Assembly (NCBI GenBank): GCA_964515375.1
Contig: CAZERF010000002.1
Coordinates: forward strand, 29,164-93,163
Source: an uncultured Candidatus Saccharibacteria bacterium
GTDB lineage: Bacteria > Patescibacteriota > Minisyncoccia > Phycocordibacterales > UBA6899
Direction: 5' to 3'
Length of the DNA stretch: 64,000 bases
Shown: in pieces, positions 1 through 64,000 of the stretch
How the letters are laid out: each line of letters opens with the position of its first letter
How positions within the stretch are numbered: the stretch's first letter is position 1
Made by a program: the position numbers and the translations under genes
Notes under the pieces: model-generated
What the model saw: the letters and a program-made list of their open reading frames with translations, nothing else
What the model was told of the DNA's origin: nothing
The model's database searches: none

Positions 1-912
1 CATCGACCCCTCCACAGCAAGTGCACGCACGTCGGCAACCCCCGGAAGATCGACAGTACGAACAAACGAAAGATCGCTTCGACGAAGCACAATGATCTCA
101 CGTGTATCCCCGTCGGTTCCCAGCACAAGATATTCTCCAACACTTGCAAGCGCAAAGACCCGCTCCGGAAATTCAGCGCGATGAAGAAGCGCGACGACAC
201 CATTACCCGCATCCGCAAGATCGAGCGCGGCGACCGAATTCCCGGACGATGAAAGTGCTGCGACAAAGAGCATGCCGTCCTTGTGAAAAAATGACGTTAC
301 CGTACCGTCTCCTGACGCATCGAATGTCGCGAGGGTGCGGTAGGTTGCCGTGTTTCCAAGGAGAGGAAGTCCGACCGCTCCGTCACCATCTGCAAACACC
401 GCGGTTCCATTGTGTCTCCCGGCAGAAAAGTCGGCATTTGTTGTCTGTGTCCATCGTGAACCCGAGAATTGATGAAGGAAAAATTCCGCGTCGAGTGATG
501 CCGCGGGAAGAAGCGGCCGCTCCCACCGCACCTCGATACGCACTCGGCGACGCCCTCCCTCCTCAGAAGTGATCGTCACAAAACGCATGAACCGCTCATT
601 TGAAACCGTGTCCGCAACAAGCGTCCATCCGGAATTCGTCGCGATCAAGCGATAAGTTCCGGGAAGAAGCGCTCCCGGATCAGTATCACGAAGTGTGCGC
701 AGAGCCGTTACCCCTTCACGGAGCGCGAGCACGGCATGGTACCGCAGAGTAGCATCAGCGGTCATAGTCATCCCGGAGATTCCCATCGTTCCAAGTGCCG
801 CAACGGAAAGCGTGAAGATCGCGATCGCAAGCAAGACCTCGATCAAACTCACTCCGCGTGTTGCGTTGTGTTTTCTTCTGACCGCATGCTGTTTCAAAAA
901 AGTATGCAACAT
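1..912 (-). CDS. Prepilin-type (pseudopilin/minor pilin-like) protein, 3'-partial (runs off left edge). N-terminus reads MLHTFLKQHAVRRKHNATRG|VSLIEVLLAIAIFTLSVAAL.
   Basis: I translated the minus strand by hand from the ATG at 912 and saw no stop through position 1. A class-III (prepilin) signal is present: basic leader ending in G, then the hydrophobic VSLIEVLLAI segment. The ORF track does not list it because it lacks a stop inside the window. Confidence 0.55.
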   Translation of the reverse strand, partial: MLHTFLKQHAVRRKHNATRGVSLIEVLLAIAIFTLSVAALGTMGISGMTMTADATLRYHAVLALREGVTALRTLRDTDPGALLPGTYRLIATNSGWTLVADTVSNERFMRFVTITSEEGGRRRVRIEVRWERPLLPAASLDAEFFLHQFSGSRWTQTTNADFSAGRHNGTAVFADGDGAVGLPLLGNTATYRTLATFDASGDGTVTSFFHKDGMLFVAALSSSGNSVAALDLADAGNGVVALLHRAEFPERVFALASVGEYLVLGTDGDTREIIVLRRSDLSFVRTVDLPGVADVRALAVEGSM

Positions 913-913
913 A

Positions 914-1390
914 TCATTCAACAACACTGACCGCTCCGAGCTCCCCGACGGCAACAACTCGCGTCACACCAAAAAGCGAGAGCGTGACGGTCCCCGTCGC
1001 GTTCACTACTCCGGAAAAATGCGCGAACACGAATTCCTCCGGGGAGGCGGTGATCACCCCCGACGCGGGGAGCGTGACGATCCGTTCACGTAACGAATCT
1101 CGTGTCTCATAAGAATCCCCAACAAAGGTCACATAGCGGTCGGAAAAGTAGCGCACGCCAAATGCAGTACCACCCCTTCCCGCTCGCGCTTCCGCGCTTG
1201 CACGACGCAGGTCAAGCACCATGTCCGTTGTCGCCTCGTCGACAACCTGTGTTTGATAGAAACGCAGACCGACAGGAAGTGTGAGCGAAAGCAGCATTGT
1301 CCCGATCGCGAGCACGACCAAAAGCTCGACAAGCGTGAAGCCGCGAGTACTGCGCGTGTATGCACCTGTGTATCCTTGTCCGATCATCAC
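914..1390 (-). CDS. Type IV pilin / pseudopilin with prepilin peptidase signal (MMIGQGYTGAYTRSTRG|FTLVELLVVLAIG)
   Basis: Classic G|FTLVELLVV prepilin cleavage/methylation motif at the N-terminus. Size 158 aa. It sits in an operon with pilC and pilB. Confidence 0.85.
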   Translation of the reverse strand: MMIGQGYTGAYTRSTRGFTLVELLVVLAIGTMLLSLTLPVGLRFYQTQVVDEATTDMVLDLRRASAEARAGRGGTAFGVRYFSDRYVTFVGDSYETRDSLRERIVTLPASGVITASPEEFVFAHFSGVVNATGTVTLSLFGVTRVVAVGELGAVSVVE

Positions 1391-1431
1391 GCATCAGCCT
1401 TCAGTCCAAAGAACTCAGGGCTGGTGCGTGA

Positions 1432-2478
1432 CTATCGACGAACACCGGAGGTGAATTGGTAGATCGGCAAGATGATCGCGATCGCGATGAACGCGACCAG
1501 AAGTCCCATCACGAGAAGGAGGATCGGCTCGATCACCGTTGGGAGTCGCTTTGTCGCGGCGTGCACTTCCTTGCGATAATATTCGGTAATATAACCGAAC
1601 GATTCCTCGAGCGAGCCACTTCGCTCTCCGACGGCGATAATACTCGTCATATCGCGGGGGAAGAGTCGTGGGAACGCCTTGAGCCCGTCGGAGAGTGTGT
1701 TGCCACGCACAAGACGTTCTTCGATCTCGGCGAGTGCTTCCGAGTACCGAATGTTCGTCGCGCCGCGCGCGGCGATCGCACATGTCTCTTGTATCGAAAG
1801 TCCGCTCCGGAAAAGTGTCGCGAACAACTGCCCGATCAGTGTCAGCTGATATTGGCGCAACATGGTCCCCATGAATGGAATACGCAATGACACAGAATGA
1901 AAGAAACGACGTACCGCGCGAATCTTGTTGAGCGCGGAAAGTCCAAAAACAAGGACCACGGTCGCAAAAGCAAGAATGAGCCAATGTTCCGTCACAAGAT
2001 CCGTGACCCCCAAGAGCACGCGTGTCGGAAGCGGGAGTTCCCCCTGCATCTGGGTAAAGATAGGGAGAAGTCGCGGCAACACCAAAAGCGCGAGCGCTCC
2101 CGAGACACCGATGGTCGCAATAAAGACAATGAGCGGATAGAGCATCGCGCCGTGTACTTCGCGAGCGATGTCAGCGTTATGCTCAAGCCAATCGGAAAGG
2201 AAGCTTAAGTTCTCTTCAAGCGTGCCGGACGTTTCGCCCGCACGCACAACTGCAAGGGTCACCCCACCAAAGACGCGCGGATGCTTTTCCATCGCCTCAG
2301 AAAGCGCGACGCCGGATTCGATATCCTTCTCCACTGTCGCCAAGATCCGAGAAAAGCGCGCGGACGAAGATTGCGCGGAGAGCTCCGCGAGTGATTCATT
2401 GATCGTCATTCCGCTCCGCAACATAAGGGAGAGGTTCTTTGTGAAATGCACCAACTGTGCGCTCGAAATACCACCCAT
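1432..2478 (-). CDS. pilC: Type IV pilus assembly platform protein PilC (GspF family, two T2SSF domains)
   Basis: Two GspF-like repeats (…LSLMLRSGMTINESL… and …QLFATLFRSGLSIQETC…) with three TM segments. It lies immediately downstream of pilB on the same strand. Confidence 0.85.
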   Translation of the reverse strand: MGGISSAQLVHFTKNLSLMLRSGMTINESLAELSAQSSSARFSRILATVEKDIESGVALSEAMEKHPRVFGGVTLAVVRAGETSGTLEENLSFLSDWLEHNADIAREVHGAMLYPLIVFIATIGVSGALALLVLPRLLPIFTQMQGELPLPTRVLLGVTDLVTEHWLILAFATVVLVFGLSALNKIRAVRRFFHSVSLRIPFMGTMLRQYQLTLIGQLFATLFRSGLSIQETCAIAARGATNIRYSEALAEIEERLVRGNTLSDGLKAFPRLFPRDMTSIIAVGERSGSLEESFGYITEYYRKEVHAATKRLPTVIEPILLLVMGLLVAFIAIAIILPIYQFTSGVRR

Positions 2479-2555
2479 GCCTCACAGTATACCGCGGAAA
2501 AGAGCGCGTGAGTAGCGCATCAAGAAGCATGACTGACAAAAAAAAGAGGGGGGGG

Positions 2556-4262
2556 TCAACTCTTCGTCGCACGAACGATCTCCTCGAGTGTCGTGAGTCC
2601 TTGGAGCACTTTCTCGATACCGTCCTCGAGCATGATCTTCATACCGCCCTTTTGCGCTTCTTTGGTGATCACGTCGGCGGTTGCGCGCGAGGCAATGAGC
2701 GCGCGAATCGCGTCGTTCACTTCCATGACCTCAAAGATACCAATGCGCCCGTGGTATCCCGTATCCTTACACAACTCACATCCGTTGCCTGCGCCACGAT
2801 ACAAGCGGATCTTCTTGAGATCCTTCTTCCCCGAATATTTCTTCATGAGTCGCGAGATCTCCGGTTCCGCCGCAAGCAGCGCGAGCTCATCCTCTTCGAG
2901 AAAATAGTTGGTGCGACAGCGCTCGCATACTCGTCGCGCGAGACGTTGCGCGACAATGACATTAACGGACGATGCGATCAAGAACGGCTCGATGTCCATC
3001 TCGATCAAGCGAGGAAAAGTGGTCGCCGCGTCGTTGGCATGCAAGGTCGAAAGCACGAGGTGTCCGGTCATGGCGGCGTTGATCGCGATCGACGCGGTCT
3101 CGTTATCGCGGATCTCACCGACCAGAATGATATCGGGGTCTTGTCGCACGATCGAACGTAGCCCCGTCGCAAAAGTGAGTTTCTTCTTTTCGTTCACTTG
3201 CGTTTGTTGAACGTGGTCGACAGCGTATTCCACCGGGTCCTCAATGGTCATGATGTTCACGTCGGGGGTATTCAATATCTGCAAGATCGCGTAGAGGGTA
3301 GTCGTCTTTCCCGCGCCGGTGGGACCGACCGAGAGGATCATTCCGTAGGGCTTGCGTGCCGCACGTTCGATTGTTTCGAGATCGGAAGGACCAAAGCCGA
3401 TCTCCGGGAGCGAAAAACGTTGTGACTGTTCCGCGAGAAGACGCATCACGACATTCTCTCCGTGCGTAACGGGGAGAATGGAGATACGCACATCAAAGGT
3501 CTCCGAGCGCTCACCGGGAGATGCCGGCTCGTCCGAAAAGCTGAAGCGTCCGTCCTGAGGAGTCGCATGGTCGTCAGTCCGCAAGCGAGACATGATCTTC
3601 AAGCGAAAGACAACCTTCTCGTGCAAAAAGACCGGGTACCGCGCGAGCTCATGCAAGACTCCATCGATACGAAAGCGCACCGACACATGTTCGGAAAGCG
3701 GCTCGAGATGGATGTCCGACGCACGACTTCCATGAGCGTATGCCAAGACCAAGCTCACAAAAGTGACCACATCCTCATCGCGAAAGACCGTCTTCAATTG
3801 CCCAAGTGTCTTCTCGATCCGCTCCCCAAAGCTCTTTCCGTACAAACGGAGCGTCGCACGCAGTGCCGAAGGGGTCACATAGTAAAGGAGCGCTTCCTTG
3901 TTGAAGCGACGCTTAATCATGTTGAAAAATTCGTAGTTGTTCGGATTGGTCGTCGCGCAGTGCACCCCCTCGTCGTCAACACGAAAGATCACGGTCTCTT
4001 GCGCGCGCGCCACGACCTCGGGAAGAAGCTCAAGCGTCTCCTTCGCGATCCGCTCATTCGAAAGATCAACAAAGCGCATCTGGAAAAGACTCGCGAGCAA
4101 CTGTCCCAAATGTTCATCCGTGATAAGTCCACTCTCGGGGAGGTAGTCGAGGAGAGGAACACCTTTCTCTGTCGCCGTCGCGACAACCTGATCGAATTCT
4201 TCGGCGGTCACCAGATTCATGCCAAGAAGAAAGGTCTTGATCTGTGTCGTTGAGATCTCCAT
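2556..4262 (-). CDS. pilB: Type IV pilus assembly ATPase PilB (GspE family)
   Basis: N-terminal GSPII_E N-domain. Walker A GPTGAGKTTTLYAIL. Asp/His boxes. Tetracysteine motif CERCRTNY…CELCKDTGYHGRIGIFE. Length 568 aa. Confidence 0.9.
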   Translation of the reverse strand: MEISTTQIKTFLLGMNLVTAEEFDQVVATATEKGVPLLDYLPESGLITDEHLGQLLASLFQMRFVDLSNERIAKETLELLPEVVARAQETVIFRVDDEGVHCATTNPNNYEFFNMIKRRFNKEALLYYVTPSALRATLRLYGKSFGERIEKTLGQLKTVFRDEDVVTFVSLVLAYAHGSRASDIHLEPLSEHVSVRFRIDGVLHELARYPVFLHEKVVFRLKIMSRLRTDDHATPQDGRFSFSDEPASPGERSETFDVRISILPVTHGENVVMRLLAEQSQRFSLPEIGFGPSDLETIERAARKPYGMILSVGPTGAGKTTTLYAILQILNTPDVNIMTIEDPVEYAVDHVQQTQVNEKKKLTFATGLRSIVRQDPDIILVGEIRDNETASIAINAAMTGHLVLSTLHANDAATTFPRLIEMDIEPFLIASSVNVIVAQRLARRVCERCRTNYFLEEDELALLAAEPEISRLMKKYSGKKDLKKIRLYRGAGNGCELCKDTGYHGRIGIFEVMEVNDAIRALIASRATADVITKEAQKGGMKIMLEDGIEKVLQGLTTLEEIVRATKS

Positions 4263-4269
4263 AACTTAT

Positions 4270-4638
4270 TTAGAGGGCGCAAGCGGCTTGCACGACATCC
4301 TGGACCGTATGCCGACCCTTAAGAAAATATTCACGCGCGCCGAGCGCAAGCGCCTCTTCTTTATCGTGATCCTGGGAAAGGCTCGAGAAAACGATGACCT
4401 TTGTCTCACGGATCTCCGGGGTACGTTTCAGCTCGGCGAGGACCTCGAACCCATCCTTCTTTTGCAAGATAAGATCGAGAATGACAATGTCGGGTTTTGT
4501 CTTTTTTGCCAAAAGAAGACCCTCCTCACCGTCTTCCGCAAGGGCAACCTCGGCATTCACTTGCCGAAATTCGGACTCAAAAAGGGTCCGGAAAAACTTA
4601 TCGTCATCGATGACCAAGATATGCATATGTTTTCCCAT
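4270..4638 (-). CDS. Single-domain response regulator (CheY-like receiver). Start uncertain (ORF extends to 4668).
   Basis: Receiver-domain motifs are present: HILVIDDD, phospho-acceptor region IVILDL and conserved K in EYFLKG. It is the first gene of the pilus operon, ending 8 bp before pilB. Confidence 0.75.
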   Translation of the reverse strand: MGKHMHILVIDDDKFFRTLFESEFRQVNAEVALAEDGEEGLLLAKKTKPDIVILDLILQKKDGFEVLAELKRTPEIRETKVIVFSSLSQDHDKEEALALGAREYFLKGRHTVQDVVQAACAL

Positions 4639-4745
4639 GATAGCAAAGAACGGGGAGATTTGCGACAATACTCACTTTTCAGCGAAAGTTCCTCAAGCCA
4701 GGAATAAAGGGTGACAAATCACCCCTCCTCGTCTACCATAGGGGC

Positions 4746-5591
4746 ATGTTCACACCAAAACACCTCCGTGAGTCTGTCGTGCGCTGGGCAAACCTTATGT
4801 TCGCGCGCTATCTGCGCTATGAACACCGCATCGCCACGGCGTTCTTTGCGGGAGGTTTTCTTGTCGATATTGTCATTTTCACCGCGATCGACATCACCCT
4901 CAAAAATATCATCATTGGCGGATACCTCACCCTTGCCGCGGGGAGCATCTTCCTCTTCCAAGACCTTGACCGTCGCGAAGAGACAAAGCGACGCGCGCTC
5001 ATCAAGGCGGCGCTTCCTTTCCTGATCCAATTCTCTTTCGGTGCGGCAATGAGCGGGCTCCTTGTCTACTATTTTCAAAGCGCCTCCCTTGCGACAAGCT
5101 GGCTTTTCCTCGGGATATTGTTTGGAATGATCGCGGGGAACGAATTTATCCGTTCCCGCTACGTGCGCCTCGAGTTCCAAATACTTGTGTGGTTCATGTG
5201 CCTCCTCGCGTTCATGGTCGTCCTCGTTCCCTCCCTCGCAGGAACGATAGGGAAGACGGTCTTTTTGACGAGTGTCGTTGCGGCATTCGGGATCGGGCTC
5301 GCTTCTTTTGCGCTTCTCGCCCGCATGACCAAGACCGTTGCCCTGCGTGAGCGAAAGTTCATCATGTTGGGCATGAGCGCGATCTCTCTGCTTTTGATTC
5401 TCTTGTATTTTGCGCGGATCATCCCCCCCTATTCCGCTTATCCTTGTGGAGCGAGCGATCGTGCACGACCTCGTGCGAACGACCGAGGGCGCCTATGTTG
5501 CGAGGATCGAACCGCGCTCATGGTGGGAGGAGCTCTTTCGTCTGACTCCGACCGAACATTTCAAAGAAGGGGAGCCTGTATACTTTTTTAG
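4746..5591 (+). CDS. Polytopic membrane protein (hypothetical). 3' end may be artefactual, see the frameshift finding.
   Basis: At least 6 hydrophobic helices up to ~aa 225. The last ~55 aa (…CGASDRARPRANDRGRLCCEDRT…) look non-protein-like. Confidence 0.55.
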   Translation: MFTPKHLRESVVRWANLMFARYLRYEHRIATAFFAGGFLVDIVIFTAIDITLKNIIIGGYLTLAAGSIFLFQDLDRREETKRRALIKAALPFLIQFSFGAAMSGLLVYYFQSASLATSWLFLGILFGMIAGNEFIRSRYVRLEFQILVWFMCLLAFMVVLVPSLAGTIGKTVFLTSVVAAFGIGLASFALLARMTKTVALRERKFIMLGMSAISLLLILLYFARIIPPYSAYPCGASDRARPRANDRGRLCCEDRTALMVGGALSSDSDRTFQRRGACILF

Positions 5592-5865
5592 CGCCATCTC
5601 CGCCCCGACCGAACTCTCCGCACCTCTTGTGCACCAATGGCAATACAAGAGCAAGAAGAGAGGAGAATGGACAAACGACCTCCGGATCACTTTCCCAATT
5701 GTCGGTGGTCGCGACCTCGGTTACCGCGCCTATTCACAAAAATTTACCGCAACAGAAGGCGAGTGGCGCATATTGGTCACAACCAACGAAGGTCACACCC
5801 TCGGGATCCATCGCTTCAACATTACACACGGAACGCCTTCTGCTCTCACCGCGCTCACTCGCTGA
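5410..5865 (+). CDS. Soluble domain protein (hypothetical). Possibly the C-terminal domain of the upstream membrane protein, separated by a frameshift.
   Basis: The ORF overlaps the 3' end of the 4746..5591 ORF in a different frame, beginning at a C7 homopolymer (5424-5430). Protein-like composition. Confidence 0.5.
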   Translation: MRGSSPPIPLILVERAIVHDLVRTTEGAYVARIEPRSWWEELFRLTPTEHFKEGEPVYFFSAISAPTELSAPLVHQWQYKSKKRGEWTNDLRITFPIVGGRDLGYRAYSQKFTATEGEWRILVTTNEGHTLGIHRFNITHGTPSALTALTR

Positions 5866-5939
5866 AACAAGAAAAATGGTCCAAAAAAAAGACCCGTCAC
5901 GTACGACGAGTCTTTAAATCTTTGAAAAGAGAGTGGGGA

Positions 5940-6947
5940 TCAATATGCAAAAGGATTGCGAGCACCGCGCACTTCAAAGTGCAGGTGCGGCCCCGTGGAG
6001 CGACCGGTGTTTCCCATAGTGCCGACCGCCTGACCCTGAAAGACTGATTCTCCGACGCCGACCGCGACACTCTGCAAATGCGCGTAAAGGGTTTGCGTGC
6101 CGTTACCATGCTTCACGACCACATAACTTCCGTATCCTCCGTTGTATCCGCCCGATCGCGCTACAATGACACTTCCTCCGGCCGAAGCCAAGACAGGAGC
6201 GCCGAGATACGAGGCCATGTCAACCGCATTATATCCGTGCAACTTCTGCGTACGGCGGTAATTCTGGAGAGGGGCAATGAAATACGCATCATCAATGGTC
6301 GTGGGCACGCTCGCAAGCTTCGAGGAAGCGGGCTTTTGCACAGGAACGACCGTCGCGATCTCTCCGTCGGGAATGATAACAACAGTACCAGGAACCAAGA
6401 TATCATTCTCAGCAAGACCGTTGAACGAGCGGATCTCCTCCTCATCCCCGCGATACTTCTTCGCAATACTCGAAAGAGTGTCCCCCTTCTTGACCTCATG
6501 CTGAACTCCGGAAACAGGAAGAATAAGGAGTGCCTGTCCGACCGTGATCTTTGCGCCGCGGGGGAGATCGTTGGCCCAAAGGATCGTATTGACGGACACT
6601 CCAAAGGTCTGGGCGATCCGAGAAAGCGAATCACCTTCCTTTACAATGTACAAGCTGATCTCGCCGTGATCGGAAGTTCCCTCAAGCTCGGCCGGTCCTC
6701 CGGAAGGACCAACATCGGGGAGAAGCGCGCTTCCCGCGACCGTATTTACCTCCGAGAGATGCGCCGGACCGGCTTCTCCGCTTGCCCCCACTGACGCGGT
6801 AAGGAGTGCGAGATTCTGGGAATTGACAGGGCGCACCTCAGTCGCCACTTTCACAAAGATGTCGCTAAAAAGCGAAAAAATGCTCGCATAGGCAAATGCG
6901 AGCGGTGCGACAAAGAACGCGAGTATGAAAAAGATGAACTTTCTCAT
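5940..6947 (-). CDS. LysM-domain M23 family peptidoglycan endopeptidase (signal peptide, 2 LysM, C-terminal M23)
   Basis: Start chosen at MRKFIFFILAFF (signal peptide). LysM motifs YIVKEGDSLSRIAQTFGVSV and HEVKKGDTLSSIAKKY. M23 motifs around SGGYNGGYGSYVVVKHG and GPHLHFEV. Confidence 0.85.
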   Translation of the reverse strand: MRKFIFFILAFFVAPLAFAYASIFSLFSDIFVKVATEVRPVNSQNLALLTASVGASGEAGPAHLSEVNTVAGSALLPDVGPSGGPAELEGTSDHGEISLYIVKEGDSLSRIAQTFGVSVNTILWANDLPRGAKITVGQALLILPVSGVQHEVKKGDTLSSIAKKYRGDEEEIRSFNGLAENDILVPGTVVIIPDGEIATVVPVQKPASSKLASVPTTIDDAYFIAPLQNYRRTQKLHGYNAVDMASYLGAPVLASAGGSVIVARSGGYNGGYGSYVVVKHGNGTQTLYAHLQSVAVGVGESVFQGQAVGTMGNTGRSTGPHLHFEVRGARNPFAY

Positions 6948-7180
6948 CGAAAAGACTTTCGCACGTTCACTATGTGTCCGCTCGAGGGATAATGTTCGAG
7001 TGGAGTCTGTATGCAAAGGTTGAATAGACATATGGAAACATTTCGTACAACCGTTCATCCGTCGGAGCAAGCTCCGTTCATCTGTGCAACCGTTTTCTTC
7101 CGTATGTTTTAATCATAGCGGAGTGACACCGCACGTCAACACCATTATGCACCGGGACACAAGATCGAGGAAACGAAAAA

Positions 7181-7325
7181 CTGAAAAAATATGGCTTAAA
7201 ATATAGATATTTAGATAACCATTTTAAGGACATGTCAAAAATCGGCTTGACAGAGCCGTTTTTTCAAGCACTCGTGCACTATCCCCGTCACAGAAAAAAT
7301 ATGGCTTAAAATAGACCTATTTCAT
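7181..7325. repeat. Two copies of a ~33-bp direct repeat (core GAAAAAATATGGCTTAAAATA, 7181-7215 and 7291-7325) flanking a bidirectional hairpin in the AT-rich intergenic region upstream of uvrD
   Basis: Direct sequence comparison. The 21-nt core is identical, followed by GA..TATTT. Confidence 0.6.
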
Positions 7326-7369
7326 CGTTTTCAGAAAAGTTGCCGAATGATGCTACTATATAGCCTAAT

Positions 7370-9385
7370 ATGAATCCACTCGTAAACGGACTGAACGACG
7401 GACAAAAGGCCGCAGTGCTCGCAACCGAAGGCCCCGTACTTATCATTGCAGGTGCGGGAGCAGGGAAGACCAAAACATTGACCCACCGCATCGGCAACCT
7501 GATCGAAAAAGGCGTACCTCCGGAAGCGATCCTTGCGATCACCTTCACCAACAAGGCGGCAAAGGAGATGCGCGAACGTGTCTTTCGTCTGCTCGGCAAA
7601 GAGGGGCTCGCGACCGGAGGAGGGTGGGGAATGGCGCGGGGGGTACCCTTCATCGGCACCTTCCACGGACTCGGCATGGCGATCCTTCGCGAAAAAGGTG
7701 ACCGGATCGGGATTCCCAAAGGAGCGACGATCCTCGACGCGGACGATGCGGGAAAGCTCATCAAAAAGTCTATGGCGAAGGCGGGGATCGACCCCAAACA
7801 ATTCGAGCCCCGCAAGATGCAGTCCCTCATCTCTCGCCACAAAGGCAACATGGGGACCCCCGACGACATCGAAAAGATAACCCCCAACCGCTATCTCGGG
7901 CAGTCGCTCAAACGTGTCTTTGCCATCTACGAAGCGACGCTCCGCGAAACCAACGTGCTTGACTTCGACGATCTCCTGGCCAAGACCGTGACCCTCCTTG
8001 AGGGACACAAGGACATCCTCGCGTACTACACGACACGATGGCAATACGTCCACGTCGACGAATACCAAGACACCAACGAAGTGCAGTACCGCCTTGCGCG
8101 ACTCCTTGCGGGTGCAAAGAAGAACATTTGCGTTGTCGGCGACAGCGACCAAAACATCTATAGCTGGCGGGGCGCGTCGATCGCCAACATTCTCGAGTTC
8201 GAAGAAGATTACCCTGGCACACAGGTCATCCTCCTTGAACAGAATTATCGCTCCACGCAAAACATCCTCTCCGCTGCCAACAATGTCATCGCGAAGAATA
8301 CAATGCGTAAACCGAAGAATCTCTTCACCGCAAACGCCTCAGGAGAACCACTCTCACTCTTTGAATCCTACGACGAGACCGATGAAGCTCGCTACGTTGC
8401 AACAAAGATCGCGGCGCTCCTCGCACACGGCGTGCATCCCAAAGATATCGCGATCCTCTATCGCACGAACTTCCAATCCCGCGTACTCGAAGAAGCGCTC
8501 CTCTTTTCGGGTATTCCGTATCAAGTGCTCGGTACGCGCTTCTACGAACGCAAAGAAGTGAAAGACGTCATCGCGTATCTGCGCGCCGCGATGAACCCGC
8601 GCTCGGCGTTCGATCTCGAGCGGGTGATCAATGTCCCCGCTCGGGGAGTCGGGAAGGTCACTCTCGAGAAGATATTGAACGGTCAGCGTGATGCGCTCCC
8701 CGCCACAATGCGCGCCAAGGTCGACGCATTCTTTGCTCTCCTCGCACGCATCAAGGACGCGACCGAGACCATGAAGCCCTCCGCTCTTGTTTCCTTCATC
8801 ATCACCGAAACAGGGATCGAGAAGCGTCTCTCTGAAGGCGACGACGAAGACACGGAGCGTCTGGCCAACGTGCGCGAGCTCGTCACCGTCGCGATGCGCT
8901 ACGATGTCTTTCCCGATCAAGAAGGACTCATGCAGTTCCTCTCCGATGTCGCACTCGAATCCGACCAAGACAACATGAAAGAAAGCTCCGATGCCGTGCG
9001 GCTCATGACCATTCACGCCGCAAAAGGACTCGAGTTCGATCACGTCTTCATCACCGGAATGGAGCAAGATCTCTTCCCCTCGCGCCGCTCGCAAGACGAA
9101 AGCAAGGACATCTCCGAACGCGAAGAGGAACGTCGTCTCTTCTATGTCGCGCTCACCCGCGCCGCGCAAAAGGTCTTCCTCTCTTATGCGTCCTTCCGTA
9201 CGATCTTCGGGCAACGTCAAGTCAATCTTCCGAGTGAATTCCTCGCAGACATCGGCGACAATCTGCTCACGGTCGAGTCGCGCGATGGAAGTACGGGGAG
9301 AAGAGAAGAGAAACCGAAACGCAAGGTGAGTCTCCTTGGCTGGGACGAAGACTACGGCGACGGAGAGAGTATCTCCTATATATAG
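7370..9385 (+). CDS. uvrD: ATP-dependent DNA helicase UvrD/PcrA family
   Basis: Helicase motif I AGAGAGKTKTLTHR, motif II VDEYQDTN, and UvrD C-terminal motifs. Length 671 aa. Confidence 0.9.
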   Translation: MNPLVNGLNDGQKAAVLATEGPVLIIAGAGAGKTKTLTHRIGNLIEKGVPPEAILAITFTNKAAKEMRERVFRLLGKEGLATGGGWGMARGVPFIGTFHGLGMAILREKGDRIGIPKGATILDADDAGKLIKKSMAKAGIDPKQFEPRKMQSLISRHKGNMGTPDDIEKITPNRYLGQSLKRVFAIYEATLRETNVLDFDDLLAKTVTLLEGHKDILAYYTTRWQYVHVDEYQDTNEVQYRLARLLAGAKKNICVVGDSDQNIYSWRGASIANILEFEEDYPGTQVILLEQNYRSTQNILSAANNVIAKNTMRKPKNLFTANASGEPLSLFESYDETDEARYVATKIAALLAHGVHPKDIAILYRTNFQSRVLEEALLFSGIPYQVLGTRFYERKEVKDVIAYLRAAMNPRSAFDLERVINVPARGVGKVTLEKILNGQRDALPATMRAKVDAFFALLARIKDATETMKPSALVSFIITETGIEKRLSEGDDEDTERLANVRELVTVAMRYDVFPDQEGLMQFLSDVALESDQDNMKESSDAVRLMTIHAAKGLEFDHVFITGMEQDLFPSRRSQDESKDISEREEERRLFYVALTRAAQKVFLSYASFRTIFGQRQVNLPSEFLADIGDNLLTVESRDGSTGRREEKPKRKVSLLGWDEDYGDGESISYI

Positions 9386-9400
9386 AGCAAGGAGGGAGCG

Positions 9401-10294
9401 ATGGCCGAGAAGAACCGCACCCAAGCAAGCAGTTGCTTTTTTGCAACGCCATGGCATGCTGTGCATGACATGCAACGACTCCGCGCGAAAAAATCTCTCG
9501 GCCAACACTTCCTCCGTTCGACACAGGCAGTAAACGCGATCATCGACGCGGCGGTACTTTCAACCCAAGACACCGTGCTTGAGATCGGGCCCGGCGAAGG
9601 AGTGCTCACTGCGCGACTACTTGCGAAGGCGGGAAGAGTGATCGCGGTCGAAACCGACCTCCGCGCGATTTCCATTCTTAGCGAGCGATTCAAAGACGAG
9701 ATCAAAAAGGGAACACTCCTCTTGCTCCACGGCGATATCCGCGACACACCGACGCAAGAACGACTCTTTGCTCCCGATGCACTTGGCGCGCACTCCTACA
9801 AGCTCGTCGCCAACATTCCCTACTACATTACCGGCATGCTCTTCCGACTCTTTCTCGAGAAAGCACGGCAACCGGAATGCATCGTCTTTCTTGTGCAAAA
9901 GGAAGTTGCGGACGAGATCGTCGCACGCGACGGCAAAGAAGGTCTTCTCTCGCTTTCCGTCAAAGCATATGGAGCCCCGCGCATCGTGACCCGAGTCAAG
10001 CGCGAAGCGTTCACCCCTCCGCCCAAGGTCGACTCCGCGGTGATCGCGATCACCGACATCTCCCGCGCGCGCCTTGGTACACTCTCCGACACAGACTACT
10101 TTCGTGTTGTAAAAGCAGGACTCGCCGCCCGACGCAAAATGCTCCTTGGAAACCTCGCGGTCGGACTTCTACTTCCGCGCGAACATCTCCTCGCACTCTT
10201 CCGCAAACTCAAGATCCCGGAAGGGGTTCGTGGTGAAGACCTCCCCTCAAAGACATGGATCATGATCACAAAAACCTTATTCGAAGACAAATAA
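9401..10294 (+). CDS. rsmA: 16S rRNA (adenine1518/1519-N6)-dimethyltransferase RsmA/KsgA. True start may be the internal M of MQRLRAKKSLGQHFL.
   Basis: KSLGQHFL motif, SAM-binding LEIGPGEGVLT, NIPY motif (VANIPYYITG). Confidence 0.88.
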   Translation: MAEKNRTQASSCFFATPWHAVHDMQRLRAKKSLGQHFLRSTQAVNAIIDAAVLSTQDTVLEIGPGEGVLTARLLAKAGRVIAVETDLRAISILSERFKDEIKKGTLLLLHGDIRDTPTQERLFAPDALGAHSYKLVANIPYYITGMLFRLFLEKARQPECIVFLVQKEVADEIVARDGKEGLLSLSVKAYGAPRIVTRVKREAFTPPPKVDSAVIAITDISRARLGTLSDTDYFRVVKAGLAARRKMLLGNLAVGLLLPREHLLALFRKLKIPEGVRGEDLPSKTWIMITKTLFEDK

Positions 10295-10339
10295 AAAGAA
10301 CTCCACAAGGAGTTCTTTTCACAAAATAAATAAAATTGA

Positions 10340-12631
10340 TCACATTGATGTTCCCACCATAGACATTGTTCCCGCAGTCGGAATCAAACGACATTTTCTT
10401 TTTGACAACCTCAAACACACACCCGCTGGCTGGAATGTACCGAGCATCCAACTCCCCGACTTTGTCACCCTCCCAAAGGGATACAGACGAGTCATTCCCG
10501 GCTGGTAGATGAGGGGAAGACCTCCGGTTTTCGATGGGACGGTTAGGTCGCTGAAAGATACTGCGTAATTAAAAGTACAACTACAATACTGGACACGTGT
10601 GATCCGCCCACCGAACGGATACCCCACCAAACTACCCAAGCCGCCGCCCCCACCGACAATACCACCGATTCCTGTCACACCGGAAGAAAGTCCCGAGACA
10701 GAGGAAGTTAAAGAAGAGAGGTTCGTGGTGACACTCGAAATTGCCCCACTGGCGATTCCGGTCAAATTTGTGATCGACGTCGCATTAGCCAAAGAGAGCG
10801 CTCCTGTCGAAAAAATAGTCGAAGAAAGAGACGTGATCGACTCTATCGAGGTTGCCAAACTCCCCGTCACTGAACCAAGAACAGAACTTGCTAATCCTTC
10901 AATGTTCGTGAGTGATGATGTAATGCTTGTAATTTCAGTAAGAGCAGAATCAAAATTACTCGCCACCAAATCAGAAAGATTGGTCAAACTTGCGATTTGT
11001 TGAGTCAGATTTGTAGTGATACCCTCAAGCTGATTACTGATATTTGTTATCGATGAGATCGAGGATGAAAGATTGTTGGTGACCATGTCAGTGATTGCAG
11101 TGATCGACCCCGTTCCAGTAATACCCATAATTCCGCTGGCAATAGCGCTTTCAACATTCGCAAGCGTAACGGTACTCAAACTCCCCAATTGTGCGATCGC
11201 ATTCTGCACCACCGAATCCTTGATCGCATTAGTGATCGCATCTGCGTCGATTGTCGAGAGAGAAGCTGCGATCGTTGCGATATTTCCACCCCCCCCCACA
11301 GATGCAAAACTTCCTGCGATGGTATTTTGGATTCCGGAAACGTCGAGAGAGCCGGCGATCGAATTAAGTGTTTTCGCCGCCTCTCCGACAAACGCGTCCT
11401 TCAAAGTGTCCTGAAAGGCACTTGATGTGAAGGCGCCAAGAGATTGCGTGATCGTAGAAAGGTTCCCCAATCCTGTCGCCGAAATAATTTCCGAGCTGAT
11501 GGAATTTTTAATGTCAGAAAGATCAACTGCTCCGATCAATTCACCCACCTTATTTGCAGCAGCCGACATAACGGCATCCTTAACAACTTCTTCAAAACCA
11601 TCATCCAAGATGTTCTTTACCGATGCCGCGATCTTGACCGTCGAAATGACTCCTTCAATATCCGCAACGCTCATCACATTATTTACGATCGTATTTTGGA
11701 CCTGAGCTAGGTCAACCGTGCCAACCAAAGAAGAAACTTTTGATACTGTTTCAGAAATTACCGCATTCTCTACCGCAGACTGGAATGCCTCAACCGTTAC
11801 CCCGCTCATATTATTTACGATCGAAGCGACACTCGCTCCCGTATACGCACTGATCTTTGAAGCAACGATTCCTTGAAATTCTGAAACACTCAAGTCCCCG
11901 ACAGAAGAAGTGATAGCCGATACCGCATTTGTGATTACCTGCTCTTTCTCTAGAGTAGTCAACGCCACTCCTTTTGAAATTGCTTCACCAACGGCAACCT
12001 CAACCATTTGATTCACCTGACCAGACAAATGAACAGTAGAACTCACTTCTGTTAAAACAAGAGATCCGTCGTCAATCGCTTTTTTGATGCTTGTTTGAAC
12101 TAACGCATTAAGGTCGTTTTCATCAAGGAAGTCGATCGCCTTGATCTGTGAAAGAGAAACTGTCCCCTTCGAAATTGCCTCATTGATCGCGGTGTCCACA
12201 AGATTGTCAATACTCTCCTCAGGGGCGATCCCAATACGAGAAATCTGCTCAAGCTTCAATGTCCCCGAGAGAACCGCCTCATCAAAAGCGTCGGCAACTA
12301 ATTCTTTAGTAACCTCGGGATTCAGCTTTGACAAAGAGGAGATCACCCCGGGATTCACACCCGTCGCAGACAACCCCTCTGTGACCGCGACGGAAATGGT
12401 GTTTTCCATCGCAGTAACCGTCTCTGTCTGCAACTGCTCTACCTTTTCTATCCCTTCTTCAAGAGAAGAAGTGACCGCAGCGATCTCTTCTTCAACCTTG
12501 TCGATGGTAGGCGTTGCCGCATACACAGGAGATGCAACAGGGAGTAAGAATGAAAGAATAAGGAGAGGGGCAACAAAACGCAGGGTACGCGAATTCCTTT
12601 TTAATAACGACTTTCCTTGAGAGGGGTACAT
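10340..12631 (-). CDS. Large secreted repetitive protein (signal peptide, ~600 aa A/S/T/V/I-rich helical repeats, Gly-run, Cys-containing ~100-aa C-terminal domain). Hypothetical.
   Basis: N-terminal signal peptide …LLPVASPVYA|ATP. Recurrent ~30-aa units such as VDLSDIKNSISSEI and LDVSGIQNTIAGSF. C-terminal GGGGGLGSLVGYPFGGRITRVQYCSCTFNY… region. Confidence 0.7.
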   Translation of the reverse strand: MYPSQGKSLLKRNSRTLRFVAPLLILSFLLPVASPVYAATPTIDKVEEEIAAVTSSLEEGIEKVEQLQTETVTAMENTISVAVTEGLSATGVNPGVISSLSKLNPEVTKELVADAFDEAVLSGTLKLEQISRIGIAPEESIDNLVDTAINEAISKGTVSLSQIKAIDFLDENDLNALVQTSIKKAIDDGSLVLTEVSSTVHLSGQVNQMVEVAVGEAISKGVALTTLEKEQVITNAVSAITSSVGDLSVSEFQGIVASKISAYTGASVASIVNNMSGVTVEAFQSAVENAVISETVSKVSSLVGTVDLAQVQNTIVNNVMSVADIEGVISTVKIAASVKNILDDGFEEVVKDAVMSAAANKVGELIGAVDLSDIKNSISSEIISATGLGNLSTITQSLGAFTSSAFQDTLKDAFVGEAAKTLNSIAGSLDVSGIQNTIAGSFASVGGGGNIATIAASLSTIDADAITNAIKDSVVQNAIAQLGSLSTVTLANVESAIASGIMGITGTGSITAITDMVTNNLSSSISSITNISNQLEGITTNLTQQIASLTNLSDLVASNFDSALTEITSITSSLTNIEGLASSVLGSVTGSLATSIESITSLSSTIFSTGALSLANATSITNLTGIASGAISSVTTNLSSLTSSVSGLSSGVTGIGGIVGGGGGLGSLVGYPFGGRITRVQYCSCTFNYAVSFSDLTVPSKTGGLPLIYQPGMTRLYPFGRVTKSGSWMLGTFQPAGVCLRLSKRKCRLIPTAGTMSMVGTSM

Positions 12632-12666
12632 GATTATTCAAGTTAACAATAATGAATAGAAAAAGC

Positions 12667-13758
12667 TCAGATCTTGAAGGTGTAAAATTCGGTATTACTT
12701 ATACCATTTGCGTTCATGATCGTAATGGCAACAGGGTCTCTCATATCAACACTCGGGTCATCATATCCTGTCGATATTTGAGTGGTCACATCCTCATCGT
12801 CCAATCCGTCCTCGAAGATCATTGTGATCGGAAGTCTTATCGTTTTTCCGTCACGAGAGGGGAGGTCCTCCACTATGGAATTAGAGGTGTGCACATCATT
12901 GCCGGTTGAAGTGAACCCTGTGCCGGAAATAGTGACCACGGTTCCCTGAAACCCCTCCTTGGGCGAGATTGAAGTGATCGTCGGAGCAAGAGCATTTTGC
13001 GTAATAACAGAAAAATACGTTTTATTTGATTGACCCCGATCGTTTACCACCCACAACTCATGAGGTCCGAACGGGGCAGTATCCGGAACAACAAAACTCA
13101 ACTCTCCGGAAAGATTCTTAACATCAGAAACAGAAAGGGGTCCAAGATGAACAACGTTGCCGATAGAAGAAAACCCGAGCCCCGAGATCGAAATGGTCGC
13201 ACCCCTCGGTGCGGCATAAGATGAGGGAGCTATGATGACAGGGGTATCAGAATGAAAACCACCGGATAATTCAAGGGGGGGGGTTTTGCTGGCTGAGGAA
13301 GAGGTAGGGAGTGACACACCAGGAGAAACGCTTGGAACACTTTGCGGTGAGGAATTTACAGAAGGCGGAGAAATCTGAAAAGAGGATGGCTTCTGAGTGC
13401 ACAGTGCGGTGATCTTTGCCCGTGAGAACGTACCGACAAATCCGCTTCCGCTCGTGAGTCCGACTGGCGTCAACACCTCAGAGCGATACAGATCTTGAAA
13501 TTTCGTCACCGCTGTCTTGGTCTTCATTCCAAAGTAGGTGGTCTCATTACCTGGGGAACCAGCGCCGTCAAGCGACACCCTGGTGCGCGCATCAGTGTTC
13601 AGAAATACTTGAAGTGCCCGTACGTCCGCCCCCGACGCGCCGAGCGCGAGGTTTCGAGTAAAGAGCGCACACTCGGGAGTGCTTTGCGCGGCGGCAATTC
13701 CCGGGAGGAGTGCGGCGAGAAGCGCGGCGGAACAGGTTACCGAAAGGAAAGAACGCAT
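12667..13758 (-). CDS. Secreted protein with N-terminal putative peptidoglycan-binding domain, S/P-rich linker and two IPT/TIG-like beta-sandwich repeats. Hypothetical.
   Basis: Signal peptide. LGASGADVRALQVFLN…YFGMKTKTAVTKFQ resembles a PG_binding_1 domain. The motifs ATISISGLGFSS and TVVTISGTGFTSTG are IPT/TIG-like. Confidence 0.6.
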   Translation of the reverse strand: MRSFLSVTCSAALLAALLPGIAAAQSTPECALFTRNLALGASGADVRALQVFLNTDARTRVSLDGAGSPGNETTYFGMKTKTAVTKFQDLYRSEVLTPVGLTSGSGFVGTFSRAKITALCTQKPSSFQISPPSVNSSPQSVPSVSPGVSLPTSSSASKTPPLELSGGFHSDTPVIIAPSSYAAPRGATISISGLGFSSIGNVVHLGPLSVSDVKNLSGELSFVVPDTAPFGPHELWVVNDRGQSNKTYFSVITQNALAPTITSISPKEGFQGTVVTISGTGFTSTGNDVHTSNSIVEDLPSRDGKTIRLPITMIFEDGLDDEDVTTQISTGYDDPSVDMRDPVAITIMNANGISNTEFYTFKI

Positions 13759-14182
13759 GGATAGATAATATTAGAATGATATGCTGTAATTGTAGCAAAT
13801 ATGGAGAAGAGATACCCGAAACATATACACAGAAATGACGACCATGCATGTAAAGTGATGGTCGAAATCCCTCAACAAAGAAATGCAGAGCGCGCTTCCC
13901 ACCATGCACGACGGTCTCCTTGTCGCCCTCCATGGACGAAACGATCCTCTAAAGAAAGACGGAACCACAAGGAAGATCGCCCAAAAATACAAAAGAAGAC
14001 CGAAAACAGGTCACGGCGGTCACTTCCCGGGCATGTGTCTTCCGGAGCGTATCCGCCAAAATAGTGCACGATCACAAAAATACGGCTTCATCCAAAGACA
14101 TTTGAGCACCGACCCCTACTTATACACGCAGAATCCACAGGTTTTTCCACTTTTAGGCTCCACCCTCCTCCACAAAAGTACT

Positions 14183-14211
14183 TTGACGAGAAAGCTAAAG
14201 CTTGATATAAT
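14183..14211 (+). promoter_or_regulatory. Sigma70-like promoter (TTGACG, 17 nt spacer, TATAAT) for the 14267 gene. The 5'UTR contains a 7-bp inverted repeat, GTCAAGG..CCTTGAC.
   Basis: Near-consensus -35/-10 boxes with 17-bp spacing ~55 nt upstream of the start codon. Confidence 0.5.
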
Positions 14212-14266
14212 GAAATTTAGGTCAGTCAAGGTCCCTTGACACCATACCAACAGAAAGGAGGACATC

Positions 14267-14785
14267 ATGTCCACGCTGAAAAAGGGAGTCTTCGGGCTCA
14301 TCGTTGTCCTCGCAACATTTGCGGGGTTTGCACATGCCCAGCAATGCTACACGGACCAAAGGGCTGCCTATGCCGTTTACAATGCCATTGGAGCTGATGC
14401 GCAAGCGAGCATTTTCCCAAAATCCCAAGTGAGGGGAGGGAGGCCGGAGCGGTGCAGCGCCAGTGGGTTACTCCAAGCGAATGGCCCTTGCGTGTGTTTC
14501 GCGGCGGAAGGAAAACAAATGGGGAAAAATATCGTTCTGATTTGGACACCCGTCAATAGGGAGACAATCATTGTCTCCAAGCGCTCGGGGGGTGTTACCG
14601 TGGCGACGCAAACCTACAACGGTTACGCTGGTTCTTTTGCAAACAGCAAGAACCAAGACCCCTGCGCAAACTTGCGGGGGGCGAGCCTTGAGGCGTGTCG
14701 GGCCGCTCAAGAAGCAACGGGTGGGGACATTGGGGCCGCGGTTGGCACGGTCATCCGTGCCATCCCCGGACTCTTCGGACGATGA
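14267..14785 (+). CDS. Small secreted Cys-containing protein (hypothetical)
   Basis: Strong SD AAAGGAGG 7 nt upstream. Signal peptide ending AHA|QQ. 172 aa with 6 Cys. Confidence 0.7.
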   Translation: MSTLKKGVFGLIVVLATFAGFAHAQQCYTDQRAAYAVYNAIGADAQASIFPKSQVRGGRPERCSASGLLQANGPCVCFAAEGKQMGKNIVLIWTPVNRETIIVSKRSGGVTVATQTYNGYAGSFANSKNQDPCANLRGASLEACRAAQEATGGDIGAAVGTVIRAIPGLFGR

Positions 14786-14945
14786 GACGAGCGGAACAAT
14801 GGCGGAGCATACAATGCTCCGCCCTTTCTTTTTTTATACAAAAACAAAACGTTGTCCACAGAAACATAAAAAACGGAGAGACAAAAAGGCATGATCCGCC
14901 ATATAATAGAGAAGGCAGGGTGGTGGTTCCACCACCGTTGGCATA

Positions 14946-15950
14946 TTGATCATGAATATTTCTCAACTTCCGCATAAGAATCTTTATATAAGTGGCACCC
15001 TCGCGCTTCTTATCATTGGGATCGGCATCATCGTCAATCTTCCCGAGCGGTCGCACACTTCAAAACTTGCCGCATCGGACACTTCGTCGACAAACTCGTC
15101 CACTTCGACGACCGAGGGAGGCGAGCAAGACGCCGACGGCGACGGTCTCTTGGACTGGGAAGAATTTCTTTACGGCTCCGACCCCAAAAATCCGGACACC
15201 GACGGGGATGGCACGCGAGACGGCGAGGAGATACGCGCGGCACGCAACCCCATCGTTCCCAACACCGCCCGCGCGGGGGGAAACCCGAACGACCCGCTCA
15301 CGCAACTCCAAGACCCCAACTTTGCCTCAACCTCCGCCGCGATCAGCGAGGCGAAGAGGGAGTTCTTCAGAAAATATCTCGAACAAGCGGGAAAAGAGAT
15401 CCGCGAGACCACCTATCTCGACCTGATTTCCAAATTTGACTCCAGCAAGCTCAAGCCCAAGCGCGAGATCACCGATCTCGCAATAGCATCCGAGAATACG
15501 AACGACGCGGTCAAGGCGTATCTGAACGAATTTGGCTCCGCGGTCCTGCGCTTCAAATCTCCCAACGCTCCGCGTTCCGAGATCGCGATCATCGAAGACT
15601 TCGGCAAGACCCAAGACCCCCGCGTACTCAAAGAACTCCAACTCCCCGCTATCGACTATGCCAACTTTGCACTCGAACTCCGCAAGCTCAAGGTTCCTTC
15701 AGGACTTGCCAAGACACATCTCTTGATCGTCGAAGGGTATGAGGGTATGGCGCTCGGACTCTCGGGAATGATCACGATGGCAAGCGACCCCTTCATGGGT
15801 GCGGGTGGATATCAAGGATATCTCATCTATCGCGTGCAAGTCACCGACGCCTTTGCGGTCTTGGTGACCGAGGTCACAAAGCGCGGGATCACCTTCACCA
15901 AAGACGAGCCGGGCTACATGTTCTATGCCAATGTCTTCGCGGAACAATGA
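14946..15950 (+). CDS. Membrane-anchored protein with thrombospondin-type-3-like calcium-binding repeats (DADGDGLLDWEE, DTDGDGTRDGEE). Hypothetical.
   Basis: N-terminal TM helix (LALLIIGIGIIV). S/T-rich linker. Two DxDGDG repeats. Otherwise no recognisable motifs. Confidence 0.6.
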   Translation: MIMNISQLPHKNLYISGTLALLIIGIGIIVNLPERSHTSKLAASDTSSTNSSTSTTEGGEQDADGDGLLDWEEFLYGSDPKNPDTDGDGTRDGEEIRAARNPIVPNTARAGGNPNDPLTQLQDPNFASTSAAISEAKREFFRKYLEQAGKEIRETTYLDLISKFDSSKLKPKREITDLAIASENTNDAVKAYLNEFGSAVLRFKSPNAPRSEIAIIEDFGKTQDPRVLKELQLPAIDYANFALELRKLKVPSGLAKTHLLIVEGYEGMALGLSGMITMASDPFMGAGGYQGYLIYRVQVTDAFAVLVTEVTKRGITFTKDEPGYMFYANVFAEQ

Positions 15951-16007
15951 TTTATACACAGGGGTGATACGCCATCTTCACAAACTTAGGTTATAATTAA
16001 TCACGAT

Positions 16008-17606
16008 ATGTCTATGAGACGATCCATCATCAGGTCAAGCATCGCACTCCTCACGCTGAGTGCGTTTATCGCGCAGACCGCGCTCGCGGGAACGGTCGGT
16101 CCTGTGGGTGGTCCGTACGTCCCTGTCTACGACAAAACAACCAACACCAACTTCAAAGAATACATCGACCTCTTCAATAGTCAGATGGGGGCATCCGCTC
16201 CGAATGGCTCAACAGACTCACTGCGCGACTTGATCGCCGGAGCAAATCCTCAAGGAATTGCGGCAGCGGAGTGTGCGCGGAAAGATAATGCACTTCCCGC
16301 ATTGGCACTTTCCGATACAAGCCCGTGGGGGAAGGCCGTTGCCTCAACCACAGAAGATGGTGCAAATCTTCCCATTTCAGTACCAGACGGAGGAGACCCC
16401 AGCAACCCGATGGCGGGTCCCTTCATCCAGGTCAATGCAAGTCACTCGCTCCGCTGTTTGCTTGAGGATATTTTGGAATTCCAAAAACTTGGTGTGAGCA
16501 TTCAGCTTCACAAGCTTCTCAAAGACTACATCGCCGACGCCCAGACCAAACAGCTCACCAACCAGCTCCGCAACAAGGTCGCCGCAGCCAACCTCGACTG
16601 GTCGCGATCGGGAAATATGATCAACGACGGGGGGACGACGAGCTATGCACCGGTCTTCAGTACCAACCCCGCCGCGAGTCAATTCAATGTTTCCAATCGC
16701 CAGCTCTCGCACATCACCGACCAAGCTGCCGCCGACCCGATGGCGGGAAATCCTGTCGGCTCTCTGGGTATCGCCGCTCCATGGCGGTTCGACACAACCG
16801 CCAGCATGGTCAACAACATGCGCGGACTCGTCGACGACCCCTTCAACTGGACTCAATCTATTACCGGGCAAGGATTGACCACCGGAGCCAACCCGCTCTT
16901 TGCCGACGAATATGATTGGACCAAATTCAACCAAAGCTTCAACGACCCCTCGGCACTGAAGGGTGGGATGCTCACCTTCCTCGAAACAGCACTCGTCCCC
17001 TCCAACAACCCGATCGGTGCCTCCCAGCTCGCCGACATGGCGGCCAAGGGTCGTATTGAGCGCCAACTTGAAACAACAAAACTCAAGCAAACATCCTCCG
17101 GGTTCATTCCTGCGACGTCCTACGACACCAACCCTGCCAACCCCTACAGTCTCGATATGCAGTATGGTGTCGACACCAACCCCGCCGGGCAGAACCAACA
17201 AGTCGTGACCGACATGTCGCGCCAGGGAGACGAACAGGTTCGCGACGGCATGTCGCTCGATGCGCTCGGTGCCCCCTCGGCAATGACCCAATCAACCTCG
17301 CTCAATGCGGGAGGTGGAGTGCTCAATTACGACACAGCCCCGCTTGCTACCTCCACTACGGTAGTGAACTCCCTGGTGAAGGAAATTTATGACATCATTT
17401 GGTATGGCTATATCGGAGTCAGTGTGGATACTGCTGAATTTGCGAACGGAACCATGCTCTCCATCTACGACAATATGGCCTTCAACGACCAAATGCCTTC
17501 GGTTGTTCTTCCCGATCAAGCAATAGGCGGTGGCGGTGGGACCGATAGCACCGTTGATCTTTACGACAGCAGCTGGGGTGATTGGTCGAGCTGGTTCAAT
17601 TGGTGA
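16008..17606 (+). CDS. Secreted protein (hypothetical), 532 aa
   Basis: Signal peptide (…AQTALA|GT). No recognisable catalytic motifs. Trp-rich C-terminus WGDWSSWFNW. Confidence 0.65.
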   Translation: MSMRRSIIRSSIALLTLSAFIAQTALAGTVGPVGGPYVPVYDKTTNTNFKEYIDLFNSQMGASAPNGSTDSLRDLIAGANPQGIAAAECARKDNALPALALSDTSPWGKAVASTTEDGANLPISVPDGGDPSNPMAGPFIQVNASHSLRCLLEDILEFQKLGVSIQLHKLLKDYIADAQTKQLTNQLRNKVAAANLDWSRSGNMINDGGTTSYAPVFSTNPAASQFNVSNRQLSHITDQAAADPMAGNPVGSLGIAAPWRFDTTASMVNNMRGLVDDPFNWTQSITGQGLTTGANPLFADEYDWTKFNQSFNDPSALKGGMLTFLETALVPSNNPIGASQLADMAAKGRIERQLETTKLKQTSSGFIPATSYDTNPANPYSLDMQYGVDTNPAGQNQQVVTDMSRQGDEQVRDGMSLDALGAPSAMTQSTSLNAGGGVLNYDTAPLATSTTVVNSLVKEIYDIIWYGYIGVSVDTAEFANGTMLSIYDNMAFNDQMPSVVLPDQAIGGGGGTDSTVDLYDSSWGDWSSWFNW

Positions 17607-17673
17607 TCGATCGTCGTAGCAATTGTTTAGTTCGTGAATTTGTTTGAAAGTTTGGAGGAGCAGAGACGCAATA

Positions 17674-20265
17674 ATGAAACGCATGCAAAAAAAGACATTC
17701 ATCACACCGTTCATCTTTCTTTCCCTCCTTTTCGGGGCACTCTTCCCGACGAGCGTCGCACTTGCAGCAAATGAACCGTCAGCAGAAAATCCATGGTGTG
17801 TCATCCAGCAAGACGGCACCGCGGGAGAATGTTTTGCAACAGTAGCCATTTGCGGCCCGGCAAGCGGAGGTGCGGGTTGCGAAAACTATAATGATTTCAA
17901 ACCTGCCGTTCAACAATCTTACGAGAATGCGGCCTCGCTTCCTGAGAGGGCAATGGACTCTGCACTGTCGGGAATCTCCGGTTTGGTCATGGATGGAATT
18001 GCGCTTATTGCCGAGTGGATAAATGGAATTGCGGCAATATTCCTCACTCAAATGGCGTATATTCTCGATGCGTCGATCGACATAACGATCAAATCGTCAG
18101 TATATGCCAACCTTGCCGTGGTGAACATTGGATGGACCGCGGTACGCGACTTCTCCAATATGTTCTTTATCTTCGCGCTCCTCTACATTGCGATCCTCAC
18201 CATCCTCGGCCTCGCAGGATCCAACACCAAACGCTGGGTCGCACACTTGATCATCGGCGCACTCCTCATCAACTTCAGCCTCTTTGCAACCAAGGTCGTC
18301 ATCGACGCGGGCAACGTTCTTGCGGTCGGCTTCTGGGAAAAGCTGAAGTCAGACCAAGGCAGCGAAGAGATCAATAGTGCTGCGGCACATTTCATGCAGG
18401 GATTCAAGATTCAGACCGTTTACTCCAACACTGACGCAAAGGCGAACGGAGGAGCGGGAGAGACACTCAAGTTGGACAGCTCAACACGCGCAATGATCTT
18501 TCTTGGCGGTGCGATCATGATGTTCATCGCGGGATACCTTTTCTTGGCGGGAGCTATCATGATGATCGTCCGCACCGTCACGCTGATCCTCCTCATGATC
18601 TTCTCTCCTTTTGCCTTCCTCGGATTTGCTCTTCCTAAGGGAGGAGGGTTCGCGCACACATGGTTGAACAAGCTGATCGGCTCCACCTTTGTCGCACCCG
18701 CCTTCATCTTTATGCTCTACTTAAACGCGCTCATCATCAGCTCGCTTGATGACGAGAAACTCACGAGTGCCGCCGGTTCAAATGCCTCCGCCGCTTTCTT
18801 GGGCTCTGCGGCTAACTTTGCCGTTATCCTCAACTTCGTCACCATGGCCATCCTCCTCCTCTCCTCCATCACGGTCGCGAACGCCGTTTCGTCGGGCGCG
18901 GGGACACAAGCCGGATCGTGGTCCAAGAAGCTCCTCGGATACGGTGGCGGTCTCGCCGTCGGTGCGGCGGGCATTGCGGGTGGACGCCTTGGAAGACAGG
19001 TAGGTGGAAGTCTCGGGCGAGTCGCGCAAAATAGCAAAGCTGTTCAACGCCTTGCTGCGAAGGATAACTTGGTGCTCAGGAACTTTGGGAGAGCGGTACA
19101 AAAGACCGGGCAAAAGATGTCCGAAGGAACGTGGGATGTACGCAATACCGGCGCAATAAAGACAGCAAACAAGGGTCTTGCTCTCACAAACACAGGTATT
19201 ACCCTTCAGGGGACAGGGGAGGCAAGCAAGAAGAGCTTTACTACACACGGCGGCCTCGTAGGTGGAGCGGTCGCGGCCGGCACGACAGCAGCGCTAAGAA
19301 AGGCTGGGGCGAAAGAGTGGGTTGACCAAGAACCCCTCCGATTCCGCGGATCAAAGAACGAAGAAGAGCTCATTAAAGAGGCAAAGGAACGCTTCAAGGG
19401 TAACCCCAAAGCGCAAGAACTCTTCCTTAAGGATCATGGTGTTCAATTGGACGCCGCAAGAAACAAAGAGATCAGCAACGAGATCAAGCGAGAAGAACGC
19501 AAGAAAGAAAATGTTAAGGATATTGAGGAGAGACTCAAAACTCAAGCTGGTGTTGACCTGAAAGAGATCGGTAAGATGAAGCCGGAAGAGATCGAAGCGC
19601 TCAATAAAAAGATCGAAGAAAACATGGGGCAAATGGCGCCCGATGTCGCGGATAAATTTGTCAAAGAGTTTAGCGGTGCGCTTGAGAAGATCAGTGGCAA
19701 GGAGTATGCCGACATGGGTCAGAACTTCTTGAACCTTGCTCTTGTCCAGCGCGCAGCAAACGGCAAACACCTCGCCGAGGTCAATACTCGCCTTTCCGAT
19801 GGAACAATGGTGATGGACAAACCGCAAGAATACAGCGACAAACTCGCACAAACAGTCTTTACTCGTGGCACCGATGGCGGGAAGAGCTGGATGAGAAATC
19901 AAATGAGGCAAGGAAACTCGAGTCTCACCATCGACGGAGCAGGCGAACTGAACAAGGCGCTCGCTATTGCCGATGAGGACGAGCGTGAGAAGAGTATTCG
20001 AAATGCAATGAGCTTTATGTCTCATGACCAAGTTGCGGGGCTTCAAAATGACCAGCTCCTTGCGCTTGACCCCTACTTAACCGATGGACACTACAAAGCA
20101 ATGGGGACTAAAAAGCGCACAGAGCTCAAAAAATTGATTGAAGATCGTGACACAGCACAGAAAGCCGCGATCACCGCGCAGACCCAAGCCGCGCAAGCAG
20201 CCAAGGATGCGGCCGAAAAAACAAAGCGCGACGCCGCACTCGACGCAGAATCAAAGCTCGTATAA
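17674..20265 (+). CDS. VirB6/TrbL-like polytopic membrane protein of a T4SS-like system. Signal peptide and Cys-rich N-terminal region, then ≥6 TM helices and a long K/E-rich coiled-coil C-terminal tail.
   Basis: ATG at 17674 preceded by GGAGGAG. The ORF track starts at a TTG at 17644. The architecture (periplasmic N-domain, multi-TM core with long hydrophobic helices, charged C-tail of ~400 aa) matches Gram-positive VirB6 analogues (TcpH/PrgH-like). Its neighbours are VirB3- and VirB4-like genes. Assigned on topology and context, not by alignment. Confidence 0.5.
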   Translation: MKRMQKKTFITPFIFLSLLFGALFPTSVALAANEPSAENPWCVIQQDGTAGECFATVAICGPASGGAGCENYNDFKPAVQQSYENAASLPERAMDSALSGISGLVMDGIALIAEWINGIAAIFLTQMAYILDASIDITIKSSVYANLAVVNIGWTAVRDFSNMFFIFALLYIAILTILGLAGSNTKRWVAHLIIGALLINFSLFATKVVIDAGNVLAVGFWEKLKSDQGSEEINSAAAHFMQGFKIQTVYSNTDAKANGGAGETLKLDSSTRAMIFLGGAIMMFIAGYLFLAGAIMMIVRTVTLILLMIFSPFAFLGFALPKGGGFAHTWLNKLIGSTFVAPAFIFMLYLNALIISSLDDEKLTSAAGSNASAAFLGSAANFAVILNFVTMAILLLSSITVANAVSSGAGTQAGSWSKKLLGYGGGLAVGAAGIAGGRLGRQVGGSLGRVAQNSKAVQRLAAKDNLVLRNFGRAVQKTGQKMSEGTWDVRNTGAIKTANKGLALTNTGITLQGTGEASKKSFTTHGGLVGGAVAAGTTAALRKAGAKEWVDQEPLRFRGSKNEEELIKEAKERFKGNPKAQELFLKDHGVQLDAARNKEISNEIKREERKKENVKDIEERLKTQAGVDLKEIGKMKPEEIEALNKKIEENMGQMAPDVADKFVKEFSGALEKISGKEYADMGQNFLNLALVQRAANGKHLAEVNTRLSDGTMVMDKPQEYSDKLAQTVFTRGTDGGKSWMRNQMRQGNSSLTIDGAGELNKALAIADEDEREKSIRNAMSFMSHDQVAGLQNDQLLALDPYLTDGHYKAMGTKKRTELKKLIEDRDTAQKAAITAQTQAAQAAKDAAEKTKRDAALDAESKLV

Positions 20266-20280
20266 CACTCCCCACAAATC

Positions 20281-21033
20281 ATGATCACGATCACAGCACA
20301 GCAATGGACCGAACGGTTCAAAATACTCCCTGAAGAGATCAGACAGATATTGATGAACGAAGAAGATCAGCTTCCTGATCGCCTTGAACAGATTCTTGCT
20401 TCAGAAAACCTTGACGAACTACAACTCGAACGTCTTTCCCGTCTCACTGCCTATCTCCTCATGGGTTTTGTTCACCCGACAGAATTTGTCGAATCGATCA
20501 CAAAAGACTGCGAAGTTGAGAATGAAAGGGCGGTCATCATTGCACAAGAGATCAACAAAATGATCTTCAGTCCGGCAAAAAATGCGCTCCAGCTCGTCCA
20601 CGAGCACAACAAGAAAGATTCCAGCATAACAAACATCTCAACAAACAACACTCCGGTCTCAAGAGAATCTCATTTTACTCAAACGACCGCTCCTGCACCT
20701 TTGCCCCCCTCACCCCTCACGGCAGCAACATCCTCCGAAATGCCCGCCGTCGAGCCAAAACCTCACATCGGAAACATCTTTGAGGAAAAGTTGGGCGGAT
20801 CGTTCCGTGTAAAGAGCGACGAGGTTGCCTACACCGCTTCAAAGACAAAGGCCGATATTCCACCTATTCCGCGCGTCACTCCTCCCGTATCTTCAACGCC
20901 TTCCCCGATACCTGCCTCGCCTTCAGCACCTGCACCAGTGGCAACCCCTCCTCTCCCGCCGACACCACCGATGCCTCCGACCCCTCCTGCTCCAACAGCA
21001 AAGAATCCGGACCCTTATCGCGAAGCAGTCTAA
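20281..21033 (+). CDS. Hypothetical protein with Pro-rich C-terminus (…PPLPPTPPMPPTPPAPT…)
   Basis: ORF with protein-like N-terminal 110 aa and a low-complexity P/T/S tail. Stop 4 bp before the terminator hairpin. Confidence 0.6.
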   Translation: MITITAQQWTERFKILPEEIRQILMNEEDQLPDRLEQILASENLDELQLERLSRLTAYLLMGFVHPTEFVESITKDCEVENERAVIIAQEINKMIFSPAKNALQLVHEHNKKDSSITNISTNNTPVSRESHFTQTTAPAPLPPSPLTAATSSEMPAVEPKPHIGNIFEEKLGGSFRVKSDEVAYTASKTKADIPPIPRVTPPVSSTPSPIPASPSAPAPVATPPLPPTPPMPPTPPAPTAKNPDPYREAV

Positions 21034-21037
21034 CAAA

Positions 21038-21066
21038 AACACCGCCTCAAATGGCGGTGTTTTTGT
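21038..21066 (+). terminator. Rho-independent terminator (AACACCGCC-TCAAAT-GGCGGTGTT + T-run)
   Basis: Perfect 9-bp stem followed by TTTTGTT. Confidence 0.7.
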
Positions 21067-21589
21067 TGCCCTTCCCCACATTGTGTATTCAAAACACACA
21101 CAGAAAACGGAGAAACCGAGAGCGACTCCTTTCTCCGAGGCATGCATACCTGCCGAGAGCTAGACTTTCCGAGACCACAAAGGATCTCCGTTGGTTTTCC
21201 TATTCCTTGTACAAGGGCCGCCCTTGTACGGGGATTCTCCGATGTCCATCCTTGGACAACCCCACAGAAACCAAAACCAGACTTATGTACTTACGTAACA
21301 ATCCTTTTCTGGATTCCTCGATAAACCTCGGCGTGACGAAAGAATGCATCTCCATCCCTCTCACACACATTCCACTCTCCCCGCAGTCACTAGGCGACCT
21401 CAAATTCAAGGAGCAAGGTGACGACGAATTTGGAAGTACTCGGAGCGGTGCTTGGTGTCGTCAAAACATTCCATTTGGCAACCCGGCAAACAACGAAAAA
21501 TAGCTCGCCAACACGAAATGTTGAACAAAACAACCTTATGAACATTCAAAACCTCATCAGGATAAGCTATAATAAAGAGAGTCACGCAT

Positions 21590-22018
21590 ATGCAATTCCA
21601 AGTCCCACAATTTCTCGACGTCGAAGACAAGATCATTGGACCCTTTACGATCAAACAATTCATCTACCTTGCCGGCGGAGTCGGTATGGGATATATGCTG
21701 TATCGCTTCATACCCTATATCGGAGCGATTCTCGGTCTTGCGGTGATCGCACTCGGATGGGCACTCGGATTCTACAAGTACAATGGTAAGCCCCTTGTTC
21801 ACCTTGTTCAATCAGCCTTCCTTTACGCACAGAGTGGCCGGCTCTATATTTGGAAGCGGGCAAAGCGTCCAAACGAGGACATCCTCGACCTCTCCAACTT
21901 CAAGACGACCAAACGTACCAACGTGCTCACCAGTCAACATCACACAAGCAAACTTTCGGGAATGGCATGGTCCATTGGCCTCGACAAGAGCACGGAAGAA
22001 GAAGATGCGCTCACGTGA
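21590..22018 (+). CDS. PrgI/VirB3-like small membrane protein of T4SS
   Basis: N-terminus MQFQVPQFLDVEDKIIGPFTIKQFIYLAGG followed by two TM helices. The size and position immediately upstream of VirB4 are typical of the PrgI family (VirB3 analogue). Confidence 0.55.
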   Translation: MQFQVPQFLDVEDKIIGPFTIKQFIYLAGGVGMGYMLYRFIPYIGAILGLAVIALGWALGFYKYNGKPLVHLVQSAFLYAQSGRLYIWKRAKRPNEDILDLSNFKTTKRTNVLTSQHHTSKLSGMAWSIGLDKSTEEEDALT

Positions 22019-22045
22019 TTATTCGTTTTTTGATATACTCATACC

Positions 22046-22696
22046 ATGCCCATACCAGGAAAACCGACGCAGGATTTCATTCCGATCAAAGATATTCGGA
22101 ATGGTATCATCGTATTGAACGACGGGGGACTCCGTATGATCCTGATGACCTCATCGCTCAATTTTGGACTCAAATCCTCCGACGAACAAGCGGCGATCAT
22201 CATGCAATTCCAGAACTTTTTGAACTCGATCGAATTCCCGATCCAGATCTATATTCAATCAAAACGTCTCAATATCACCCCGTACCTCAAACTCCTTGAA
22301 GAACGCGAGCGCGTTCAACTCATCGATGCCATGAAGATCCAGGTACATGAATATATCAGCTTCATCAAGGACTTCACAGATCGCACAAACATCATGTCAA
22401 AGACCTTCTTTATCGTGATTCCTTATTCAGGAGGTCTGCAGCTCAAGAAGGGAAGCGGGGTCATGCTCGGATCCGCGGCCCCTGTTTCCAAAACAGCAAA
22501 GAAGGGAGGGTTGTCGGAAGACGAGATCAAGCGTTTCGAAGAAGCCCGCACTCAACTCGAGCAGCGTGTCGCCATTGTCGAACAAGGTCTCGCGCGATGT
22601 GATGTACGCACAACTCGCCTCGGCGACGAAGAGATCACGGAGCTCTTTTACAAGAAATTCAACCCCGGCGAGCTTGAGTCCGCCGTGCAAAACTGA
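22046..22696 (+). CDS. VirB4/TrbE-like ATPase, N-terminal region (separate ORF, possibly a frameshifted part of one virB4 gene)
   Basis: …DFIPIKDIRNGIIVLNDGGLRMILMTSSLNFGLKSSDEQAAII… matches the conserved N-terminal segment of Gram-positive-type VirB4 proteins (TcpF/PrgJ-like). Stop is 5 bp before the next ORF. Confidence 0.6.
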   Translation: MPIPGKPTQDFIPIKDIRNGIIVLNDGGLRMILMTSSLNFGLKSSDEQAAIIMQFQNFLNSIEFPIQIYIQSKRLNITPYLKLLEERERVQLIDAMKIQVHEYISFIKDFTDRTNIMSKTFFIVIPYSGGLQLKKGSGVMLGSAAPVSKTAKKGGLSEDEIKRFEEARTQLEQRVAIVEQGLARCDVRTTRLGDEEITELFYKKFNPGELESAVQN

Positions 22697-22701
22697 ACAC
22701 C

Positions 22702-24507
22702 ATGCCCAACGAAAACAAAGGATACGAGATGTTCAACACTCAAGGAGTACTCCCTTCAGACCTTTACGAGGCGGCAAATGTCGACCTGCGCGACATCTTG
22801 GCTCCTGCGGCGGTCAAGGTCGAGCGCAACGCGATCTCGGTCGGAGACAAGCTTCTTCGAACATTCTTCGTTATTTCCTATCCGCGCTTCCTCTCGCAAG
22901 ATTGGTTCACTCCGGTTATCAACCTCGACAAGGTCTACGATATCTCGATCATGATCCACCCCGTCGAGACCGAACTCGCGCTCCGCACCTTCCAGAAAAA
23001 AGTCGCCGAAGTCCAGAGTCAGATCAACGAACGCGAGCGCAAGGGATTTGTGCGTGACCCGGTGCTCGATGTTGCATACCAAGATCTCGAGGACCTCCGT
23101 GACAAGCTCCAACAAGCACAGGAGCACCTCTTTGACGTCGGGGTCTACATCACTCTATATGGAAGCGACAAGGGAGAGCTCGACAAGGTTGAAGGCGAGC
23201 TCCGTTCGATCCTCGACTCCAAGCTTGTCTACCTGAAGCCCGCTATTTTTCAACAAGAACAAGGGTACCGCAGCGTTCTCCCTATCATGAAAGACGAGCT
23301 CGAAGTACACTACAAACTCAATTCCGCGCCGCTTTCTTCTATTTTCCCCTTTGTCTCCTTTGACTTAACCACCGACAAAGGGATTCTTTGGGGAATCAAT
23401 CGCCACAACGCCTCTCTCGTTCTTTTTGATCGCTTTTCGATGCCCAACTACAACTCGGTCACCTTTGCGGTCTCCGGTTCGGGAAAATCCTACACAACCA
23501 AACTCGAGATCTTGCGCACGCTCATGTTCGATGCGGATGTGATCGTGATCGACCCGGAGCAAGAATACCAATTCCTTGCAGAGGCGACAGGGGGGCGTTA
23601 CTTCAACATCTCACTCACCTCAGAGCACCACATCAACCCCTTCGACCTTCCAATCCCGCGCGACGACGAATCACCTGCCGACGTGCTTCGCTCAAACACG
23701 ATCTTTTTGGTCGGACTCTTCCGCATCATGCTGGGCGGGCTCTCTCCGGAAGAAGACGCCATCATTGACCGCGCCATTGGTGAAACCTACGCCCTCAAAG
23801 ATATCCACCCGGACTCAAACTTCGCCAACATCGAACCGCCACTTCTCTCCGACTTTGAACTCGTTCTCTCGGGAATGGACGGAACAGAAAGCCTCTTGCA
23901 GCGTCTCGAAAAGTACACCCGCGGAACATGGTCAGGGTTCATGAACATGCCGACGAACGTCGACATCACCAAACGCTTCACTGTTTTCTCTGTGCGCAAC
24001 ATGGAAGACGACCTAAAGCCGGTCGCGGTCTATATCATCACCCACCACATCTGGACCGCCATCCGCAAAGAACTTCGCAAACGCCTTCTCGTCGTCGACG
24101 AAGCCTGGTGGATGATGAAATCCGAAGACACTGCATCCTTCCTCTTTGGCCTCGCAAAACGCGGCCGCAAATACTACCTCGGTATCGCGACGATCACCCA
24201 AGACGTCAACGACTTCTTGCGCTCACCCTACGGACTTCCGATCTTGACCAACTCCTCCATCCAGATCCTCCTCAAGCAGTCCCCGACAACGATTGACCTT
24301 GTCCAACAAACCTTCCACATCACCGACGAGGAGAAGTACCTACTCCTTGAGTCGGGGGTGGGAGAAGGACTCTTCTTTGCCGGACTCAAACACGTCGCGA
24401 TCAAGGTCTACGCATCCTACACCGAAGACCAGATCGTCTCCTCCGATCCGGCACAGATGCTCGCGATCGCCAAAGCGAAAAAAGACCTTGAAATGGCACA
24501 AGAATAA
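22702..24507 (+). CDS. VirB4/TrbE-like T4SS ATPase, central and C-terminal ATPase region
   Basis: Walker A AVSGSGKSYTTK and Walker B LLVVDEAWWMM. Conserved …RTFFVISYPRFL…DISIMIHP… middle segment. 601 aa. Confidence 0.85.
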   Translation: MPNENKGYEMFNTQGVLPSDLYEAANVDLRDILAPAAVKVERNAISVGDKLLRTFFVISYPRFLSQDWFTPVINLDKVYDISIMIHPVETELALRTFQKKVAEVQSQINERERKGFVRDPVLDVAYQDLEDLRDKLQQAQEHLFDVGVYITLYGSDKGELDKVEGELRSILDSKLVYLKPAIFQQEQGYRSVLPIMKDELEVHYKLNSAPLSSIFPFVSFDLTTDKGILWGINRHNASLVLFDRFSMPNYNSVTFAVSGSGKSYTTKLEILRTLMFDADVIVIDPEQEYQFLAEATGGRYFNISLTSEHHINPFDLPIPRDDESPADVLRSNTIFLVGLFRIMLGGLSPEEDAIIDRAIGETYALKDIHPDSNFANIEPPLLSDFELVLSGMDGTESLLQRLEKYTRGTWSGFMNMPTNVDITKRFTVFSVRNMEDDLKPVAVYIITHHIWTAIRKELRKRLLVVDEAWWMMKSEDTASFLFGLAKRGRKYYLGIATITQDVNDFLRSPYGLPILTNSSIQILLKQSPTTIDLVQQTFHITDEEKYLLLESGVGEGLFFAGLKHVAIKVYASYTEDQIVSSDPAQMLAIAKAKKDLEMAQE

Positions 24508-24514
24508 TCTGCAA

Positions 24515-24543
24515 CAGACCCCAAAACGGGGTCTGTTGTTTTC
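24515..24543 (+). terminator. Rho-independent terminator (CAGACCCC-AAAAC-GGGGTCTG + TTGTTTT)
   Basis: Perfect 8-bp GC-rich stem plus T-rich tail, 8 bp after the virB4 stop. Confidence 0.75.
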
Positions 24544-24612
24544 CGGCTGATTTATCAACACACATGATCATTTTCTCAAACACAAGAGAGTGAAATAAGA
24601 TATAATGGACAA

Positions 24613-25119
24613 GTGGGAACGATAACAGAAAAGGTCGTAAAAAAGCGCACACCTCTTGTTGCTCAGAGAAACACGTACATCGAGGAAAAGACTGCTGAAG
24701 CCAAGAAAAACGAAGTGCCAAAGGGTGGCTACATCCTCTTTTTTCTCGTGCTGGGGGTCGCGCTCATCGAAGACCTTCTCGACGGTGCATTCATTCTGCT
24801 TCAGCTTGTCGGGACCGGGCTTTCAGCAACGGCAGTCGGCGCGCCACTTGGAATGCCGATTGCCTTCCTCGCTGCGTTTGGCGAAAAGCTTGTTGGCCTC
24901 TTTGCAACAATGACTCTCCTTTTCTACTTCGGATTTATCGGTGGACGGCTCAGTTTGCGGTTGGCGATAATGAGTGTTGGGTTTATAATGGAGATGGTCC
25001 CATTCCTAAGTCTCCTTCCGTTCACCACGTTCACATTTGTATCCGCCTTCATGTTCGGTCGTATTTCAAAAAAAGTTCAAGGAAAGATCGTCGGAAAAAT
25101 GATTCCTAATAAAACGTAA
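24613..25119 (+). CDS. Small polytopic membrane protein (hypothetical, 4 TM)
   Basis: GTG start per the ORF track. Hydrophobic helices (YILFFLVLGVALI, PLGMPIAFLAAFG, LFATMTLLFYFGFIGG, VPFLSLLPFTTFTFVSAFMFG). Confidence 0.55.
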   Translation: MGTITEKVVKKRTPLVAQRNTYIEEKTAEAKKNEVPKGGYILFFLVLGVALIEDLLDGAFILLQLVGTGLSATAVGAPLGMPIAFLAAFGEKLVGLFATMTLLFYFGFIGGRLSLRLAIMSVGFIMEMVPFLSLLPFTTFTFVSAFMFGRISKKVQGKIVGKMIPNKT

Positions 25120-25137
25120 TTTAACGCATCATAAGTC

Positions 25138-26109
25138 ATGACTCGTATACATTTCATTATCGTTTCCCTCTTCTCCTCATTCGTATTCTTTCCGTCTGTC
25201 GCACTTGCGATCGACCTCATCACTATGAGTACGATCCCCGCGATTCCGGGGCCCAACCAAGAGGTGACTCTCACCATCAACTCATTTGCGGTAAATCTCA
25301 ACTCCTCCGAGATCGTTTGGTATGTCGACGGAGAACCGATGGCGCAAGGCATGGCAATGAAAAGCTTCTCCTTCCGCACCAAGGATTTTGGGAGTCCCTC
25401 CATCATCAACGCATCGATCGTCGGCCCGAACGGCACGATCGACAAACGTTTTGTCGTAGAGCCTTCCGAAGTTGATCTTCTTTGGGAAGCCAATACTATC
25501 ACCCCGCCCTTTTATAAAGGAAAAGCGCTCCCCACCTTCAAAAGCTTGGTGCGGGTGACTGCAATTCCCCGCAAGAATTCCCCTTCAAGCGACCCCTCAA
25601 CCTTTTATTATAAATGGACATACAACCGCATCCAAGGACTCGGCGAAGCACAAAGCATGAACAGTGTCACGATTCCAATGGGTTACCCCGACTCTCCGGT
25701 CCCCGTCAATGTTGAAGTCACCATGAAAGGCACTGACTGGAAAGCACCGGAATTCATGAATGTCGTACCCACAGAACCAAAAATCGTCTTTTACGAAGAA
25801 GCGCCACTTCTTGGTACGAATTTTTTTACCGCACTCACAAAAGGGTCTGAACGAGAAGGCAATCAAATCGCTCTCCGTGCCGTGCCGTATTTCTTCTCGA
25901 CCGAGAACCTTATTAACAACGATCTCGTCTACACATGGATAGTGAACGGAACGACACAAGCACGCGGTTTTGACCCGACCAAGCTTCAACTCCAAAAGTC
26001 AGGAAAGGGTGCCGAGAGCTTCAGTGTCAACCTTCGCATCCAAAACCCGAAGCGCATTCTTCAAGAAGCGCGTGCAGCAACAAGCATTACACTCCCTTCG
26101 GAGGAATAA
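25138..26109 (+). CDS. Secreted protein (hypothetical), 323 aa
   Basis: Signal peptide …FFPSVALA|ID. Beta-rich composition. No catalytic motifs recognised. Confidence 0.65.
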   Translation: MTRIHFIIVSLFSSFVFFPSVALAIDLITMSTIPAIPGPNQEVTLTINSFAVNLNSSEIVWYVDGEPMAQGMAMKSFSFRTKDFGSPSIINASIVGPNGTIDKRFVVEPSEVDLLWEANTITPPFYKGKALPTFKSLVRVTAIPRKNSPSSDPSTFYYKWTYNRIQGLGEAQSMNSVTIPMGYPDSPVPVNVEVTMKGTDWKAPEFMNVVPTEPKIVFYEEAPLLGTNFFTALTKGSEREGNQIALRAVPYFFSTENLINNDLVYTWIVNGTTQARGFDPTKLQLQKSGKGAESFSVNLRIQNPKRILQEARAATSITLPSEE

Positions 26110-26130
26110 TCATTTTTTGACAAACGGTAT

Positions 26131-27534
26131 ATGGACGAACAACAACAAAATAACAAAAAGAAGATCATTATTGTGGGTGGGGTGATCATTGCGCTTCTTC
26201 TTGTTCTCCTCGGTGTTCTCTTCTTCTTGCGCAACGAAGAAGGAGAAGGGGGGATCATGACCTCACTCTTTGGCAATCTTGGTATTGAGACCCCTCGCGA
26301 AGGGAACGCGCCGATCACTCCGGGAGATCCTTCTTCAAACGGAGAAAACAATGGGCAACAAAAAGAAGAAGAACCTCTTTTCCGACAACTCTCGACATTT
26401 CCCGTTGCGGGAGCAACCTCACTCGAGAGGGGAGAGAAGACTGTTGTGCGATTCATTGCGCGTGAGAACGGGTTTGTCTATGAAACGGATCCACGCACCG
26501 GGGTCGTCACCCAGCTCACCAATACAACCGTCCCCCGCATCCACGAGGCACGCTTTGCACTCGACGGAGGGGCAATCATCCTTCGCTATCTTCAGGTCGA
26601 AGATCGACTTCTAAAGAAAGAGAGCATTCGTACGTATCTTGCCTATCTTTCAGTCCCCGAATTTTCTGCAGAAAGCACCTCAACCAACCCTGTGCTCGGA
26701 CGGTTGACCGGGGATTTCCTTCCCGACAATATCACTGAACTCAGTGTTTCACCCGATGGGACGCAACTGTTTTACCTTCTCCCGATCGCAAACGGCGTTT
26801 CCGGAACGATTGTGAATATTCGCACCAAAGAAGCCCGTGAGATCTTTCGCAATTCCTTTAGCGAATGGATTCCTCAACTCTTGAATGACGGAACGATCAT
26901 CCTTACCACCAAGGCATCCGCGCGGTTTGAGGGTTATGTCTATCATTACGACCCCGACAAGAAGACTCTTTCTCGCGTGATCAGAAAAGTGCGCGGTGTC
27001 ACCTCATTTACCAACCCAACGGGCACACGCACCCTTTTCAATGAAATTACTCCAGGTTCTGTTCGCTTGAATGTGTGGACACAAGAGGGGTATCTCTATG
27101 ACGAAGAGGGGGTACGAGAGAGCATCACGATTCCCATTGCAACACTCCCTGAAAAATGCTCATGGGCAAAAAACAACGTCCGTATTTTTTGTGGCGCATC
27201 AATGGGCACCCCGCGCGGAGAGCTCCCCGATGAGTGGTATCAGGGCACAATGAGCTTCCAAGACACCTTCTGGACTGTCGACACGGACACTTCTGAGATC
27301 ACCTTTCTCGCGGACCCAACCAAGGAAGAGAAGGCTCTACGTTCATTTGACGTCATTTGGCCGTTCACGAGTGTTGATGAGCGCTACATGATCTTTACCA
27401 ACAAAACCGACATGAACCTCTGGTCATTCCGTATTCCGAAAGAAAAATACATGGAACAAGAGAAGGACACCTCAACCGAAGAGGAAGAATTGACCGAAGA
27501 CGAACTCAAAGATGCGGCCGGAAGCCAACTCTAA
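26131..27534 (+). CDS. N-terminally membrane-anchored protein with probable beta-propeller (TolB/PD40-like) ectodomain. Hypothetical.
   Basis: K-rich start, then TM (IIIVGGVIIALLLVLLGVLFFL). Repeated SPDG-type blades (LSVSPDGTQLFYL). Acidic C-terminus. Confidence 0.6.
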   Translation: MDEQQQNNKKKIIIVGGVIIALLLVLLGVLFFLRNEEGEGGIMTSLFGNLGIETPREGNAPITPGDPSSNGENNGQQKEEEPLFRQLSTFPVAGATSLERGEKTVVRFIARENGFVYETDPRTGVVTQLTNTTVPRIHEARFALDGGAIILRYLQVEDRLLKKESIRTYLAYLSVPEFSAESTSTNPVLGRLTGDFLPDNITELSVSPDGTQLFYLLPIANGVSGTIVNIRTKEAREIFRNSFSEWIPQLLNDGTIILTTKASARFEGYVYHYDPDKKTLSRVIRKVRGVTSFTNPTGTRTLFNEITPGSVRLNVWTQEGYLYDEEGVRESITIPIATLPEKCSWAKNNVRIFCGASMGTPRGELPDEWYQGTMSFQDTFWTVDTDTSEITFLADPTKEEKALRSFDVIWPFTSVDERYMIFTNKTDMNLWSFRIPKEKYMEQEKDTSTEEEELTEDELKDAAGSQL

Positions 27535-27950
27535 AAAAGAGATCCCCTCACTGGGGATTTCTTTTTGGGTCTTTTTCATCATGACGAGTATAATGAAAGG
27601 ATGATACGCATATTCACACTTCTCTTTTCTCTTATTCCATTCTTTGCGTTTGCGGGTGACAAAACATATACACTCATTGCTCCGATCGGAACATTGAGTG
27701 GTGCGGTGACTCTCCAAACATATCTCGAGGGTGCATTCACGACCATTATCGGTATTGCAGGGATCTTGGCGGTCCTTATGCTCGTGATCTGCGGGATCAA
27801 ACTGATGGGTACCGGGTCGGTATCCGCAAAGAGTGAAGCGAAGCAGTGTATCTATAATGCGATCTTTGGACTACTCTTGGCATTGTCATCGTGGATCATC
27901 TTAAACACGATCAATCCGATGCTTCTGCGGAGTGATGCGGAGCTGGCGGT
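27533..27950 (+). repeat. Copy 1 of a 418-bp perfect tandem direct repeat (copy 2 at 28685..29102) carrying terminator, promoter/RBS and the first ~117 codons of the downstream gene
   Basis: By-eye alignment of the two regions shows identity across terminator hairpin, GAAAGGATGATACGC start region and 130 identical N-terminal residues (counted from the ORF-track start) in the two ORFs. Identity breaks at 27951/29103. Confidence 0.85.
27541..27567 (+). terminator. Rho-independent terminator (GATCCCC-TCACT-GGGGATC + TTTCTTTTTGG). An identical copy is at 28693..28719.
   Basis: Hairpin plus T-run immediately after the 26131..27534 stop. It is part of the duplicated module. Confidence 0.65.
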
Positions 27951-28683
27951 TGCGGTGCCGTCGGCGCCTCCGGCGGCACAATCACAAGGAGGAGTGCTTG
28001 AGGGTGGTCAAGTCGCGCCTGGGGACGATCCAATGCCAACCGAAGAAGGCTGGTACTATCGCTACAAAGTTCCCGCAGGGAATGTGAAGAACTCGACAAG
28101 ATTTGATACCGCACAAGGTTGTCTTTCAGTACAAGAGGCACAAGAACAAACAGAACCGGCGAGTGTCGTCAAAAAATGCTTCCAGGTCGAAAAACAAGTT
28201 GGAGGAGTCACACTTTCGGGACTATCAGCAGATGAAAAAGGCACGCGAAATGCGTTGTGTGGGAATGACTCTTGTGTGAGTGAAAGCTCAACCAATGTGT
28301 ACATTAACAACGCGCCATGCCCCCCGGGAAGCGCCGGGAAGGGGTGTACCAATGTCACAAAACTTCCCACCGAAACCGTGAACATGGTGAAATCACTGGC
28401 GTCAAAATGTGGATGCAGAGTAACGATCACCGGAGGGACAGAACCCGGACACCAAACACACGGGCCAAACAATCCCCAGATCGATATCACTCTCAAAAAC
28501 CCGACACTCAACAATTATATTCAAAAGAATGCGACAGCATCTCGCGCTGCAGGAGGAAATGCTGCCAATAAATATGCGGTTGACGGATGGTGGTTCGTCG
28601 ACGAAAAAGGTGCTCAACCCCACTGGCATATCTGCCCAGTCGGATATGTCCAAGAAAGGGAAAAATGGTGTGGGCCAATATAG
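27601..28683 (+). CDS. Secreted/membrane-anchored protein, paralog A. N-terminal SP+2-TM module (VirB2/TrbC-like topology). C-terminal Cys-rich domain, possibly a Zn-dependent M15-like peptidoglycan peptidase.
   Basis: Start at ATGATACGC (MIRIF…) with GAAAGGA SD. The ORF track starts 36 nt earlier. C-terminal motifs …ITGGTEPGHQTHGPNNPQIDITL… and …PHWHI are reminiscent of H-x(n)-D…H zinc ligands of M15 peptidases. This is weak. Confidence 0.6.
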   Translation: MIRIFTLLFSLIPFFAFAGDKTYTLIAPIGTLSGAVTLQTYLEGAFTTIIGIAGILAVLMLVICGIKLMGTGSVSAKSEAKQCIYNAIFGLLLALSSWIILNTINPMLLRSDAELAVAVPSAPPAAQSQGGVLEGGQVAPGDDPMPTEEGWYYRYKVPAGNVKNSTRFDTAQGCLSVQEAQEQTEPASVVKKCFQVEKQVGGVTLSGLSADEKGTRNALCGNDSCVSESSTNVYINNAPCPPGSAGKGCTNVTKLPTETVNMVKSLASKCGCRVTITGGTEPGHQTHGPNNPQIDITLKNPTLNNYIQKNATASRAAGGNAANKYAVDGWWFVDEKGAQPHWHICPVGYVQEREKWCGPI

Positions 28684-28684
28684 C

Positions 28685-29102
28685 AAAAAAGAGATCCCCT
28701 CACTGGGGATTTCTTTTTGGGTCTTTTTCATCATGACGAGTATAATGAAAGGATGATACGCATATTCACACTTCTCTTTTCTCTTATTCCATTCTTTGCG
28801 TTTGCGGGTGACAAAACATATACACTCATTGCTCCGATCGGAACATTGAGTGGTGCGGTGACTCTCCAAACATATCTCGAGGGTGCATTCACGACCATTA
28901 TCGGTATTGCAGGGATCTTGGCGGTCCTTATGCTCGTGATCTGCGGGATCAAACTGATGGGTACCGGGTCGGTATCCGCAAAGAGTGAAGCGAAGCAGTG
29001 TATCTATAATGCGATCTTTGGACTACTCTTGGCATTGTCATCGTGGATCATCTTAAACACGATCAATCCGATGCTTCTGCGGAGTGATGCGGAGCTGGCG
29101 GT
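28685..29102 (+). repeat. Copy 2 of the 418-bp perfect direct repeat
   Basis: See copy 1. Confidence 0.85.
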
Positions 29103-29991
29103 ATACGTACCCAAGGCTCCCACAGGAGCACCTGCGGTGGGAAGTACTCCAAGTATAGCTGGTGCCCCAACTGCACCAGGTTGTTATTTTAAGTTCAAAG
29201 ACCTAAAAACAAAAAAGACTGAGTATCAACGTTTTGACTCAACAAGCGACGGAACATGTCTATCATGCAACGAAGTACGCAGAAATTTTCAACTCTACCC
29301 CGAACAATATGAAATACTAAGCGAATGTTACGAGATCAAGGAAGGTCAAACTCCCACCCCTCCTCCGGGAGATACAAGAGGAACACTCATGGATGGCGTA
29401 CGTTGTTCAGGACAACCTGCGAACCTCTGCGAGCCGTATCCGCTTCCCGGTGGCTGCGAAAACACACAATGCGCACAATTCTTTCCAATGGTGAGGAGTG
29501 CGGCAAGAGGTTCGGCAACCGCAAGTTTTCTTATGGCAATGATAGTAAAAGAGTCCTCATGCGGAATGAACCTCACCTCCCCTGCGGGAGCATGTGGACC
29601 AACACAACTCCTTCCATCAACAGCAAACGCATATAAAGCAGCCTGTGGTGTCACCGAAACAATCACTTGCCAATGGTTAGCAAGTAAGGCAAACTGGCAG
29701 AAGGCGATATGTATCAGTGCAAATTACTTCAACTCCAACACAGGAAGCGGTTGTGGTTCTAGTGTTATCGGACTTGCGGCGGGGTACAACGGTGGATACG
29801 GGAGTAAAACCTGTGGCCCAAGTGCAAACTGTGCCTCTCAAACAAGTTGCCGCGGTGGAACAGTGCGTCGCTGGGAATGCCCCTACGAAGACAATGCGCA
29901 CACTCAGTGTAACGCAGGGTATAGAGAAACACGAAACTATGGACCGATGGTCCTCTACTGTCAGCAGTATTACCAACAGAAAGGACTCTGA
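28753..29991 (+). CDS. Secreted/membrane-anchored lytic transglycosylase-like protein, paralog B (VirB1-like function inferred). Identical N-terminal module to paralog A.
   Basis: C-terminal region carries SLT-family signature …MIVKESSCGMNLTSPAGACGPTQLLPSTANAY… (E-S catalytic pair, AGA-G-Q-L-P-TA) and a …LAAGYNGG… (AYN-G) motif. Confidence 0.65.
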   Translation: MIRIFTLLFSLIPFFAFAGDKTYTLIAPIGTLSGAVTLQTYLEGAFTTIIGIAGILAVLMLVICGIKLMGTGSVSAKSEAKQCIYNAIFGLLLALSSWIILNTINPMLLRSDAELAVYVPKAPTGAPAVGSTPSIAGAPTAPGCYFKFKDLKTKKTEYQRFDSTSDGTCLSCNEVRRNFQLYPEQYEILSECYEIKEGQTPTPPPGDTRGTLMDGVRCSGQPANLCEPYPLPGGCENTQCAQFFPMVRSAARGSATASFLMAMIVKESSCGMNLTSPAGACGPTQLLPSTANAYKAACGVTETITCQWLASKANWQKAICISANYFNSNTGSGCGSSVIGLAAGYNGGYGSKTCGPSANCASQTSCRGGTVRRWECPYEDNAHTQCNAGYRETRNYGPMVLYCQQYYQQKGL

Positions 29992-29993
29992 TC

Positions 29994-30716
29994 ATGAAAA
30001 AAATACTCGTTACACTTATCGCACTACTCTTCCTTCCTTTCTCTCTTGTTTGGGCAATGACCGCATCTCCTATTGAGGAATGGCATATTATCTATCATCT
30101 AAAGTATCGAAACGGGACACTCACATCGGATACCTCATCAGGTTTGGCGTACACCCCGATCATGTATACCCCAGAGTCGCTCGGTCAATCAGATCCAAAA
30201 GATTCCGACTTTTACGCAACAACTCTAAGCGGGAGCGGTACAGAGATCGAACGATTCGGTTTCAACATCCCCACCGTCTATTCACCGGCGCTTGGAGAAA
30301 GTCTCTTTGATGTGACCGGAAAATACTTTGCGTATGCCGATCGCATTGTTTTTTTCAAGAAGGGAGGAGTTGAACTCTTCCGGATCTCACTCAAGGGAAG
30401 TTCTTTTTGTAACGAAGACACGGTGTGCAATGCGGATGCTGGAGAGGATCACATGAACTGTCCAATGGACTGCCCAGCTCCACAGCCAACGACACAAACA
30501 GAGCAAGATCCGACAACAAAGAACGTCACACCCGCAACCCCAAACACCGGTACACCAAATGCGCCGATCGATGTTTCAGTAACACAAGGAGGCGAAAACG
30601 GGAGCAGTACACCACTCCTCACTCCAACACGCACAACTCTCATCGTCGCATCACTTATTGTTCTCATCCTCTTCGGAATACTCTGGAAACTCAAAAGATT
30701 CCGAGATGAAGAATAA
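29994..30716 (+). CDS. Secreted protein with C-terminal TM anchor (hypothetical)
   Basis: Signal peptide …FSLVWA|MT. P/T-rich linker. C-terminal TM (LIVASLIVLILFGILW) plus basic tail. Terminator follows. Confidence 0.65.
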   Translation: MKKILVTLIALLFLPFSLVWAMTASPIEEWHIIYHLKYRNGTLTSDTSSGLAYTPIMYTPESLGQSDPKDSDFYATTLSGSGTEIERFGFNIPTVYSPALGESLFDVTGKYFAYADRIVFFKKGGVELFRISLKGSSFCNEDTVCNADAGEDHMNCPMDCPAPQPTTQTEQDPTTKNVTPATPNTGTPNAPIDVSVTQGGENGSSTPLLTPTRTTLIVASLIVLILFGILWKLKRFRDEE

Positions 30717-30722
30717 GAACAA

Positions 30723-30751
30723 CCCCCTTCAGATGAAGGGGGTTTCTTTTT
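30723..30751 (+). terminator. Rho-independent terminator (CCCCCTTC-AGAT-GAAGGGGG + TTTCTTTTT)
   Basis: Perfect 8-bp stem plus T-run. The minus-strand jag gene ends 8 bp further on, so it is probably bidirectional. Confidence 0.75.
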
Positions 30752-30758
30752 GTGTTCC

Positions 30759-31235
30759 TTATTCGGAGACAATAGTGTCTTTAAACCGGAGAACGACATG
30801 ACGATCCTTTCCGCTCCCCGCAGATTCAGTTGTTATATCAGAAGTATCGGCGAATTCAGAATGGACGATCATACGCTCGTACGAACTCATCGGATCCATT
30901 TCAACAGAGCTTTTGAAATATCGCGCGCGTTCCGCGAGCATGTGTGCTTTCGCGCGGATATCCTCAATATGCTTCTTTTGATAGTCATTCACATCGATCA
31001 TGAAGGAAAGATCACTCTCCTTGGCCTGACGCTCAAATATGCGCTTCATGATGTGATTGAGCGCCATAAGTCGTGCTCCATGTTCACCGATCAGGAGCGC
31101 GGAATCGGGGGTCTCGATGACGAAACGCAATGTTCCCGTCCGCTCATCCTCTTCAGTACGGATCTCGTTCACCACAACACCGAGAGTTCGGAGTATCGTG
31201 TGCAATGCGGTTATGATCGTTTCTTTGTGTTCCAT
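30759..31235 (-). CDS. jag: Jag/KhpB-like RNA-binding protein (KH + R3H domains)
   Basis: The KH-like GxxG region (LIGEHGARL) and the conserved position immediately downstream of yidC support this. Confidence 0.75.
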   Translation of the reverse strand: MEHKETIITALHTILRTLGVVVNEIRTEEDERTGTLRFVIETPDSALLIGEHGARLMALNHIMKRIFERQAKESDLSFMIDVNDYQKKHIEDIRAKAHMLAERARYFKSSVEMDPMSSYERMIVHSEFADTSDITTESAGSGKDRHVVLRFKDTIVSE

Positions 31236-31304
31236 AGGAGAATGGCGTTAGGGTAATAAAAATCCCTCCGACAAGAGGGATTTACATTTCAACACAAAAG
31301 TTCA

Positions 31305-32042
31305 CTATTTCGCACGAAGCGCAAGTCTCTTTTTGTGCATCAACATCTCTTGACCGATACCAAGTATATTACTCGTTGCCCAATAAAGCGCAACCGCCGC
31401 GGGGAGTGTAAAGGAAATGATTCCGACGATCACAGGGAGCACATAACGAAGTTGGAGTTGCATTGTTTTTGCAAAATCCTCTTGAAATGAGGGCTTCTCT
31501 CCTTTCTTTGGTTCGATCGCCGGTTGATTCTTAATGGAAATATGAGCCTGGAGATACTGAGTAAAACCGGCAAGAAAAGCGAGGACGGCACTTTTTCCCA
31601 AGAGGTCAAACCCGAGAAAATGCATATCAAGCTCTCCCGGCGAAGAAACAAAAGGATAGAGAATACTCACGTCGATCGTGGGGAGTCCTTTGAAGAATAC
31701 CCAATACAAGCCGAAGATAATAGGGATCTGGATCAGAATAGGAAGACAACCGGAAAAAGGGGTGATCCCTTTTTTCTGGTAAAGTTCCATGGTCTTTTGT
31801 GCCAACTGCTGTTGATCCTTACCGTATTTCTCTTTGAGTGCCTTGAGTTCAGGTTCAAGCTCTTTCATTGCATGTTGTGCCTCGATCGACTTTCCCGCCA
31901 AAGGATACAACACAAGCTTCACAACAAGAGTAAGGAGAATGATCGCCACCCCAACAGAGTGCCACGGAAGGAAGTCAATAATGAGAACCAGAATATTATA
32001 GAGTGGTTGATAGACAACAGAGTGCCAAATAGATGAGATCAT
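31305..32042 (-). CDS. yidC: Membrane protein insertase YidC/Oxa1 (short monoderm-type form)
   Basis: 60 kDa-IMP core motifs (…PFSGCLPILIQIPIIFGLYWVF…). 245 aa and no large periplasmic domain. Canonical rnpA-yidD-yidC context. Confidence 0.88.
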   Translation of the reverse strand: MISSIWHSVVYQPLYNILVLIIDFLPWHSVGVAIILLTLVVKLVLYPLAGKSIEAQHAMKELEPELKALKEKYGKDQQQLAQKTMELYQKKGITPFSGCLPILIQIPIIFGLYWVFFKGLPTIDVSILYPFVSSPGELDMHFLGFDLLGKSAVLAFLAGFTQYLQAHISIKNQPAIEPKKGEKPSFQEDFAKTMQLQLRYVLPVIVGIISFTLPAAVALYWATSNILGIGQEMLMHKKRLALRAK

Positions 32043-32099
32043 GAATGAGTGATTACCGGAAGATGTAAGTGACGAACAATACCTATACTATACCTTCCG

Positions 32100-32339
32100 T
32101 CACGGAAAATCCACCAATTTTTTTTGGTACGGATGACACTGCAAAACACGTCGTACCCCTTTCAATATCCCTTTTATCGGGCCATATTTACGCACCGCAA
32201 GAATCATGTATTCCGAACACGAAGGATACATGGTGCAATAGGTACCCCGGAGTCCAAGGAACTTTCTCAACATTCCCTGATCAGGGGAGAGGATACGTTG
32301 ATAAAAACGCACACCACGAACAATAAATTCAGTGAGCAT
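32100..32339 (-). CDS. yidD: Membrane protein insertion efficiency factor YidD
   Basis: RFYQRILSP…CRFYPSCSEY-type motif (CTMYPSCSEY). 79 aa. Overlaps the rnpA stop. Confidence 0.85.
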   Translation of the reverse strand: MLTEFIVRGVRFYQRILSPDQGMLRKFLGLRGTYCTMYPSCSEYMILAVRKYGPIKGILKGVRRVLQCHPYQKKLVDFP

Positions 32340-32673
32340 GTTGCATCAAAAGAAAAGCATCGAGATCCGCGCGAATATCGGCAAAAGCGATCGTACCCAC
32401 CTTTCGAAGCGGAAAAATGACCACCTTTCCGTGCACAAAGTGATCAAACGCGGGATAAAGCGGAAAAAGGGCAGCGAGTGCTCGTCTTTTGAAAAGATGG
32501 CGCTCAACCGCATTGTTTGAATGCTTCTTTGCGACCACAACAGAAAAAAGGGTCTTTTGTGGACCTGTACCGGTATACGAAACGACCCGCACCGCTTTTC
32601 CGTCATAAGTCGACCGTCGATCCCGATATGAAGGGAAGGTGTGACGGGTAAGCTTACGATCTTTAGAAAGCAT
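32329..32673 (-). CDS. rnpA: Ribonuclease P protein component RnpA
   Basis: Basic 114-aa protein with a VAKKHSNNAVERHLFKRR-type RNR-like motif. Sits between rpmH and yidD. Confidence 0.8.
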   Translation of the reverse strand: MLSKDRKLTRHTFPSYRDRRSTYDGKAVRVVSYTGTGPQKTLFSVVVAKKHSNNAVERHLFKRRALAALFPLYPAFDHFVHGKVVIFPLRKVGTIAFADIRADLDAFLLMQHAH

Positions 32674-32736
32674 AGAGCGAGATGATTACACGAAAAAGTC
32701 CGCGGCTGTGGAAAAACGCCGGGTAAGGAATGATCC

Positions 32737-32871
32737 TTAGACTGCGAGGCGCGCGCGTCCCTTCTGCATTCTCCGCTTGAGTACAGTCTTTCCGTTCGCT
32801 GTCTTCTTGCGAACGAGAAAACCGTGTGTTTTCGCGCGTTTACGCTTTTTGGGTTGATATGTGACTGACAT
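32737..32871 (-). CDS. rpmH: 50S ribosomal protein L34
   Basis: [44 protein letters not shown] is the 44-aa L34 signature (TYQP…RKR…THGF…GR). The ORF track starts further upstream (32946). Confidence 0.85.
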
Positions 32872-32946
32872 GCGGCGAAGTATAAAATACTTTCTTTTAT
32901 TTTTCAACATTGCCCATCGTTCTTTTGTGGTGTAATGTTTGTCCAC

Positions 32947-33047
32947 AGGTTATACACGACATATGAACAGTTCGGTCTTTTTCTCTCGCACCGACTTCTT
33001 CGCTATAATGATGCTTACGTTATTGAACTAACTTTGGAGGACTTTTT
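32947..33047. promoter_or_regulatory. rpmH-dnaA intergenic region with DnaA-box-like motif (TTGTCCACA) and dnaA promoter (TATAAT-like at ~33003)
   Basis: 8/9 match to TTATCCACA at 32940-32948. AT-rich. Classical origin-proximal location. Confidence 0.4.
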
Positions 33048-34397
33048 ATGGAGAATAAAGAATTATGGAGCAGGGCGCTGGTTGATATTGAGCTTGAAGT
33101 TTCCAAAGCGAACTTCAGTACATGGTTCAAGAACACCAGGATCACGAAACAGGAGGACGGTACGGTCTATATCGGGGTTCAAAATGAGTTCGTGCGTGAC
33201 TGGCTCTCCAACAAGTACCACTCCATGCTCCTCAAAACCCTCCGAAACCTCTCCGAACAAGTACGCAATATTGAGTACGTTATCGTCAAAGACGACGGTA
33301 TTGAGCGTCCGGAACATCCGCAAAAGAAAGATCTTTTCCCCACACTCAGCGCCGAACTCCCACTTCAAGACACCTACGTGAATCGAGAAGACGGCTTAAA
33401 TCCTCGTTATATTTTTGATTCCTTCGTCATTGGACCCTTCAATGAGCTTGCCTATGCCGCAGCACAAGCGGTTCTCAAGAAGCCGGGAATCATGTATAAC
33501 CCACTCTTTATCTACGGATCGACCGGATTCGGAAAGACCCACTTGATTCAATCGATCGGAAACGGAGTTAAACACCAATATCCCGGAAAAAGAGTGCAAT
33601 ACATCAGTTCTGAGAAATTCGCGACCGATTATGTGAACTCCCTCCAGAACAATCGCGTCAATGAATTCAAGGAAAAATATCGCAAATTCGATGTCCTGAT
33701 CATGGATGATATTCAGTTCTTGGTAGGGAAGGAGAAGACTCAAGAGGAACTCTTCCATCTCTACAACGCCCTCTACGAGAACAACAAACAGATCATCTTC
33801 TCCTCAGACAAACATCCCAACTACATCAATGGGCTTGAAGACCGACTCAAATCACGTTTTGGATCAGGGATGATCGTCGAGATCACGATGCCGGACTTCG
33901 AATCACGTCTCGCTATTCTTCGTGAAAAACTCAAACAACAACAAGTTATCATTCCCGACGAGATCGTCGCGCATATCGCGGAAACGATCCAAGCAAGCAT
34001 TCGCGAACTCGAGGGAACCCTCAATCTCGTTGTTTGCCAAGCACAACTTAAGAACAAGACACTATCCCTAAATGAGGTAAAAACTCTCATCAAAAACAAC
34101 GCAAAACCGACAAAACCGGTCTCCATCAAAGATATCGTCAAGACGATCACTACCTTCTACAACATCGATGAACGCTTCATTTATGAAAAGACTCGCCGCA
34201 AGGAGGTGGTAAAACCGCGCCAAGTATTGATGTACATCCTTCGTGAAGATTTCAACATCTCCTATCCTTTGATCGGACAAAAACTAGGCGGACGTGATCA
34301 CACGACGGTTATACACTCGTGTGAGAAGATCAAAGTAGACATAAAGAGTGACACACTCCTTATGCAGGAGATCGAGCAGATCCGTGCAATGTTCTAA
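33048..34397 (+). CDS. dnaA: Chromosomal replication initiator protein DnaA
   Basis: Walker A GSTGFGKTHL, sensor motifs, C-terminal DNA-binding helix-turn-helix. 449 aa. GGAGG SD upstream. Confidence 0.93.
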   Translation: MENKELWSRALVDIELEVSKANFSTWFKNTRITKQEDGTVYIGVQNEFVRDWLSNKYHSMLLKTLRNLSEQVRNIEYVIVKDDGIERPEHPQKKDLFPTLSAELPLQDTYVNREDGLNPRYIFDSFVIGPFNELAYAAAQAVLKKPGIMYNPLFIYGSTGFGKTHLIQSIGNGVKHQYPGKRVQYISSEKFATDYVNSLQNNRVNEFKEKYRKFDVLIMDDIQFLVGKEKTQEELFHLYNALYENNKQIIFSSDKHPNYINGLEDRLKSRFGSGMIVEITMPDFESRLAILREKLKQQQVIIPDEIVAHIAETIQASIRELEGTLNLVVCQAQLKNKTLSLNEVKTLIKNNAKPTKPVSIKDIVKTITTFYNIDERFIYEKTRRKEVVKPRQVLMYILREDFNISYPLIGQKLGGRDHTTVIHSCEKIKVDIKSDTLLMQEIEQIRAMF

Positions 34398-34648
34398 AGT
34401 GTGAACTGTGGAGAAGGTCGGGGATAACACACGTTTGAGTGGGGATGAAAAACAAGGAGACTGGGGATGGGTTGTGGATGAATGTGTGCGTAGTGAAAGA
34501 GAGGTGTGGATATCACCAAACATCTCCACAGACTACACAATAAAAAATGTCGGATATATCGTTCTTAAATAAGGGTATAGTATCGCTCATCCACATATCC
34601 ACACCGGTAATTCATATAATAGATCTTATATAAAGAAGTTATACAGTT
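34398..34648. promoter_or_regulatory. Putative oriC: dnaA-dnaN spacer with ≥4 DnaA-box-like 9-mers (TGTGGATGA, TGTGGATAT, TCATCCACA, TATCCACAC, GGGGATAAC) and an AT-rich DUE-like tract (34541-34600)
   Basis: Motifs read directly from the sequence. Each is an 8/9 match to TTATCCACA/TGTGGATAA in both orientations. Confidence 0.55.
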
Positions 34649-35749
34649 ATGAAGCTCGAATGCGTAAAACTCAATCTCAAAGATGCATTGCTCACTGCGG
34701 AACGGTTCACGGGGAAGCGTGTTTCGTTGCCGGTGCTCCGTTACGTGCTTTTCATTGCCGGTGAAAAGTCACTCAAACTTCGTGCGACGAATCTCGAGAT
34801 GGGGATCGAGATCGAACTCCCCGCTCGCGTGGAGAAAGAGGGTGTCATTGCGATACCGGCTGATACACTGGGTAACTTTCTTTCAAATCTTCCGAGCGAG
34901 AAGAATGTGACGATCGAGCAAGCTGAAGGAAATCTTCTTATTGCCGGTTCAACCTATTCGACGGTCATTAAGGGTTTTCCTTATGAGGACTTTCCTACGC
35001 TGCCGTTCGTGACTAAGGGAATCAGTTTTGATATTGAAGCACGTCAATTGGTGGAAGGTTTCCGTGCAACACAGTTCTCTGTGGCGCTCTCGATGGTCAA
35101 GCCGGAATTCGCGAGTGTGTATGTGTATACCGAGGAAGGAATGCTGGTGATGGTCGCAACTGACTCGTCACGCCTCGGAGAGAAGCGTGTAGCGCTCAAA
35201 AATGCTCCTGAAGGCCTCTCGATGCTTATTCCCGGGACCAATGTCGTTGAGCTTGTTCGTGCGCTTGAAGGGGTGAATGAGAGGGTTTCCGTCGTTGCGA
35301 CAAAAAACCAAGTGACATTCAGTACGGAGCATATTCACATCACCTCTCGCCTTGTTGATGGAGTGTTTCCTGATTATCATCAGATCATTCCGAAGAAGTT
35401 TACTACTGAAGTGGTACTTCTTCGTCAGGATCTTGTTGATCGTCTTCGTATGACCACGGTGTTCTCGGGGAAATTGCAACAAGTACGCCTTAAGATCTAT
35501 CCGCAAGAGAAGCTTTTTGAGGTAGAGTCTCGCAACGATGAGATCGGAGAGACATCACAACAGGTTGACGCGACACTTTCCGGTGAGTCGGTTGAATTTC
35601 TTTTGAATCAGCGATTTTTAAACGACGTTCTCTCGTATCTCTCAACTGATAGTGTGACGCTTTCTGCGAGTGGTGCAGGAAAACCTCTTGTAGTTCGCGG
35701 TGTTGGTGATCATTCATTTCTTTACCTCCTCATGCCGATGCGCGGTTGA
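34649..35749 (+). CDS. dnaN: DNA polymerase III beta sliding clamp DnaN
   Basis: 366 aa with three-domain beta clamp pattern. Immediately follows dnaA. Confidence 0.9.
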   Translation: MKLECVKLNLKDALLTAERFTGKRVSLPVLRYVLFIAGEKSLKLRATNLEMGIEIELPARVEKEGVIAIPADTLGNFLSNLPSEKNVTIEQAEGNLLIAGSTYSTVIKGFPYEDFPTLPFVTKGISFDIEARQLVEGFRATQFSVALSMVKPEFASVYVYTEEGMLVMVATDSSRLGEKRVALKNAPEGLSMLIPGTNVVELVRALEGVNERVSVVATKNQVTFSTEHIHITSRLVDGVFPDYHQIIPKKFTTEVVLLRQDLVDRLRMTTVFSGKLQQVRLKIYPQEKLFEVESRNDEIGETSQQVDATLSGESVEFLLNQRFLNDVLSYLSTDSVTLSASGAGKPLVVRGVGDHSFLYLLMPMRG

Positions 35750-36021
35750 TCATTTTCGATATGGAACTTTCCGGTATCGCAAAATATCTTGAGATCTATC
35801 GTGAACGATTGTTGTCCGCCGATGATGAGCGGAAACTTGTGGTCATGGTTGTTCGTGATGTTGCGGGGGTTTCTATTGCCGAGTCGGATATCACGATCAA
35901 GCAGACCGTATTGCACATCAAGGCGGATTCGGTGACACGACACCGTCTTTTTGTTTGTCGTGAAAAGATCGTGAAAGAACTTGCGTCTCGTACAAAACAA
36001 AAGATCACCGAAGTGCGGTGA
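35746..36021 (+). CDS. Small DUF721/DciA-like protein (hypothetical), start overlapping dnaN stop
   Basis: 91 aa. The ATGA overlap with dnaN suggests translational coupling. Its position after dnaN and the motif …TVLHIKADSVTRHRLFVCREKIV… resemble DUF721 proteins. Confidence 0.45.
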   Translation: MIIFDMELSGIAKYLEIYRERLLSADDERKLVVMVVRDVAGVSIAESDITIKQTVLHIKADSVTRHRLFVCREKIVKELASRTKQKITEVR

Positions 36022-36031
36022 TCTTTTGTTT
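36001..36031. terminator. Bidirectional rho-independent terminator (AAGATCACC-GAAGTGC-GGTGATCTT + TTGTTT) between convergent genes
   Basis: Perfect 9-bp stem. It sits between the DUF721-like stop and the PBP1A stop. Confidence 0.7.
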
Positions 36032-36033
36032 AC

Positions 36034-38556
36034 TTATTCGACGATCGTCACATTTGTGACCGACTCTTTTTTATTTCCGACTGTGTCGTTCGCGATGATA
36101 CGGATCGTTGATCGTGTTGTTGATGCGTACGTCGGGATGAAAGAAAAGTCGTATGGTGGATTCGTGAGGGAGCCGAGGAAGGTGTCGTTCACAAAGAAGT
36201 CGACATGCTTGATCGGGAAGTGACTCGAGATCGTACTTCGAACAACAGTCTTTTGTCCCGCAGTGAGTGTTGTTTCCGGGAGAGGTTCACTGACAGTGAT
36301 CGTGGGAACGTATTCAGGAAGATGAAGATCGTCGAATCCTTCCGGTATCGAATTCCACGCATTCGCAGGGACGCCGTTCTCGGTGATCCATTGTTGCGCG
36401 GGGATCTCCCAAAGTAGATATTGCGGGTCGTTGTGGGGGTTGACCGGAGCGGGTCCTGTTGGGTCATTCTTGTTGACCCAGAAGAGTATTTCATGCGGGT
36501 TTGGAATGACTCGTTCCTCGATCAAGTATTGCGGTGTGTGTTCGGTTGCGAACTTTCCAGATATCTTATCGACCTTGTAGGTTGTCCCACCGTACCAGAT
36601 ACCACGGAGTGCGGGTTTGAGATTTGGATCGATCGGTCGCGGTGGTGTAAATCGTTCGTCGGAAGCGGTTGAGGTCGCGGTGGTGAAAAATGCATTCCAG
36701 AGCGGAGCAATGATGAATCCCGCCACTTTCTTTTCCATTGATGAATTATCATTATTTCCCGCCCATGCGCCGACAGAGAGGTTGGGTGTATAGCCGATGA
36801 TCCACGCATCTTTGTAATTATTGGTCGTTCCGGTCTTTACGGCAACGGTACGATCTTTGACGTTAAGATAAGAGTCGGAACCAAAGGCGGGCGCGCGAGC
36901 AATATTGTCACTCAAAACATCGGAGATCTGTCGCGCAACATTCTCGTCGATGACTTGGGTTTCGTTCTTTTTGAATTCATACAACATGACCCCCTTGTTG
37001 TCTTCAACCTTGAGGAGTCCGGTGTGTTGGTTTCGTTTCCCGTCGTTCGCGAAAACGCCGTATGCGCTGGTCATTTCAAGCAGTGTGACCTCTCCTCCAC
37101 CCAAAACAAGTGTGAGTCCGTACTGTGATTTGTCGCCGAGTGTGGTAATACCAAGACGTTCAGAGATATCGATTGCCTTGTTGAGTCCGGTCAAATAGAG
37201 GAGTTTGACCGCGGGGACATTCATTGATTGTGCAAGCGCGTTGCGTAGTGAGACCGGACCGTTGTAGGTATGGTCATAATTCTCCGGTCTATAACACTTT
37301 GACTTGTCGACACCACCGATCGGTTCTCCGAAGGGGTCACAGAAGGTTGAGAATTCCGTGCGCACGTTAAAGAGTGTGGTGTCGGGTGTATATCCTTGTT
37401 CAAAGGCTGCCGCGTAAATGAAAGGTTTGAAAGCGGAACCGGGCTGACGTTTGGCGAGTGTGGTGTTGAAGTTCCCTTCGTTTTCGGTGTCGAAGTAGTC
37501 GCGCGATCCCACCATTGTGAGGATATGTCCCGTCTTTGGATCGACCGCGATCAATCCCGCGTTCGATGCGTTGAAATTCTTTTCGTTTTCCTTCACATAT
37601 TGCGCGACGATCTCTTCACCGGCCTTTTGGAGCTCCATATCAAGCGTTGTTGTTACTCGCAAGCCGCCTTCGGTGATCACATCTTCACCATACATATCAA
37701 CAAGTATCTCTCGGATATACATGACGAAATGAGGAGCAAGGATACCGCGCTCGCGAGGGGGTTGGAATTTAACCACCTCATTGCGGAACTTTTCGTATTC
37801 CTCGTTTGTGATCATGTTGAGATCGTACATGCGTTTGAGTACAAGGTTCTTTCGCGCTTCAAGCTTGTCGATATTGTTGCCGTATGGGGAATATCGGGTT
37901 GGCGCTTGTGGTATCGCGGCAAGGTATGCCGCCTCAGCGAGGCCAACCTCACTTGCGTGTTTTCCGAAGTAGGTCATGCTCGCCTCTTCGACGCCATAGA
38001 TATTTCCACCATACGGCGCATCATTCAAATAGAGTTCCAAGATCTCCTCTTTGGTCATGATCTGCTCCAGTTTGAGCGCGAGGATCCATTCTTTTACTTT
38101 GCGACTGATCGTCTTTTCTTGAGAGAGGAGCGCATTCTTGATCACTTGTTGGGTGATCGTTGATCCGCCCTGGCTATATTCCATTTCCCTTATATTCACC
38201 CAAACCGCGCGGAGGATCGCGGTCGGCTTGATACCGATATGGTCATAGAACTCTTCATCTTCGATCGCAACAGTCGCGTTCTTGATCTCCGGACTGATTT
38301 TGTCGAAAGTGACGAGGGTCCGGCGAACATCTTTGTGGACATCATAGAGTACGATCTTTCCAGTTCGGTCATATATTTTTGTTGACTGAGAGACTTTTCG
38401 TGTTTCAAAAAGACTGAAATCCGGGATCTCGATCGTTGTTGCCCAAATGAGAAACGAACTCACCGCAAAGATACTGATGATCAATACCGCAATGAAGAAC
38501 ATTTGTATCCAAAGGAAGAATCTCTTCCTCCTTATTCTCTTTTGGTTGGAATGCAT
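36034..38556 (-). CDS. Penicillin-binding protein 1A (bifunctional glycosyltransferase/transpeptidase)
   Basis: N-terminal TM. GT51 motifs (EDEEFYDHIG, GGSTITQQ). Transpeptidase SxxK (SAFKPF), SxN and KTG (KTGTT) motifs. 840 aa. Confidence 0.9.
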   Translation of the reverse strand: MHSNQKRIRRKRFFLWIQMFFIAVLIISIFAVSSFLIWATTIEIPDFSLFETRKVSQSTKIYDRTGKIVLYDVHKDVRRTLVTFDKISPEIKNATVAIEDEEFYDHIGIKPTAILRAVWVNIREMEYSQGGSTITQQVIKNALLSQEKTISRKVKEWILALKLEQIMTKEEILELYLNDAPYGGNIYGVEEASMTYFGKHASEVGLAEAAYLAAIPQAPTRYSPYGNNIDKLEARKNLVLKRMYDLNMITNEEYEKFRNEVVKFQPPRERGILAPHFVMYIREILVDMYGEDVITEGGLRVTTTLDMELQKAGEEIVAQYVKENEKNFNASNAGLIAVDPKTGHILTMVGSRDYFDTENEGNFNTTLAKRQPGSAFKPFIYAAAFEQGYTPDTTLFNVRTEFSTFCDPFGEPIGGVDKSKCYRPENYDHTYNGPVSLRNALAQSMNVPAVKLLYLTGLNKAIDISERLGITTLGDKSQYGLTLVLGGGEVTLLEMTSAYGVFANDGKRNQHTGLLKVEDNKGVMLYEFKKNETQVIDENVARQISDVLSDNIARAPAFGSDSYLNVKDRTVAVKTGTTNNYKDAWIIGYTPNLSVGAWAGNNDNSSMEKKVAGFIIAPLWNAFFTTATSTASDERFTPPRPIDPNLKPALRGIWYGGTTYKVDKISGKFATEHTPQYLIEERVIPNPHEILFWVNKNDPTGPAPVNPHNDPQYLLWEIPAQQWITENGVPANAWNSIPEGFDDLHLPEYVPTITVSEPLPETTLTAGQKTVVRSTISSHFPIKHVDFFVNDTFLGSLTNPPYDFSFIPTYASTTRSTIRIIANDTVGNKKESVTNVTIVE

Positions 38557-38625
38557 AGGACCTTGTTATACGTATAGTAGCACAAAATTACAAGAGAAAA
38601 GACAAAGAAAAGCACATATGCTAGC

Positions 38626-40050
38626 ATGATGTGCATGAAGGTAATAACACCACAAGAAGCGGAAAATGTCGTTTCCGACATCCTTGCGCGCGGGGTGGGC
38701 GAATATGTCGATCCTGACGGGCGTTTCCGTAAAAAGCTTATCGCAAAGGCAACAGGAGAATTCCATGGTGACATCGTCATTAAATTCGGTGTCGACCCTA
38801 CGCGTCCGGATATCCACTTGGGGCACGCGGTTGTGCTTCGCAAGTTGCGACAACTCCAAGATATTGGTTGTAAGGTGATTTTTTTGATCGGAGATTATAC
38901 GGCGCAGATCGGAGATCCGACCGGAAAAAGTAAGGTTCGCCCCGAGGTGGAACAGTCCGCCATCGAACACAACATGAAGACTTATCTCGAACAGGCGGGA
39001 AAGATCTTGAGCACGGACCCGAGTGTGTTTTCATGGATCCGCAATTCCGACTGGTTCCTTTCTCCGATGGACCTCTCCCTCCCTGATGATGTGAAGGTGG
39101 AGTTTGCGGTCAAGAAAGGGGTGATCGAGGAAAAGGTTGAATTCCCTCCCAACTCTTTTATTGGGAAGTCTGTTGTTTTTGATCAGACACGCATGCAATC
39201 TCGCATGGGGTTGGGGCGTGTTGTGAATGTATCACTTACGAACATGATGTGGAACCTGAAACACATCACCCACGCACAGCTTGTTGAGCGTGATATGTTT
39301 CAAAAACGGATCACTGAAGGGGAGGGTCTCTTTATGCATGAGATGTTCTACCCGATCCTCCAGGGTACCGATTCTGATGTCCTACATCGGATCTACGGGT
39401 CATGTGATTGTGAGGTCGGTGGTACTGATCAGACATTCAATATGTTGATGGGACGCAAGATCATGGAAGTCAATCATCACGAACCTCAAGCGGTCCTTTC
39501 GTTCGCACTGCTTGTTGGTCTCGACGGAAAGGAAAAAATGTCCAAATCACTCGATAATTATATTGGAGTCACTGATGCACCGGCTGATATGTTCGGAAAG
39601 GTGATGAGTATTTCCGACGTGGCGATCCCTTCATATCTTGAGTTGTGTACTTTTACGCCGATGGATGACGTGCGTTCGATCGTTCTTGATCTTGAGCGCG
39701 GCACGCTTCACCCAAAGGAGGTGAAGATGGATCTCGCGCAGCAGATCGTGGAGATCTATCACGGCAAAGAGGCGGGAAATTCGGCGCGTGAACAGTTTGT
39801 CCACACATTCGAAAAGAAGGGGGTTCCCGCCGAGATGGCTGAAATCGGAACAAAGAAGGGCACACTCCTTTCCGACGCGCTCGTTGCCGCGCAGTTTGTT
39901 GAATCAAAGAGTGAATTCCGTCGTTTATTGAATGAAGGTGCGTTGCGTAAAGATGGAGAAGAAAAGATCGTTGACCCGATGTTTGTTGTGAACGAGTCGA
40001 TCGTACTCAAGATAGGGAAGCATCGTTTCGTTCGGGTCATCGCCTCGTGA
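38626..40050 (+). CDS. tyrS: Tyrosine--tRNA ligase (class I aaRS with C-terminal S4-like domain)
   Basis: HIGH-type motif (PDIHLGH), GDYTAQIGDPTGKS region typical of TyrRS, KMSKS present, S4-like C-terminus. 474 aa. Confidence 0.8.
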   Translation: MMCMKVITPQEAENVVSDILARGVGEYVDPDGRFRKKLIAKATGEFHGDIVIKFGVDPTRPDIHLGHAVVLRKLRQLQDIGCKVIFLIGDYTAQIGDPTGKSKVRPEVEQSAIEHNMKTYLEQAGKILSTDPSVFSWIRNSDWFLSPMDLSLPDDVKVEFAVKKGVIEEKVEFPPNSFIGKSVVFDQTRMQSRMGLGRVVNVSLTNMMWNLKHITHAQLVERDMFQKRITEGEGLFMHEMFYPILQGTDSDVLHRIYGSCDCEVGGTDQTFNMLMGRKIMEVNHHEPQAVLSFALLVGLDGKEKMSKSLDNYIGVTDAPADMFGKVMSISDVAIPSYLELCTFTPMDDVRSIVLDLERGTLHPKEVKMDLAQQIVEIYHGKEAGNSAREQFVHTFEKKGVPAEMAEIGTKKGTLLSDALVAAQFVESKSEFRRLLNEGALRKDGEEKIVDPMFVVNESIVLKIGKHRFVRVIAS

Positions 40051-40059
40051 CCGGTGAAT

Positions 40060-40093
40060 AAAAAAGAACACCCGCTCGGGTGTTCTTTTTTTT
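40060..40093. terminator. Bidirectional rho-independent terminator (GAACACCCG-CTC-GGGTGTTC flanked by A-run and T-run)
   Basis: Hairpin between tyrS (+) stop and the convergent acidic-protein gene (-) stop. Confidence 0.75.
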
Positions 40094-40095
40094 AT

Positions 40096-40305
40096 TCATT
40101 CTATTTCTTCTTCAAGCAACTCGTCTTCCTCATCGTCTTCCTCTGGTGGGACAACTGTTTCATCAAGAGGATCTATAACATCATCGATCTCTTCCTCGAC
40201 ATCGTCAAGAAAATCGTCGCTTCCTAACGCATCCGGATCGAATTCGTCGTCATCGGATGTACTCTCTTCAGGTAAGATACCGTCGGTAACAAAATCATCG
40301 GTCAT
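40096..40305 (-). CDS. Small highly acidic protein (69 aa, ~45% D/E). Hypothetical.
   Basis: An ORF of this size needs support. It shows strong compositional bias (EEEIDDVIDPLDE…), a defined start and a terminator, and sits upstream of ruvC on the same strand. Confidence 0.4.
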   Translation of the reverse strand: MTDDFVTDGILPEESTSDDDEFDPDALGSDDFLDDVEEEIDDVIDPLDETVVPPEEDDEEDELLEEEIE

Positions 40306-40410
40306 AAACTCATGATGTTCATTGATAAGTTGTTCGCAGTTGCGAACATTATCACATATGTATCATGAGCTGTTTGTACTGGCAAGCAGGAAATCCACGT
40401 TTGTATTCCT

Positions 40411-40908
40411 TCATTTTTTTACCCTTATCCCCATGATGGTGCGTTCGTTTGCGAGCGTCGTGAGTGCAACCGCGATCGCGTCGTATTCATCGTCAAGTTT
40501 TGGAACCTCATCGAAGTGAATGATCGCATTGACCATCTTCATGATCTGATCCTTTGTCGCCCTCCCATAGCCGGTGAGTGCGATCTTGATCGCCAGCGGA
40601 TTGTATTCCACCAGTGTGATCTGATGTGTTGCCGCGATATACATGATCATGCCGCGCACTTCGGCGACATGTAGTGCGGTCTTTGCGTTGTTGGTGAAGT
40701 AGAGTTCTTCGATCGCGATGATGTCGGGCTTGTGGGTCGCGATCAAGTCGTCGATCGTTTTACCCACAGTAAAAAGACGAGAGGAAAAAGACTCCTTTTG
40801 AGAAGTTTCGATGCAAGATGAGTAGATGAGAGTGCTTGTCGCATTATCGCCTTCAAGCACCGCAACTCCACATCGACCGAATCCGGGATCTATACCGAGC
40901 ACGCGCAT
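40411..40908 (-). CDS. ruvC: Crossover junction endodeoxyribonuclease RuvC
   Basis: MRVLGIDPGFGRCGVAV N-terminus with catalytic Asp. 165 aa. RNase H-like fold motifs. Confidence 0.9.
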   Translation of the reverse strand: MRVLGIDPGFGRCGVAVLEGDNATSTLIYSSCIETSQKESFSSRLFTVGKTIDDLIATHKPDIIAIEELYFTNNAKTALHVAEVRGMIMYIAATHQITLVEYNPLAIKIALTGYGRATKDQIMKMVNAIIHFDEVPKLDDEYDAIAVALTTLANERTIMGIRVKK

Positions 40909-41102
40909 GAGTAGAAAGTAGTGAGGAGGGAATAAGAATTCTTTTTCTCAGCGTTTGATCGAAAGTACATATCAAAATGTGTGTCTTGCTCACTCGTGTG
41001 AGAATAGAAAGTTTTAATACCCCCTTATATTTATTATAACACCGAGTTTCATTCGTATTCTCTCTGAAAAAGAACCCCTGTGAAGGGGTCTTTCTTGAAA
41101 TG

Positions 41103-41633
41103 CTAGTCGGCGTTGGTGTATACATCCTGGACCTCGTCGTTTGACTCCAGTTCTTCGATGATCCTTGAGAGTGTCGCTCCGTCGTCGTCGGAGAGGGGAA
41201 TCGTGGAGTTGGGTTCCCATCCTTCTTCGGTCTTGGTGAACGCCCACACGGCGGCTCCTTGTGCAGCGAGCGATCCGCCGTTCTTGGAGAGGATGTGCTT
41301 GATCTCTTGGGCGGCTTTGTTGCGGTTGCCGGTGAACGCTTCGATGATGAGTGCGCATCCTCCCGGCCCGTACCCTTCGTAGGTAAGAGCTTCCATGGTG
41401 TCCACTTCCCCCCCCGCACCCTTTTTGACCGCACGATCAATGGTGTCTTTCGGCATGTTCTCCTTCTTTGCCTTTTCGATCAACATACGCAAACCCGGCG
41501 AGTTCACGTCGCCATTTGCCTTCTTTGACTCGGTGGCGATAAGACTACCAAGTTTTCCGAAGAGTTTTGATTTCTTCGCATCCTCCGCTCCTTTCTGGCG
41601 CTTGATCTGCGCCCATTTGCTATGTCCTGACAT
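41103..41633 (-). CDS. yebC: YebC/PmpR family transcriptional regulatory protein (short form lacking part of the middle domain)
   Basis: MSGHSKWAQIKRQKGAEDAKKSKLFGKL N-terminus is diagnostic. 176 aa vs ~240 typical. Confidence 0.8.
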   Translation of the reverse strand: MSGHSKWAQIKRQKGAEDAKKSKLFGKLGSLIATESKKANGDVNSPGLRMLIEKAKKENMPKDTIDRAVKKGAGGEVDTMEALTYEGYGPGGCALIIEAFTGNRNKAAQEIKHILSKNGGSLAAQGAAVWAFTKTEEGWEPNSTIPLSDDDGATLSRIIEELESNDEVQDVYTNAD

Positions 41634-41696
41634 ATTCGCGTGATTATAGACTAGATGTATGCATCATAGCGAAAGAGGACATACTTGCGCAACCGT

Positions 41697-42707
41697 TTAT
41701 GTCTCAAGAGGAAATTCGAACCCTAAATGTTCGTATGCCTTCTTTGTGGCAACGCGACCGCGAGGAGTGCGTTCGATGAGGCCAAGTTTCAAGAGATACG
41801 GTTCGTAGACTTCCTCAATGGTCGCCTGTTCTTCGCTCGTCGCTGCGGCGATCGTGGAGAGTCCGACCGGTCCCCCGTTGAATTTTTCGATCATGATCGA
41901 GAGCATTGTGCGGTCGGGTTGTGTGAGTCCGATCTCGTCGATCTCAAGGAGTTGGAGTGCATGATGGACGGCGGAGCGATCGAGATCTCTTCGAGAGACC
42001 TGTGCGAAATCACGCGCGCGCTTCAAGAGATAGTTTGCCGTTCTTGGTGTGTGACGGCTCCGTCGTGCGATCTCCATGCTCGCTTCTTCGTCGAGGGTGA
42101 TGTTGAGAATGGTTGCGGAGCGACGAATGATCCGCGCGATCTCGTCTTCGCTATAGAATTCAAGACGAAAAACACCACCGCCAAAACGCGAGCGAAGCGG
42201 CGATGAAAGGAGAGCGATGCGAGTCGTCGCGGCGATCAGGGTGAAGGGAGGGAGTTCGAGCTGGATCGTGCGCGCGGAAGGACCTTTTCCGATGATGATA
42301 TCGAGCACACCGGACTCCATTGCCGGGTAGAGAATCTCTTCCACCATTTTGTTCAAGCGGTGGATCTCGTCGATGAAGAGGATGTCTCCGGGGTTCAAGT
42401 TGGTGAGGATCGAGGCGAGATCGCCCACTTTTTCGATCGCGGGTCCGGAAGTACTCTTGAGCTGTGCCGCGGTCTCCTTGGCGATCAAGTGTGCGATTGT
42501 CGTTTTTCCGAGTCCGGGGGGGCCGTAGAAGAGGAGATGTTCGGGTGGATGCTTGCGCTCTTTTGCTGCGGAAAGCAGGATCTCGAGATTCTGCTTGATG
42601 TGCTCTTGTCCGATATACTCTTCCCATGTCTCCGGGCGGAGGGTCTGGTCGAGAAAAAGGGCTTCTTTTGGTTGTTTTGCGGTATTTCGCTCGTCGGTTC
42701 TTGACAT
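41697..42707 (-). CDS. ruvB: Holliday junction branch migration helicase RuvB
   Basis: AAA+ Walker [10 protein letters not shown], Walker [11 protein letters not shown], sensor and arginine finger, winged-helix C-terminus. 336 aa. Confidence 0.92.
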
Positions 42708-42914
42708 GAAAATTGGTTATGCTATACTCTCGACAGTCGAGAGTTTTTGGCGTGTTTTTCGCCCGATCTCTTCCTCAGTATGCCATGAGTGCGACACTTC
42801 TCAAAGTGCCCGCGTTCAGCTTCTGATTACAGTCTTGACCCGATGCGTTCTTGATGGGGAGACCCGCAAGACCTTCCGGATCACGGCGGGGGTACATGCT
42901 GTCGGATAAAACAC

Positions 42915-43188
42915 TTGACAATGTTTTGAAAACGTGATAAGCTGGCAACAGTAATTTCACAGGAGACATGCGCTTCGAGTGTGTCACCCTTCAAACTACT
43001 AAGGCCCCACAGGCTTCCATGATATTTCTCCGAGGATTCCCTGGTTGTCGCCCCGTGCGTACGTACTGGTGATCCCCTTAGGAAGGTATTTAACTTTTCA
43101 TATTATTGTGAGAAGTAGTTGTTTGAAGGGTAACGTGCTTGAATATTCAAGATTCTCCACCCAAAAAGGACCCACAGGGTCCTTTTTG
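42915..43188 (+). ncRNA. Candidate small RNA or uncharacterised transcript: promoter-like TTGACA (42915) to terminator hairpin (43163-43188), ~240 nt, no convincing ORF
   Basis: There is a -35 consensus hexamer with a weak -10. A strong terminator hairpin AAAAAGGACCCACAGGGTCCTTTTT lies downstream. The only ORF inside (34 aa from 42970) has SD-ATG spacing of ~1 nt. Confidence 0.3.
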
Positions 43189-43194
43189 GTATAA

Positions 43195-43467
43195 TTGTCT
43201 CGTATGAAGCATATTTTTCTCTCTGATTGGTATGTCGTTAAGAGATCGTCCGTGGTCTTTTTCGGATCTTGTATCTTCTTTGTGCCGCTTGTTTCATTTG
43301 CAACAATATCAGCGGAGCCTGTTTCTTTGGTTGGTAGATTTTTTGATACTCATTACGAACAATTGGTACTTCTTTTTGCTTTTCTTTCCGGGTTATTTGT
43401 ATATCCGTATTTTTCCGGTTTAGGTTGGTGGTCGAAATATCTGCGCAAGAAAAAGGATTCCGAGTAG
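43195..43467 (+). CDS. Possible small 2-TM membrane protein (90 aa), flanked by near-identical hairpins. Hypothetical.
   Basis: Two hydrophobic helices. TATAAT at 43183-43188 would make it leaderless. No SD. Confidence 0.3.
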   Translation: MSRMKHIFLSDWYVVKRSSVVFFGSCIFFVPLVSFATISAEPVSLVGRFFDTHYEQLVLLFAFLSGLFVYPYFSGLGWWSKYLRKKKDSE

Positions 43468-43503
43468 TATTTGCTATAAGTTTTTTCTTTGACCCCCTCA
43501 TGC

Positions 43504-43529
43504 AAAAAGGACACACAGGGTCCTTTTTG
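43504..43529. terminator. Hairpin AAAAAGGACACACAGGGTCCTTTTT, a near-identical copy (1 mismatch) of the hairpin at 43163..43188. Likely terminator for pilB paralog (minus) and the small ORF (plus).
   Basis: Direct comparison of the two 25-mers. Confidence 0.6.
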
Positions 43530-43567
43530 ATTATCGTTATTGATGATCGATCCTCAACTTCCAACTT

Positions 43568-45247
43568 TTATCGCCCTTCATTGAAACCGACGGCGCGCTC
43601 TATTTCGTCCATTGTGGTAACACCTCTGATCGCCTTGACGATCCCATCCTGACGCATATCGAGGATTCCTTGCGGCTGAGCGGCTTCCTTGATCTCGCGT
43701 TCGCTCGGGTTCTCGCGGAGAACATCTTCGACCGCGCGATCCATGAGGATACCTTCGTAGATCGAGATACGACCTTTGTACCCGGTGAAAGAACACTTCT
43801 CGCACCCTTTCGCTCGCCAGAGGGTTTGGGGGTAGATGATATTCGGACGATACTTTTCAATAATGACAAAATCACGATCAATGACCTCGCGTTCTTTTCC
43901 AACGGGAGTGTATTCTTCATTGCAGTAACGACAGAGGCGGCGGACAAGACGTTGCCCGATCGCGATATTCAGGGCGGAGCTGATGATCTTGGGGTTTACA
44001 CCGATGTCGATAAGACGAGGAATGGCGCCGGCGGCGTTGTTGGTGTGGAGAGTTGAAAAGACGATATGACCGGTGAGTGCGGAATCGATGGCAACCGAAG
44101 CCGTCTCTTCGTCGCGAATTTCACCGACCATGATCACATCGGGGTCTTGGCGCACCGCGGCGCGAAGGCCGTTGCCGAAGTCATATCCCTTATCGTGGTC
44201 GACCTGGGTCTGTGAGATGCCGTCCAAATGATATTCGATCGGATCTTCAATGGTGATGACCTTGATCTGTGGGTTGCGGAGTTTTTTGAGACAGGCGTAG
44301 AGTGTTGTTGTTTTTCCGGAGCCGGTGGGTCCGGTGGTGAGGATCAGTCCGTTTGGTTTGTGGATCTGTTCAAGCATGACCTTGTAGAAGTACTCATCCA
44401 TACCGAGTTCTTCGAGCGGAACGGAGATGGATTTTGGATTCAAGATACGCATCACGATGGATTCGGCATATGCGGCAGGGAGAATCGAAGTACGTACCTC
44501 AACATCAACCCCATCGATCTTGATCGTGAAGCGACCATCTTGAGCTTCGTGAAGAAGGTTAAGTTTTACCCCTGCAAGAAGTTTGATACGCGAAAGAATA
44601 CGGTGATAGTCGGGGTGTTTGAGTTGAACGACGTCTTGCAAAATACCGTCAAGACGATAGCGCACGCGGACAATATCCTTTTCCGGTTCAAAATGCACAT
44701 CAGACACTCCGGTCGCCACCGCGCCACCCATGATGATCTCGACAACACTTGAGAGTGAATGCGTGTCTCCTGAGCCCAGTGCGGAGAGAACGACATCTTT
44801 GACGTCGACAATTCCCTTGATAGTGGATACGTAGTTACCCATCGTCTCTTCGGAAATGGACATTACCCCGGCATCCTGGGCTTTTGCATAGGAAACTTCG
44901 TCGTAGATTCTCCACGCGCGGCGAATACCAAATTCGGACGCAATGGAAGGAATGACCGTATATCCCTGACGCTCTAATTCAGTGATGATATTGCTTACTT
45001 TTTGAGAGTTGGGCGTCTGTACAGCCATCATGATCTGACGCTGGTTCAGTTGGTAGATCACAACCATCGCATCCTCCGCGATAGGGCGGGTAATGAGACG
45101 AATCGCAGTGTTGTCGATCGTTGTGCGAGAGAGATCAACATAGGGGAGGTCGTAGTGTTCCGCAAGCACCTGTGCGAGGGACTCAGCCTCTTTTTCACGC
45201 ATTGAATCAAAGAGTTTCTTGTCTTTTTTGTCGTCAAAAGTTGTCAT
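43568..45247 (-). CDS. Second GspE/PilB-family type IV pilus/secretion ATPase (orphan paralog)
   Basis: Walker A GPTGSGKTTTLYACL. Tetracysteine CRYCNEEY…CEKCSFTGYKGRISIYE. N-terminal GSPII_E N-domain. 559 aa. No adjacent pilC or pilin genes. Confidence 0.88.
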   Translation of the reverse strand: MTTFDDKKDKKLFDSMREKEAESLAQVLAEHYDLPYVDLSRTTIDNTAIRLITRPIAEDAMVVIYQLNQRQIMMAVQTPNSQKVSNIITELERQGYTVIPSIASEFGIRRAWRIYDEVSYAKAQDAGVMSISEETMGNYVSTIKGIVDVKDVVLSALGSGDTHSLSSVVEIIMGGAVATGVSDVHFEPEKDIVRVRYRLDGILQDVVQLKHPDYHRILSRIKLLAGVKLNLLHEAQDGRFTIKIDGVDVEVRTSILPAAYAESIVMRILNPKSISVPLEELGMDEYFYKVMLEQIHKPNGLILTTGPTGSGKTTTLYACLKKLRNPQIKVITIEDPIEYHLDGISQTQVDHDKGYDFGNGLRAAVRQDPDVIMVGEIRDEETASVAIDSALTGHIVFSTLHTNNAAGAIPRLIDIGVNPKIISSALNIAIGQRLVRRLCRYCNEEYTPVGKEREVIDRDFVIIEKYRPNIIYPQTLWRAKGCEKCSFTGYKGRISIYEGILMDRAVEDVLRENPSEREIKEAAQPQGILDMRQDGIVKAIRGVTTMDEIERAVGFNEGR

Positions 45248-45328
45248 TTCTTACTCATTGTACCCGCGGTTCACCTGCTTCACAAGGCGGACCGCAGTGT
45301 GTATAGGAGTATTTGACAAATATCTTAA

Positions 45329-46939
45329 ATGGTGTATAATAGAAACATGAGAAAACGATCCAATTTCCTCACTGCTCTGATCAGTACGCTTTCCATTAGC
45401 GCGCTTGTTTTTCCTCTTTTTGCATCCGCATATCAGGCGGCTCCTTTTTCGGTCACAACCGCTCCGCTTTTCATTACGGAGAAAAGTGTTCGCTTGACGG
45501 GGCAGGTCAATTCGAACGAGATGCCCGACACCTATCAATGGTTTGAGTGGGGAGTGGTCGGGAAAAGCGATGTCTATACGACCCCGCACAGGTCTTTTGG
45601 TTCGGGGAGCACATTGCGCAATACGTCCGAGAACTTGAGCGGGCTTGCGCCGAATATGCAATATTTCTATCGACAAGTCGCAGAGAACGGTCGCGGTAAG
45701 AGTGTCGGAATGAACGTCTACTTCACGACAAAACCACTTCCGGTCTCGACTACCCCGATCCTTGTTGTGGAAACGAGAACGCCGACCGCCATCACGGAAA
45801 ATAGTGTCACACTGAAAGGGTACGTTAGTCCGCACGGGAACTCCCAGTCACGTTATTGGTTCGAATGGGGTGCAACCATGGAGCTTTCGAATCGTACGTC
45901 TTCTCGAACTACGGGAACGAATTCTACGAACGTTGAACAGCGACTCACCAACCTGTTGCCGGGAACCCCTTATTTCTATCGCATCGTCGGGGAGAATGAC
46001 CTTGGGATCGTGTATGGAACAACGCGAATGGTTGTGACTCATGGTGTCCCTCCGGAAGTCGTCACCTCAGAGGCTCCGCGTGAGCAATATGTTCCACCCT
46101 CGTCTTCCTCCGGTGATGGAGTTGATCGCACTGTGACAACCAGCGGAAAAGATGACGGCCGTACCTCTGGTGCCGGTGATTCCGGGTACAATGCGTTTCG
46201 TCCGGCTTCGTCGATCCCCAACCCGATCAGCTTTGGCTTCTTTTCGAAAAAACCTTCAAGTGGAACCACGACGGAAGTTTCGGGATCGACCCAAACATCT
46301 AATCCCTTTTCGCGCTTTTTCGGCTCTCTTTCCGGGAAAGATGTTGCGGTCGTTGTTGAGAAGGTCGGACCGGAGAAGGTCCCCGCGCATACCCCCGTTG
46401 AATATCGTATTTCCTACCTTTACCAAAAATCCATTCCGGCAACTTCTGCACAGCTCAAGATCGTTCTTCCGGAACATGTCGTGTATATTGGCGACAACAC
46501 CGTTAATGAGTTGTTGCTTGAGGAAAGCCCCGGTCCGGAGCGGACATATGTACTTCCGCTCGGGAGATTAGAGAACGGCGCATCACGCACGGTAAGTATT
46601 CTCGGCATGACCACCGCATCGGCGCAGGGTACATTCCCTGAAGCCCGAGCGCGATTGGAGTATGCTGATCCCTCTGGTGTAGTCGTTGTTGTCGCGGGAG
46701 AAGAGGGGGTGCTTGATGAGGACGCGGAGACAACACAAGGAGACACCTCATTCTCGATCCTCCCACACTCACTTCTTGGCTGGGTCCTCTACCTCCTCGT
46801 GGTTGTCGGTACGATCATTGGGGTGCGCAAGGTAAAGGAATACTACGCGCGCCGCAAGGAAGAGATCGCCAAAGAAGAAGAACTGCACAAAGCACAAGTA
46901 AGCGCACAAGAAGCTGAAAAGAAGGGGTCACTCGCGTGA
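45329..46939 (+). CDS. Cell-surface protein with two tandem fibronectin-III-like repeats, P/S-rich stalk and C-terminal TM anchor with charged tail. Hypothetical.
   Basis: Signal peptide (start probably MRKRSNF at 45347). Two repeats with the pattern T-E-x-SV-x-L-x-G…(S/R)-Y-W-F-E-W-G…Y-F-Y-R…V-x-E-N. TM LLGWVLYLLVVVGTIIGV near the C-terminus. Confidence 0.65.
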   Translation: MVYNRNMRKRSNFLTALISTLSISALVFPLFASAYQAAPFSVTTAPLFITEKSVRLTGQVNSNEMPDTYQWFEWGVVGKSDVYTTPHRSFGSGSTLRNTSENLSGLAPNMQYFYRQVAENGRGKSVGMNVYFTTKPLPVSTTPILVVETRTPTAITENSVTLKGYVSPHGNSQSRYWFEWGATMELSNRTSSRTTGTNSTNVEQRLTNLLPGTPYFYRIVGENDLGIVYGTTRMVVTHGVPPEVVTSEAPREQYVPPSSSSGDGVDRTVTTSGKDDGRTSGAGDSGYNAFRPASSIPNPISFGFFSKKPSSGTTTEVSGSTQTSNPFSRFFGSLSGKDVAVVVEKVGPEKVPAHTPVEYRISYLYQKSIPATSAQLKIVLPEHVVYIGDNTVNELLLEESPGPERTYVLPLGRLENGASRTVSILGMTTASAQGTFPEARARLEYADPSGVVVVVAGEEGVLDEDAETTQGDTSFSILPHSLLGWVLYLLVVVGTIIGVRKVKEYYARRKEEIAKEEELHKAQVSAQEAEKKGSLA

Positions 46940-47008
46940 TATCAGGGGTCAACACTACTACACACCGGCATTCGCAGAAAGAATGTCGGCGTGTTAGCAT
47001 TGGTGCAC

Positions 47009-47437
47009 ATGACACGAACGATCAGAAGCATTCCGGAAATGAAGGTGTTTGCGCGCGAATTTCTCTCAACGCTTACGCCACACACTGAACGCGCCACGAT
47101 TGTTGGACTCTCAGGTGATCTTGGGAGTGGAAAGACCGCGTTCGTCAAATGCCTCGCCGAAGAGCTTGGTGTCGTCGAAGAGGTGCTTTCTCCGACGTTT
47201 GTGATCGCAAAATTCTACGACCTCAAGGGTCAACAATGGAAACGCATCGTGCATATTGATGCGTATCGTATCGAGGACCCCATGGAGATCGCGGTCGTGG
47301 GATGGGATCGCCTTTGCGCCGACCCCGAGTTGCTTGTGTTGGTCGAATGGTCGGAGCAGCTGAAGGAGCGTTTTCCGCACGATGCGACCATGCTTCATTT
47401 TCTCTTTATTGACGAAATGACCCGAGAGGTCCGATAA
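47009..47437 (+). CDS. tsaE: tRNA threonylcarbamoyladenosine biosynthesis protein TsaE
   Basis: P-loop GDLGSGKTAFVK, SPTF motif, HIDAYR motif. ~142 aa. The ORF track starts at 46991. Confidence 0.85.
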   Translation: MTRTIRSIPEMKVFAREFLSTLTPHTERATIVGLSGDLGSGKTAFVKCLAEELGVVEEVLSPTFVIAKFYDLKGQQWKRIVHIDAYRIEDPMEIAVVGWDRLCADPELLVLVEWSEQLKERFPHDATMLHFLFIDEMTREVR

Positions 47438-47449
47438 TAAAGGTATTCC

Positions 47450-47689
47450 ATGTCATGCAGAGTCCGATTTTTCCGTGACGGAAAGCAGGCGAAAGAAACG
47501 CGTCAGTTTTTGAACGGACGAGGGATCAAGAGTTATCTTCGTGAACGCAGTCCGTCGACGGTCATTCCCGGCGAAGAACCCTACGGGTTCGACGTTTTTG
47601 TGTTATGCGATGACGATATTGACGACGCGCGTCAGCTTTTGGACTATGAATTCGGTCGCGGGTGGGGAGAATCCGCCGGCGCTCGGTAG
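47450..47689 (+). CDS. Small hypothetical protein (79 aa), possibly DUF2007-like
   Basis: Short ORF between tsaE and polA. Protein-like composition. Identity not established. Confidence 0.35.
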   Translation: MSCRVRFFRDGKQAKETRQFLNGRGIKSYLRERSPSTVIPGEEPYGFDVFVLCDDDIDDARQLLDYEFGRGWGESAGAR

Positions 47690-47766
47690 TTCGAGTAGGA
47701 AACGCTAAACCGAAGCTTTTTCTCGTGTCAATCGCATAGTTGCGTGTTGCTTGTTATGATGAGTCC

Positions 47767-50166
47767 ATGATCACAAAAGAACACAAGATCCGACTCGTCC
47801 TCTTCGATGCGCATGCGATCATTCATCGTGCATATCACGCTATTCCCGACTTTGCGACCTCACAAGGTGAGCCGACCGGCGGTCTCTACGGACTCTCCAC
47901 GATGCTTTTGCGTGCGATCGACGAATTTGCCCCCGACCATATGGCGGCATGCTATGACCTTCCCGAGCCGACCTTTCGTCACAAGAAATATGACGCGTAC
48001 AAAGCGGGGAGAAAAAAGGCGGACGATGCGCTGGTGAGTCAGCTCGAGCGATCACGGGACATTTTCACCGCATTTCATATCCCGATCTACGACGCGCCCG
48101 GATTTGAGGCTGACGACATGCTCGGGACGATCGTCGAGCAGTTGAAGGGCCGCGAGGATGTCGAGATCCTCATTGTGACGGGAGATATGGATACGCTTCA
48201 GCTTGTTTCTGGGAAGCGGGTCTGTGTGTATACGCTCAAAAGAGGCCTGAACGACACGATCGTGTACGACGAAGCAAGGGTCGTTGAGCGTTTCGGTTTT
48301 TCACCGCTTCAACTTCCTGATTACAAAGGACTCCGTGGCGACCCTTCGGACAACATTATTGGTATCGCAGGAATCGGCGAGAAGACGGGCGCGGAATTGA
48401 TTCAAAAGTTCGGGACCGTTGAGGGAATCTACGCCGAATTGGCCAAGGGGAAAGAGTGTGTGATCGCCCAAGGGGTCAAGCCACGTATTGTCGAACTCTT
48501 GGTTGCTGGTGAGGAAGAGGCATTATTTTCCAAGATGTTGGCGACGATTCGCCGGGACGCACCGATCACTTTTGTCCTCCCTTCTGTAACATGGAGAGAG
48601 GAATTTGACCCTGAGGATGTGCTCAAACTTTTCGCGTCACTTGAATTTCGTTCGTTGGTCACGCGAATTCGTCAGCTTTTTGTGAAGAGCGCGGATAAAG
48701 AGAGCGAAGCGAAGGATGATCCTACCCGAGGGCGGGCGGAGGAAACAAGTGAACCGATCGATCCGATACTGCTTCGCGAAGCGCAGATCGCACTCTGGCT
48801 TCTTGATTCGGACAAAACAACACCAAGCATCGATGATATTGCCGAATACACAGGAGAACACACGCTTTCGTCCTCGCTCTTACTGTTGAAAGAAAGGCTC
48901 AAAAAGGAAGGTCTCATTGAGTTGTACGAGCAGATCGAATTGCCGCTCATTCCGATCATTGCGCGACTTGAGCAAAAGGGGATCATGCTTGATTCCGAGT
49001 ATCTCGAGGGGATCTCTCGTTCCTATCATGAAAAGCAGGACGAACTTGAGCGCAAGATCTACTCCCTTGCTGGCGAAGAATTCAATATCAATTCGCCAAA
49101 GCAAATGGGGGTCGTACTCTTTGATCACATGGGGCTCACCGCGAAGGGACTCAAGAAGACCGAAGGAGGCGCACGCTCGACGCGGGAGTCGGAACTCGAA
49201 AAGCTCAAGGACGCACATCCGATCATCGCGACGATATTGGAGTACCGCGAGGTTCAGAAACTTCTTTCTACCTACATCGACACACTCCCGCGTCTTGCAG
49301 ATGAAGAGGGAAGGGTCCATACTCGGCTCCATCAGGACGGAACGACCACGGGGAGATTCTCCTCTTCCGACCCGAATCTGCAGAATATTCCGGTGCGTGA
49401 AGGGTTGGGTGAGATGATCCGAGACGCTTTCGTTGCTCCGGAAGGCAAAGTGTTGATGGCCTTTGATTACTCCCAGATCGAGATGCGGGTGCTCGCCATG
49501 CTCTCGGGCGACCCGGGTCTTCGGGAGATCTTCCTTTCGGGTGAAGATATTCACACATCGGTTGCCGCGCGTGTGTTCGGCGTTGTAGCGGACGCGGTCT
49601 CCAAGGAGATGCGTCGTCGCGCCAAGGTGATCAACTTCGGCATTGTCTATGGCATGGGGGTCAACGCGCTCAAGCAAAATCTTGGTTCCACGCGTGAAGA
49701 AGCTCAAGAATTTTATGACCAATATTTCATTTCCTTTCCCAAGATCGCGTCATATTTTGAACAAGTGACGGCCGATGCGACAAAGAATGGCTACACTGAA
49801 ACACTTTTTGGACGTCGCCGCCAATTTCCCAACTTGCGTTCGCGGGTTCCCTTCATGAAGGCGATGGCGGAGCGTATGGCGATGAACGCACCCCTTCAGG
49901 GAACGGCGGCAGATCTCGTGAAGATCGCCATGATTCGCGTTGATCATGCGATCATCGACGCGGGGCTCGACAAAGATGCCGAACTCCTACTTCAGGTGCA
50001 TGATGAGCTCATTTTTGAGGTTTCTGAAGACAAAAAGACGATTGCGAGGGTTGGAGAGGTTGTGCGCGCCGCAATGTCTTCTGTGGCGCAAGGGACCTCA
50101 GGTGAGGATATTCCGCTTGTGGTGAGTGAAAAGAAAGGCAAGCGCTGGGGAAGCATGACGGAGTAG
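47767..50166 (+). CDS. polA: DNA polymerase I (5'-3' exonuclease + polymerase domains)
   Basis: 5'-nuclease motifs (LVLFDAHAIIHRAYHA, GIGEKTG). Pol A motifs A (DYSQIEMR), B (RRRAKVINFGIVYG) and C (VHDE). The ORF track starts at 47740. Confidence 0.92.
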   Translation: MITKEHKIRLVLFDAHAIIHRAYHAIPDFATSQGEPTGGLYGLSTMLLRAIDEFAPDHMAACYDLPEPTFRHKKYDAYKAGRKKADDALVSQLERSRDIFTAFHIPIYDAPGFEADDMLGTIVEQLKGREDVEILIVTGDMDTLQLVSGKRVCVYTLKRGLNDTIVYDEARVVERFGFSPLQLPDYKGLRGDPSDNIIGIAGIGEKTGAELIQKFGTVEGIYAELAKGKECVIAQGVKPRIVELLVAGEEEALFSKMLATIRRDAPITFVLPSVTWREEFDPEDVLKLFASLEFRSLVTRIRQLFVKSADKESEAKDDPTRGRAEETSEPIDPILLREAQIALWLLDSDKTTPSIDDIAEYTGEHTLSSSLLLLKERLKKEGLIELYEQIELPLIPIIARLEQKGIMLDSEYLEGISRSYHEKQDELERKIYSLAGEEFNINSPKQMGVVLFDHMGLTAKGLKKTEGGARSTRESELEKLKDAHPIIATILEYREVQKLLSTYIDTLPRLADEEGRVHTRLHQDGTTTGRFSSSDPNLQNIPVREGLGEMIRDAFVAPEGKVLMAFDYSQIEMRVLAMLSGDPGLREIFLSGEDIHTSVAARVFGVVADAVSKEMRRRAKVINFGIVYGMGVNALKQNLGSTREEAQEFYDQYFISFPKIASYFEQVTADATKNGYTETLFGRRRQFPNLRSRVPFMKAMAERMAMNAPLQGTAADLVKIAMIRVDHAIIDAGLDKDAELLLQVHDELIFEVSEDKKTIARVGEVVRAAMSSVAQGTSGEDIPLVVSEKKGKRWGSMTE

Positions 50167-50382
50167 TTGTGCAAAGCCCGGTTTTGTACACGTTAAACCG
50201 AGTTTTTCGTCGTTTCCAAGAATAGGCTTTTTCCGTTAGGGGGGGGTTGCACGGAAGTTAGCGGTTCTCTGCAAGGTTCACCCTTAGGTGTGAGAATATA
50301 GGCTTTTTGTGCGTTTTTTTGTCGTGCGAAAAACCAACCCCCCTCATATCATTGAAATTCGCGAAGAATTTGTTGGCAAAAC

Positions 50383-50412
50383 TTGACTTTTGTGCCTATT
50401 TGGTGTTATAAT
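50383..50412 (+). promoter_or_regulatory. Sigma70-like promoter TTGACT-18nt-TGtTATAAT driving the lipoprotein gene. The RBS lies inside the palindrome ATGTCC-AAAGGA-GGACAT.
   Basis: Consensus-like hexamers with extended -10. The palindrome was read directly from the sequence. Confidence 0.55.
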
Positions 50413-50446
50413 ATAAGAAGATGAACTATGTCCAAAGGAGGACATC

Positions 50447-50821
50447 ATGAAAACGCTCAAAAATTTGATTATTGCTTTTCTTGTGGTCACGCTCTCCGGT
50501 TGCGCGATCTATGGAGGGAAAGATCGTCACGGCACGTCGCGTTATGGGAATGCCGAGATTCTCGGCGGCACCGGTGCGGTTATTGGGGCTGCTGTTGTTG
50601 AGAGTAACCCTCTGCTCGGCGCGGCGGGTCTTGGGGTGGCCGGGTACTACCTTGGGCGGTCGATGGACCGCAAGGAAGCTGCGGTGGGGCACACCGACTG
50701 TAAAGCGGTCATTCAGCGATCTTATAACCGCGATGGAAGCATTTCTGAAGTTCTTGTGAACGACGAACGTTGTCAGTCGTTCAAGACAACCCCCGGCTAT
50801 CGTGACGGATTCAATCGGTAG
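50447..50821 (+). CDS. Lipoprotein with glycine-zipper segment (hypothetical)
   Basis: Lipobox LSGC after an n/h-region. The glycine-zipper GGTGAVIGAAVV…GAAGLGVAGYYLG is YMGG-like. 124 aa. Confidence 0.7.
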   Translation: MKTLKNLIIAFLVVTLSGCAIYGGKDRHGTSRYGNAEILGGTGAVIGAAVVESNPLLGAAGLGVAGYYLGRSMDRKEAAVGHTDCKAVIQRSYNRDGSISEVLVNDERCQSFKTTPGYRDGFNR

Positions 50822-50918
50822 TAAAAGTACCTTCGACCATTCTCTTTTTTGGGAGTGGTCTTTTTTTTGCACAGAATATCGAAGGCGTTTGATGCCTTCT
50901 TGTGAATGAGCTAGACTG

Positions 50919-51635
50919 GTGTGTATGATCACGGTCTATACGGGCACCGACATGATGGAGGCGCGTCGCGAGGCGCAAGGGGCCGTTGCTTCGTTACGAT
51001 CAGAGTCTCCTAGTTCCACACTTTCTTCGTTTGACGACCTCTCGTTCTCTTTTGAGCAGGCAATGGAGGAATTTCACACCGAAAATCTTTTTGGTGGGCA
51101 AAATATCCTTTATTTTGAAGGTATTTTAGAACATCCCGAGGGTGAGCTTTTCTACCGCACCGTACTTTCCGAGACCCCAAAGATGATCATTGTTGTGGAG
51201 TGTGACATACCGAAGGACCTCCTTGTGTTCTTCGAACGTGTTGGCGTTGTGTGTTCATTTGCCGAGCGCACGGTCGCACGCGTCGAACGCTTCAATTCTT
51301 TTGCGGTCGTCGATGCGCTCATTGCTCGAGATAAGAAGTCGGCATGGGTGGAGTATGTTCGTGGTGTGCGTCGCAAGGAGGTGCCAGAAGCGGTTCATGG
51401 GCAGTTCTTTTGGGCGTTTCGTTCGCTTTATGTCATTGCGACAAATTCGCGCGAAGAAGCCCTTGCCTGTGGGGTCAAGGAGTATACATACAGCAAGAAT
51501 CGCGCCGCACTCGCGCGGTGGACCGTCGAAGAGATACGCACACGCCTCGACATGCTCAAGGACATGTACCACGACGCCCACGAAGGGAAGGTGGAGCTCC
51601 CAGATGCGTTGGAGCGGTTCATTTTGGGGCTGTAA
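50919..51635 (+). CDS. Possible DNA polymerase III delta subunit (HolA-like, short). Hypothetical.
   Basis: Weak resemblance only (…LFGGQNILYFEG… and a helical C-terminal domain). Its position among replication/housekeeping genes. Confidence 0.35.
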   Translation: MCMITVYTGTDMMEARREAQGAVASLRSESPSSTLSSFDDLSFSFEQAMEEFHTENLFGGQNILYFEGILEHPEGELFYRTVLSETPKMIIVVECDIPKDLLVFFERVGVVCSFAERTVARVERFNSFAVVDALIARDKKSAWVEYVRGVRRKEVPEAVHGQFFWAFRSLYVIATNSREEALACGVKEYTYSKNRAALARWTVEEIRTRLDMLKDMYHDAHEGKVELPDALERFILGL

Positions 51636-51886
51636 GCATAAAAGACATTACAAGCGCGGTTCTTTGGTGGGTTTTTTACACAAAGATAAAGCCGTCGGAT
51701 TGGAGAGCCCGACGGCCTTGGTGTTTGGAGGAAAACATTTGATTTTGGAAAGAACTACTACATGATGGAGTAGTCCTTGATTAAAAAAGTGGACTATTCC
51801 TTATGTGTCTGATAGAAGTATATATCTGTCCTTGAGAAGTATCAAGGACACACTGTGGATAACTTACGAGAAAACATTGTTACAAC

Positions 51887-52483
51887 ATGCTTATGAAAAA
51901 TTCGCAACTCGTCCTTTTTATCGGTCCGACCTGTGTCGGAAAGACCACGCTTATCAGTGCCTTGCGTGAAAAGTATTTTTCCGATTCCGGGTTGATCGTT
52001 TCGTACACAACGCGACCTCCGCGTGTGGAAATGGGCGAGCGTGACGGTGTTGGCTATTTCTTCGTCTCGGAGGAGGAATTCTTGCGCATGGAGGCAAATG
52101 GTGAGTTCTATGAGTCAGTGAAGCGTCCGACGGGATACTATGCGAGTTCACAGAAGCAGGTGCATGAGCTTTTGGCGGAGCATCCTATCGTTTTTGGTGA
52201 CCTCGATGTTGAGGGTGCGAAGGTGGTCAAAGAACGTGAACCGGACGCGCTCATGGTCTTTCTCTATCCCGACAACATGGAAGACCTTGCCGTACGGCTG
52301 CGTGCTCGCCCGCATCGCGAGCCGGAAACAAAGATCCTCGCACGGTTATCTGTGGCGGAAGAAGAGGTGACGCATCAGGATGAGTTTGATGTGAAGTTGT
52401 GCAACAAGAATGGAAAGTTCGATGAGACCGTTCAGGAAATGCTTTCCATTCTCCGGGCTCGAGGCATAACTTCTTCCGATTGA
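51887..52483 (+). CDS. gmk: Guanylate kinase
   Basis: P-loop GPTCVGKTTL and the GMP-binding SYTTRPPRVEMGERDGVGYFFVSEEEF segment. Confidence 0.85.
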   Translation: MLMKNSQLVLFIGPTCVGKTTLISALREKYFSDSGLIVSYTTRPPRVEMGERDGVGYFFVSEEEFLRMEANGEFYESVKRPTGYYASSQKQVHELLAEHPIVFGDLDVEGAKVVKEREPDALMVFLYPDNMEDLAVRLRARPHREPETKILARLSVAEEEVTHQDEFDVKLCNKNGKFDETVQEMLSILRARGITSSD

Positions 52484-52612
52484 GGTTATTTTTCCTTTAT
52501 TTTCTTGACTTTTTTGCCTTTCCGTTTAGATTGTGGAGCGGAGGGACTTTGTAGTTCAAAAGGAACTCTGTCCAATTTTTCGTTTTTTTCAACGTGAGTA
52601 AGGAGAAGTATC

Positions 52613-53356
52613 ATGACGCAGAAAATTGCGTTGGTGACCGGCGGCACAACGGGTATCGGTGCCGCGATCGCGGAATGTCTCGCGAAGGCGGGTTATGTGG
52701 TCGGCGTGACCTATTACCCCGGCGACGCACGAAGTGCGGACCTCCCCAAATGGCTCGACGAAGAGCGTGCGAAAGGGTTTTCCTTCGAAGCGTTCCCTGT
52801 CGACGTTGCGGATAGATCCTCGGTTTTGGCGCTTGCAGCGGCGGTGAACGAGAAGCTCGGTCCTCCGCTTGTCTTGGTCAATAACGCGGGTATCACCCTC
52901 GACAAAATGTTCGCAAAGATGGATCTTGCGAATTTTGAGCGGGTGATCCAGACGAACCTGTTGGGTCTCGTCTATGTCACGCACGCCTTTCTTCCGGGCA
53001 TGGTCACCGCGGGTTGGGGGCGTATCGTGAACATGTCGTCCGTGAACGGACAGAAGGGACAAGCCGGTCAGACCAACTACTCCGCCGCCAAGGCCGGCAT
53101 GATCGGTTTTGCCAAGGCGCTCGCGCAGGAAGTTGCTGCGAAGGGTGTGACGGTGAACTGTGTCACTCCGGGGTACACCGCGACGGACATGGTCACCGCG
53201 ATCCGCCCTGATATTCTTGAGGGAATCGTCGGGACGGTTCCGATCAAGCGTCTCTGCGCGATGGAGGAGATCGCCCAGGCGGTTCTCTTCCTTGTGGAAA
53301 ATGGTGCCGCAACCGGTTCGACGGTTTCGGTGAACGGCGGTCTGTACATGGCTTGA
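52613..53356 (+). CDS. NADPH-dependent acetoacetyl-CoA reductase-like SDR (PhaB/FabG family)
   Basis: Rossmann TGGTTGIGAA, catalytic S…YSAAK, and a near-collinear match to PhaB segments (RIVNMSSVNGQKGQAGQTNYSAAKAG, GVTVNCVTPGYTATDM, VNGGLYM). Confidence 0.8.
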   Translation: MTQKIALVTGGTTGIGAAIAECLAKAGYVVGVTYYPGDARSADLPKWLDEERAKGFSFEAFPVDVADRSSVLALAAAVNEKLGPPLVLVNNAGITLDKMFAKMDLANFERVIQTNLLGLVYVTHAFLPGMVTAGWGRIVNMSSVNGQKGQAGQTNYSAAKAGMIGFAKALAQEVAAKGVTVNCVTPGYTATDMVTAIRPDILEGIVGTVPIKRLCAMEEIAQAVLFLVENGAATGSTVSVNGGLYMA

Positions 53357-53514
53357 CGATCATTGGTTGTCATAAGGAGGGATGGAAACATCCCTCCTTT
53401 TTTTTGTATCCCGATGAACAATTTTTCCTTTACTTTCCTCATTTTTCTATTAGTATGATGCTCGGAAGTTTTGTTTTTTTGCTCATTCACTCACGCTCAA
53501 TAAGGAGCAGTATC

Positions 53515-54924
53515 ATGAAAACCCAAGGTATTCCGAATGTGGTGAAAGCCACTGTGGGAATGGAAAAGACCATCATCTATACGGTGACCGAAGAAGCACT
53601 GCGCGCGTATTTGGCGGTTTTTGGTAACGGCAACATGGCTCACCGCTCGCTTGGTCATGCCAACATGGTCGGGAAGCGTCGCCCTGCTGTCCCTTCTTCG
53701 TTCTTTGAAGGGGTCGTCAGTTTTGTTGTCGGCAACTATCTTCCCGGCGCCGGTTGTCGTGTACTTCGCGAAGAGCGGTCCGTTCCCGGCCTCGCTTTTC
53801 CCGGAGACGTGCTCACGGTCTCCGCGAAGGTGATCGCGGTCAAAGACGATGTTGCGAAGATCATGGTGACCATCGTGGATCAACACGATGAAGAAATTTG
53901 CTTCTCCGACCTCGATGTTCGCCTTCCTCCGGTCTCCATGCGCTCCTTCCCCGAAAGCTTGCCAAAGGTGCGGGTACGCCAAATCGGCGCGAAGTTCGAG
54001 GAATTACTTGCTCGCGCGACCGATTTCCCTTCCGTGGTCGCGGTAGTTGCATATCCGAAAGACATCGAGCCGATCCGTGGTGCAATGCTTGCGTACGACG
54101 AAGGTATTGCAACCCCGATCTTTGTTGGTGACGAAGAAAAGATCAGGATGGTCGCGACCGCGCATAATGTCTCGCTTGAGGGAGCAAAGGTCATTCCTGT
54201 TGATGGTGATGAGTATGTCGCCTGTGATATTGCCGTGAAACTTGTTCGTGATCATTGCAACCAAGGAATTCCAGTAATACTGGTCAAGGGATCCCCCAAG
54301 ACCGCAACGTTCGTGAAGGCGATCATTCACAAGGAAGATCGCACGAAAGGACTTGCAACAAAGGCTGGCGGCATGTTGACGCACGGACTCGTGATGGACA
54401 TTCCGTCATATCCCGAGTTGATCGCAATGGGGGACGTGGCGATCGTGCCACATCCGGACATTAAACAGAAGGAGGCTATCGCTCGTCGTTTGACCGCTCT
54501 TTTGCGTGCGGTCGGAGTGCGTGAGGTGAGAGCCGCATTCCTTGCCGGTTCGGAAGGGGTGAGCACTGCAATGCCGGAGACGAGTGACGCGAAGATGCTC
54601 GAGGAATTGACCGCGGAGTATTGTTTGGGCGAAGGACCGCTTTCGCTCGATCTCGCAACTTCGTCGGTGCGTGCGCAACGAAAGGGTTTTTCATCGAAAA
54701 TAAAGAGTGCCGCAAACCTCCTCGTTTTTCCGACTCTTGCGGGAGGGAATTTCCTTTACAAAGGTCTCGAGATCTTTGGCGACGCGATGTCCGCCGGTGT
54801 GGTGTTTGGGGCAGACGTACCGATCGTGCTTGTCTCTCGCGGTGACGATGCGGAGGCCTTCCTTTACTCGATCGCTTTGGCGCAGATGCTCCTCGGTTCC
54901 GGTGAGTACGCAAAGCTCGCGTGA
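53515..54924 (+). CDS. Bifunctional MaoC-like (R)-specific enoyl-CoA hydratase / phosphate acetyl-butyryl-transferase fusion
   Basis: N-terminal hot-dog/MaoC dehydratase-like ~150 aa, then a Pta/Ptb-type domain (~300 aa). Start at ATG 53515 with AAGGAG SD. The ORF track starts at 53353. Confidence 0.7.
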   Translation: MKTQGIPNVVKATVGMEKTIIYTVTEEALRAYLAVFGNGNMAHRSLGHANMVGKRRPAVPSSFFEGVVSFVVGNYLPGAGCRVLREERSVPGLAFPGDVLTVSAKVIAVKDDVAKIMVTIVDQHDEEICFSDLDVRLPPVSMRSFPESLPKVRVRQIGAKFEELLARATDFPSVVAVVAYPKDIEPIRGAMLAYDEGIATPIFVGDEEKIRMVATAHNVSLEGAKVIPVDGDEYVACDIAVKLVRDHCNQGIPVILVKGSPKTATFVKAIIHKEDRTKGLATKAGGMLTHGLVMDIPSYPELIAMGDVAIVPHPDIKQKEAIARRLTALLRAVGVREVRAAFLAGSEGVSTAMPETSDAKMLEELTAEYCLGEGPLSLDLATSSVRAQRKGFSSKIKSAANLLVFPTLAGGNFLYKGLEIFGDAMSAGVVFGADVPIVLVSRGDDAEAFLYSIALAQMLLGSGEYAKLA

Positions 54925-55057
54925 ATCTCGTTCATTTCGTTCAGTACTTAGCCCCGTCTTCGGACGGGGTTTCTTTTTTTTGTTGTCTCATTACGACTTT
55001 CGTGTTAGTTTTTGTGCGGAGTTTCTCTTTTTTTGTTGTTTGAATGTCAGGAGAAGG

Positions 55058-56230
55058 ATGATGAAAAATGTTCTGGTGTTGAATGCGGGCTCGTCGAGTC
55101 TTAAATTCGGGTTGTATCGGGTTTTGAATGGAGCAGTGGAGGCATCTTCCCTTTTGCGCGGACTCTTTGAACTCACTGCAAACGGAAGTGTGCTTACGCT
55201 TGTCATTGATGGTCTCTCGACCATACGATCGCTCAATGATGTAAGGGACCACGCTGGTGCGGTTCGTGTTCTGATGGAGATTTTGGGCAATGATGAAGCC
55301 CTCACTCCGCATGCCGTTGGTCACCGTGTTGTGCATGGTGGTGGTGTGTACTTCGACCCTGTGGTGGTGGATGATGAGCTTTACGCAACACTTGGAGGAT
55401 TCATTCCTCTTGCTCCGCTCCATCAGCCGCACAACTTGGCACCCATTGCGGCGCTCATGGAAAAGGGAATGCCCCAGGTTGCATGTTTCGACACCGGCTT
55501 CCATGGGACGATCCCTCGCGTGAATCATGAGTATGCGATTCCCGCCGAATGGACCACGAAAGGTTTTCGCAAGTACGGTTTCCACGGCCTTTCGTACGAG
55601 TACGTTGCTTCGGTGCTTCCTTCGATCGTCGGCGAAGATCTCGCACGTGGGAAGGTCATTGTCGCGCACTTGGGATCAGGTTCGTCGATGTGCGGAATGA
55701 AGGACGGCAAGAGTGTTGTTTCGACGCTTGAGTTCTCGACCATCGGACGACTTCCGATGGGGACACGCCCCGGTGCGATCGATGCGGTCATGGCACTCGA
55801 GATGGCGCGCGAAATCGGGATCAACCAGACGGTTTCGTTGCTCCACAAGAAATGCGGACTTTTGGCTCTTTCCGAACGGTCAAATGATGTACGGGACCTC
55901 GAAGAAGCGGCCACGCAAGGGGACGAGCGGGCCACGTACGCACTCGAATTCTTTGCGGAACAGGCCGCGCAGGAGATCGGCAAGCTTGCTGTTGCATTGC
56001 GCGGGCTTGATGTGCTCGTTTTTACCGCCGGGATCGGCGAGCGGGGGAGCGCGATGCGTGCCCGGATCTGCGCACGCCTCGGAGTCTTTGGTGTCGCGCT
56101 TGCTCGACATGCCAATGAAAACGGAGAGCGAGACATCGGGAAGGTTGGGAACCCTGTCCGCGTCCTTGTCATTCCGACGAATGAAGAGCTGATGATCGCC
56201 CGTCACACCGCGCGACTTATTGGTTCATGA
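55058..56230 (+). CDS. Acetate/butyrate kinase (ASKHA family)
   Basis: N-terminal VLVLNAGSSSLKFGLY and downstream acetokinase motifs (VGHRVVHGG…). Start at ATGATG 55058 with AGGAGAAGG SD. The 351-nt in-frame upstream extension in the ORF track is rejected. Confidence 0.8.
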   Translation: MMKNVLVLNAGSSSLKFGLYRVLNGAVEASSLLRGLFELTANGSVLTLVIDGLSTIRSLNDVRDHAGAVRVLMEILGNDEALTPHAVGHRVVHGGGVYFDPVVVDDELYATLGGFIPLAPLHQPHNLAPIAALMEKGMPQVACFDTGFHGTIPRVNHEYAIPAEWTTKGFRKYGFHGLSYEYVASVLPSIVGEDLARGKVIVAHLGSGSSMCGMKDGKSVVSTLEFSTIGRLPMGTRPGAIDAVMALEMAREIGINQTVSLLHKKCGLLALSERSNDVRDLEEAATQGDERATYALEFFAEQAAQEIGKLAVALRGLDVLVFTAGIGERGSAMRARICARLGVFGVALARHANENGERDIGKVGNPVRVLVIPTNEELMIARHTARLIGS

Positions 56231-56317
56231 TCTTTTGCTTTGCTCCGGCGCCACAATGTGGTGCCGGTTTTTTTTGGTTCAAAAAATGCCCGCCGAGGTG
56301 GCGGGCATGGGTATTGG

Positions 56318-56932
56318 TCACAGGATGCACAAGGGTGCGAAGAGTGTGTTCAGTAAGACTGAAGTCCACGGCACGAACGTGTGTGTGAAATCGTATCGCG
56401 GCGCTCCGTAGACAGCGAGGAGTCCTATCCAGACGGAAGAGACCCAAAGCCAGAGCGTTTCTCGTTGAGGGGTGTTCCAATAATCGATCGCGAGAGGAAG
56501 AAAGGAAATGTAAACCGCGAGAACATACATGATCAAGGCGATCTTCGGGCTGGTGGTCAGCCAAAGAAAGATCGTTACACTGCATAACACAAGTGCTACC
56601 GTCTCGCTGTTTCCCCAATATACAGGGTGCGAAGTATTAAGAACGGCAACAAGGATACATAGTGCCGATGTCGTCCATCCGATCTGAAGGTACGGTCGGT
56701 TGTTCCCACTTTTTATGGCGACCCACAACCCGATGACGTCGAGAACAAGGAGCATGGACCATGATGCGACATTTTGCGGAATATTTCGCGAGAAAACGAA
56801 CCATGCGAAATAGACCGAAACGATGAAGCTCAATACTCCGCTTGCCGGTCCGGCGATCGCGCGGAAGCCAGACAATCTCGGCCCTTCGTTGTCGCACTTC
56901 TTTGTATTCTGCGTGCTGGTAAGGGAGCTCAT
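56318..56932 (-). CDS. Polytopic membrane protein (hypothetical, ~6 TM)
   Basis: Hydrophobic helices throughout. No motifs recognised. Confidence 0.55.
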   Translation of the reverse strand: MSSLTSTQNTKKCDNEGPRLSGFRAIAGPASGVLSFIVSVYFAWFVFSRNIPQNVASWSMLLVLDVIGLWVAIKSGNNRPYLQIGWTTSALCILVAVLNTSHPVYWGNSETVALVLCSVTIFLWLTTSPKIALIMYVLAVYISFLPLAIDYWNTPQRETLWLWVSSVWIGLLAVYGAPRYDFTHTFVPWTSVLLNTLFAPLCIL

Positions 56933-56936
56933 GTTA

Positions 56937-57263
56937 TCACCCTCGGGTCTTGTTGTTTTTGATACCGGATCCGGAGCTCATGATGAAACGCTCGAGACAC
57001 CCTTTTGTGAATTCCTTCATCGTGTCGGTTTTTCCGGTGCATGTTGCGACGCAGTGTCCTTTTGTGGTTGGGCTTTCTGACTCCATCACAACAGTGATCG
57101 CCCCGTCCTTTGCGGTGATCGACACAATGTGCGCGTTGGTTGTTCCTGGAAATTCCATGAAGACCCTAAGGAAGACCGACGCCTCTTTGGATGTGGAATA
57201 TGTTGCGGGAGGTAACTCGAAACGCTGCCCGAACATTTCATTGTATGCGGAGACCCTGATCAT
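56937..57263 (-). CDS. Small Cys/His-containing hypothetical protein (109 aa)
   Basis: Start chosen at ATG 57263, preceded by AAGGAG. Contains HCVATCTGKTDTMKEFTKGC, a possible metal-binding motif. Confidence 0.5.
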   Translation of the reverse strand: MIRVSAYNEMFGQRFELPPATYSTSKEASVFLRVFMEFPGTTNAHIVSITAKDGAITVVMESESPTTKGHCVATCTGKTDTMKEFTKGCLERFIMSSGSGIKNNKTRG

Positions 57264-57397
57264 GACACACTCCTTTTTTGTTGGGTACGAAATTCTGCTT
57301 GTGATGCTACGATTGAGTGGCAAATATGTCAAATAGTTATTGCGTAAATTTATTTATCATGTTATAATATAAAATAGGAACATCTCAGGAGACCATC

Positions 57398-57607
57398 ATG
57401 TTTTATCGTTTGGTGTGGAATATTCCCGGCCTCAGTTCCGGGAAAGGGTCCTGGCATGATGATGCGGTGCGTCCCGCCTTAATGCGTTATGTTTCGGGGA
57501 TGAACGCGCACTGTGGATCGCGTACACATTGGATCGAGTCCGCTCCTGACCCGCTTGGCGTGGTTCAAGAGGCACGAGTGCTTATGGCGCGTGTCATGAG
57601 AAAATAA
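57398..57607 (+). CDS. Small hypothetical protein (69 aa)
   Basis: AGGAGA SD 7 nt upstream. Followed by a clear terminator at 57626..57653. Confidence 0.45.
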   Translation: MFYRLVWNIPGLSSGKGSWHDDAVRPALMRYVSGMNAHCGSRTHWIESAPDPLGVVQEARVLMARVMRK

Positions 57608-57625
57608 AAAAAGTGGAAGACATGA

Positions 57626-57653
57626 ACGGCAAGCGTGACTTGCCGTTTTTTTG
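57626..57653 (+). terminator. Rho-independent terminator (ACGGCAAG-CGTGA-CTTGCCGT + T7)
   Basis: Perfect 8-bp stem plus a run of 7 T. Confidence 0.75.
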
Positions 57654-58000
57654 TGGAGAGTTTGCACTTGGCTTGATCTACTGACAGGGATCCGTCCTTA
57701 CAGGAGCAGTATCGTTTCCCATTTTCTCACAACAGAAGAATGTCACTCGAAAATAAATGAGAACAGCTTCGAGCTCTGCCGGAAGTACCACGAGACGCTT
57801 CCTTGGGTGACTCACTTAAAAACAGCCTTGCGTCCGTCTCATGTGGCCCCAGCAGGGCTCTCGACTACCGTCGCGGGGACTTTTCGGACTCGAAGACTCG
57901 TTGTCGAAAAGTCTTTCGAGCTCTGTCGGAAGACAAGCAGTTGTCTTCCTCTGGGAGGACAAACAAAATCAGCACCTTGCGGTGAGGTTTTGTCTTTGTC

Positions 58001-58020
58001 CCCCCCCAGCAGGGCTCGAA
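58001..58020 (-). repeat. Direct repeat of the tRNA-Lys 3' end (CCCCCCCAGCAGGGCTCGAA, 19/20 identical to 58171-58190). A further shorter copy is at 57847..57860.
   Basis: Sequence comparison. The copies span T-loop to acceptor 3' strand, typical of integrase att core duplications. Confidence 0.7.
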
Positions 58021-58170
58021 GCTTACAGCTTCAGTACACCTTTCCGATGTTTTGGAAATCGGAATTTCCAAAACATAACGGAGAAGGTCTTCGATCCCTG
58101 CCCGAAAGTGAAGCAGTTCACTTTCTTGGTCGGACATTCGAAAACCGCACTATTGTGCGGCTTTCTCGTG

Positions 58171-58243
58171 TCCCCCCAGCAGGGCTCGAACCTGCGACCG
58201 TTGGCTTAAAAGGCCACTGCTCTACCAGCTGAGCTATAGGGGG
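58171..58243 (-). tRNA. tRNA-Lys (anticodon UUU), 73 nt, followed (minus-strand sense) by hairpin terminator 58146..58170
   Basis: Hand-folded cloverleaf: acceptor CCCCCTA/TGGGGGG, D-arm GCTC-AGCTGGTA-GAGC, anticodon loop CTTTTAA (U33, anticodon TTT, A37), T-arm GCAGG-TTCGAGC-CCTGC, discriminator A. CCA not encoded. Confidence 0.85.
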
Positions 58244-58518
58244 ATTAAATTGTATTCACAACCGTGCACACTTCTCTGCATCTTCATCTGCGACCATTGG
58301 CGTAAAAGGCCATATTCTACATTTGAGAGCGAGGGAGAAAAAGAAGTGTTCGTATTTCTTTTTCAACCGAGTGAACCAAATGTATCTGATACCAGCCGAG
58401 CCATAGGGAGATGTTGTACTTTGAAAAATCATTCAAATACACACTCTTGCCCAAGCGTCACTATGTAAAACCGTGACACCACTAGAGGTTAGCACAATAC
58501 AATGATTTTTTAAAGGGT

Positions 58519-58896
58519 CTAGAGAGGAAGGTCAAAGGCGAAGGGTCCTGGACCAAGGAAGATGAGCGAGAGCGCGACGCAGCCAAGAAGGAAATAGAAT
58601 CTCGCGGGTTCGAGTGTAAATGTCGCGTTCTTTTTCCGGAAGTAGAGAGCAAGAAGCGTCCATGCGAAGGCGACCGCCGCCGCCGCTTGAGTAAAGAGCC
58701 CGATCAGTATGAGTAGTCCCGTCACGATCACGAGTCCGCCCAGTATGTTCCACGCGGCCTTTTCGTTGTCACTGCCCTCTTTGATGAAACGCGCGAGATG
58801 ATAACCGATAGTGATGAAGTAGTAGGCGACCAAGAGACGAAGCACGAAAGGAACATACCAGCTCCAATCAAAAAGCTCGGGGAATAGTGACAACAT
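58519..58896 (-). CDS. DoxX-like small membrane protein
   Basis: 125 aa with 4 TM helices, with a pattern similar to the DoxX family. Confidence 0.5.
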   Translation of the reverse strand: MLSLFPELFDWSWYVPFVLRLLVAYYFITIGYHLARFIKEGSDNEKAAWNILGGLVIVTGLLILIGLFTQAAAAVAFAWTLLALYFRKKNATFTLEPARFYFLLGCVALSLIFLGPGPFAFDLPL

Positions 58897-58923
58897 ATGA
58901 CCCTATAGTATCATGGTTCGCAT

Positions 58924-59430
58924 ATGAGCAAAATGCGCGCGCGGTTGTATGTTCCGCGAACTCCTGAAATACAGGTCCTTCTGCATAATATTCGCAGTGC
59001 CCATAATGTCGGTTCGATCTTTCGCACGTCCGATGCGATCGGCGTCTCCCATGTTTACCTCTCCGGGTACACCCCTCTTCCTGTTGACCGCTTTGGTCGT
59101 ACTGTGAAGGAGATCACAAAAACAGCTCTTGGTGCGGAGGTGAGTGTTCCATGGAGTGGGGAACGTAATGTTTCTCGAGTCATTGCGCGCGCAAAGAAAA
59201 ACGGGTTTGTTGTTGTTGGACTTGAGCAAGATGCGCGTTCGGTGGATTATGCGCGTTATTCCGTCGACCGCCCGACGCTCTTTGTGGTGGGGAATGAGGT
59301 GCGTGGAATGTCGGCTTCCTTGCGCGCGCAGTGTGACATCCTCATTGAGATCCCGATGCGTGGAACCAAGGAGTCGCTCAATGTTGCCGTGTCTTTTGGC
59401 GTTGCGCTTTTCCGCATTACTTCGTTGTAG
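58924..59430 (+). CDS. SpoU/TrmH-family RNA 2'-O-methyltransferase
   Basis: SPOUT motifs (HNVGSIFRTSDAIG, LFVVGNEVRGMS, IPMRGTKESLNVAVSFGVALF). Confidence 0.82.
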   Translation: MSKMRARLYVPRTPEIQVLLHNIRSAHNVGSIFRTSDAIGVSHVYLSGYTPLPVDRFGRTVKEITKTALGAEVSVPWSGERNVSRVIARAKKNGFVVVGLEQDARSVDYARYSVDRPTLFVVGNEVRGMSASLRAQCDILIEIPMRGTKESLNVAVSFGVALFRITSL

Positions 59431-60724
59431 TGTATCTGAGTTTCGCGAGCTCTTCGCGCGCAACCTCTGCTTCATCCCATGGTGTTCTTGACCCTTTCGG
59501 CCCCATGATGAAGGGGTCGGTGCCTTTGCCGGTGAGAATGACAGCACTTGTGGGAGTCTCCTTCGCATAGGCAAGCGCGCGGGCGATCGCACTTCTGCGG
59601 TCGAGGATGATCTCGGGAGTTTTCTCCTTCATTCCTTGTGCCATTTCTCGGAGGATCCCCTCGGGGTCTTCGTCGTAAGGGTCTTCGTTCGCGAGGATGA
59701 TGCGGGTGCAATGTGTTTCCGCGATATGACCCATGACGGGGCGCTTCCACGTGTCTCGTCCTCCTCCGGTATTCCCAAGCACGCAAATGAGTTGATGTGC
59801 TTTGAATGTCGAATAGACCGCCTCGAGTGAATCGGGGGTGTGTGCGTAGTCAACAACGACGGGGAAGGGTTGCCCCATTTCGACTCGTTCTCCTCGTCCG
59901 CGGATCATGCGTGTTCGTGCGACCCCTTCCGCGATCGTGTGTGTTGGTATTCCAAGCGCATCGGCAAGTGTTGCGGCGGCAATAATATTCTCCGCATTGT
60001 GGAGTCCGGGAAGCGATGAGGTGATCGTCTCTCCTTTGAAGAGAAGGGTGACCCCGTCTTCTTTTGCGTCAATAGGATCAACGTCTTTTTTCGAAAAGGG
60101 GAGAGGGGTAAGTCCGCGAATCGCAAGGAAAAGAGCACCTTCCTTGTCGTCGGTATTCGCGACCATGAGGCGCCGCGGCTTCTTGGACCGCGCGAGTGCC
60201 TGCGCGATGGAGAGCTTCGCGTCGCGGTATGCTTCGTAGGAGCCGTGCGATTCGATGTGCTCGGGAGAGAGATTGAGAAAGATGAGCGCATCGGCGTCGA
60301 TGAAGCGGTGGCGGAATTGTTTCGCGCCTTCGGAGGTCATTTCGATCACCGCATGGGTGCATCCCGTGTTCACTGCATCACGGAGAAAGCGCTGTACAAA
60401 GAAGCGCCCCGGGATCGTCATTTTGCGTAAGTTGCGCGTGCTCTTCTCTCCGACCTTGAAGCGTAGTGTTCCCAAGAGTGCGGTGCTCGCTCCGTTTGCT
60501 TCAAGAATATTGTTCATGATCTCCGCCGTGCTCGTCTTTCCTTTTGTTCCCGTGATCAAGATGACGGTCAGCTTGCGCGAGGGGAAACGATAGTACAACG
60601 CTCCAAAAAGCGCGAGAAGAAAGTGGTACACAGGTTGGAGTGCATGGAAAACCTTTTTTGGAATGAAAGCTTTTATGTTGTTGAGAAGTATTTCCATATT
60701 ATCTTGAAAAGATAGTTTGACCAT
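59417..60724 (-). CDS. Mur ligase family protein (MurE-like central + C-terminal domains, N-terminal TM segment instead of the usual N-domain)
   Basis: P-loop ITGTKGKTSTAE, then VIEMTSEGAKQFRH and FLNLSPEHIESHG, matching the MurE central domain pattern. 435 aa. Confidence 0.7.
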   Translation of the reverse strand: MVKLSFQDNMEILLNNIKAFIPKKVFHALQPVYHFLLALFGALYYRFPSRKLTVILITGTKGKTSTAEIMNNILEANGASTALLGTLRFKVGEKSTRNLRKMTIPGRFFVQRFLRDAVNTGCTHAVIEMTSEGAKQFRHRFIDADALIFLNLSPEHIESHGSYEAYRDAKLSIAQALARSKKPRRLMVANTDDKEGALFLAIRGLTPLPFSKKDVDPIDAKEDGVTLLFKGETITSSLPGLHNAENIIAAATLADALGIPTHTIAEGVARTRMIRGRGERVEMGQPFPVVVDYAHTPDSLEAVYSTFKAHQLICVLGNTGGGRDTWKRPVMGHIAETHCTRIILANEDPYDEDPEGILREMAQGMKEKTPEIILDRRSAIARALAYAKETPTSAVILTGKGTDPFIMGPKGSRTPWDEAEVAREELAKLRYTTTK

Positions 60725-61151
60725 CTCTGTGTATATATTTTAATATAACATATTCTTGAGGGCTCGATCATATAATGATTTTGTGAGATTTAATTGAATC
60801 GAGTTTCTTTTGAATATTTTTACTGAATTTTTATCGATAAAGAATTAGGCATAATGGTGAATATGTGAGGATATCTCCTCTTCTTTCTTGGCAGAATCTT
60901 AAGCATTTTCTTCTTGTGTGTTTTTTGTTAAACAGCGGTGAATTTTCACTGCGGTTTTCATGTGTGAAAAAGTCACATCGAGACTGTTTGTCGTATTGGG
61001 AATACTAAGGAGTGGGTATCGTTCGAACGTAAAGAGAAACGGAAGGTTTCTATGGATGCCGAAATAGGCACTGTGGAGGCGATGATGGGCATAATGAAAG
61101 CGTTTTCCTCCTGGATTTACACGGAGGAAATTATGCCAATACTCCTCCCAC

Positions 61152-61553
61152 TCATTGAGTCGCGTGGATGAAGGATGCTTCGTCGGAGCAGGCCGGTGTG
61201 AGCGCGAGAGCGCGCAGATCTTGCCCTGCGGGGAGTTTTGGATACTTCGTGAGATAGCGTGTGATTATTTGCATCTGGTGGAACTGATACATTTGCACGG
61301 GAATACCCGGAAACGTTTCTCTCACGCCATTCCTAGTGTCAATGACGAGTGCGTTAATGACATACCTTCGTGCTTCAAGCGCTTCAACTCCGCGCTGATA
61401 GTCCGATGGTGTCTCTTTCCATATTTCTTCCCCGTACAAATTATCACCCTCCTTAAGATCACGAATAACGAGTATTCCCCATGAGCGTTTCTTTCTGAAG
61501 TATGTCGCATCAGCAACCGCAACGATCGGAGGGGTGGCGGAAGGGGGGGACAT
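61152..61553 (-). pseudogene. Possible transposase fragment (IS remnant) lacking a C-terminal portion. Family not assigned.
   Basis: 133-aa ORF …VAVADATYFRKKRSWGILVIRDL…YVINALVIDTRNG…FPGIPVQMYQFHQ… with spaced acidic residues and an FH motif, reminiscent of DDE transposases. It ends against an AT-rich non-coding stretch. Confidence 0.35.
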
Positions 61554-61972
61554 ATGTTGCGAGCTGCGTGCGTATCCACTTCTTACCTCTTTTCGTGCGC
61601 TCGGTTAATTCTTCGATTTTATCGTATTTGATCGCATGGTGTGTCTAGAGTTTTTTCTGATGCGATTCAGTCGTTTGGGCTGTTGGAACTGGGCGTCGCA
61701 GGAGTTGTATTCATACCGCTGTACCCCGCGGGATTTACCGTTCTTCTTGGTGTTCCGTGATGTGCAGTAGTGTGGGCATATTCTGCCGTTTTTTAGCGTT
61801 CATTTTGATTACTAACAAAAGTGGCTCTTAATGGAGCCACTGTATCGCAAAAGAGCATCACATGGTTACTATTATCTCAAGAATTAGCAGAAATTTACTC
61901 TTAGCAAACAACCACCGGGATAAGGTCCGGTGGCTTTGTGTTTGCTGGCTGAGCCGGCAGGGCTGCGTGTGA

Positions 61973-64000
61973 TTAATTGTCTCCCCATCCACTCCACCCG
62001 CCCCATGGGTGACAAAAATCATAAGGAGTTGACCACCCGTTGGTGTTCACTCCTACCATCCACTTGTCGGTAGACCATGCCGTGATTCCGTTATCCCATT
62101 TGACCTCCCACCAGTAGTAGCCGTCCGCATAGATTGAACCGCTCTTGATTGTTCCGATCACTGAATTTTTAGGAATCGATCCGACGTAATTGCTTGTTAT
62201 GCTCGCGCTGCTTCGAAGGTTTAGATTTGCTGTTGCCTTGACTCGGAGATCGCGACAGAAATCTGCAGCATAAGAACTAGTGGGAGTTGTTCCTCCGGTT
62301 GACAGTGCAAGGTCGTCATTTACTGTCCATCCGATGATTTTGTTGTCCCACTTCACTTTCCACCACCATTCACCATCAGCAAGGATCGGCTGCCCTTCAA
62401 TGACCGTCCCTTTTGTGTTCTTTAATGTGTAGCCGATGAAACGCTCAGTTTCACCCGGATCCTGTCGAACGATCGTGTCTCTTGAGGTCGTGATCCGAGT
62501 ATTAATCGTGAAGTTGGTCGGCATTGCTGGAGCACTGGAGGCGGGTAATGGTGACGGTATCTTTGCATGTGCATACACAACGACACCGTCATCGTTAAGG
62601 TCATAGTTCTTTGCGGAGGCGGTGAGCAGGTTGTTATCAGTGTCATTAACCACTCCTGTTCCGTCGAGATCCGCGTTGGAGCAAATAAGTCCGAGCGGAA
62701 TCGTCGAGCTCTTGCATACTTGCAAAATTCCAAGGTCGGGTTGCAGTGTTGCATCCCATACTCGCCGCTCAATATCTCTCATCCTCATAACGTTTGTACT
62801 TACCATGTCTGTACCCCCAAGAGACCAGAGAACATGTTGAGAAAAATTGAAATCTGACGAGGTCACATAGCCATCCATGTTAAGGTCAGCCCTCGCACAA
62901 TTTGGTGTTGTTGGCGCTTCGACGCATGTGTCCAAGAATGCGTCGTCTTCCTCGTTGAGATACCCGTCCTTGTTAAGGTCGTGTGCACTTAGTGTTGAGA
63001 ACATGATCTCTCCCGCTGGGGTTTTTTGGCGTGTTCCCGCGATTCCCGTACTGTCTTCTGATGTGCATCCAAGTGAGCCACAGAGGCCATTTTTGACACT
63101 ATTGAGACTTATCGATCCCGTCGTTAAGTTCATCGCGTCTTCGTATGCATCAACCATCGCCTCGATCTCATCCGCGGAAAGACTGAAATTTCCATAAACA
63201 CGTAGTGCACAAGGGAAGAGATTGTCTTGTTTTGTTCGGAGATAGCAAACTTCGTCGGCAAAATTTGTTGTTGTTGTTTTGTAATTGATAAACCCGTCCT
63301 TGTTGAAGTCATATTTTTCGGCCTGTTCAAAGATTGTGACATCGGCAATACTGATCAATCCATCCGCGTTGAGGTCTGCCCTCGAGCAAGATCCTGAGAT
63401 CGGTTGTCCTACGCAACTTTTTAAGATAAAGAGATCACTTGCGCAACGCTTGTCAGTTTCGTTAAGATTGACACACACACGAACCGAAGATTCTTTTGTT
63501 GTGCAGTTGTTTTTTGTGTCGCAAGCTTTAACTTTGACAAGATAAGTACCATTTCCCTCTTGTAGCGTGTTGATGTTGTGTGTATTGGTAAACGTCGTGG
63601 TGCATGGAGTTGCTAGTGTGCAGGAGGATGTATTCAGGATGGTCTCGTTGTTTTCTTTGTGAGTCACCGTTAATAGCACTTCTCGAAGATCTGTATTGTC
63701 AGTGGCCTTGAGGTCAATCGTGAGGGTGGTTGCTGAGGTGAAGGAATTTGTCACTGGAGCAAGGATGCTGACTGAAGGTGAAGTCGTGTCTCTTTTTGTA
63801 TCTGTGAGCGCGGCAGTATCATCATCGTCGATTCTTATTGATGCTGTTTCCGTGTTGATACTTGATCCGTTTGATGGGCTGGAGAGGTGTACGGAGAAGA
63901 TTTCATTTTGTTCGGTGTCTGAATCATTGGTAATAGGAATGATGATGTTTTGCGTTGTGATCCCCGGCAGGAAAGTGAGAGTTCCTGACCGTACGGTATA
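61973..64000 (-). CDS. Large surface protein, 5'-partial (continues beyond the right edge): Calx-beta-like domain(s), ≥6 dockerin/EF-hand-like Ca-binding repeats, two C-terminal SH3b-like domains
   Basis: My hand-translation upstream of the GTG at 63754 shows the frame stays open to the window end with a Calx-beta-like segment (YTVRSGTLTFLPG…IRIDDDD). Repeats ADLNADGLISIADV, YDFNKDGFINY, HDLNKDGYLNEED, ADLNMDGYVTSSDF, YDLNDDGVVVY. SH3b-like GEWWWKVKWDNKIIGW and GYYWWEVKWDNGITAW. Confidence 0.7.
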   Translation of the reverse strand, partial: YTVRSGTLTFLPGITTQNIIIPITNDSDTEQNEIFSVHLSSPSNGSSINTETASIRIDDDDTAALTDTKRDTTSPSVSILAPVTNSFTSATTLTIDLKATDNTDLREVLLTVTHKENNETILNTSSCTLATPCTTTFTNTHNINTLQEGNGTYLVKVKACDTKNNCTTKESSVRVCVNLNETDKRCASDLFILKSCVGQPISGSCSRADLNADGLISIADVTIFEQAEKYDFNKDGFINYKTTTTNFADEVCYLRTKQDNLFPCALRVYGNFSLSADEIEAMVDAYEDAMNLTTGSISLNSVKNGLCGSLGCTSEDSTGIAGTRQKTPAGEIMFSTLSAHDLNKDGYLNEEDDAFLDTCVEAPTTPNCARADLNMDGYVTSSDFNFSQHVLWSLGGTDMVSTNVMRMRDIERRVWDATLQPDLGILQVCKSSTIPLGLICSNADLDGTGVVNDTDNNLLTASAKNYDLNDDGVVVYAHAKIPSPLPASSAPAMPTNFTINTRITTSRDTIVRQDPGETERFIGYTLKNTKGTVIEGQPILADGEWWWKVKWDNKIIGWTVNDDLALSTGGTTPTSSYAADFCRDLRVKATANLNLRSSASITSNYVGSIPKNSVIGTIKSGSIYADGYYWWEVKWDNGITAWSTDKWMVGVNTNGWSTPYDFCHPWGGWSGWGDN

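Follow-up and report, generated by a model that had tools for sequence, protein, structure and literature searches.

A relaxase-less type IV secretion locus beside the replication origin of a Paceibacteria genome, with pilin modules fused to extracellular domains

The ORFs between positions 16008 and 30716 of the analyzed stretch of DNA (64,000 nucleotides, hereafter the window) form a unidirectional run, all on the plus strand, and a check of ORFs and translations returned them at the coordinates of the initial annotation. The run and the T4SS markers described in that annotation were recovered, but its gene list had left out the TrsD-like ORF (22046-22696) and a 250-aa ORF (20281-21033). The features of the locus and of its origin-proximal flank are collected in Table 1. 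The locus encodes an inner-membrane core of the monoderm type, in which the VirB4 ATPase is joined by PrgI/VirB3, a TrsD-like protein and a long, probably VirB6-like channel protein. The conserved accessory set outside the cell comprises a protein of Ig repeats and another with a TM anchor that is possibly a propeller. The component list ends with two VirB2-like pilin modules; the first has a C-terminal domain rich in His, Asp, Glu and Cys that lacks annotation, the second an SLT lytic transglycosylase. A set of 82 related loci was used for comparison.

Table 1. Features of the locus and its origin-proximal flank, in window coordinates.
Position	Strand	Feature	Basis
16008..17606	+	Secreted 532-aa protein, signal peptide	N-terminal signal sequence in translation
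17644..20265	+	Extended VirB6/TrbL-like polytopic membrane protein (probable), 873 aa	Family TrbL matches and fold matches
20281..21033	+	250-aa protein, no TM segment; helical conserved N-terminal ~110 aa, Pro-rich tail	ORF, translation
21590..22018	+	PrgI/VirB3-like small membrane protein	PF12666
22046..22696	+	TrsD-like protein, 216 aa, stand-alone VirB4 N-terminal-domain homologue	NCBIfam matches
22702..24507	+	VirB4 ATPase, monoderm (MPF-FATA-like) type	NF045971, PF19044, Walker motifs
24613..25119	+	168-aa polytopic membrane protein, about 4 TM	Translation
25138..26109	+	Secreted 323-aa protein, Ig-like beta-sandwich repeats, conserved accessory component	Family scan
26131..27534	+	467-aa extracellular protein, N-terminal TM anchor, conserved accessory component	Present in 70/82 loci
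27533..27950	+	418-bp direct repeat, copy 1	100% identity to copy 2, spacing 1152 bp
27601..28683	+	VirB2-like pilin module, Pro/Ala linker, small Cys-bridged domain, unannotated C-terminal domain	PF18895, AF2
28685..29102	+	418-bp direct repeat, copy 2	Exact
28753..29991	+	VirB2-like pilin module fused to SLT lytic transglycosylase (VirB1-like activity, predicted)	PF18895 and PF01464
29994..30716	+	240-aa protein, signal peptide and C-terminal TM anchor, last gene of run	Translation
30759..35749		Origin-proximal flank: jag/khpB (-), yidC (-), rnpA (-), rpmH (-), dnaA (+), dnaN (+)	Pfam

The VirB4 ATPase exceeds the cut-off of the NCBIfam model NF045971 conju_CD1110 (348.3 bits against 325, profile positions 182-733) and is also matched by PF19044 (P-loop_TraG, 87 bits), AAA_10 and DUF87. 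The two Walker motifs, GSGKS (A) and LLVVDE (B), show no damage, and the earlier VirB4 assignment holds. The protein is 86-91% identical to its counterparts in Candidatus Lloydbacteria MAGs and 72-76% identical across Paceibacteria. A species-representative genome collection holds at least 590 matching stretches, and the best 80 of these, 72-91% identical, carry Patescibacteria/CPR or unclassified MAG labels. PrgI, encoded in 77 of the 82 related loci, has direct HMM support (PF12666, E 1.4e-8, 35.6 bits, cut-off 27), and a promoter-like site lies near its gene at 21545-21573. With VirB4 above the CD1110 cut-off and PrgI present, the initial description of a T4SS-like locus with a Gram-positive-type core holds.

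Directly 5' of virB4, in a different frame, lies the TrsD-like ORF. Its product matches NF045975 VirB4_plasma at positions 103-233 (E 2.8e-9), NF041427 TrsD (E 5.5e-4) and NF045971 at positions 1-110, and a precomputed TraC-like match (PF26593) is recorded for it. A frameshift splitting VirB4 was considered and rejected, because 80 related loci have the TrsD-like sequence and in 78 of them it forms an ORF of its own, ~210-220 aa long, directly upstream of virB4.

The 873-aa protein, with a likely start at ATG 17674 or 17683, is probably VirB6-like, and its gene is found in 64 of the 82 loci. Its AF2 model (pLDDT 71.6, TM core 85-95) has a polytopic domain of roughly six long helices at about residues 100-480, followed by a charged C-terminal tail of ~390 residues, coiled-coil in appearance. 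The two best Foldseek matches in the PDB are both R388 TrwI/VirB6 (8rt9_F, 8rtd_L), at a probability of 0.99 but with E of 0.09-0.11, TM(target) of 0.46-0.47 and TM values of about 0.3-0.47. TrbL (PF04610) matches 5 of 35 homologues (best E 1.5e-6), and precomputed PF04610 and PF19590 annotations exist on homologues. The VirB6 call of the initial annotation is backed by these homologue and fold matches, but not by a significant HMM match of the protein itself, which matches nothing in Pfam and NF046089 CD3337/EF1877 of NCBIfam weakly (E 0.012). Neither Pfam nor NCBIfam matches were obtained for the 250-aa protein, homologues of which are encoded by 20 of the 82 loci in the same place, after the VirB6-like gene and before PrgI, or for the secreted 532-aa protein. 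The latter has homologues in seven of 82 loci, five of them close Lloydbacteria-like ones, always just 5' of the VirB6-like gene; it is lineage-specific.

Downstream of virB4, the 168-aa membrane protein has no family match in Pfam or NCBIfam and detectable homologues in five close relatives only. Homologues of the secreted 323-aa protein lie directly 3' of virB4 in 78 of 82 loci; BiPBP_C was found in 11 and Ig_3 in 9 of 30 members of its family, and no PDB sequence matched it. The 467-aa protein had been described as a TM-anchored beta-propeller. Its anchor is N-terminal, and the family has invariant Cys and Trp residues; the protein is possibly a propeller, in view of weak matches at the family level to PD40 (3 of 33 homologues) and to NBCH_WD40, PQQ_2, DPPIV_N and DUF5050 (one each). 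The last gene of the run, whose product has no family match and no homologue in the related loci, is likewise lineage-specific. It is followed by one of three long hairpin-plus-T-run sites (27534-27566, 28686-28718 and 30721-30744), in this case a bidirectional terminator-like hairpin. Three terminators had been proposed for the run, and sites of this kind were found there, but the 28 terminator-like sites counted in total are not in excess of a shuffle expectation of 23 +/- 4.4.

The remaining two genes had been annotated as hydrolase paralogs with membrane anchors. These anchors are actually VirB2-like pilin modules, scoring 40.9 bits in the first protein and 39.4 bits in the second against PF18895 (cut-off 26.6). 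The listed ORFs start at TTG 27565, for which ATG 27601 is likelier, and at TTG 28717, respectively. The first protein also matches the pilin-like model NF045849 (E 2.6e-6), and weak TrbC matches were seen in 23 of 28 family members. The AF2 model of the first protein (pLDDT 79.5) places a helical hairpin at residues 38-104 (helices 38-70 and 74-104); residues 112-137 form a disordered linker, and residues 150-360 an alpha/beta domain. In common with diderm VirB2/TrbC/TraA pilins, the window proteins have a signal peptide that leads into a hydrophobic hairpin of two helices, as supported by the PF18895 matches, the weak TrbC matches in the family and the AF2 helices. The diderm pilins are small and stand alone, whereas the window proteins add a linker and a 200-300-aa extracellular domain; neither is a small stand-alone subunit, given C-terminal extensions of ~250-300 aa. 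In the related loci, 39 of 57 pilin modules have a C-terminal extension of at least 150 aa.

The hydrolase label holds for the second protein, in which PF01464 SLT scores 31.1 bits (cut-off 21.3) and the motifs ES279, GPTQ294 and YNGG357 are present, the catalytic Glu-Ser included; the PF18895 and PF01464 architecture is common to many database homologues. For the first protein the label was inferred, and searches of its C-terminal domain against Pfam, PDB sequences and folds returned no match. This domain is rich in His, Asp, Glu and Cys and has an invariant GGTE..H..H..D..E..HWH motif, and it is a putative metallo-hydrolase; the LAS/peptidase M15 (Hedgehog/DD-peptidase) fold, with zinc ligands H-x(3-6)-D...H-x-H, was considered for it. 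The domain is widespread, with 1,961 clusters at E<=0.001 in a profile search, and among 65 distant members 42 carry PF18895 and three also SLT. A third pilin-module protein has adhesin-type domains (Calx-beta, dockerin-like and SH3), and VanY, NlpC/P60 and YkuD occur on other PF18895 proteins in the database.

The locus lies directly beside the replication origin of a Parcubacteria/Paceibacteria genome near Candidatus Lloydbacteria. The cumulative GC-skew minimum falls near 32-34 kb of the window, the flank opposite dnaA is uvrD-ksgA, and the GC content of the locus is similar to that of its flanks. Synteny in related genomes, which the initial annotation had proposed to check, is conserved across the class in the order uvrD-ksgA ... 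VirB6-PrgI-TrsD-VirB4-Ig-propeller-pilin ... jag-yidC-dnaA-dnaN. Pfam searches of the large ORFs found no VirD4, VirB11 or relaxase in the 64-kb window. A Walker-A scan returned only PilB (twice), UvrD, VirB4, DnaA, RuvB, TsaE and Gmk, plus two motif matches in the non-NTPases YidC and a purple-acid-phosphatase-like protein. The earlier statement that neither a coupling protein nor a relaxase can be seen holds for the window. No VirB8-like component was found in the window, the ORFs scanned there include no integrase, and the sole tRNA (58171-58243) is ~27 kb from the locus. A complete conjugative module just outside the window had been named as the case that would make this an ordinary element; the few kilobases past both ends hold housekeeping and type IV pilus genes, and no relaxase, oriT or VirD4/TcpA-type ATPase was found there or in the 64 kb. 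The marks of a mobile element (integrase, att site or tRNA, patchy spread, deviant composition) are not seen either, the locus having class-wide housekeeping synteny and flank-like GC.

Taken together, the locus is very probably the chromosomal, origin-adjacent, relaxase-less T4SS of Patescibacteria (CPR), of monoderm derivation and non-conjugative. The non-conjugative use proposed initially is supported as likely, and the same conclusion has been published for this lineage (PMC10633639; PMC12102498; PMC12857230). It is quite unlikely that the locus transfers DNA as part of a functional conjugation system whose other part, with relaxase, oriT and a VirD4-type T4CP, is encoded elsewhere in the genome. 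Such a reading could draw on the placement of VirB4 in a conjugative family above the NF045971 cut-off, on a view of the genome that spans the 64 kb and a few kilobases past each end, and on the published survey, in which VirD4 homologues occur in 2,918 of 3,035 Patescibacteria genomes, with VirD4-like genes distant from virB4 in most (PMC12102498). Relaxases, however, were reported in only 103 of these 3,035 genomes, with 15 of 109 relaxase genes near virB4 (PMC12102498), and in S. epibionticum the T4CP homologue is dispensable while the T4SS genes are essential (PMC12102498; PMC10633639). The locus is also fixed class-wide amid origin housekeeping genes, unlike mobile elements.

The absence of relaxase, T4CP and VirB8 and the seeming split of VirB4 into two ORFs could also suggest a decaying, functionless remnant of an integrated conjugative element. 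The conservation data effectively refute this reading, and its probability is negligible: the TrsD-like/VirB4 split is kept as intact separate ORFs in 80 related loci, Walker motifs are intact in a VirB4 that is strongly conserved in the best 80 of at least 590 species-representative matches, synteny is maintained, the composition resembles the flanks, and neither an integrase nor a tRNA beside the locus was found.

Descriptions of the T4SS of Patescibacteria have already appeared, from Wang et al. (2023; PMC10633639), from Quiñonero-Coronel et al. (2025; PMC12102498) and in PMC12857230. According to PMC12102498, it consists of TrsD, PrgI, VirB6, VirB4 and PF18895 pilins, lacks relaxases and lies near dnaA, dnaN, rnpA, rpmH and ksgA. 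The present component set, with VirB6 as a probable member, and the chromosomal position correspond to this Paceibacteria arrangement, with no difference in kind; a VirB1-like enzyme with virB4 is reported there and found here, and a nearby relaxase or T4CP is absent in both. The locus is a textbook Paceibacteria example of a system published in 2023-2025, with no categorically new content. Monoderm MPF-FATA systems (pCF10 Prg/Pcf and the C. difficile CTn/CD1110-type ICEs) share the CD1110-family VirB4, PrgI, TrsD, a VirB1-like hydrolase and, probably, a VirB6/PrgH-like protein. In contrast to them, the window has no relaxase, oriT, T4CP, PrgL/VirB8-like protein or PrgB-type adhesin, no mobile element carries the locus, and VirB2-like pilin modules, absent from monoderm conjugation systems, are present.

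A requirement for epibiotic growth is known only from Southlakia epibionticum ML1, in which Tn-seq found the T4SS SEML1_0006-0019 essential, with lysozyme-like and DD-peptidase proteins adjoining virB4 (PMC10633639). The two loci share VirB4 with an adjacent TrsD-like protein, PrgI, a large VirB6-like protein (probable here), PF18895 pilins, wall hydrolases beside virB4, a location at the chromosome start and a cluster without relaxase or coupling protein. Southlakia belongs to a different class, Saccharimonadia, and has six stand-alone pilins of ~100-185 aa, whereas the window has only fusions of pilin modules to enzyme or putative enzyme domains. The Southlakia hydrolases are separate and large: two lysozyme-like proteins together with a cysteine protease, and a protein of 1,113 aa with a Hedgehog/DD-peptidase domain. 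Southlakia also encodes an NTF2-like protein of the VirB8 fold, for which no counterpart was detected here, and its VirB6-like genes number two against one in the window. By analogy with this system, it is inferred that the present locus does not conjugate and that growth on a host cell depends on it. On the VirB6 platform, VirB4 with TrsD and PrgI would power the building of a short pilus or stalk, with the pilin-module proteins as its subunits or its decoration. Their tethered wall-degrading domains would open peptidoglycan, certainly of the own wall and possibly of the host wall, giving a conduit for the exchange of protein or other macromolecules with the host. The system occurs in nearly all members of a very large radiation of mostly uncultured bacteria, and no other T4SS is known to be essential for the organism that carries it.

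A competence-type T4SS importing host DNA for nucleotides, comparable to Helicobacter ComB or archaeal Ced, would suit an organism presumably without nucleotide synthesis, as is typical for CPR bacteria. The VirB4 P-loop region matches CedB and CedD weakly (E 3e-6 and 0.047, far below cut-offs), and in the ABY1 class T4SS loci adjoin comF, recG and radA (PMC12102498). This alternative is nonetheless judged improbable: no ComB- or Ced-specific components were found, the type IV pilus has ATPase and platform genes of its own in the window, and competence in S. epibionticum runs through type IV pili and ComEC (PMC10633639; PMC12857230). Because a comEC deletion is viable (PMC12857230), the essentiality of the Southlakia T4SS does not come from DNA uptake.

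The host-directed function was also weighed against a T4SS-derived machine for the cell's own envelope biogenesis or division, which would place wall-remodelling enzymes without host contact and be intrinsically essential. The cargo-like proteins of the locus are wall enzymes, one of them putative, on pilin-module tethers, the locus adjoins yidC at the origin, and Tn-seq essentiality in an obligate epibiont cannot part host-dependent from intrinsic functions. Against this role, which is considered unlikely and has no precedent, the genome already provides for wall growth with a Mur ligase, an M23/LysM hydrolase and a normal PBP1, and the adhesin-type domains of the third pilin-module protein point outward to another cell.

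Three features of the locus are possibly under-described, namely the long pilin-module extensions, the GGTE...HWH domain and the exact 418-bp repeat that duplicates the pilin module. The pilin modules here are not small pilins but are fused to enzyme or putative enzyme domains, and the two are 100% identical, against at most 54% between the array paralogues reported in PMC12102498; neither point is discussed in the text of that paper. A useful by-product of the analysis, and a concrete lead, is that most pilin-like modules of Paceibacteria carry extracellular domains of enzyme or adhesin type. One of these domains stands for a large family that lacks annotation and whose invariant motif resembles a metal site. 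If the fusions are the machine's working end, they would tell how the apparatus acts at the host surface. A doubtful but possible extension is that the VirB2-like module in Paceibacteria is no conventional pilus subunit but a portable T4SS-targeting and anchoring module of displayed 'armed pilins', and the machine a contact-dependent host-wall drill. VirB4 and VirB6 would then extract and display, or polymerise, pilins with wall-degrading C-termini (SLT, the GGTE..H..H..D..E..HWH domain, VanY, NlpC/P60, YkuD) or adhesin ones (Calx-beta, dockerin-like, SH3). If true, the machine would be not merely a secretion channel but one that breaches the host cell wall.

In the armed-pilin scheme, the exact repeat would reflect continuing cassette-like swaps of effector domains onto a single pilin module. 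Copy 1 contains the hairpin with T-run at 27534-27566, the RBS region and, from the listed TTG onward, the 129 codons that encode the pilin module. Among independent contigs, one (L002) terminates within copy 1 and three (L087-L089) begin 30 bp before the end of copy 2. Another (L086) spans the unique 3' end of the first pilin-module gene, copy 2 and the SLT gene at 100% identity.

The T4SS-like gene run at window positions 16008-30716 can be compared with two published descriptions. In the Saccharimonadia epibiont Southlakia epibionticum, Wang et al. reported that the chromosome begins with an 'apparent T4SS', which was most like Gram-positive conjugative systems, had pilins but neither coupling nor relaxase proteins, and was essential by Tn-seq (Wang et al., 2023; PMC10633639). 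Quiñonero-Coronel et al. surveyed 3,035 genomes and found that Patescibacteria VirB4 forms a monophyletic clade nested in MPF-FATA, that TrsD, PrgI, VirB6 and PF18895 pilins are encoded close to virB4, and that the T4SS lies close to dnaA, dnaN, rnpA, rpmH and ksgA (Quiñonero-Coronel et al., 2025; PMC12102498). This picture is restated in a 2025 review (PMC12857230). The window locus agrees point by point with the T4SS of PMC10633639 and PMC12102498, so the initial annotation's reading of a minimal Gram-positive-type T4SS with a likely non-conjugative use is correct and already in the literature. The system being known, the interest lies in a lead on pilin-enzyme fusions, not in the finding as first stated.

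The locus is chromosomal and sits at the replication origin, with the cumulative GC-skew minimum falling in the downstream flank; the remainder of the window holds housekeeping and type IV pilus genes. Relaxase, VirD4, VirB11 and integrase families gave no match among the window ORFs scanned, which bears out the reported lack of a coupling protein and relaxase, and a Walker-A scan of the window revealed no unassigned P-loop ATPase. Matching metagenome contigs extend a few kb past each window end, into type IV pilin genes and ruvA. Conjugation with the help of distant partner genes is a rival reading of such a locus; relaxases occurred in only 103 of the 3,035 genomes surveyed (PMC12102498).

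Across Paceibacteria, VirB4 identity is 72-76%, rising to 86-91% for MAGs of Candidatus Lloydbacteria (Parcubacteria group). In a species-representative genome collection, at least 590 matching stretches encode a VirB4 relative. The order ksgA ... VirB6-like - (250 aa) - PrgI - TrsD - VirB4 - Ig protein - 467-aa protein - pilin ... jag - yidC - dnaA - dnaN recurs throughout the related loci. Judged from sequence, this is a core locus inherited vertically and no mobile element. A decayed ICE, a further rival reading, is excluded by these conservation data.

Features of the T4SS-like locus and of the surrounding window (window positions)
Feature	Position	Strand	Details
Upstream flank			uvrD/pcrA, ksgA, several secreted proteins
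Type IV pilus gene set	1432-4262	-	PilC + PilB
Wall hydrolase	5940-7070	-	LysM-LysM-Peptidase_M23
Secreted/surface protein block	10340-15950		upstream of T4SS genes
Secreted protein, 532 aa	16008-17606		Trp/Gly-rich C-terminal tail
VirB6-like protein (probable), 873 aa	17644/17674-20265	+	homologue PF04610 matches; AF2/Foldseek
Gap between 250-aa gene and PrgI	21034-21589		556 bp
Arg-rich 150-aa ORF, unsupported	21051-21503		within gap
Promoter-like site	21545-21573		within gap
PrgI/VirB3	21590-22018	+	PF12666, 35.6 bits (cut-off 27)
TrsD-like ORF, 216 aa	22046-22696	+	separate, in another frame than VirB4; matches TrsD and first ~110-230 positions of VirB4 models
VirB4-type ATPase	22702-24507	+	PF19044, 87 bits; NF045971 'conju_CD1110', 348 bits (cut-off 325), profile positions 182-733
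Small polytopic membrane protein	24613-25119	+
Secreted protein of Ig-like repeats, 323 aa	25138-26109	+	in 78/82 loci
TM-anchored protein, 467 aa	26131-27534	+	in 70/82 loci
Exact 418-bp direct repeat	27533-27950 and 28685-29102		spacing 1152 bp
Pilin fusion, gene 1	27601-28683
Unannotated extracellular domain	28015-28683	+	C-terminal part of gene 1
Pilin fusion, SLT gene	28753-29991
Second type IV pilus gene set	43568-45247	-	second PilB
Third pilin-module protein, 1,242 aa	61973-64000	-	runs off right window end; full gene at 923-4651 of metagenome contig L084
Downstream flank			jag, yidC, rnpA, rpmH (-), then dnaA, dnaN

The run consists of plus-strand ORFs separated by short gaps, as first described. 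VirB4 has both Walker A and Walker B intact. The preceding TrsD-like ORF, which carries a TraC-like match among precomputed annotations, raised the possibility of a VirB4 split by a frameshift or turned pseudogene. This was rejected, since the two intact ORFs are kept in 80 related loci and the two-gene arrangement is thus the normal state. The 873-aa protein has no Pfam match of its own and a marginal NCBIfam match to a 'mobilome membrane protein' family. Patescibacteria contain many homologues of it, and TrbL/VirB6 (PF04610) was matched by 5 of 35 aligned ones (best E 1.5e-6). In the AF2 model (pLDDT 71.6 overall, 85-95 in the membrane core), the two best Foldseek matches in the PDB are TrwI/VirB6 chains of the R388 T4SS, with probability 0.99, E ~0.1 and TM(target) 0.46-0.47; a profile built from the VirB6 family alignment and run against the PDB found only coiled-coil noise, which arose from the C-terminal tail. 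The homologue matches and the model suggest that this is probably a VirB6-like protein of the extended type, whose C-terminal tail is long and charged.

Where a homologue of the 250-aa protein is detectable in the closest relatives, its gene lies ~60-120 bp from PrgI; the wider gap in the window contains only the ORF and promoter-like site tabulated. Among the accessory proteins encoded after VirB4, the 467-aa protein is TM-anchored, and the beta-propeller assigned to it comes down to weak propeller-family signals. PDB profile searches with the 323-aa and 467-aa families gave noise only. Terminator-like sites were, in overall count, not above shuffles.

In both proteins first described as hydrolase paralogs, the N-terminal part is a VirB2-like pilin module that scores above the PF18895 cut-off. 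The hydrolase assignment stood for the second, whose C-terminal SLT domain has catalytic motifs, and is putative for the first, whose C-terminal domain had no Pfam, PDB-sequence or fold match. For the first, AF2 predicts the expected helical hairpin, a disordered Pro/Ala linker and a well-folded alpha/beta region. In related Paceibacteria loci, 39 of 57 pilin-module ORFs continue for at least 150 aa past the module and stand-alone pilins number only 9, whereas arrays of short pilins have been described in Saccharimonadia. PF18895 fusion partners among database homologues include SLT, SLT_2, VanY, M15_4, NlpC/P60, YkuD and Calx-beta. Such fusions are not discussed in the text of Quiñonero-Coronel et al. 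(PMC12102498), and their details in Paceibacteria loci may be under-described in the literature.

The unannotated domain of gene 1 has invariant R, C, C, GGTE, H, H, D, E and HWH, and its profile retrieves 1,961 clusters (50% identity). Of 65 distant members, 42 contain a pilin module and three also contain SLT in the same protein. Because of the motif and the DD-peptidase in the Southlakia locus, a LAS/M15 peptidase was considered; this was unconfirmed, as Pfam (28+65 members), PDB phmmer and profile searches all came back empty and hhalign against pilin-VanY fusions found nothing. The domain may reasonably be read as a putative wall-acting metallo-hydrolase, and as nothing firmer.

Within the 418-bp repeat lie a terminator-like hairpin, the RBS region and, counting from the listed TTG start, the initial 129 codons of each fusion gene, which constitute the pilin module; past the repeat, identity between the genes collapses abruptly. 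An assembly artefact was rejected, since an independent contig (L086) runs with 100% identity through gene 1, the second copy and the SLT gene, and four further contigs, assembled from other samples, have a break within the repeat, as a true repeat predicts. In a close relative (L008), the corresponding position holds only one fusion gene. The repeat and this single gene suggest that the module recently underwent duplication or gene conversion, in which the C-terminal domain was exchanged.

By its predicted products, the locus encodes a monoderm-type membrane core, an active-looking VirB4 and conserved extracellular accessory proteins, and its pilin-module proteins appear to bear wall enzymes, putatively so for the domain of gene 1. 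On VirB6, a stalk or short pilus that includes the pilin modules would assemble, energised by VirB4, TrsD and PrgI, the tethered SLT and gene 1 domains would open peptidoglycan, and the apparatus would mediate host-cell exchange rather than conjugation. DNA uptake is a rival function; a comEC deletion is viable, so essentiality does not derive from uptake (PMC12857230). An intrinsic role in envelope biogenesis is a further rival to host-cell exchange, and under it the apparatus would serve the cell's own envelope.

Several other genes in the window were noted. Two type IV pilus loci have reportedly been seen in Saccharibacteria, and the window's two separate sets agree; pilin-like genes lie just past the left window end, on contig L083, beside the PilC/PilB set. 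The surface block, which follows the M23 hydrolase, consists of a 763-aa Ser/Thr-rich repetitive protein and PG_binding+TIG, 172-aa secreted and TSP3-repeat proteins; several of these proteins are positionally conserved in Lloydbacteria-like relatives. The third pilin-module gene, ~31 kb from the T4SS locus, encodes an N-terminal PF18895 module, judged by eye very similar to the locus's two modules, fused to Calx-beta, dockerin/EF-hand-like and SH3 domains. The 532-aa secreted protein (…SSWGDWSSWFNW) and this pilin-adhesin (…HPWGGWSGWGDN) both have Trp/Gly-rich C-terminal tails. A sorting signal was dropped as improbable, the tail being unconserved in orthologues of the 532-aa protein.

Follow-up and report, generated by a model that had tools for sequence, protein, structure and literature searches.

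Gene conversion of a pilin-like 5' module between the genes of an old tandem pair in a Patescibacteria type IV secretion cluster

Type IV secretion systems (T4SS) of the Patescibacteria (CPR) are chromosomal, often lie near dnaA, include VirB2-like pilins and are essential in S. epibionticum (PMC12102498, PMC10633639). The pilin arrays described by Quinonero-Coronel et al. 2025 (PMC12102498) and Wang et al. 2023 (PMC10633639) consist of small pilins that are divergent in sequence; their identity averages 25% and reaches at most 54%. The locus examined here resembles these arrays in the pilin family involved (PF18895), in its position in a chromosomal cluster beside VirB3, TrsD and VirB4 and near dnaA, and in the tandem arrangement of its module-bearing genes. 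It differs in that the pilin-like module makes up the N-terminal third of enzymes of 360 and 412 residues and in that the two copies of the module are identical at the DNA level. Our literature search turned up no account of pilins fused to hydrolases, nor of concerted evolution in such fusions.

In Gram-positive conjugation, the peptidoglycan is opened for the T4SS by bifunctional VirB1-type hydrolases, in which an SLT domain is joined to a peptidase. TraG (pIP501), PrgK (pCF10), CwlT (ICEBs1) and TcpG (pCW3) are similar to the present pair in being encoded inside a monoderm (MPF-FATA-like) T4SS cluster, in having a second wall-cleaving activity beside that of a lytic transglycosylase or muramidase, and in being membrane-tethered and acting outside the membrane, a location that is predicted for the proteins described here. 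Here, however, the two activities would reside on separate polypeptides, the tether is a pilin-like hairpin instead of a single TM helix, and the second domain belongs to an uncharacterised family and not to CHAP, NlpC/P60 or LytM. Concerted evolution by conversion is known for bacterial tuf and rrn copies, and pilE/pilS in Neisseria provide a pilin example. Those cases and ours have in common non-reciprocal recombination of nearby homologous segments with variable tract ends, and paralogues that are more alike within a genome than orthologues are between genomes. What sets ours apart is that only one domain-encoding module of two multi-domain genes is homogenised, with or without the regulatory region; moreover, conversion in the Neisseria pilins produces antigenic variation, whereas here it yields sameness.

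Both genes are on the plus strand of the 64-kb stretch of DNA that was analysed (the window), inside a chromosomal type IV secretion cluster that adjoins the replication origin of an ultrasmall bacterium of the Patescibacteria. The core of this cluster, also on the plus strand, encodes PrgI/VirB3-like (21590-22018) and TrsD/VirB4 N-terminal-like (22046-22696) proteins and a VirB4-type ATPase (22702-24507); a polytopic VirB6-like candidate is located at 17644-20265. Directly upstream of the pair is a conserved gene, A (26131..27534, plus strand; 467 aa with an N-terminal TM anchor), which is syntenic in four related loci (L082, L083, L084 and L085). The conserved downstream gene (29994..30716, plus strand; 240 aa with a signal peptide and a C-terminal TM segment) is likewise syntenic in related loci and is followed by a strong bidirectional terminator (30721-30744). 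The replication-origin neighbourhood extends over 30759..35749, with jag, yidC and rnpA on the minus strand and dnaA (33048-34397) and dnaN (34649-35749) on the plus strand, and the cumulative GC skew has its minimum at about 32-34 kb.

A base-by-base comparison showed that 27533-27950 and 28685-29102, the pair pointed out in the first-pass annotation, match exactly as direct repeats of 418 bp; the offset is 1152, and the match does not extend to the left. Identity in 25-base windows drops from 25/25 to chance level (3-12/25) on either side, and a repeat search found no other long high-identity repeat within the window; a chance origin of the match is excluded. Copy 1 begins inside the stop codon of gene A (TAA, 27532-27534), and its last base lies in codon 117 of gene 1; copy 2 begins one base past the gene 1 stop; 116 codons and one base of each gene fall inside the repeat. 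The non-coding part contains a terminator-like hairpin (27534..27566 and 28686-28718, plus strand) made up of an A run, a GC stem and a T run, with 14 pairs and a loop of 5. For the 86-nt stretch that includes the first of these (27525-27610), the folding energy is -26.3 kcal/mol (z = -3.4). An equivalent hairpin occurs at about 68% DNA identity in L084, the closest relative. A TATAAT box (27589..27594 and 28741-28746, plus strand) was read from the sequence 6 nt 5' of the ATG, and TATAAT-N7-ATG recurs at the same place in L084. The box, which was not listed by a consensus promoter scan (weak -35 hexamer), is possibly the promoter of a leaderless or near-leaderless mRNA. The ATG (27601 in gene 1, 28753 in gene 2) opens the signal peptide MIRIFTLLFSLIPFFAFA in both copies, and two hydrophobic helices follow. 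The anatomy proposed earlier for the cassette is present in each copy, from hairpin to helices. In gene 1 the mature module (27655..27951, plus strand) has helices at aa 38-70 and 74-103 separated by a short basic loop. Its VirB2/TrbC-like character, also proposed earlier, is supported by PF18895 (T4SS_pilin; 39.7 bits against a Pfam cut-off of 26.6), while the NCBIfam Mbov_0395 pilin-like family gave 27 bits, below its cut-off of 40; the AF2 model has a pLDDT of 83-90 across the module helices.

Repeats of this kind are where short-read assemblies break or collapse, and the first-pass annotation had rightly warned of trouble here. One JGI metagenome contig (L001) begins 86 bp inside copy 1, a GTDB contig (L005) stops exactly at the start of the second mature module, other contigs (L015 and L023) begin inside a module, and L084 has the arrangement A-R-C, a collapsed or deleted form of the locus. 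One copy might thus be spurious, or merely similar copies might have been merged into an identical consensus, but we consider an artefact of either kind quite improbable. L001 (3,441 bp) matches 27865-31305 of the window at 100% and has, in this order, the unique part of gene 1, the complete copy 2 and gene 2. L001 and the 160-kb NCBI contig belong to different assemblies, although the samples may be the same, so a second assembly shows the same arrangement, with all of the junctions (repeat to gene 1, gene 1 to repeat, and repeat to gene 2). The architecture is also conserved in related loci, and in other assemblies 1-5 mismatches between the copies have been retained, which indicates that assemblers do not always merge near-identical copies. 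The figure of 100% could nevertheless be slightly overstated if near-identical copies were merged in this case.

The tandem gene pair is old and did not arise by recent duplication. Full-length homologues of both genes, with 40-67% identity, are found in dozens of Patescibacteria contigs, and the order and neighbours were unchanged wherever the tandem-pair DNA was fetched from related loci. Perfect identity over 418 bp, non-coding bases included, with sharp edges is what a fresh tandem duplication or cassette insertion would look like, and a very recent duplication was one of the two origins offered by the first-pass annotation. We regard a young pair as highly improbable because many distant genomes share the tandem pair, both types of C-terminus, the gene order and the flanking genes. 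Furthermore, the stretches just 3' of the repeat are homologous and yet only about 28% identical at the protein level (over about 100 residues, E = 2e-4). They share a subdomain with the motif PxPTxxG[W/C]YF[R/K]Y, and the family profiles of the two genes cross-match at 1e-6 to 1e-11; the C-termini had been described as unrelated, with complete divergence downstream, a description that is not supported. Other genomes also contain all intermediate module divergences as well as mosaic tracts.

The other origin offered, ongoing gene conversion, is the one that the data favour. Identity between the two modules at the DNA level within a genome is 100% over 418 nt in the window, 99.7% over 301 nt in L040, 98.5% over 333 nt in L083, 98.4% over 193 nt in L082, 92% over 407 nt in L002 and between 73 and 87% in other genomes. 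In 7 of 8 genomes, the two paralogous modules are each other's nearest neighbours by nucleotide identity; in the eighth (L009), each module is nearest to its orthologue in another genome. In seven further pairs of proteins encoded on the same contig, module identity is 79-99% against a background median of 60%. A third module-bearing gene, located elsewhere in the same genomes, has about 71% nucleotide identity and is not homogenised. The module protein is strongly conserved across genomes (the non-synonymous difference, pN, is only 0.2 in the second half), so part of the similarity is due to selection, and it is the synonymous sites that carry the case for conversion. The within-genome synonymous difference (pS) is 0 in the window and in L002, 0-0.07 in L083 and 0.5-0.7 in L003, L007 and L085, against a between-genome median of 0.75 that is near saturation for orthologues. 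Within the L082 module, pS switches abruptly from 0.73 in the first half to 0.07 in the second. These values refute the proposal that purifying selection on a shared protein interface has kept the copies identical without recombination, to which we give practically no credence, and the 68 non-coding bases that are also identical in the window speak against it as well. The tract ends vary among genomes: the tract in L002 leaves out the signal peptide, and that in L083 is internal because gene 2 there has an extra N-terminal domain. These comparisons show that the 418-bp identity is the product of recent gene conversion, by non-reciprocal homologous recombination between the 5' modules of the two genes, and that the converted tract in the window genome also includes the terminator hairpin and the promoter-like region. 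They also show that conversion is recurrent across the clade, so that the modules evolve in concert while the remainder of both genes diverges.

Gene 1 lies at 27601..28683 on the plus strand and encodes 360 aa, as in the NCBI call P0333. A signal peptide (aa 1-18) and the T4SS_pilin-like two-helix module (aa 19 to ~117) are followed by a disordered Ala/Pro linker (~aa 108-137), the shared subdomain, here GWYYRY (~aa 141-205), and a Cys-rich domain, X (core at 28243..28680, plus strand), with T277-G-G-T-E281, H284, H287, D295, E335 and H341-W-H343. Domain X has a putative metal-binding hydrolase motif, and its family, which is uncharacterised, comprises 2,014 representative clusters at E<=1e-3. 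The gene 1 domain keeps the invariant motifs H-x7-D and H-x-H, along with conserved Glu residues and several invariant cysteines. From the conserved His, Asp and Glu residues alone (H-x7-D...E...HxH), we take gene 1 to encode a putative metallo-hydrolase. These residues recall the LAS-type zinc peptidases (M15 VanY/VanX/LdcB, the Streptomyces DD-peptidase M15A and lysostaphin M23), and an M15-like peptidase had been suggested, but this assignment is unproven. The X domain matched no Pfam family and no sequence in the PDB, and hhalign against the VanY domains that are fused to the same module gave a probability of 0.3%. In the model of the C-terminal domain (pLDDT 88), helices flank a small beta sheet; for this model, Foldseek returned only non-significant matches to VanY/M15A-type peptidases, VanY-like LdcB and phage M15A peptidases being among the top ones. 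The richness in cysteines, several of them invariant, is a further difference from LAS-type enzymes, and the resemblance that remains is one of motif. Gene 2 (28753..29991, plus strand; 412 aa, 100% identical to NCBI P0042 over its full length) has the same signal peptide and module, a linker, a GCYFKF subdomain and a Cys-rich SLT domain. The earlier SLT call is supported by PF01464, which matches at 29509..29805 on the plus strand (residues 265-363 of a 424-aa reading) with 31.1 bits, above its cut-off of 21.3, and the motifs ES (ESSC), GPTQ (GP) and AGYNxG (AAGYN.G.G) are conserved.

In our reading, to which we assign a probability of roughly 0.78, this is an old paralogous tandem pair in an origin-proximal Patescibacteria T4SS cluster whose module is gene-converted and whose products would be split VirB1-like wall hydrolases. 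In an alternative reading, the modules would be genuine pilins and assemble, either by themselves or together with a major pilin from another locus, into a T4SS filament carrying the two enzymes on its surface, and this filament would attack the wall of the host instead of remodelling the cell's own. The module belongs to the T4SS_pilin family, and its linker is long and disordered. The membrane topology of VirB2/TraA is established, and by analogy the C-terminus should face outward. Homogenisation would keep packing interfaces compatible, and many other wall-active domains (VanY, NlpC/P60, SLT_2, M15_4 and YkuD) occur in Patescibacteria as fusions to this module; S. epibionticum, moreover, needs pilins and the T4SS for epibiotic growth (PMC10633639). 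However, no stand-alone pilin was found within the 64-kb window, and a domain of 25-30 kDa on each subunit would be sterically difficult to accommodate in a VirB2-type filament. We therefore consider such a filament unlikely.

In summary, we favour a pair of split wall hydrolases, in which each protein would begin with a Sec signal peptide and a VirB2-like T4SS_pilin module of two helices, continue with a flexible Ala/Pro linker and the small beta/alpha subdomain that both share, and end in a Cys-rich cell-wall enzyme outside the cytoplasm. The positive-inside rule predicts that the loop between the helices is cytoplasmic and that the C-terminal enzyme lies outside the membrane. Domain content and gene neighbourhood suggest that the two proteins may together be the counterpart of a bifunctional VirB1-type wall hydrolase, divided over two polypeptides and tethered to the membrane or to the apparatus. 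The two enzymes, with identical modules and upstream signals, would then share their targeting, their docking or co-assembly, and their expression.

Two neighbouring genes on the plus strand, gene 1 (27601-28683, 360 aa) and gene 2 (28753-29991, 412 aa), open with the same DNA. The first-pass annotation had claimed a perfect identity of 418 bp between 27533-27950 and 28685-29102, and this claim is borne out by a base-by-base comparison, in which the two copies match over exactly 418 bases with no leftward extension and the flanks on either side agree at just 3-12 of every 25 bases, and by a repeat search, in which this pair was the sole long high-identity repeat within the 64-kb window. Each copy also holds the elements that the annotation had assigned to it: a terminator-like hairpin of 14 pairs followed by a T run (27534-27566 in copy 1), a TATAAT box (27589-27594) lying 6 bases 5' of the ATG at 27601, a signal peptide and a two-helix module. 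The 86 nt that contain the hairpin (27525-27610) have a folding energy of -26.3 kcal/mol (z = -3.4). Of the coding sequence, each copy takes in 116 codons from the start of its gene and one further base. An ORF listing starts genes 1 and 2 at a TTG 36 bases further 5'; we set the starts at ATG 27601 and ATG 28753 because homologues begin at the signal peptide and the NCBI gene calls give 360 and 412 residues. The TATAAT box is only 6-7 nt 5' of the ATG in both window genes (27589-27603 and 28741-28755) and in the orthologue on contig L084 (about 3330-3347), a spacing which suggests that all of these genes may have leaderless or near-leaderless transcripts. A purine-rich GAAAGG abuts the ATG directly, too close for normal Shine-Dalgarno spacing. 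Separately, two AT-rich direct repeats of 33 nt that are 110 nt apart and share 88% identity (7180-7212 and 7290-7322) occupy the intergenic DNA immediately before a UvrD-like helicase gene (7370-9385), and a 152-nt direct repeat of 71% identity (2998-3149 and 44004-44155) falls within a pair of long ORFs on the minus strand (2556-4262, 568 aa; 43568-45247, 559 aa), which are probably paralogous genes.

The identity of the two modules had been attributed either to a very recent duplication or to ongoing gene conversion, with unrelated C-termini and complete divergence downstream. Neither the recent duplication nor the complete divergence holds. Past the repeat, the two proteins are 28% identical over a further ~100 residues (E = 2e-4); they share a subdomain with the motif PxPTxxG[W/C]YF[R/K]Y, and in this region the profiles of the two families match each other at 1e-6 to 1e-11. 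As the homology past the repeat stands at only 28%, the duplication must be old and wider than the module. For both architectures, the module joined to the Cys-rich C-terminal domain of gene 1 (the X domain) and the module joined to an SLT domain, dozens of contigs encode full-length homologues (40-67% identity), and these relatives belong to Lloydbacteria, Paceibacteria, Zambryskibacteria and related groups. Where the DNA was fetched, the gene order is VirB4, proteins of ~170, ~325 and ~470 aa, module-X, module-SLT, a protein of ~240 aa, jag/yidC and dnaA. A tandem pair that is old and conserved in this way excludes a fresh duplication.

The other option, gene conversion, agrees with the pattern of identity among related loci. 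The DNA identity of the two modules is 100% in the window (over 418 nt), 99.7% in L040 (301 nt), 98.5% in L083 (333 nt), 98.4% in L082 (193 nt), 92% in L002 (407 nt; 100% in the mature module), 87% in L057 (203 nt), 84% in L008 (264 nt), 83% in L085 (380 nt), 82% in L003 (318 nt), 76% in L007 (316 nt) and 73% in L009 (176 nt). In a codon alignment of the eight genomes with an X and SLT pair, seven have the two modules as each other's nearest neighbours; L009 is the exception, where both modules lie closest to their L003 orthologues and the orthology signal is retained. The within-genome proportion of synonymous differences (pS) is 0 in the window and L002 and 0-0.07 in L083, while L082 is a mosaic, with 0.73 in the first half of the module and 0.07 in the second; values of 0-0.07 occur in four genomes, against a between-genome median of 0.75-0.76. 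In L003, L007 and L085 the within-genome values are 0.5-0.7, and in L009 the value is 0.67. In seven further protein pairs, each with both members on one contig, module identity is 79-99% versus a background median of 60%; one pair is without such an excess. The ends of the homogenised tracts also vary: the window tract includes the hairpin and promoter region, the L002 tract is without the signal peptide, and the L083 tract is internal to gene 2, whose protein there carries an additional domain at its N-terminus. Selection for a particular protein sequence, acting alone and without recombination, is excluded by the identity of synonymous and non-coding sites. Recurrent gene conversion between the neighbouring paralogues is therefore supported as the explanation of the module identity.

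The annotation had also warned of assembly trouble at this locus, and the warning was apt. L001, a JGI metagenome contig of 3,441 bp, matches window 27865-31305 at 100% identity; it starts 86 bases before the end of copy 1 and goes on to cover the portion unique to gene 1, all of copy 2, gene 2 and the gene that follows. Exact-sequence look-ups with the window's proteins (three start-codon versions) and with P0042 returned no encoding contig, but cluster tables place both window proteins on a 160,294-bp NCBI contig; L001 and the NCBI contig are therefore two different assemblies, which may share source reads. The start of L001 within the repeat looks like a repeat-induced break. The exact figure of 100% could be slightly overstated if the assembler merged near-identical copies; in other assemblies, 1-5 mismatches between the module copies have been kept. 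In L084, the closest relative found (its gene 2 protein, P0083, is 67% identical to that of the window), the locus at L084:1932-4643 consists of the conserved upstream gene (26131-27534 in the window), a single repeat and gene 2, and the gene 1 domain is absent from the whole contig. The hairpin and a TATAAT-N7-ATG are kept in L084, and the order may be the product either of recombination between direct repeats or of assembly collapse. Of the contigs that end just past their gene 1 homologues, L005 finishes in a second module, but L010 and L011 have none at that end. A metagenome contig collection had zero matches to an exact 50-nt pattern taken from the repeat, and a protein-seeded scan of the same collection found one distant locus. 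Repeats of the module within one genome cause short-read assemblies to break or collapse here, and the numbers and identities published for pilin arrays of metagenome-assembled genomes are therefore probably biased.

The module itself has the features of a type IV secretion system (T4SS) pilin. PF18895 (T4SS_pilin) matches gene 1 with 39.7 bits and gene 2 with 39.4 bits, against a Pfam gathering threshold of 26.6. PF04956 (TrbC/VirB2) was not reached, gene 1 scoring 13.6 bits against a threshold of 27.9 (E = 0.078), and a few relatives do reach it; a mycoplasma ICE pilin-like model of NCBIfam matches the module with a score below its cut-off. Both proteins have the signal peptide MIRIFTLLFSLIPFFAFA, followed by G, with a cleavage motif (AFA before G) read from the sequence. 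The helices span residues 38-70 and 74-103 (AF2), with hydropathy peaks at 48-66 and 83-109, and are joined by a short basic K-rich loop, also read from the sequence, as in a VirB2-like hairpin. The AlphaFold model of the gene 1 protein, built with 54 homologues (mean pLDDT 84), also shows disorder in the linker (108-137) and a C-terminal domain predicted with confidence. The above-threshold PF18895 match, the signal peptide and the two helices uphold the VirB2/TrbC-like topology that had been proposed. No stand-alone pilin was found within the 64-kb window. The same module also forms the N-terminus of a third family, whose proteins have 620-1,290 residues and large Cys- and Pro-rich C-terminal regions (L012 and L016-L021; e.g., L017:6001-7953). 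The family is encoded away from the tandem pair in the same genomes, by a gene of ~650 residues among others; its module is only ~71% identical in DNA to the pair and is therefore not homogenised. In other Patescibacteria the module is fused to VanY, NlpC/P60, SLT_2, M15_4 and YkuD domains, so that fusion to wall enzymes is a general theme.

Gene 2 carries an SLT lytic transglycosylase domain. The SLT family is defined by a catalytic Glu in an E-S motif, a G-x-x-Q motif and an A-Y-N-x-G motif. PF01464 (SLT) scores 31.1 bits with gene 2 and 32.1 bits with its C-terminal part alone, against a threshold of 21.3; the motifs are present as KESSC, GPTQLL and AAGYNGG, and across 14 gene 2 orthologues the conservation of ESSC, GP and AAGYN.G.G is 90% or higher. 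The SLT-like call is thereby supported. In L083 (5001-6731), the SLT gene has an extra ~190-residue domain, bearing a signal peptide, ahead of the module; the module is therefore internal, yet its DNA still matches that of the adjacent gene's module at 98.5% identity.

The first-pass annotation regarded gene 1 as an M15-like peptidase. The part of this call that stands is a resemblance in motifs: H287-x7-D295 and H341-W-H343, putative zinc ligands, recall the H-x(3-7)-D and H-x-H (or E-x-x-H) pattern of LAS zinc peptidases. These residues are invariant in 54 close relatives, as are T-G-G-T-E281, H284, E335 and several cysteines. In 72 distant relatives the equivalents of the two motifs are invariant or nearly so; E281 and E335 are also conserved. 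The remainder of the call found no significant family, profile-profile or fold match. The C-terminal domain matched no Pfam family even at E<=10, with PF02557, PF13539, PF08291 and other M15/LAS profiles included, and no PDB sequence in a single-sequence phmmer search and two profile searches; hhalign against the VanY domains fused to the same module in other Patescibacteria gave a probability of 0.3%. Foldseek returned no significant match in PDB, with full-length and domain models, or in BFVD, and the top non-significant matches of the domain include VanY-like LdcB and phage M15A peptidases. Membership of the X domain in the M15/LAS peptidases is not established. At E<=1e-3 the X-domain family comprises 2,014 representative clusters, and at 1e-10 it still has 926. 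PF18895 is found in 45 of the 72 distant members, and none of the 72 has a Pfam match on the X domain itself. No fusion of X and SLT domains on one protein was found, the apparent double matches being due to the shared subdomain; P0259 and P0274 are without SLT, and the Pfam scan of distant members lists two as SLT-positive.

The gene pair region ends a plus-strand cluster (16008-30716) that contains a polytopic VirB6-like candidate (17644-20265), PrgI/VirB3 (21590-22018), a TrsD/VirB4-N-like protein (22046-22696) and a VirB4-type ATPase (22702-24507), the last three lying 3-6 kb upstream of the module genes on the same strand. Within 22046-24507, a 216-aa protein matching N-terminal VirB4/TrsD models precedes a 601-aa P-loop ATPase, and VirB4 appears from these matches to be split into two genes. 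The cluster is followed at 30759-35749 by jag, yidC and rnpA on the minus strand and dnaA and dnaN on the plus strand; its end is ~2.3 kb from dnaA. The cumulative GC-skew minimum is at ~32-34 kb, and the window spans the chromosomal replication origin. Derivation of the locus from a mobile element or phage is rejected, as the synteny is conserved and chromosomal. The T4SS of Patescibacteria has been described as chromosomal, related to monoderm conjugation machinery, often adjoining dnaA and equipped with VirB2-like pilins (PMC12102498), and the layout of the window matches this description. The system is essential in S. epibionticum (PMC10633639), and a passage of PMC12102498, citing Wang 2023, refers to peptidase and lysozyme homologues downstream of virB4 as reported essential in that species.

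The arrangement has both a likeness to and a difference from known systems. VirB1-type hydrolases of Gram-positive conjugation systems combine an SLT or muramidase domain with a peptidase. As in these monoderm enzymes, a muralytic SLT domain is encoded in a T4SS cluster downstream of virB4, a position kept in relatives; unlike TraG, PrgK and CwlT, which are single polypeptides, the window has two genes with one enzyme domain each. The pair may be a split version of such bifunctional hydrolases, in which a pilin-like hairpin would tether each half. The basic inter-helix loop is expected on the cytoplasmic side and the C-terminal domains outside the membrane, a placement that fits wall substrates and the many cysteines. 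There are 12 and 22 cysteines per protein in genes 1 and 2 (27601-29991), many of them invariant in the families, and this richness would imply disulfide-bonded extracytoplasmic domains in a Patescibacteria cell. With modules and upstream signals in common, the two enzymes would be targeted, docked and expressed alike. To a more far-reaching reading we assign roughly one chance in seven: the identical VirB2-like modules would be polymerisation units, and both proteins would join the module-enzyme fusions widespread in Patescibacteria in building, or decorating, a T4SS filament bearing glycan- and peptide-cutting enzymes on flexible linkers, a 'wall-drilling' pilus with which the epibiont would breach host peptidoglycan; conversion would keep the subunit packing interfaces interchangeable, and the X domain would be a new muralytic metallo-enzyme family of about 2,000 sequence clusters.

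Published pilin arrays of Patescibacteria are described as divergent, reaching at most 54% identity (PMC12102498), in contrast to the modules of the window, which are identical in DNA. The T4SS and pilin arrays of Patescibacteria have thus already been published, but neither pilin-hydrolase fusions nor the X domain nor concerted evolution of the module was described in the literature searched. In summary, the pilin-like module of the Patescibacteria T4SS is routinely fused to wall-cutting enzymes, one of the fused domains being a large uncharacterised family of about 2,000 clusters without a Pfam model, and gene conversion keeps neighbouring fusions identical in the module. These fusions are concrete, testable candidates for opening the cell wall at the secretion site.
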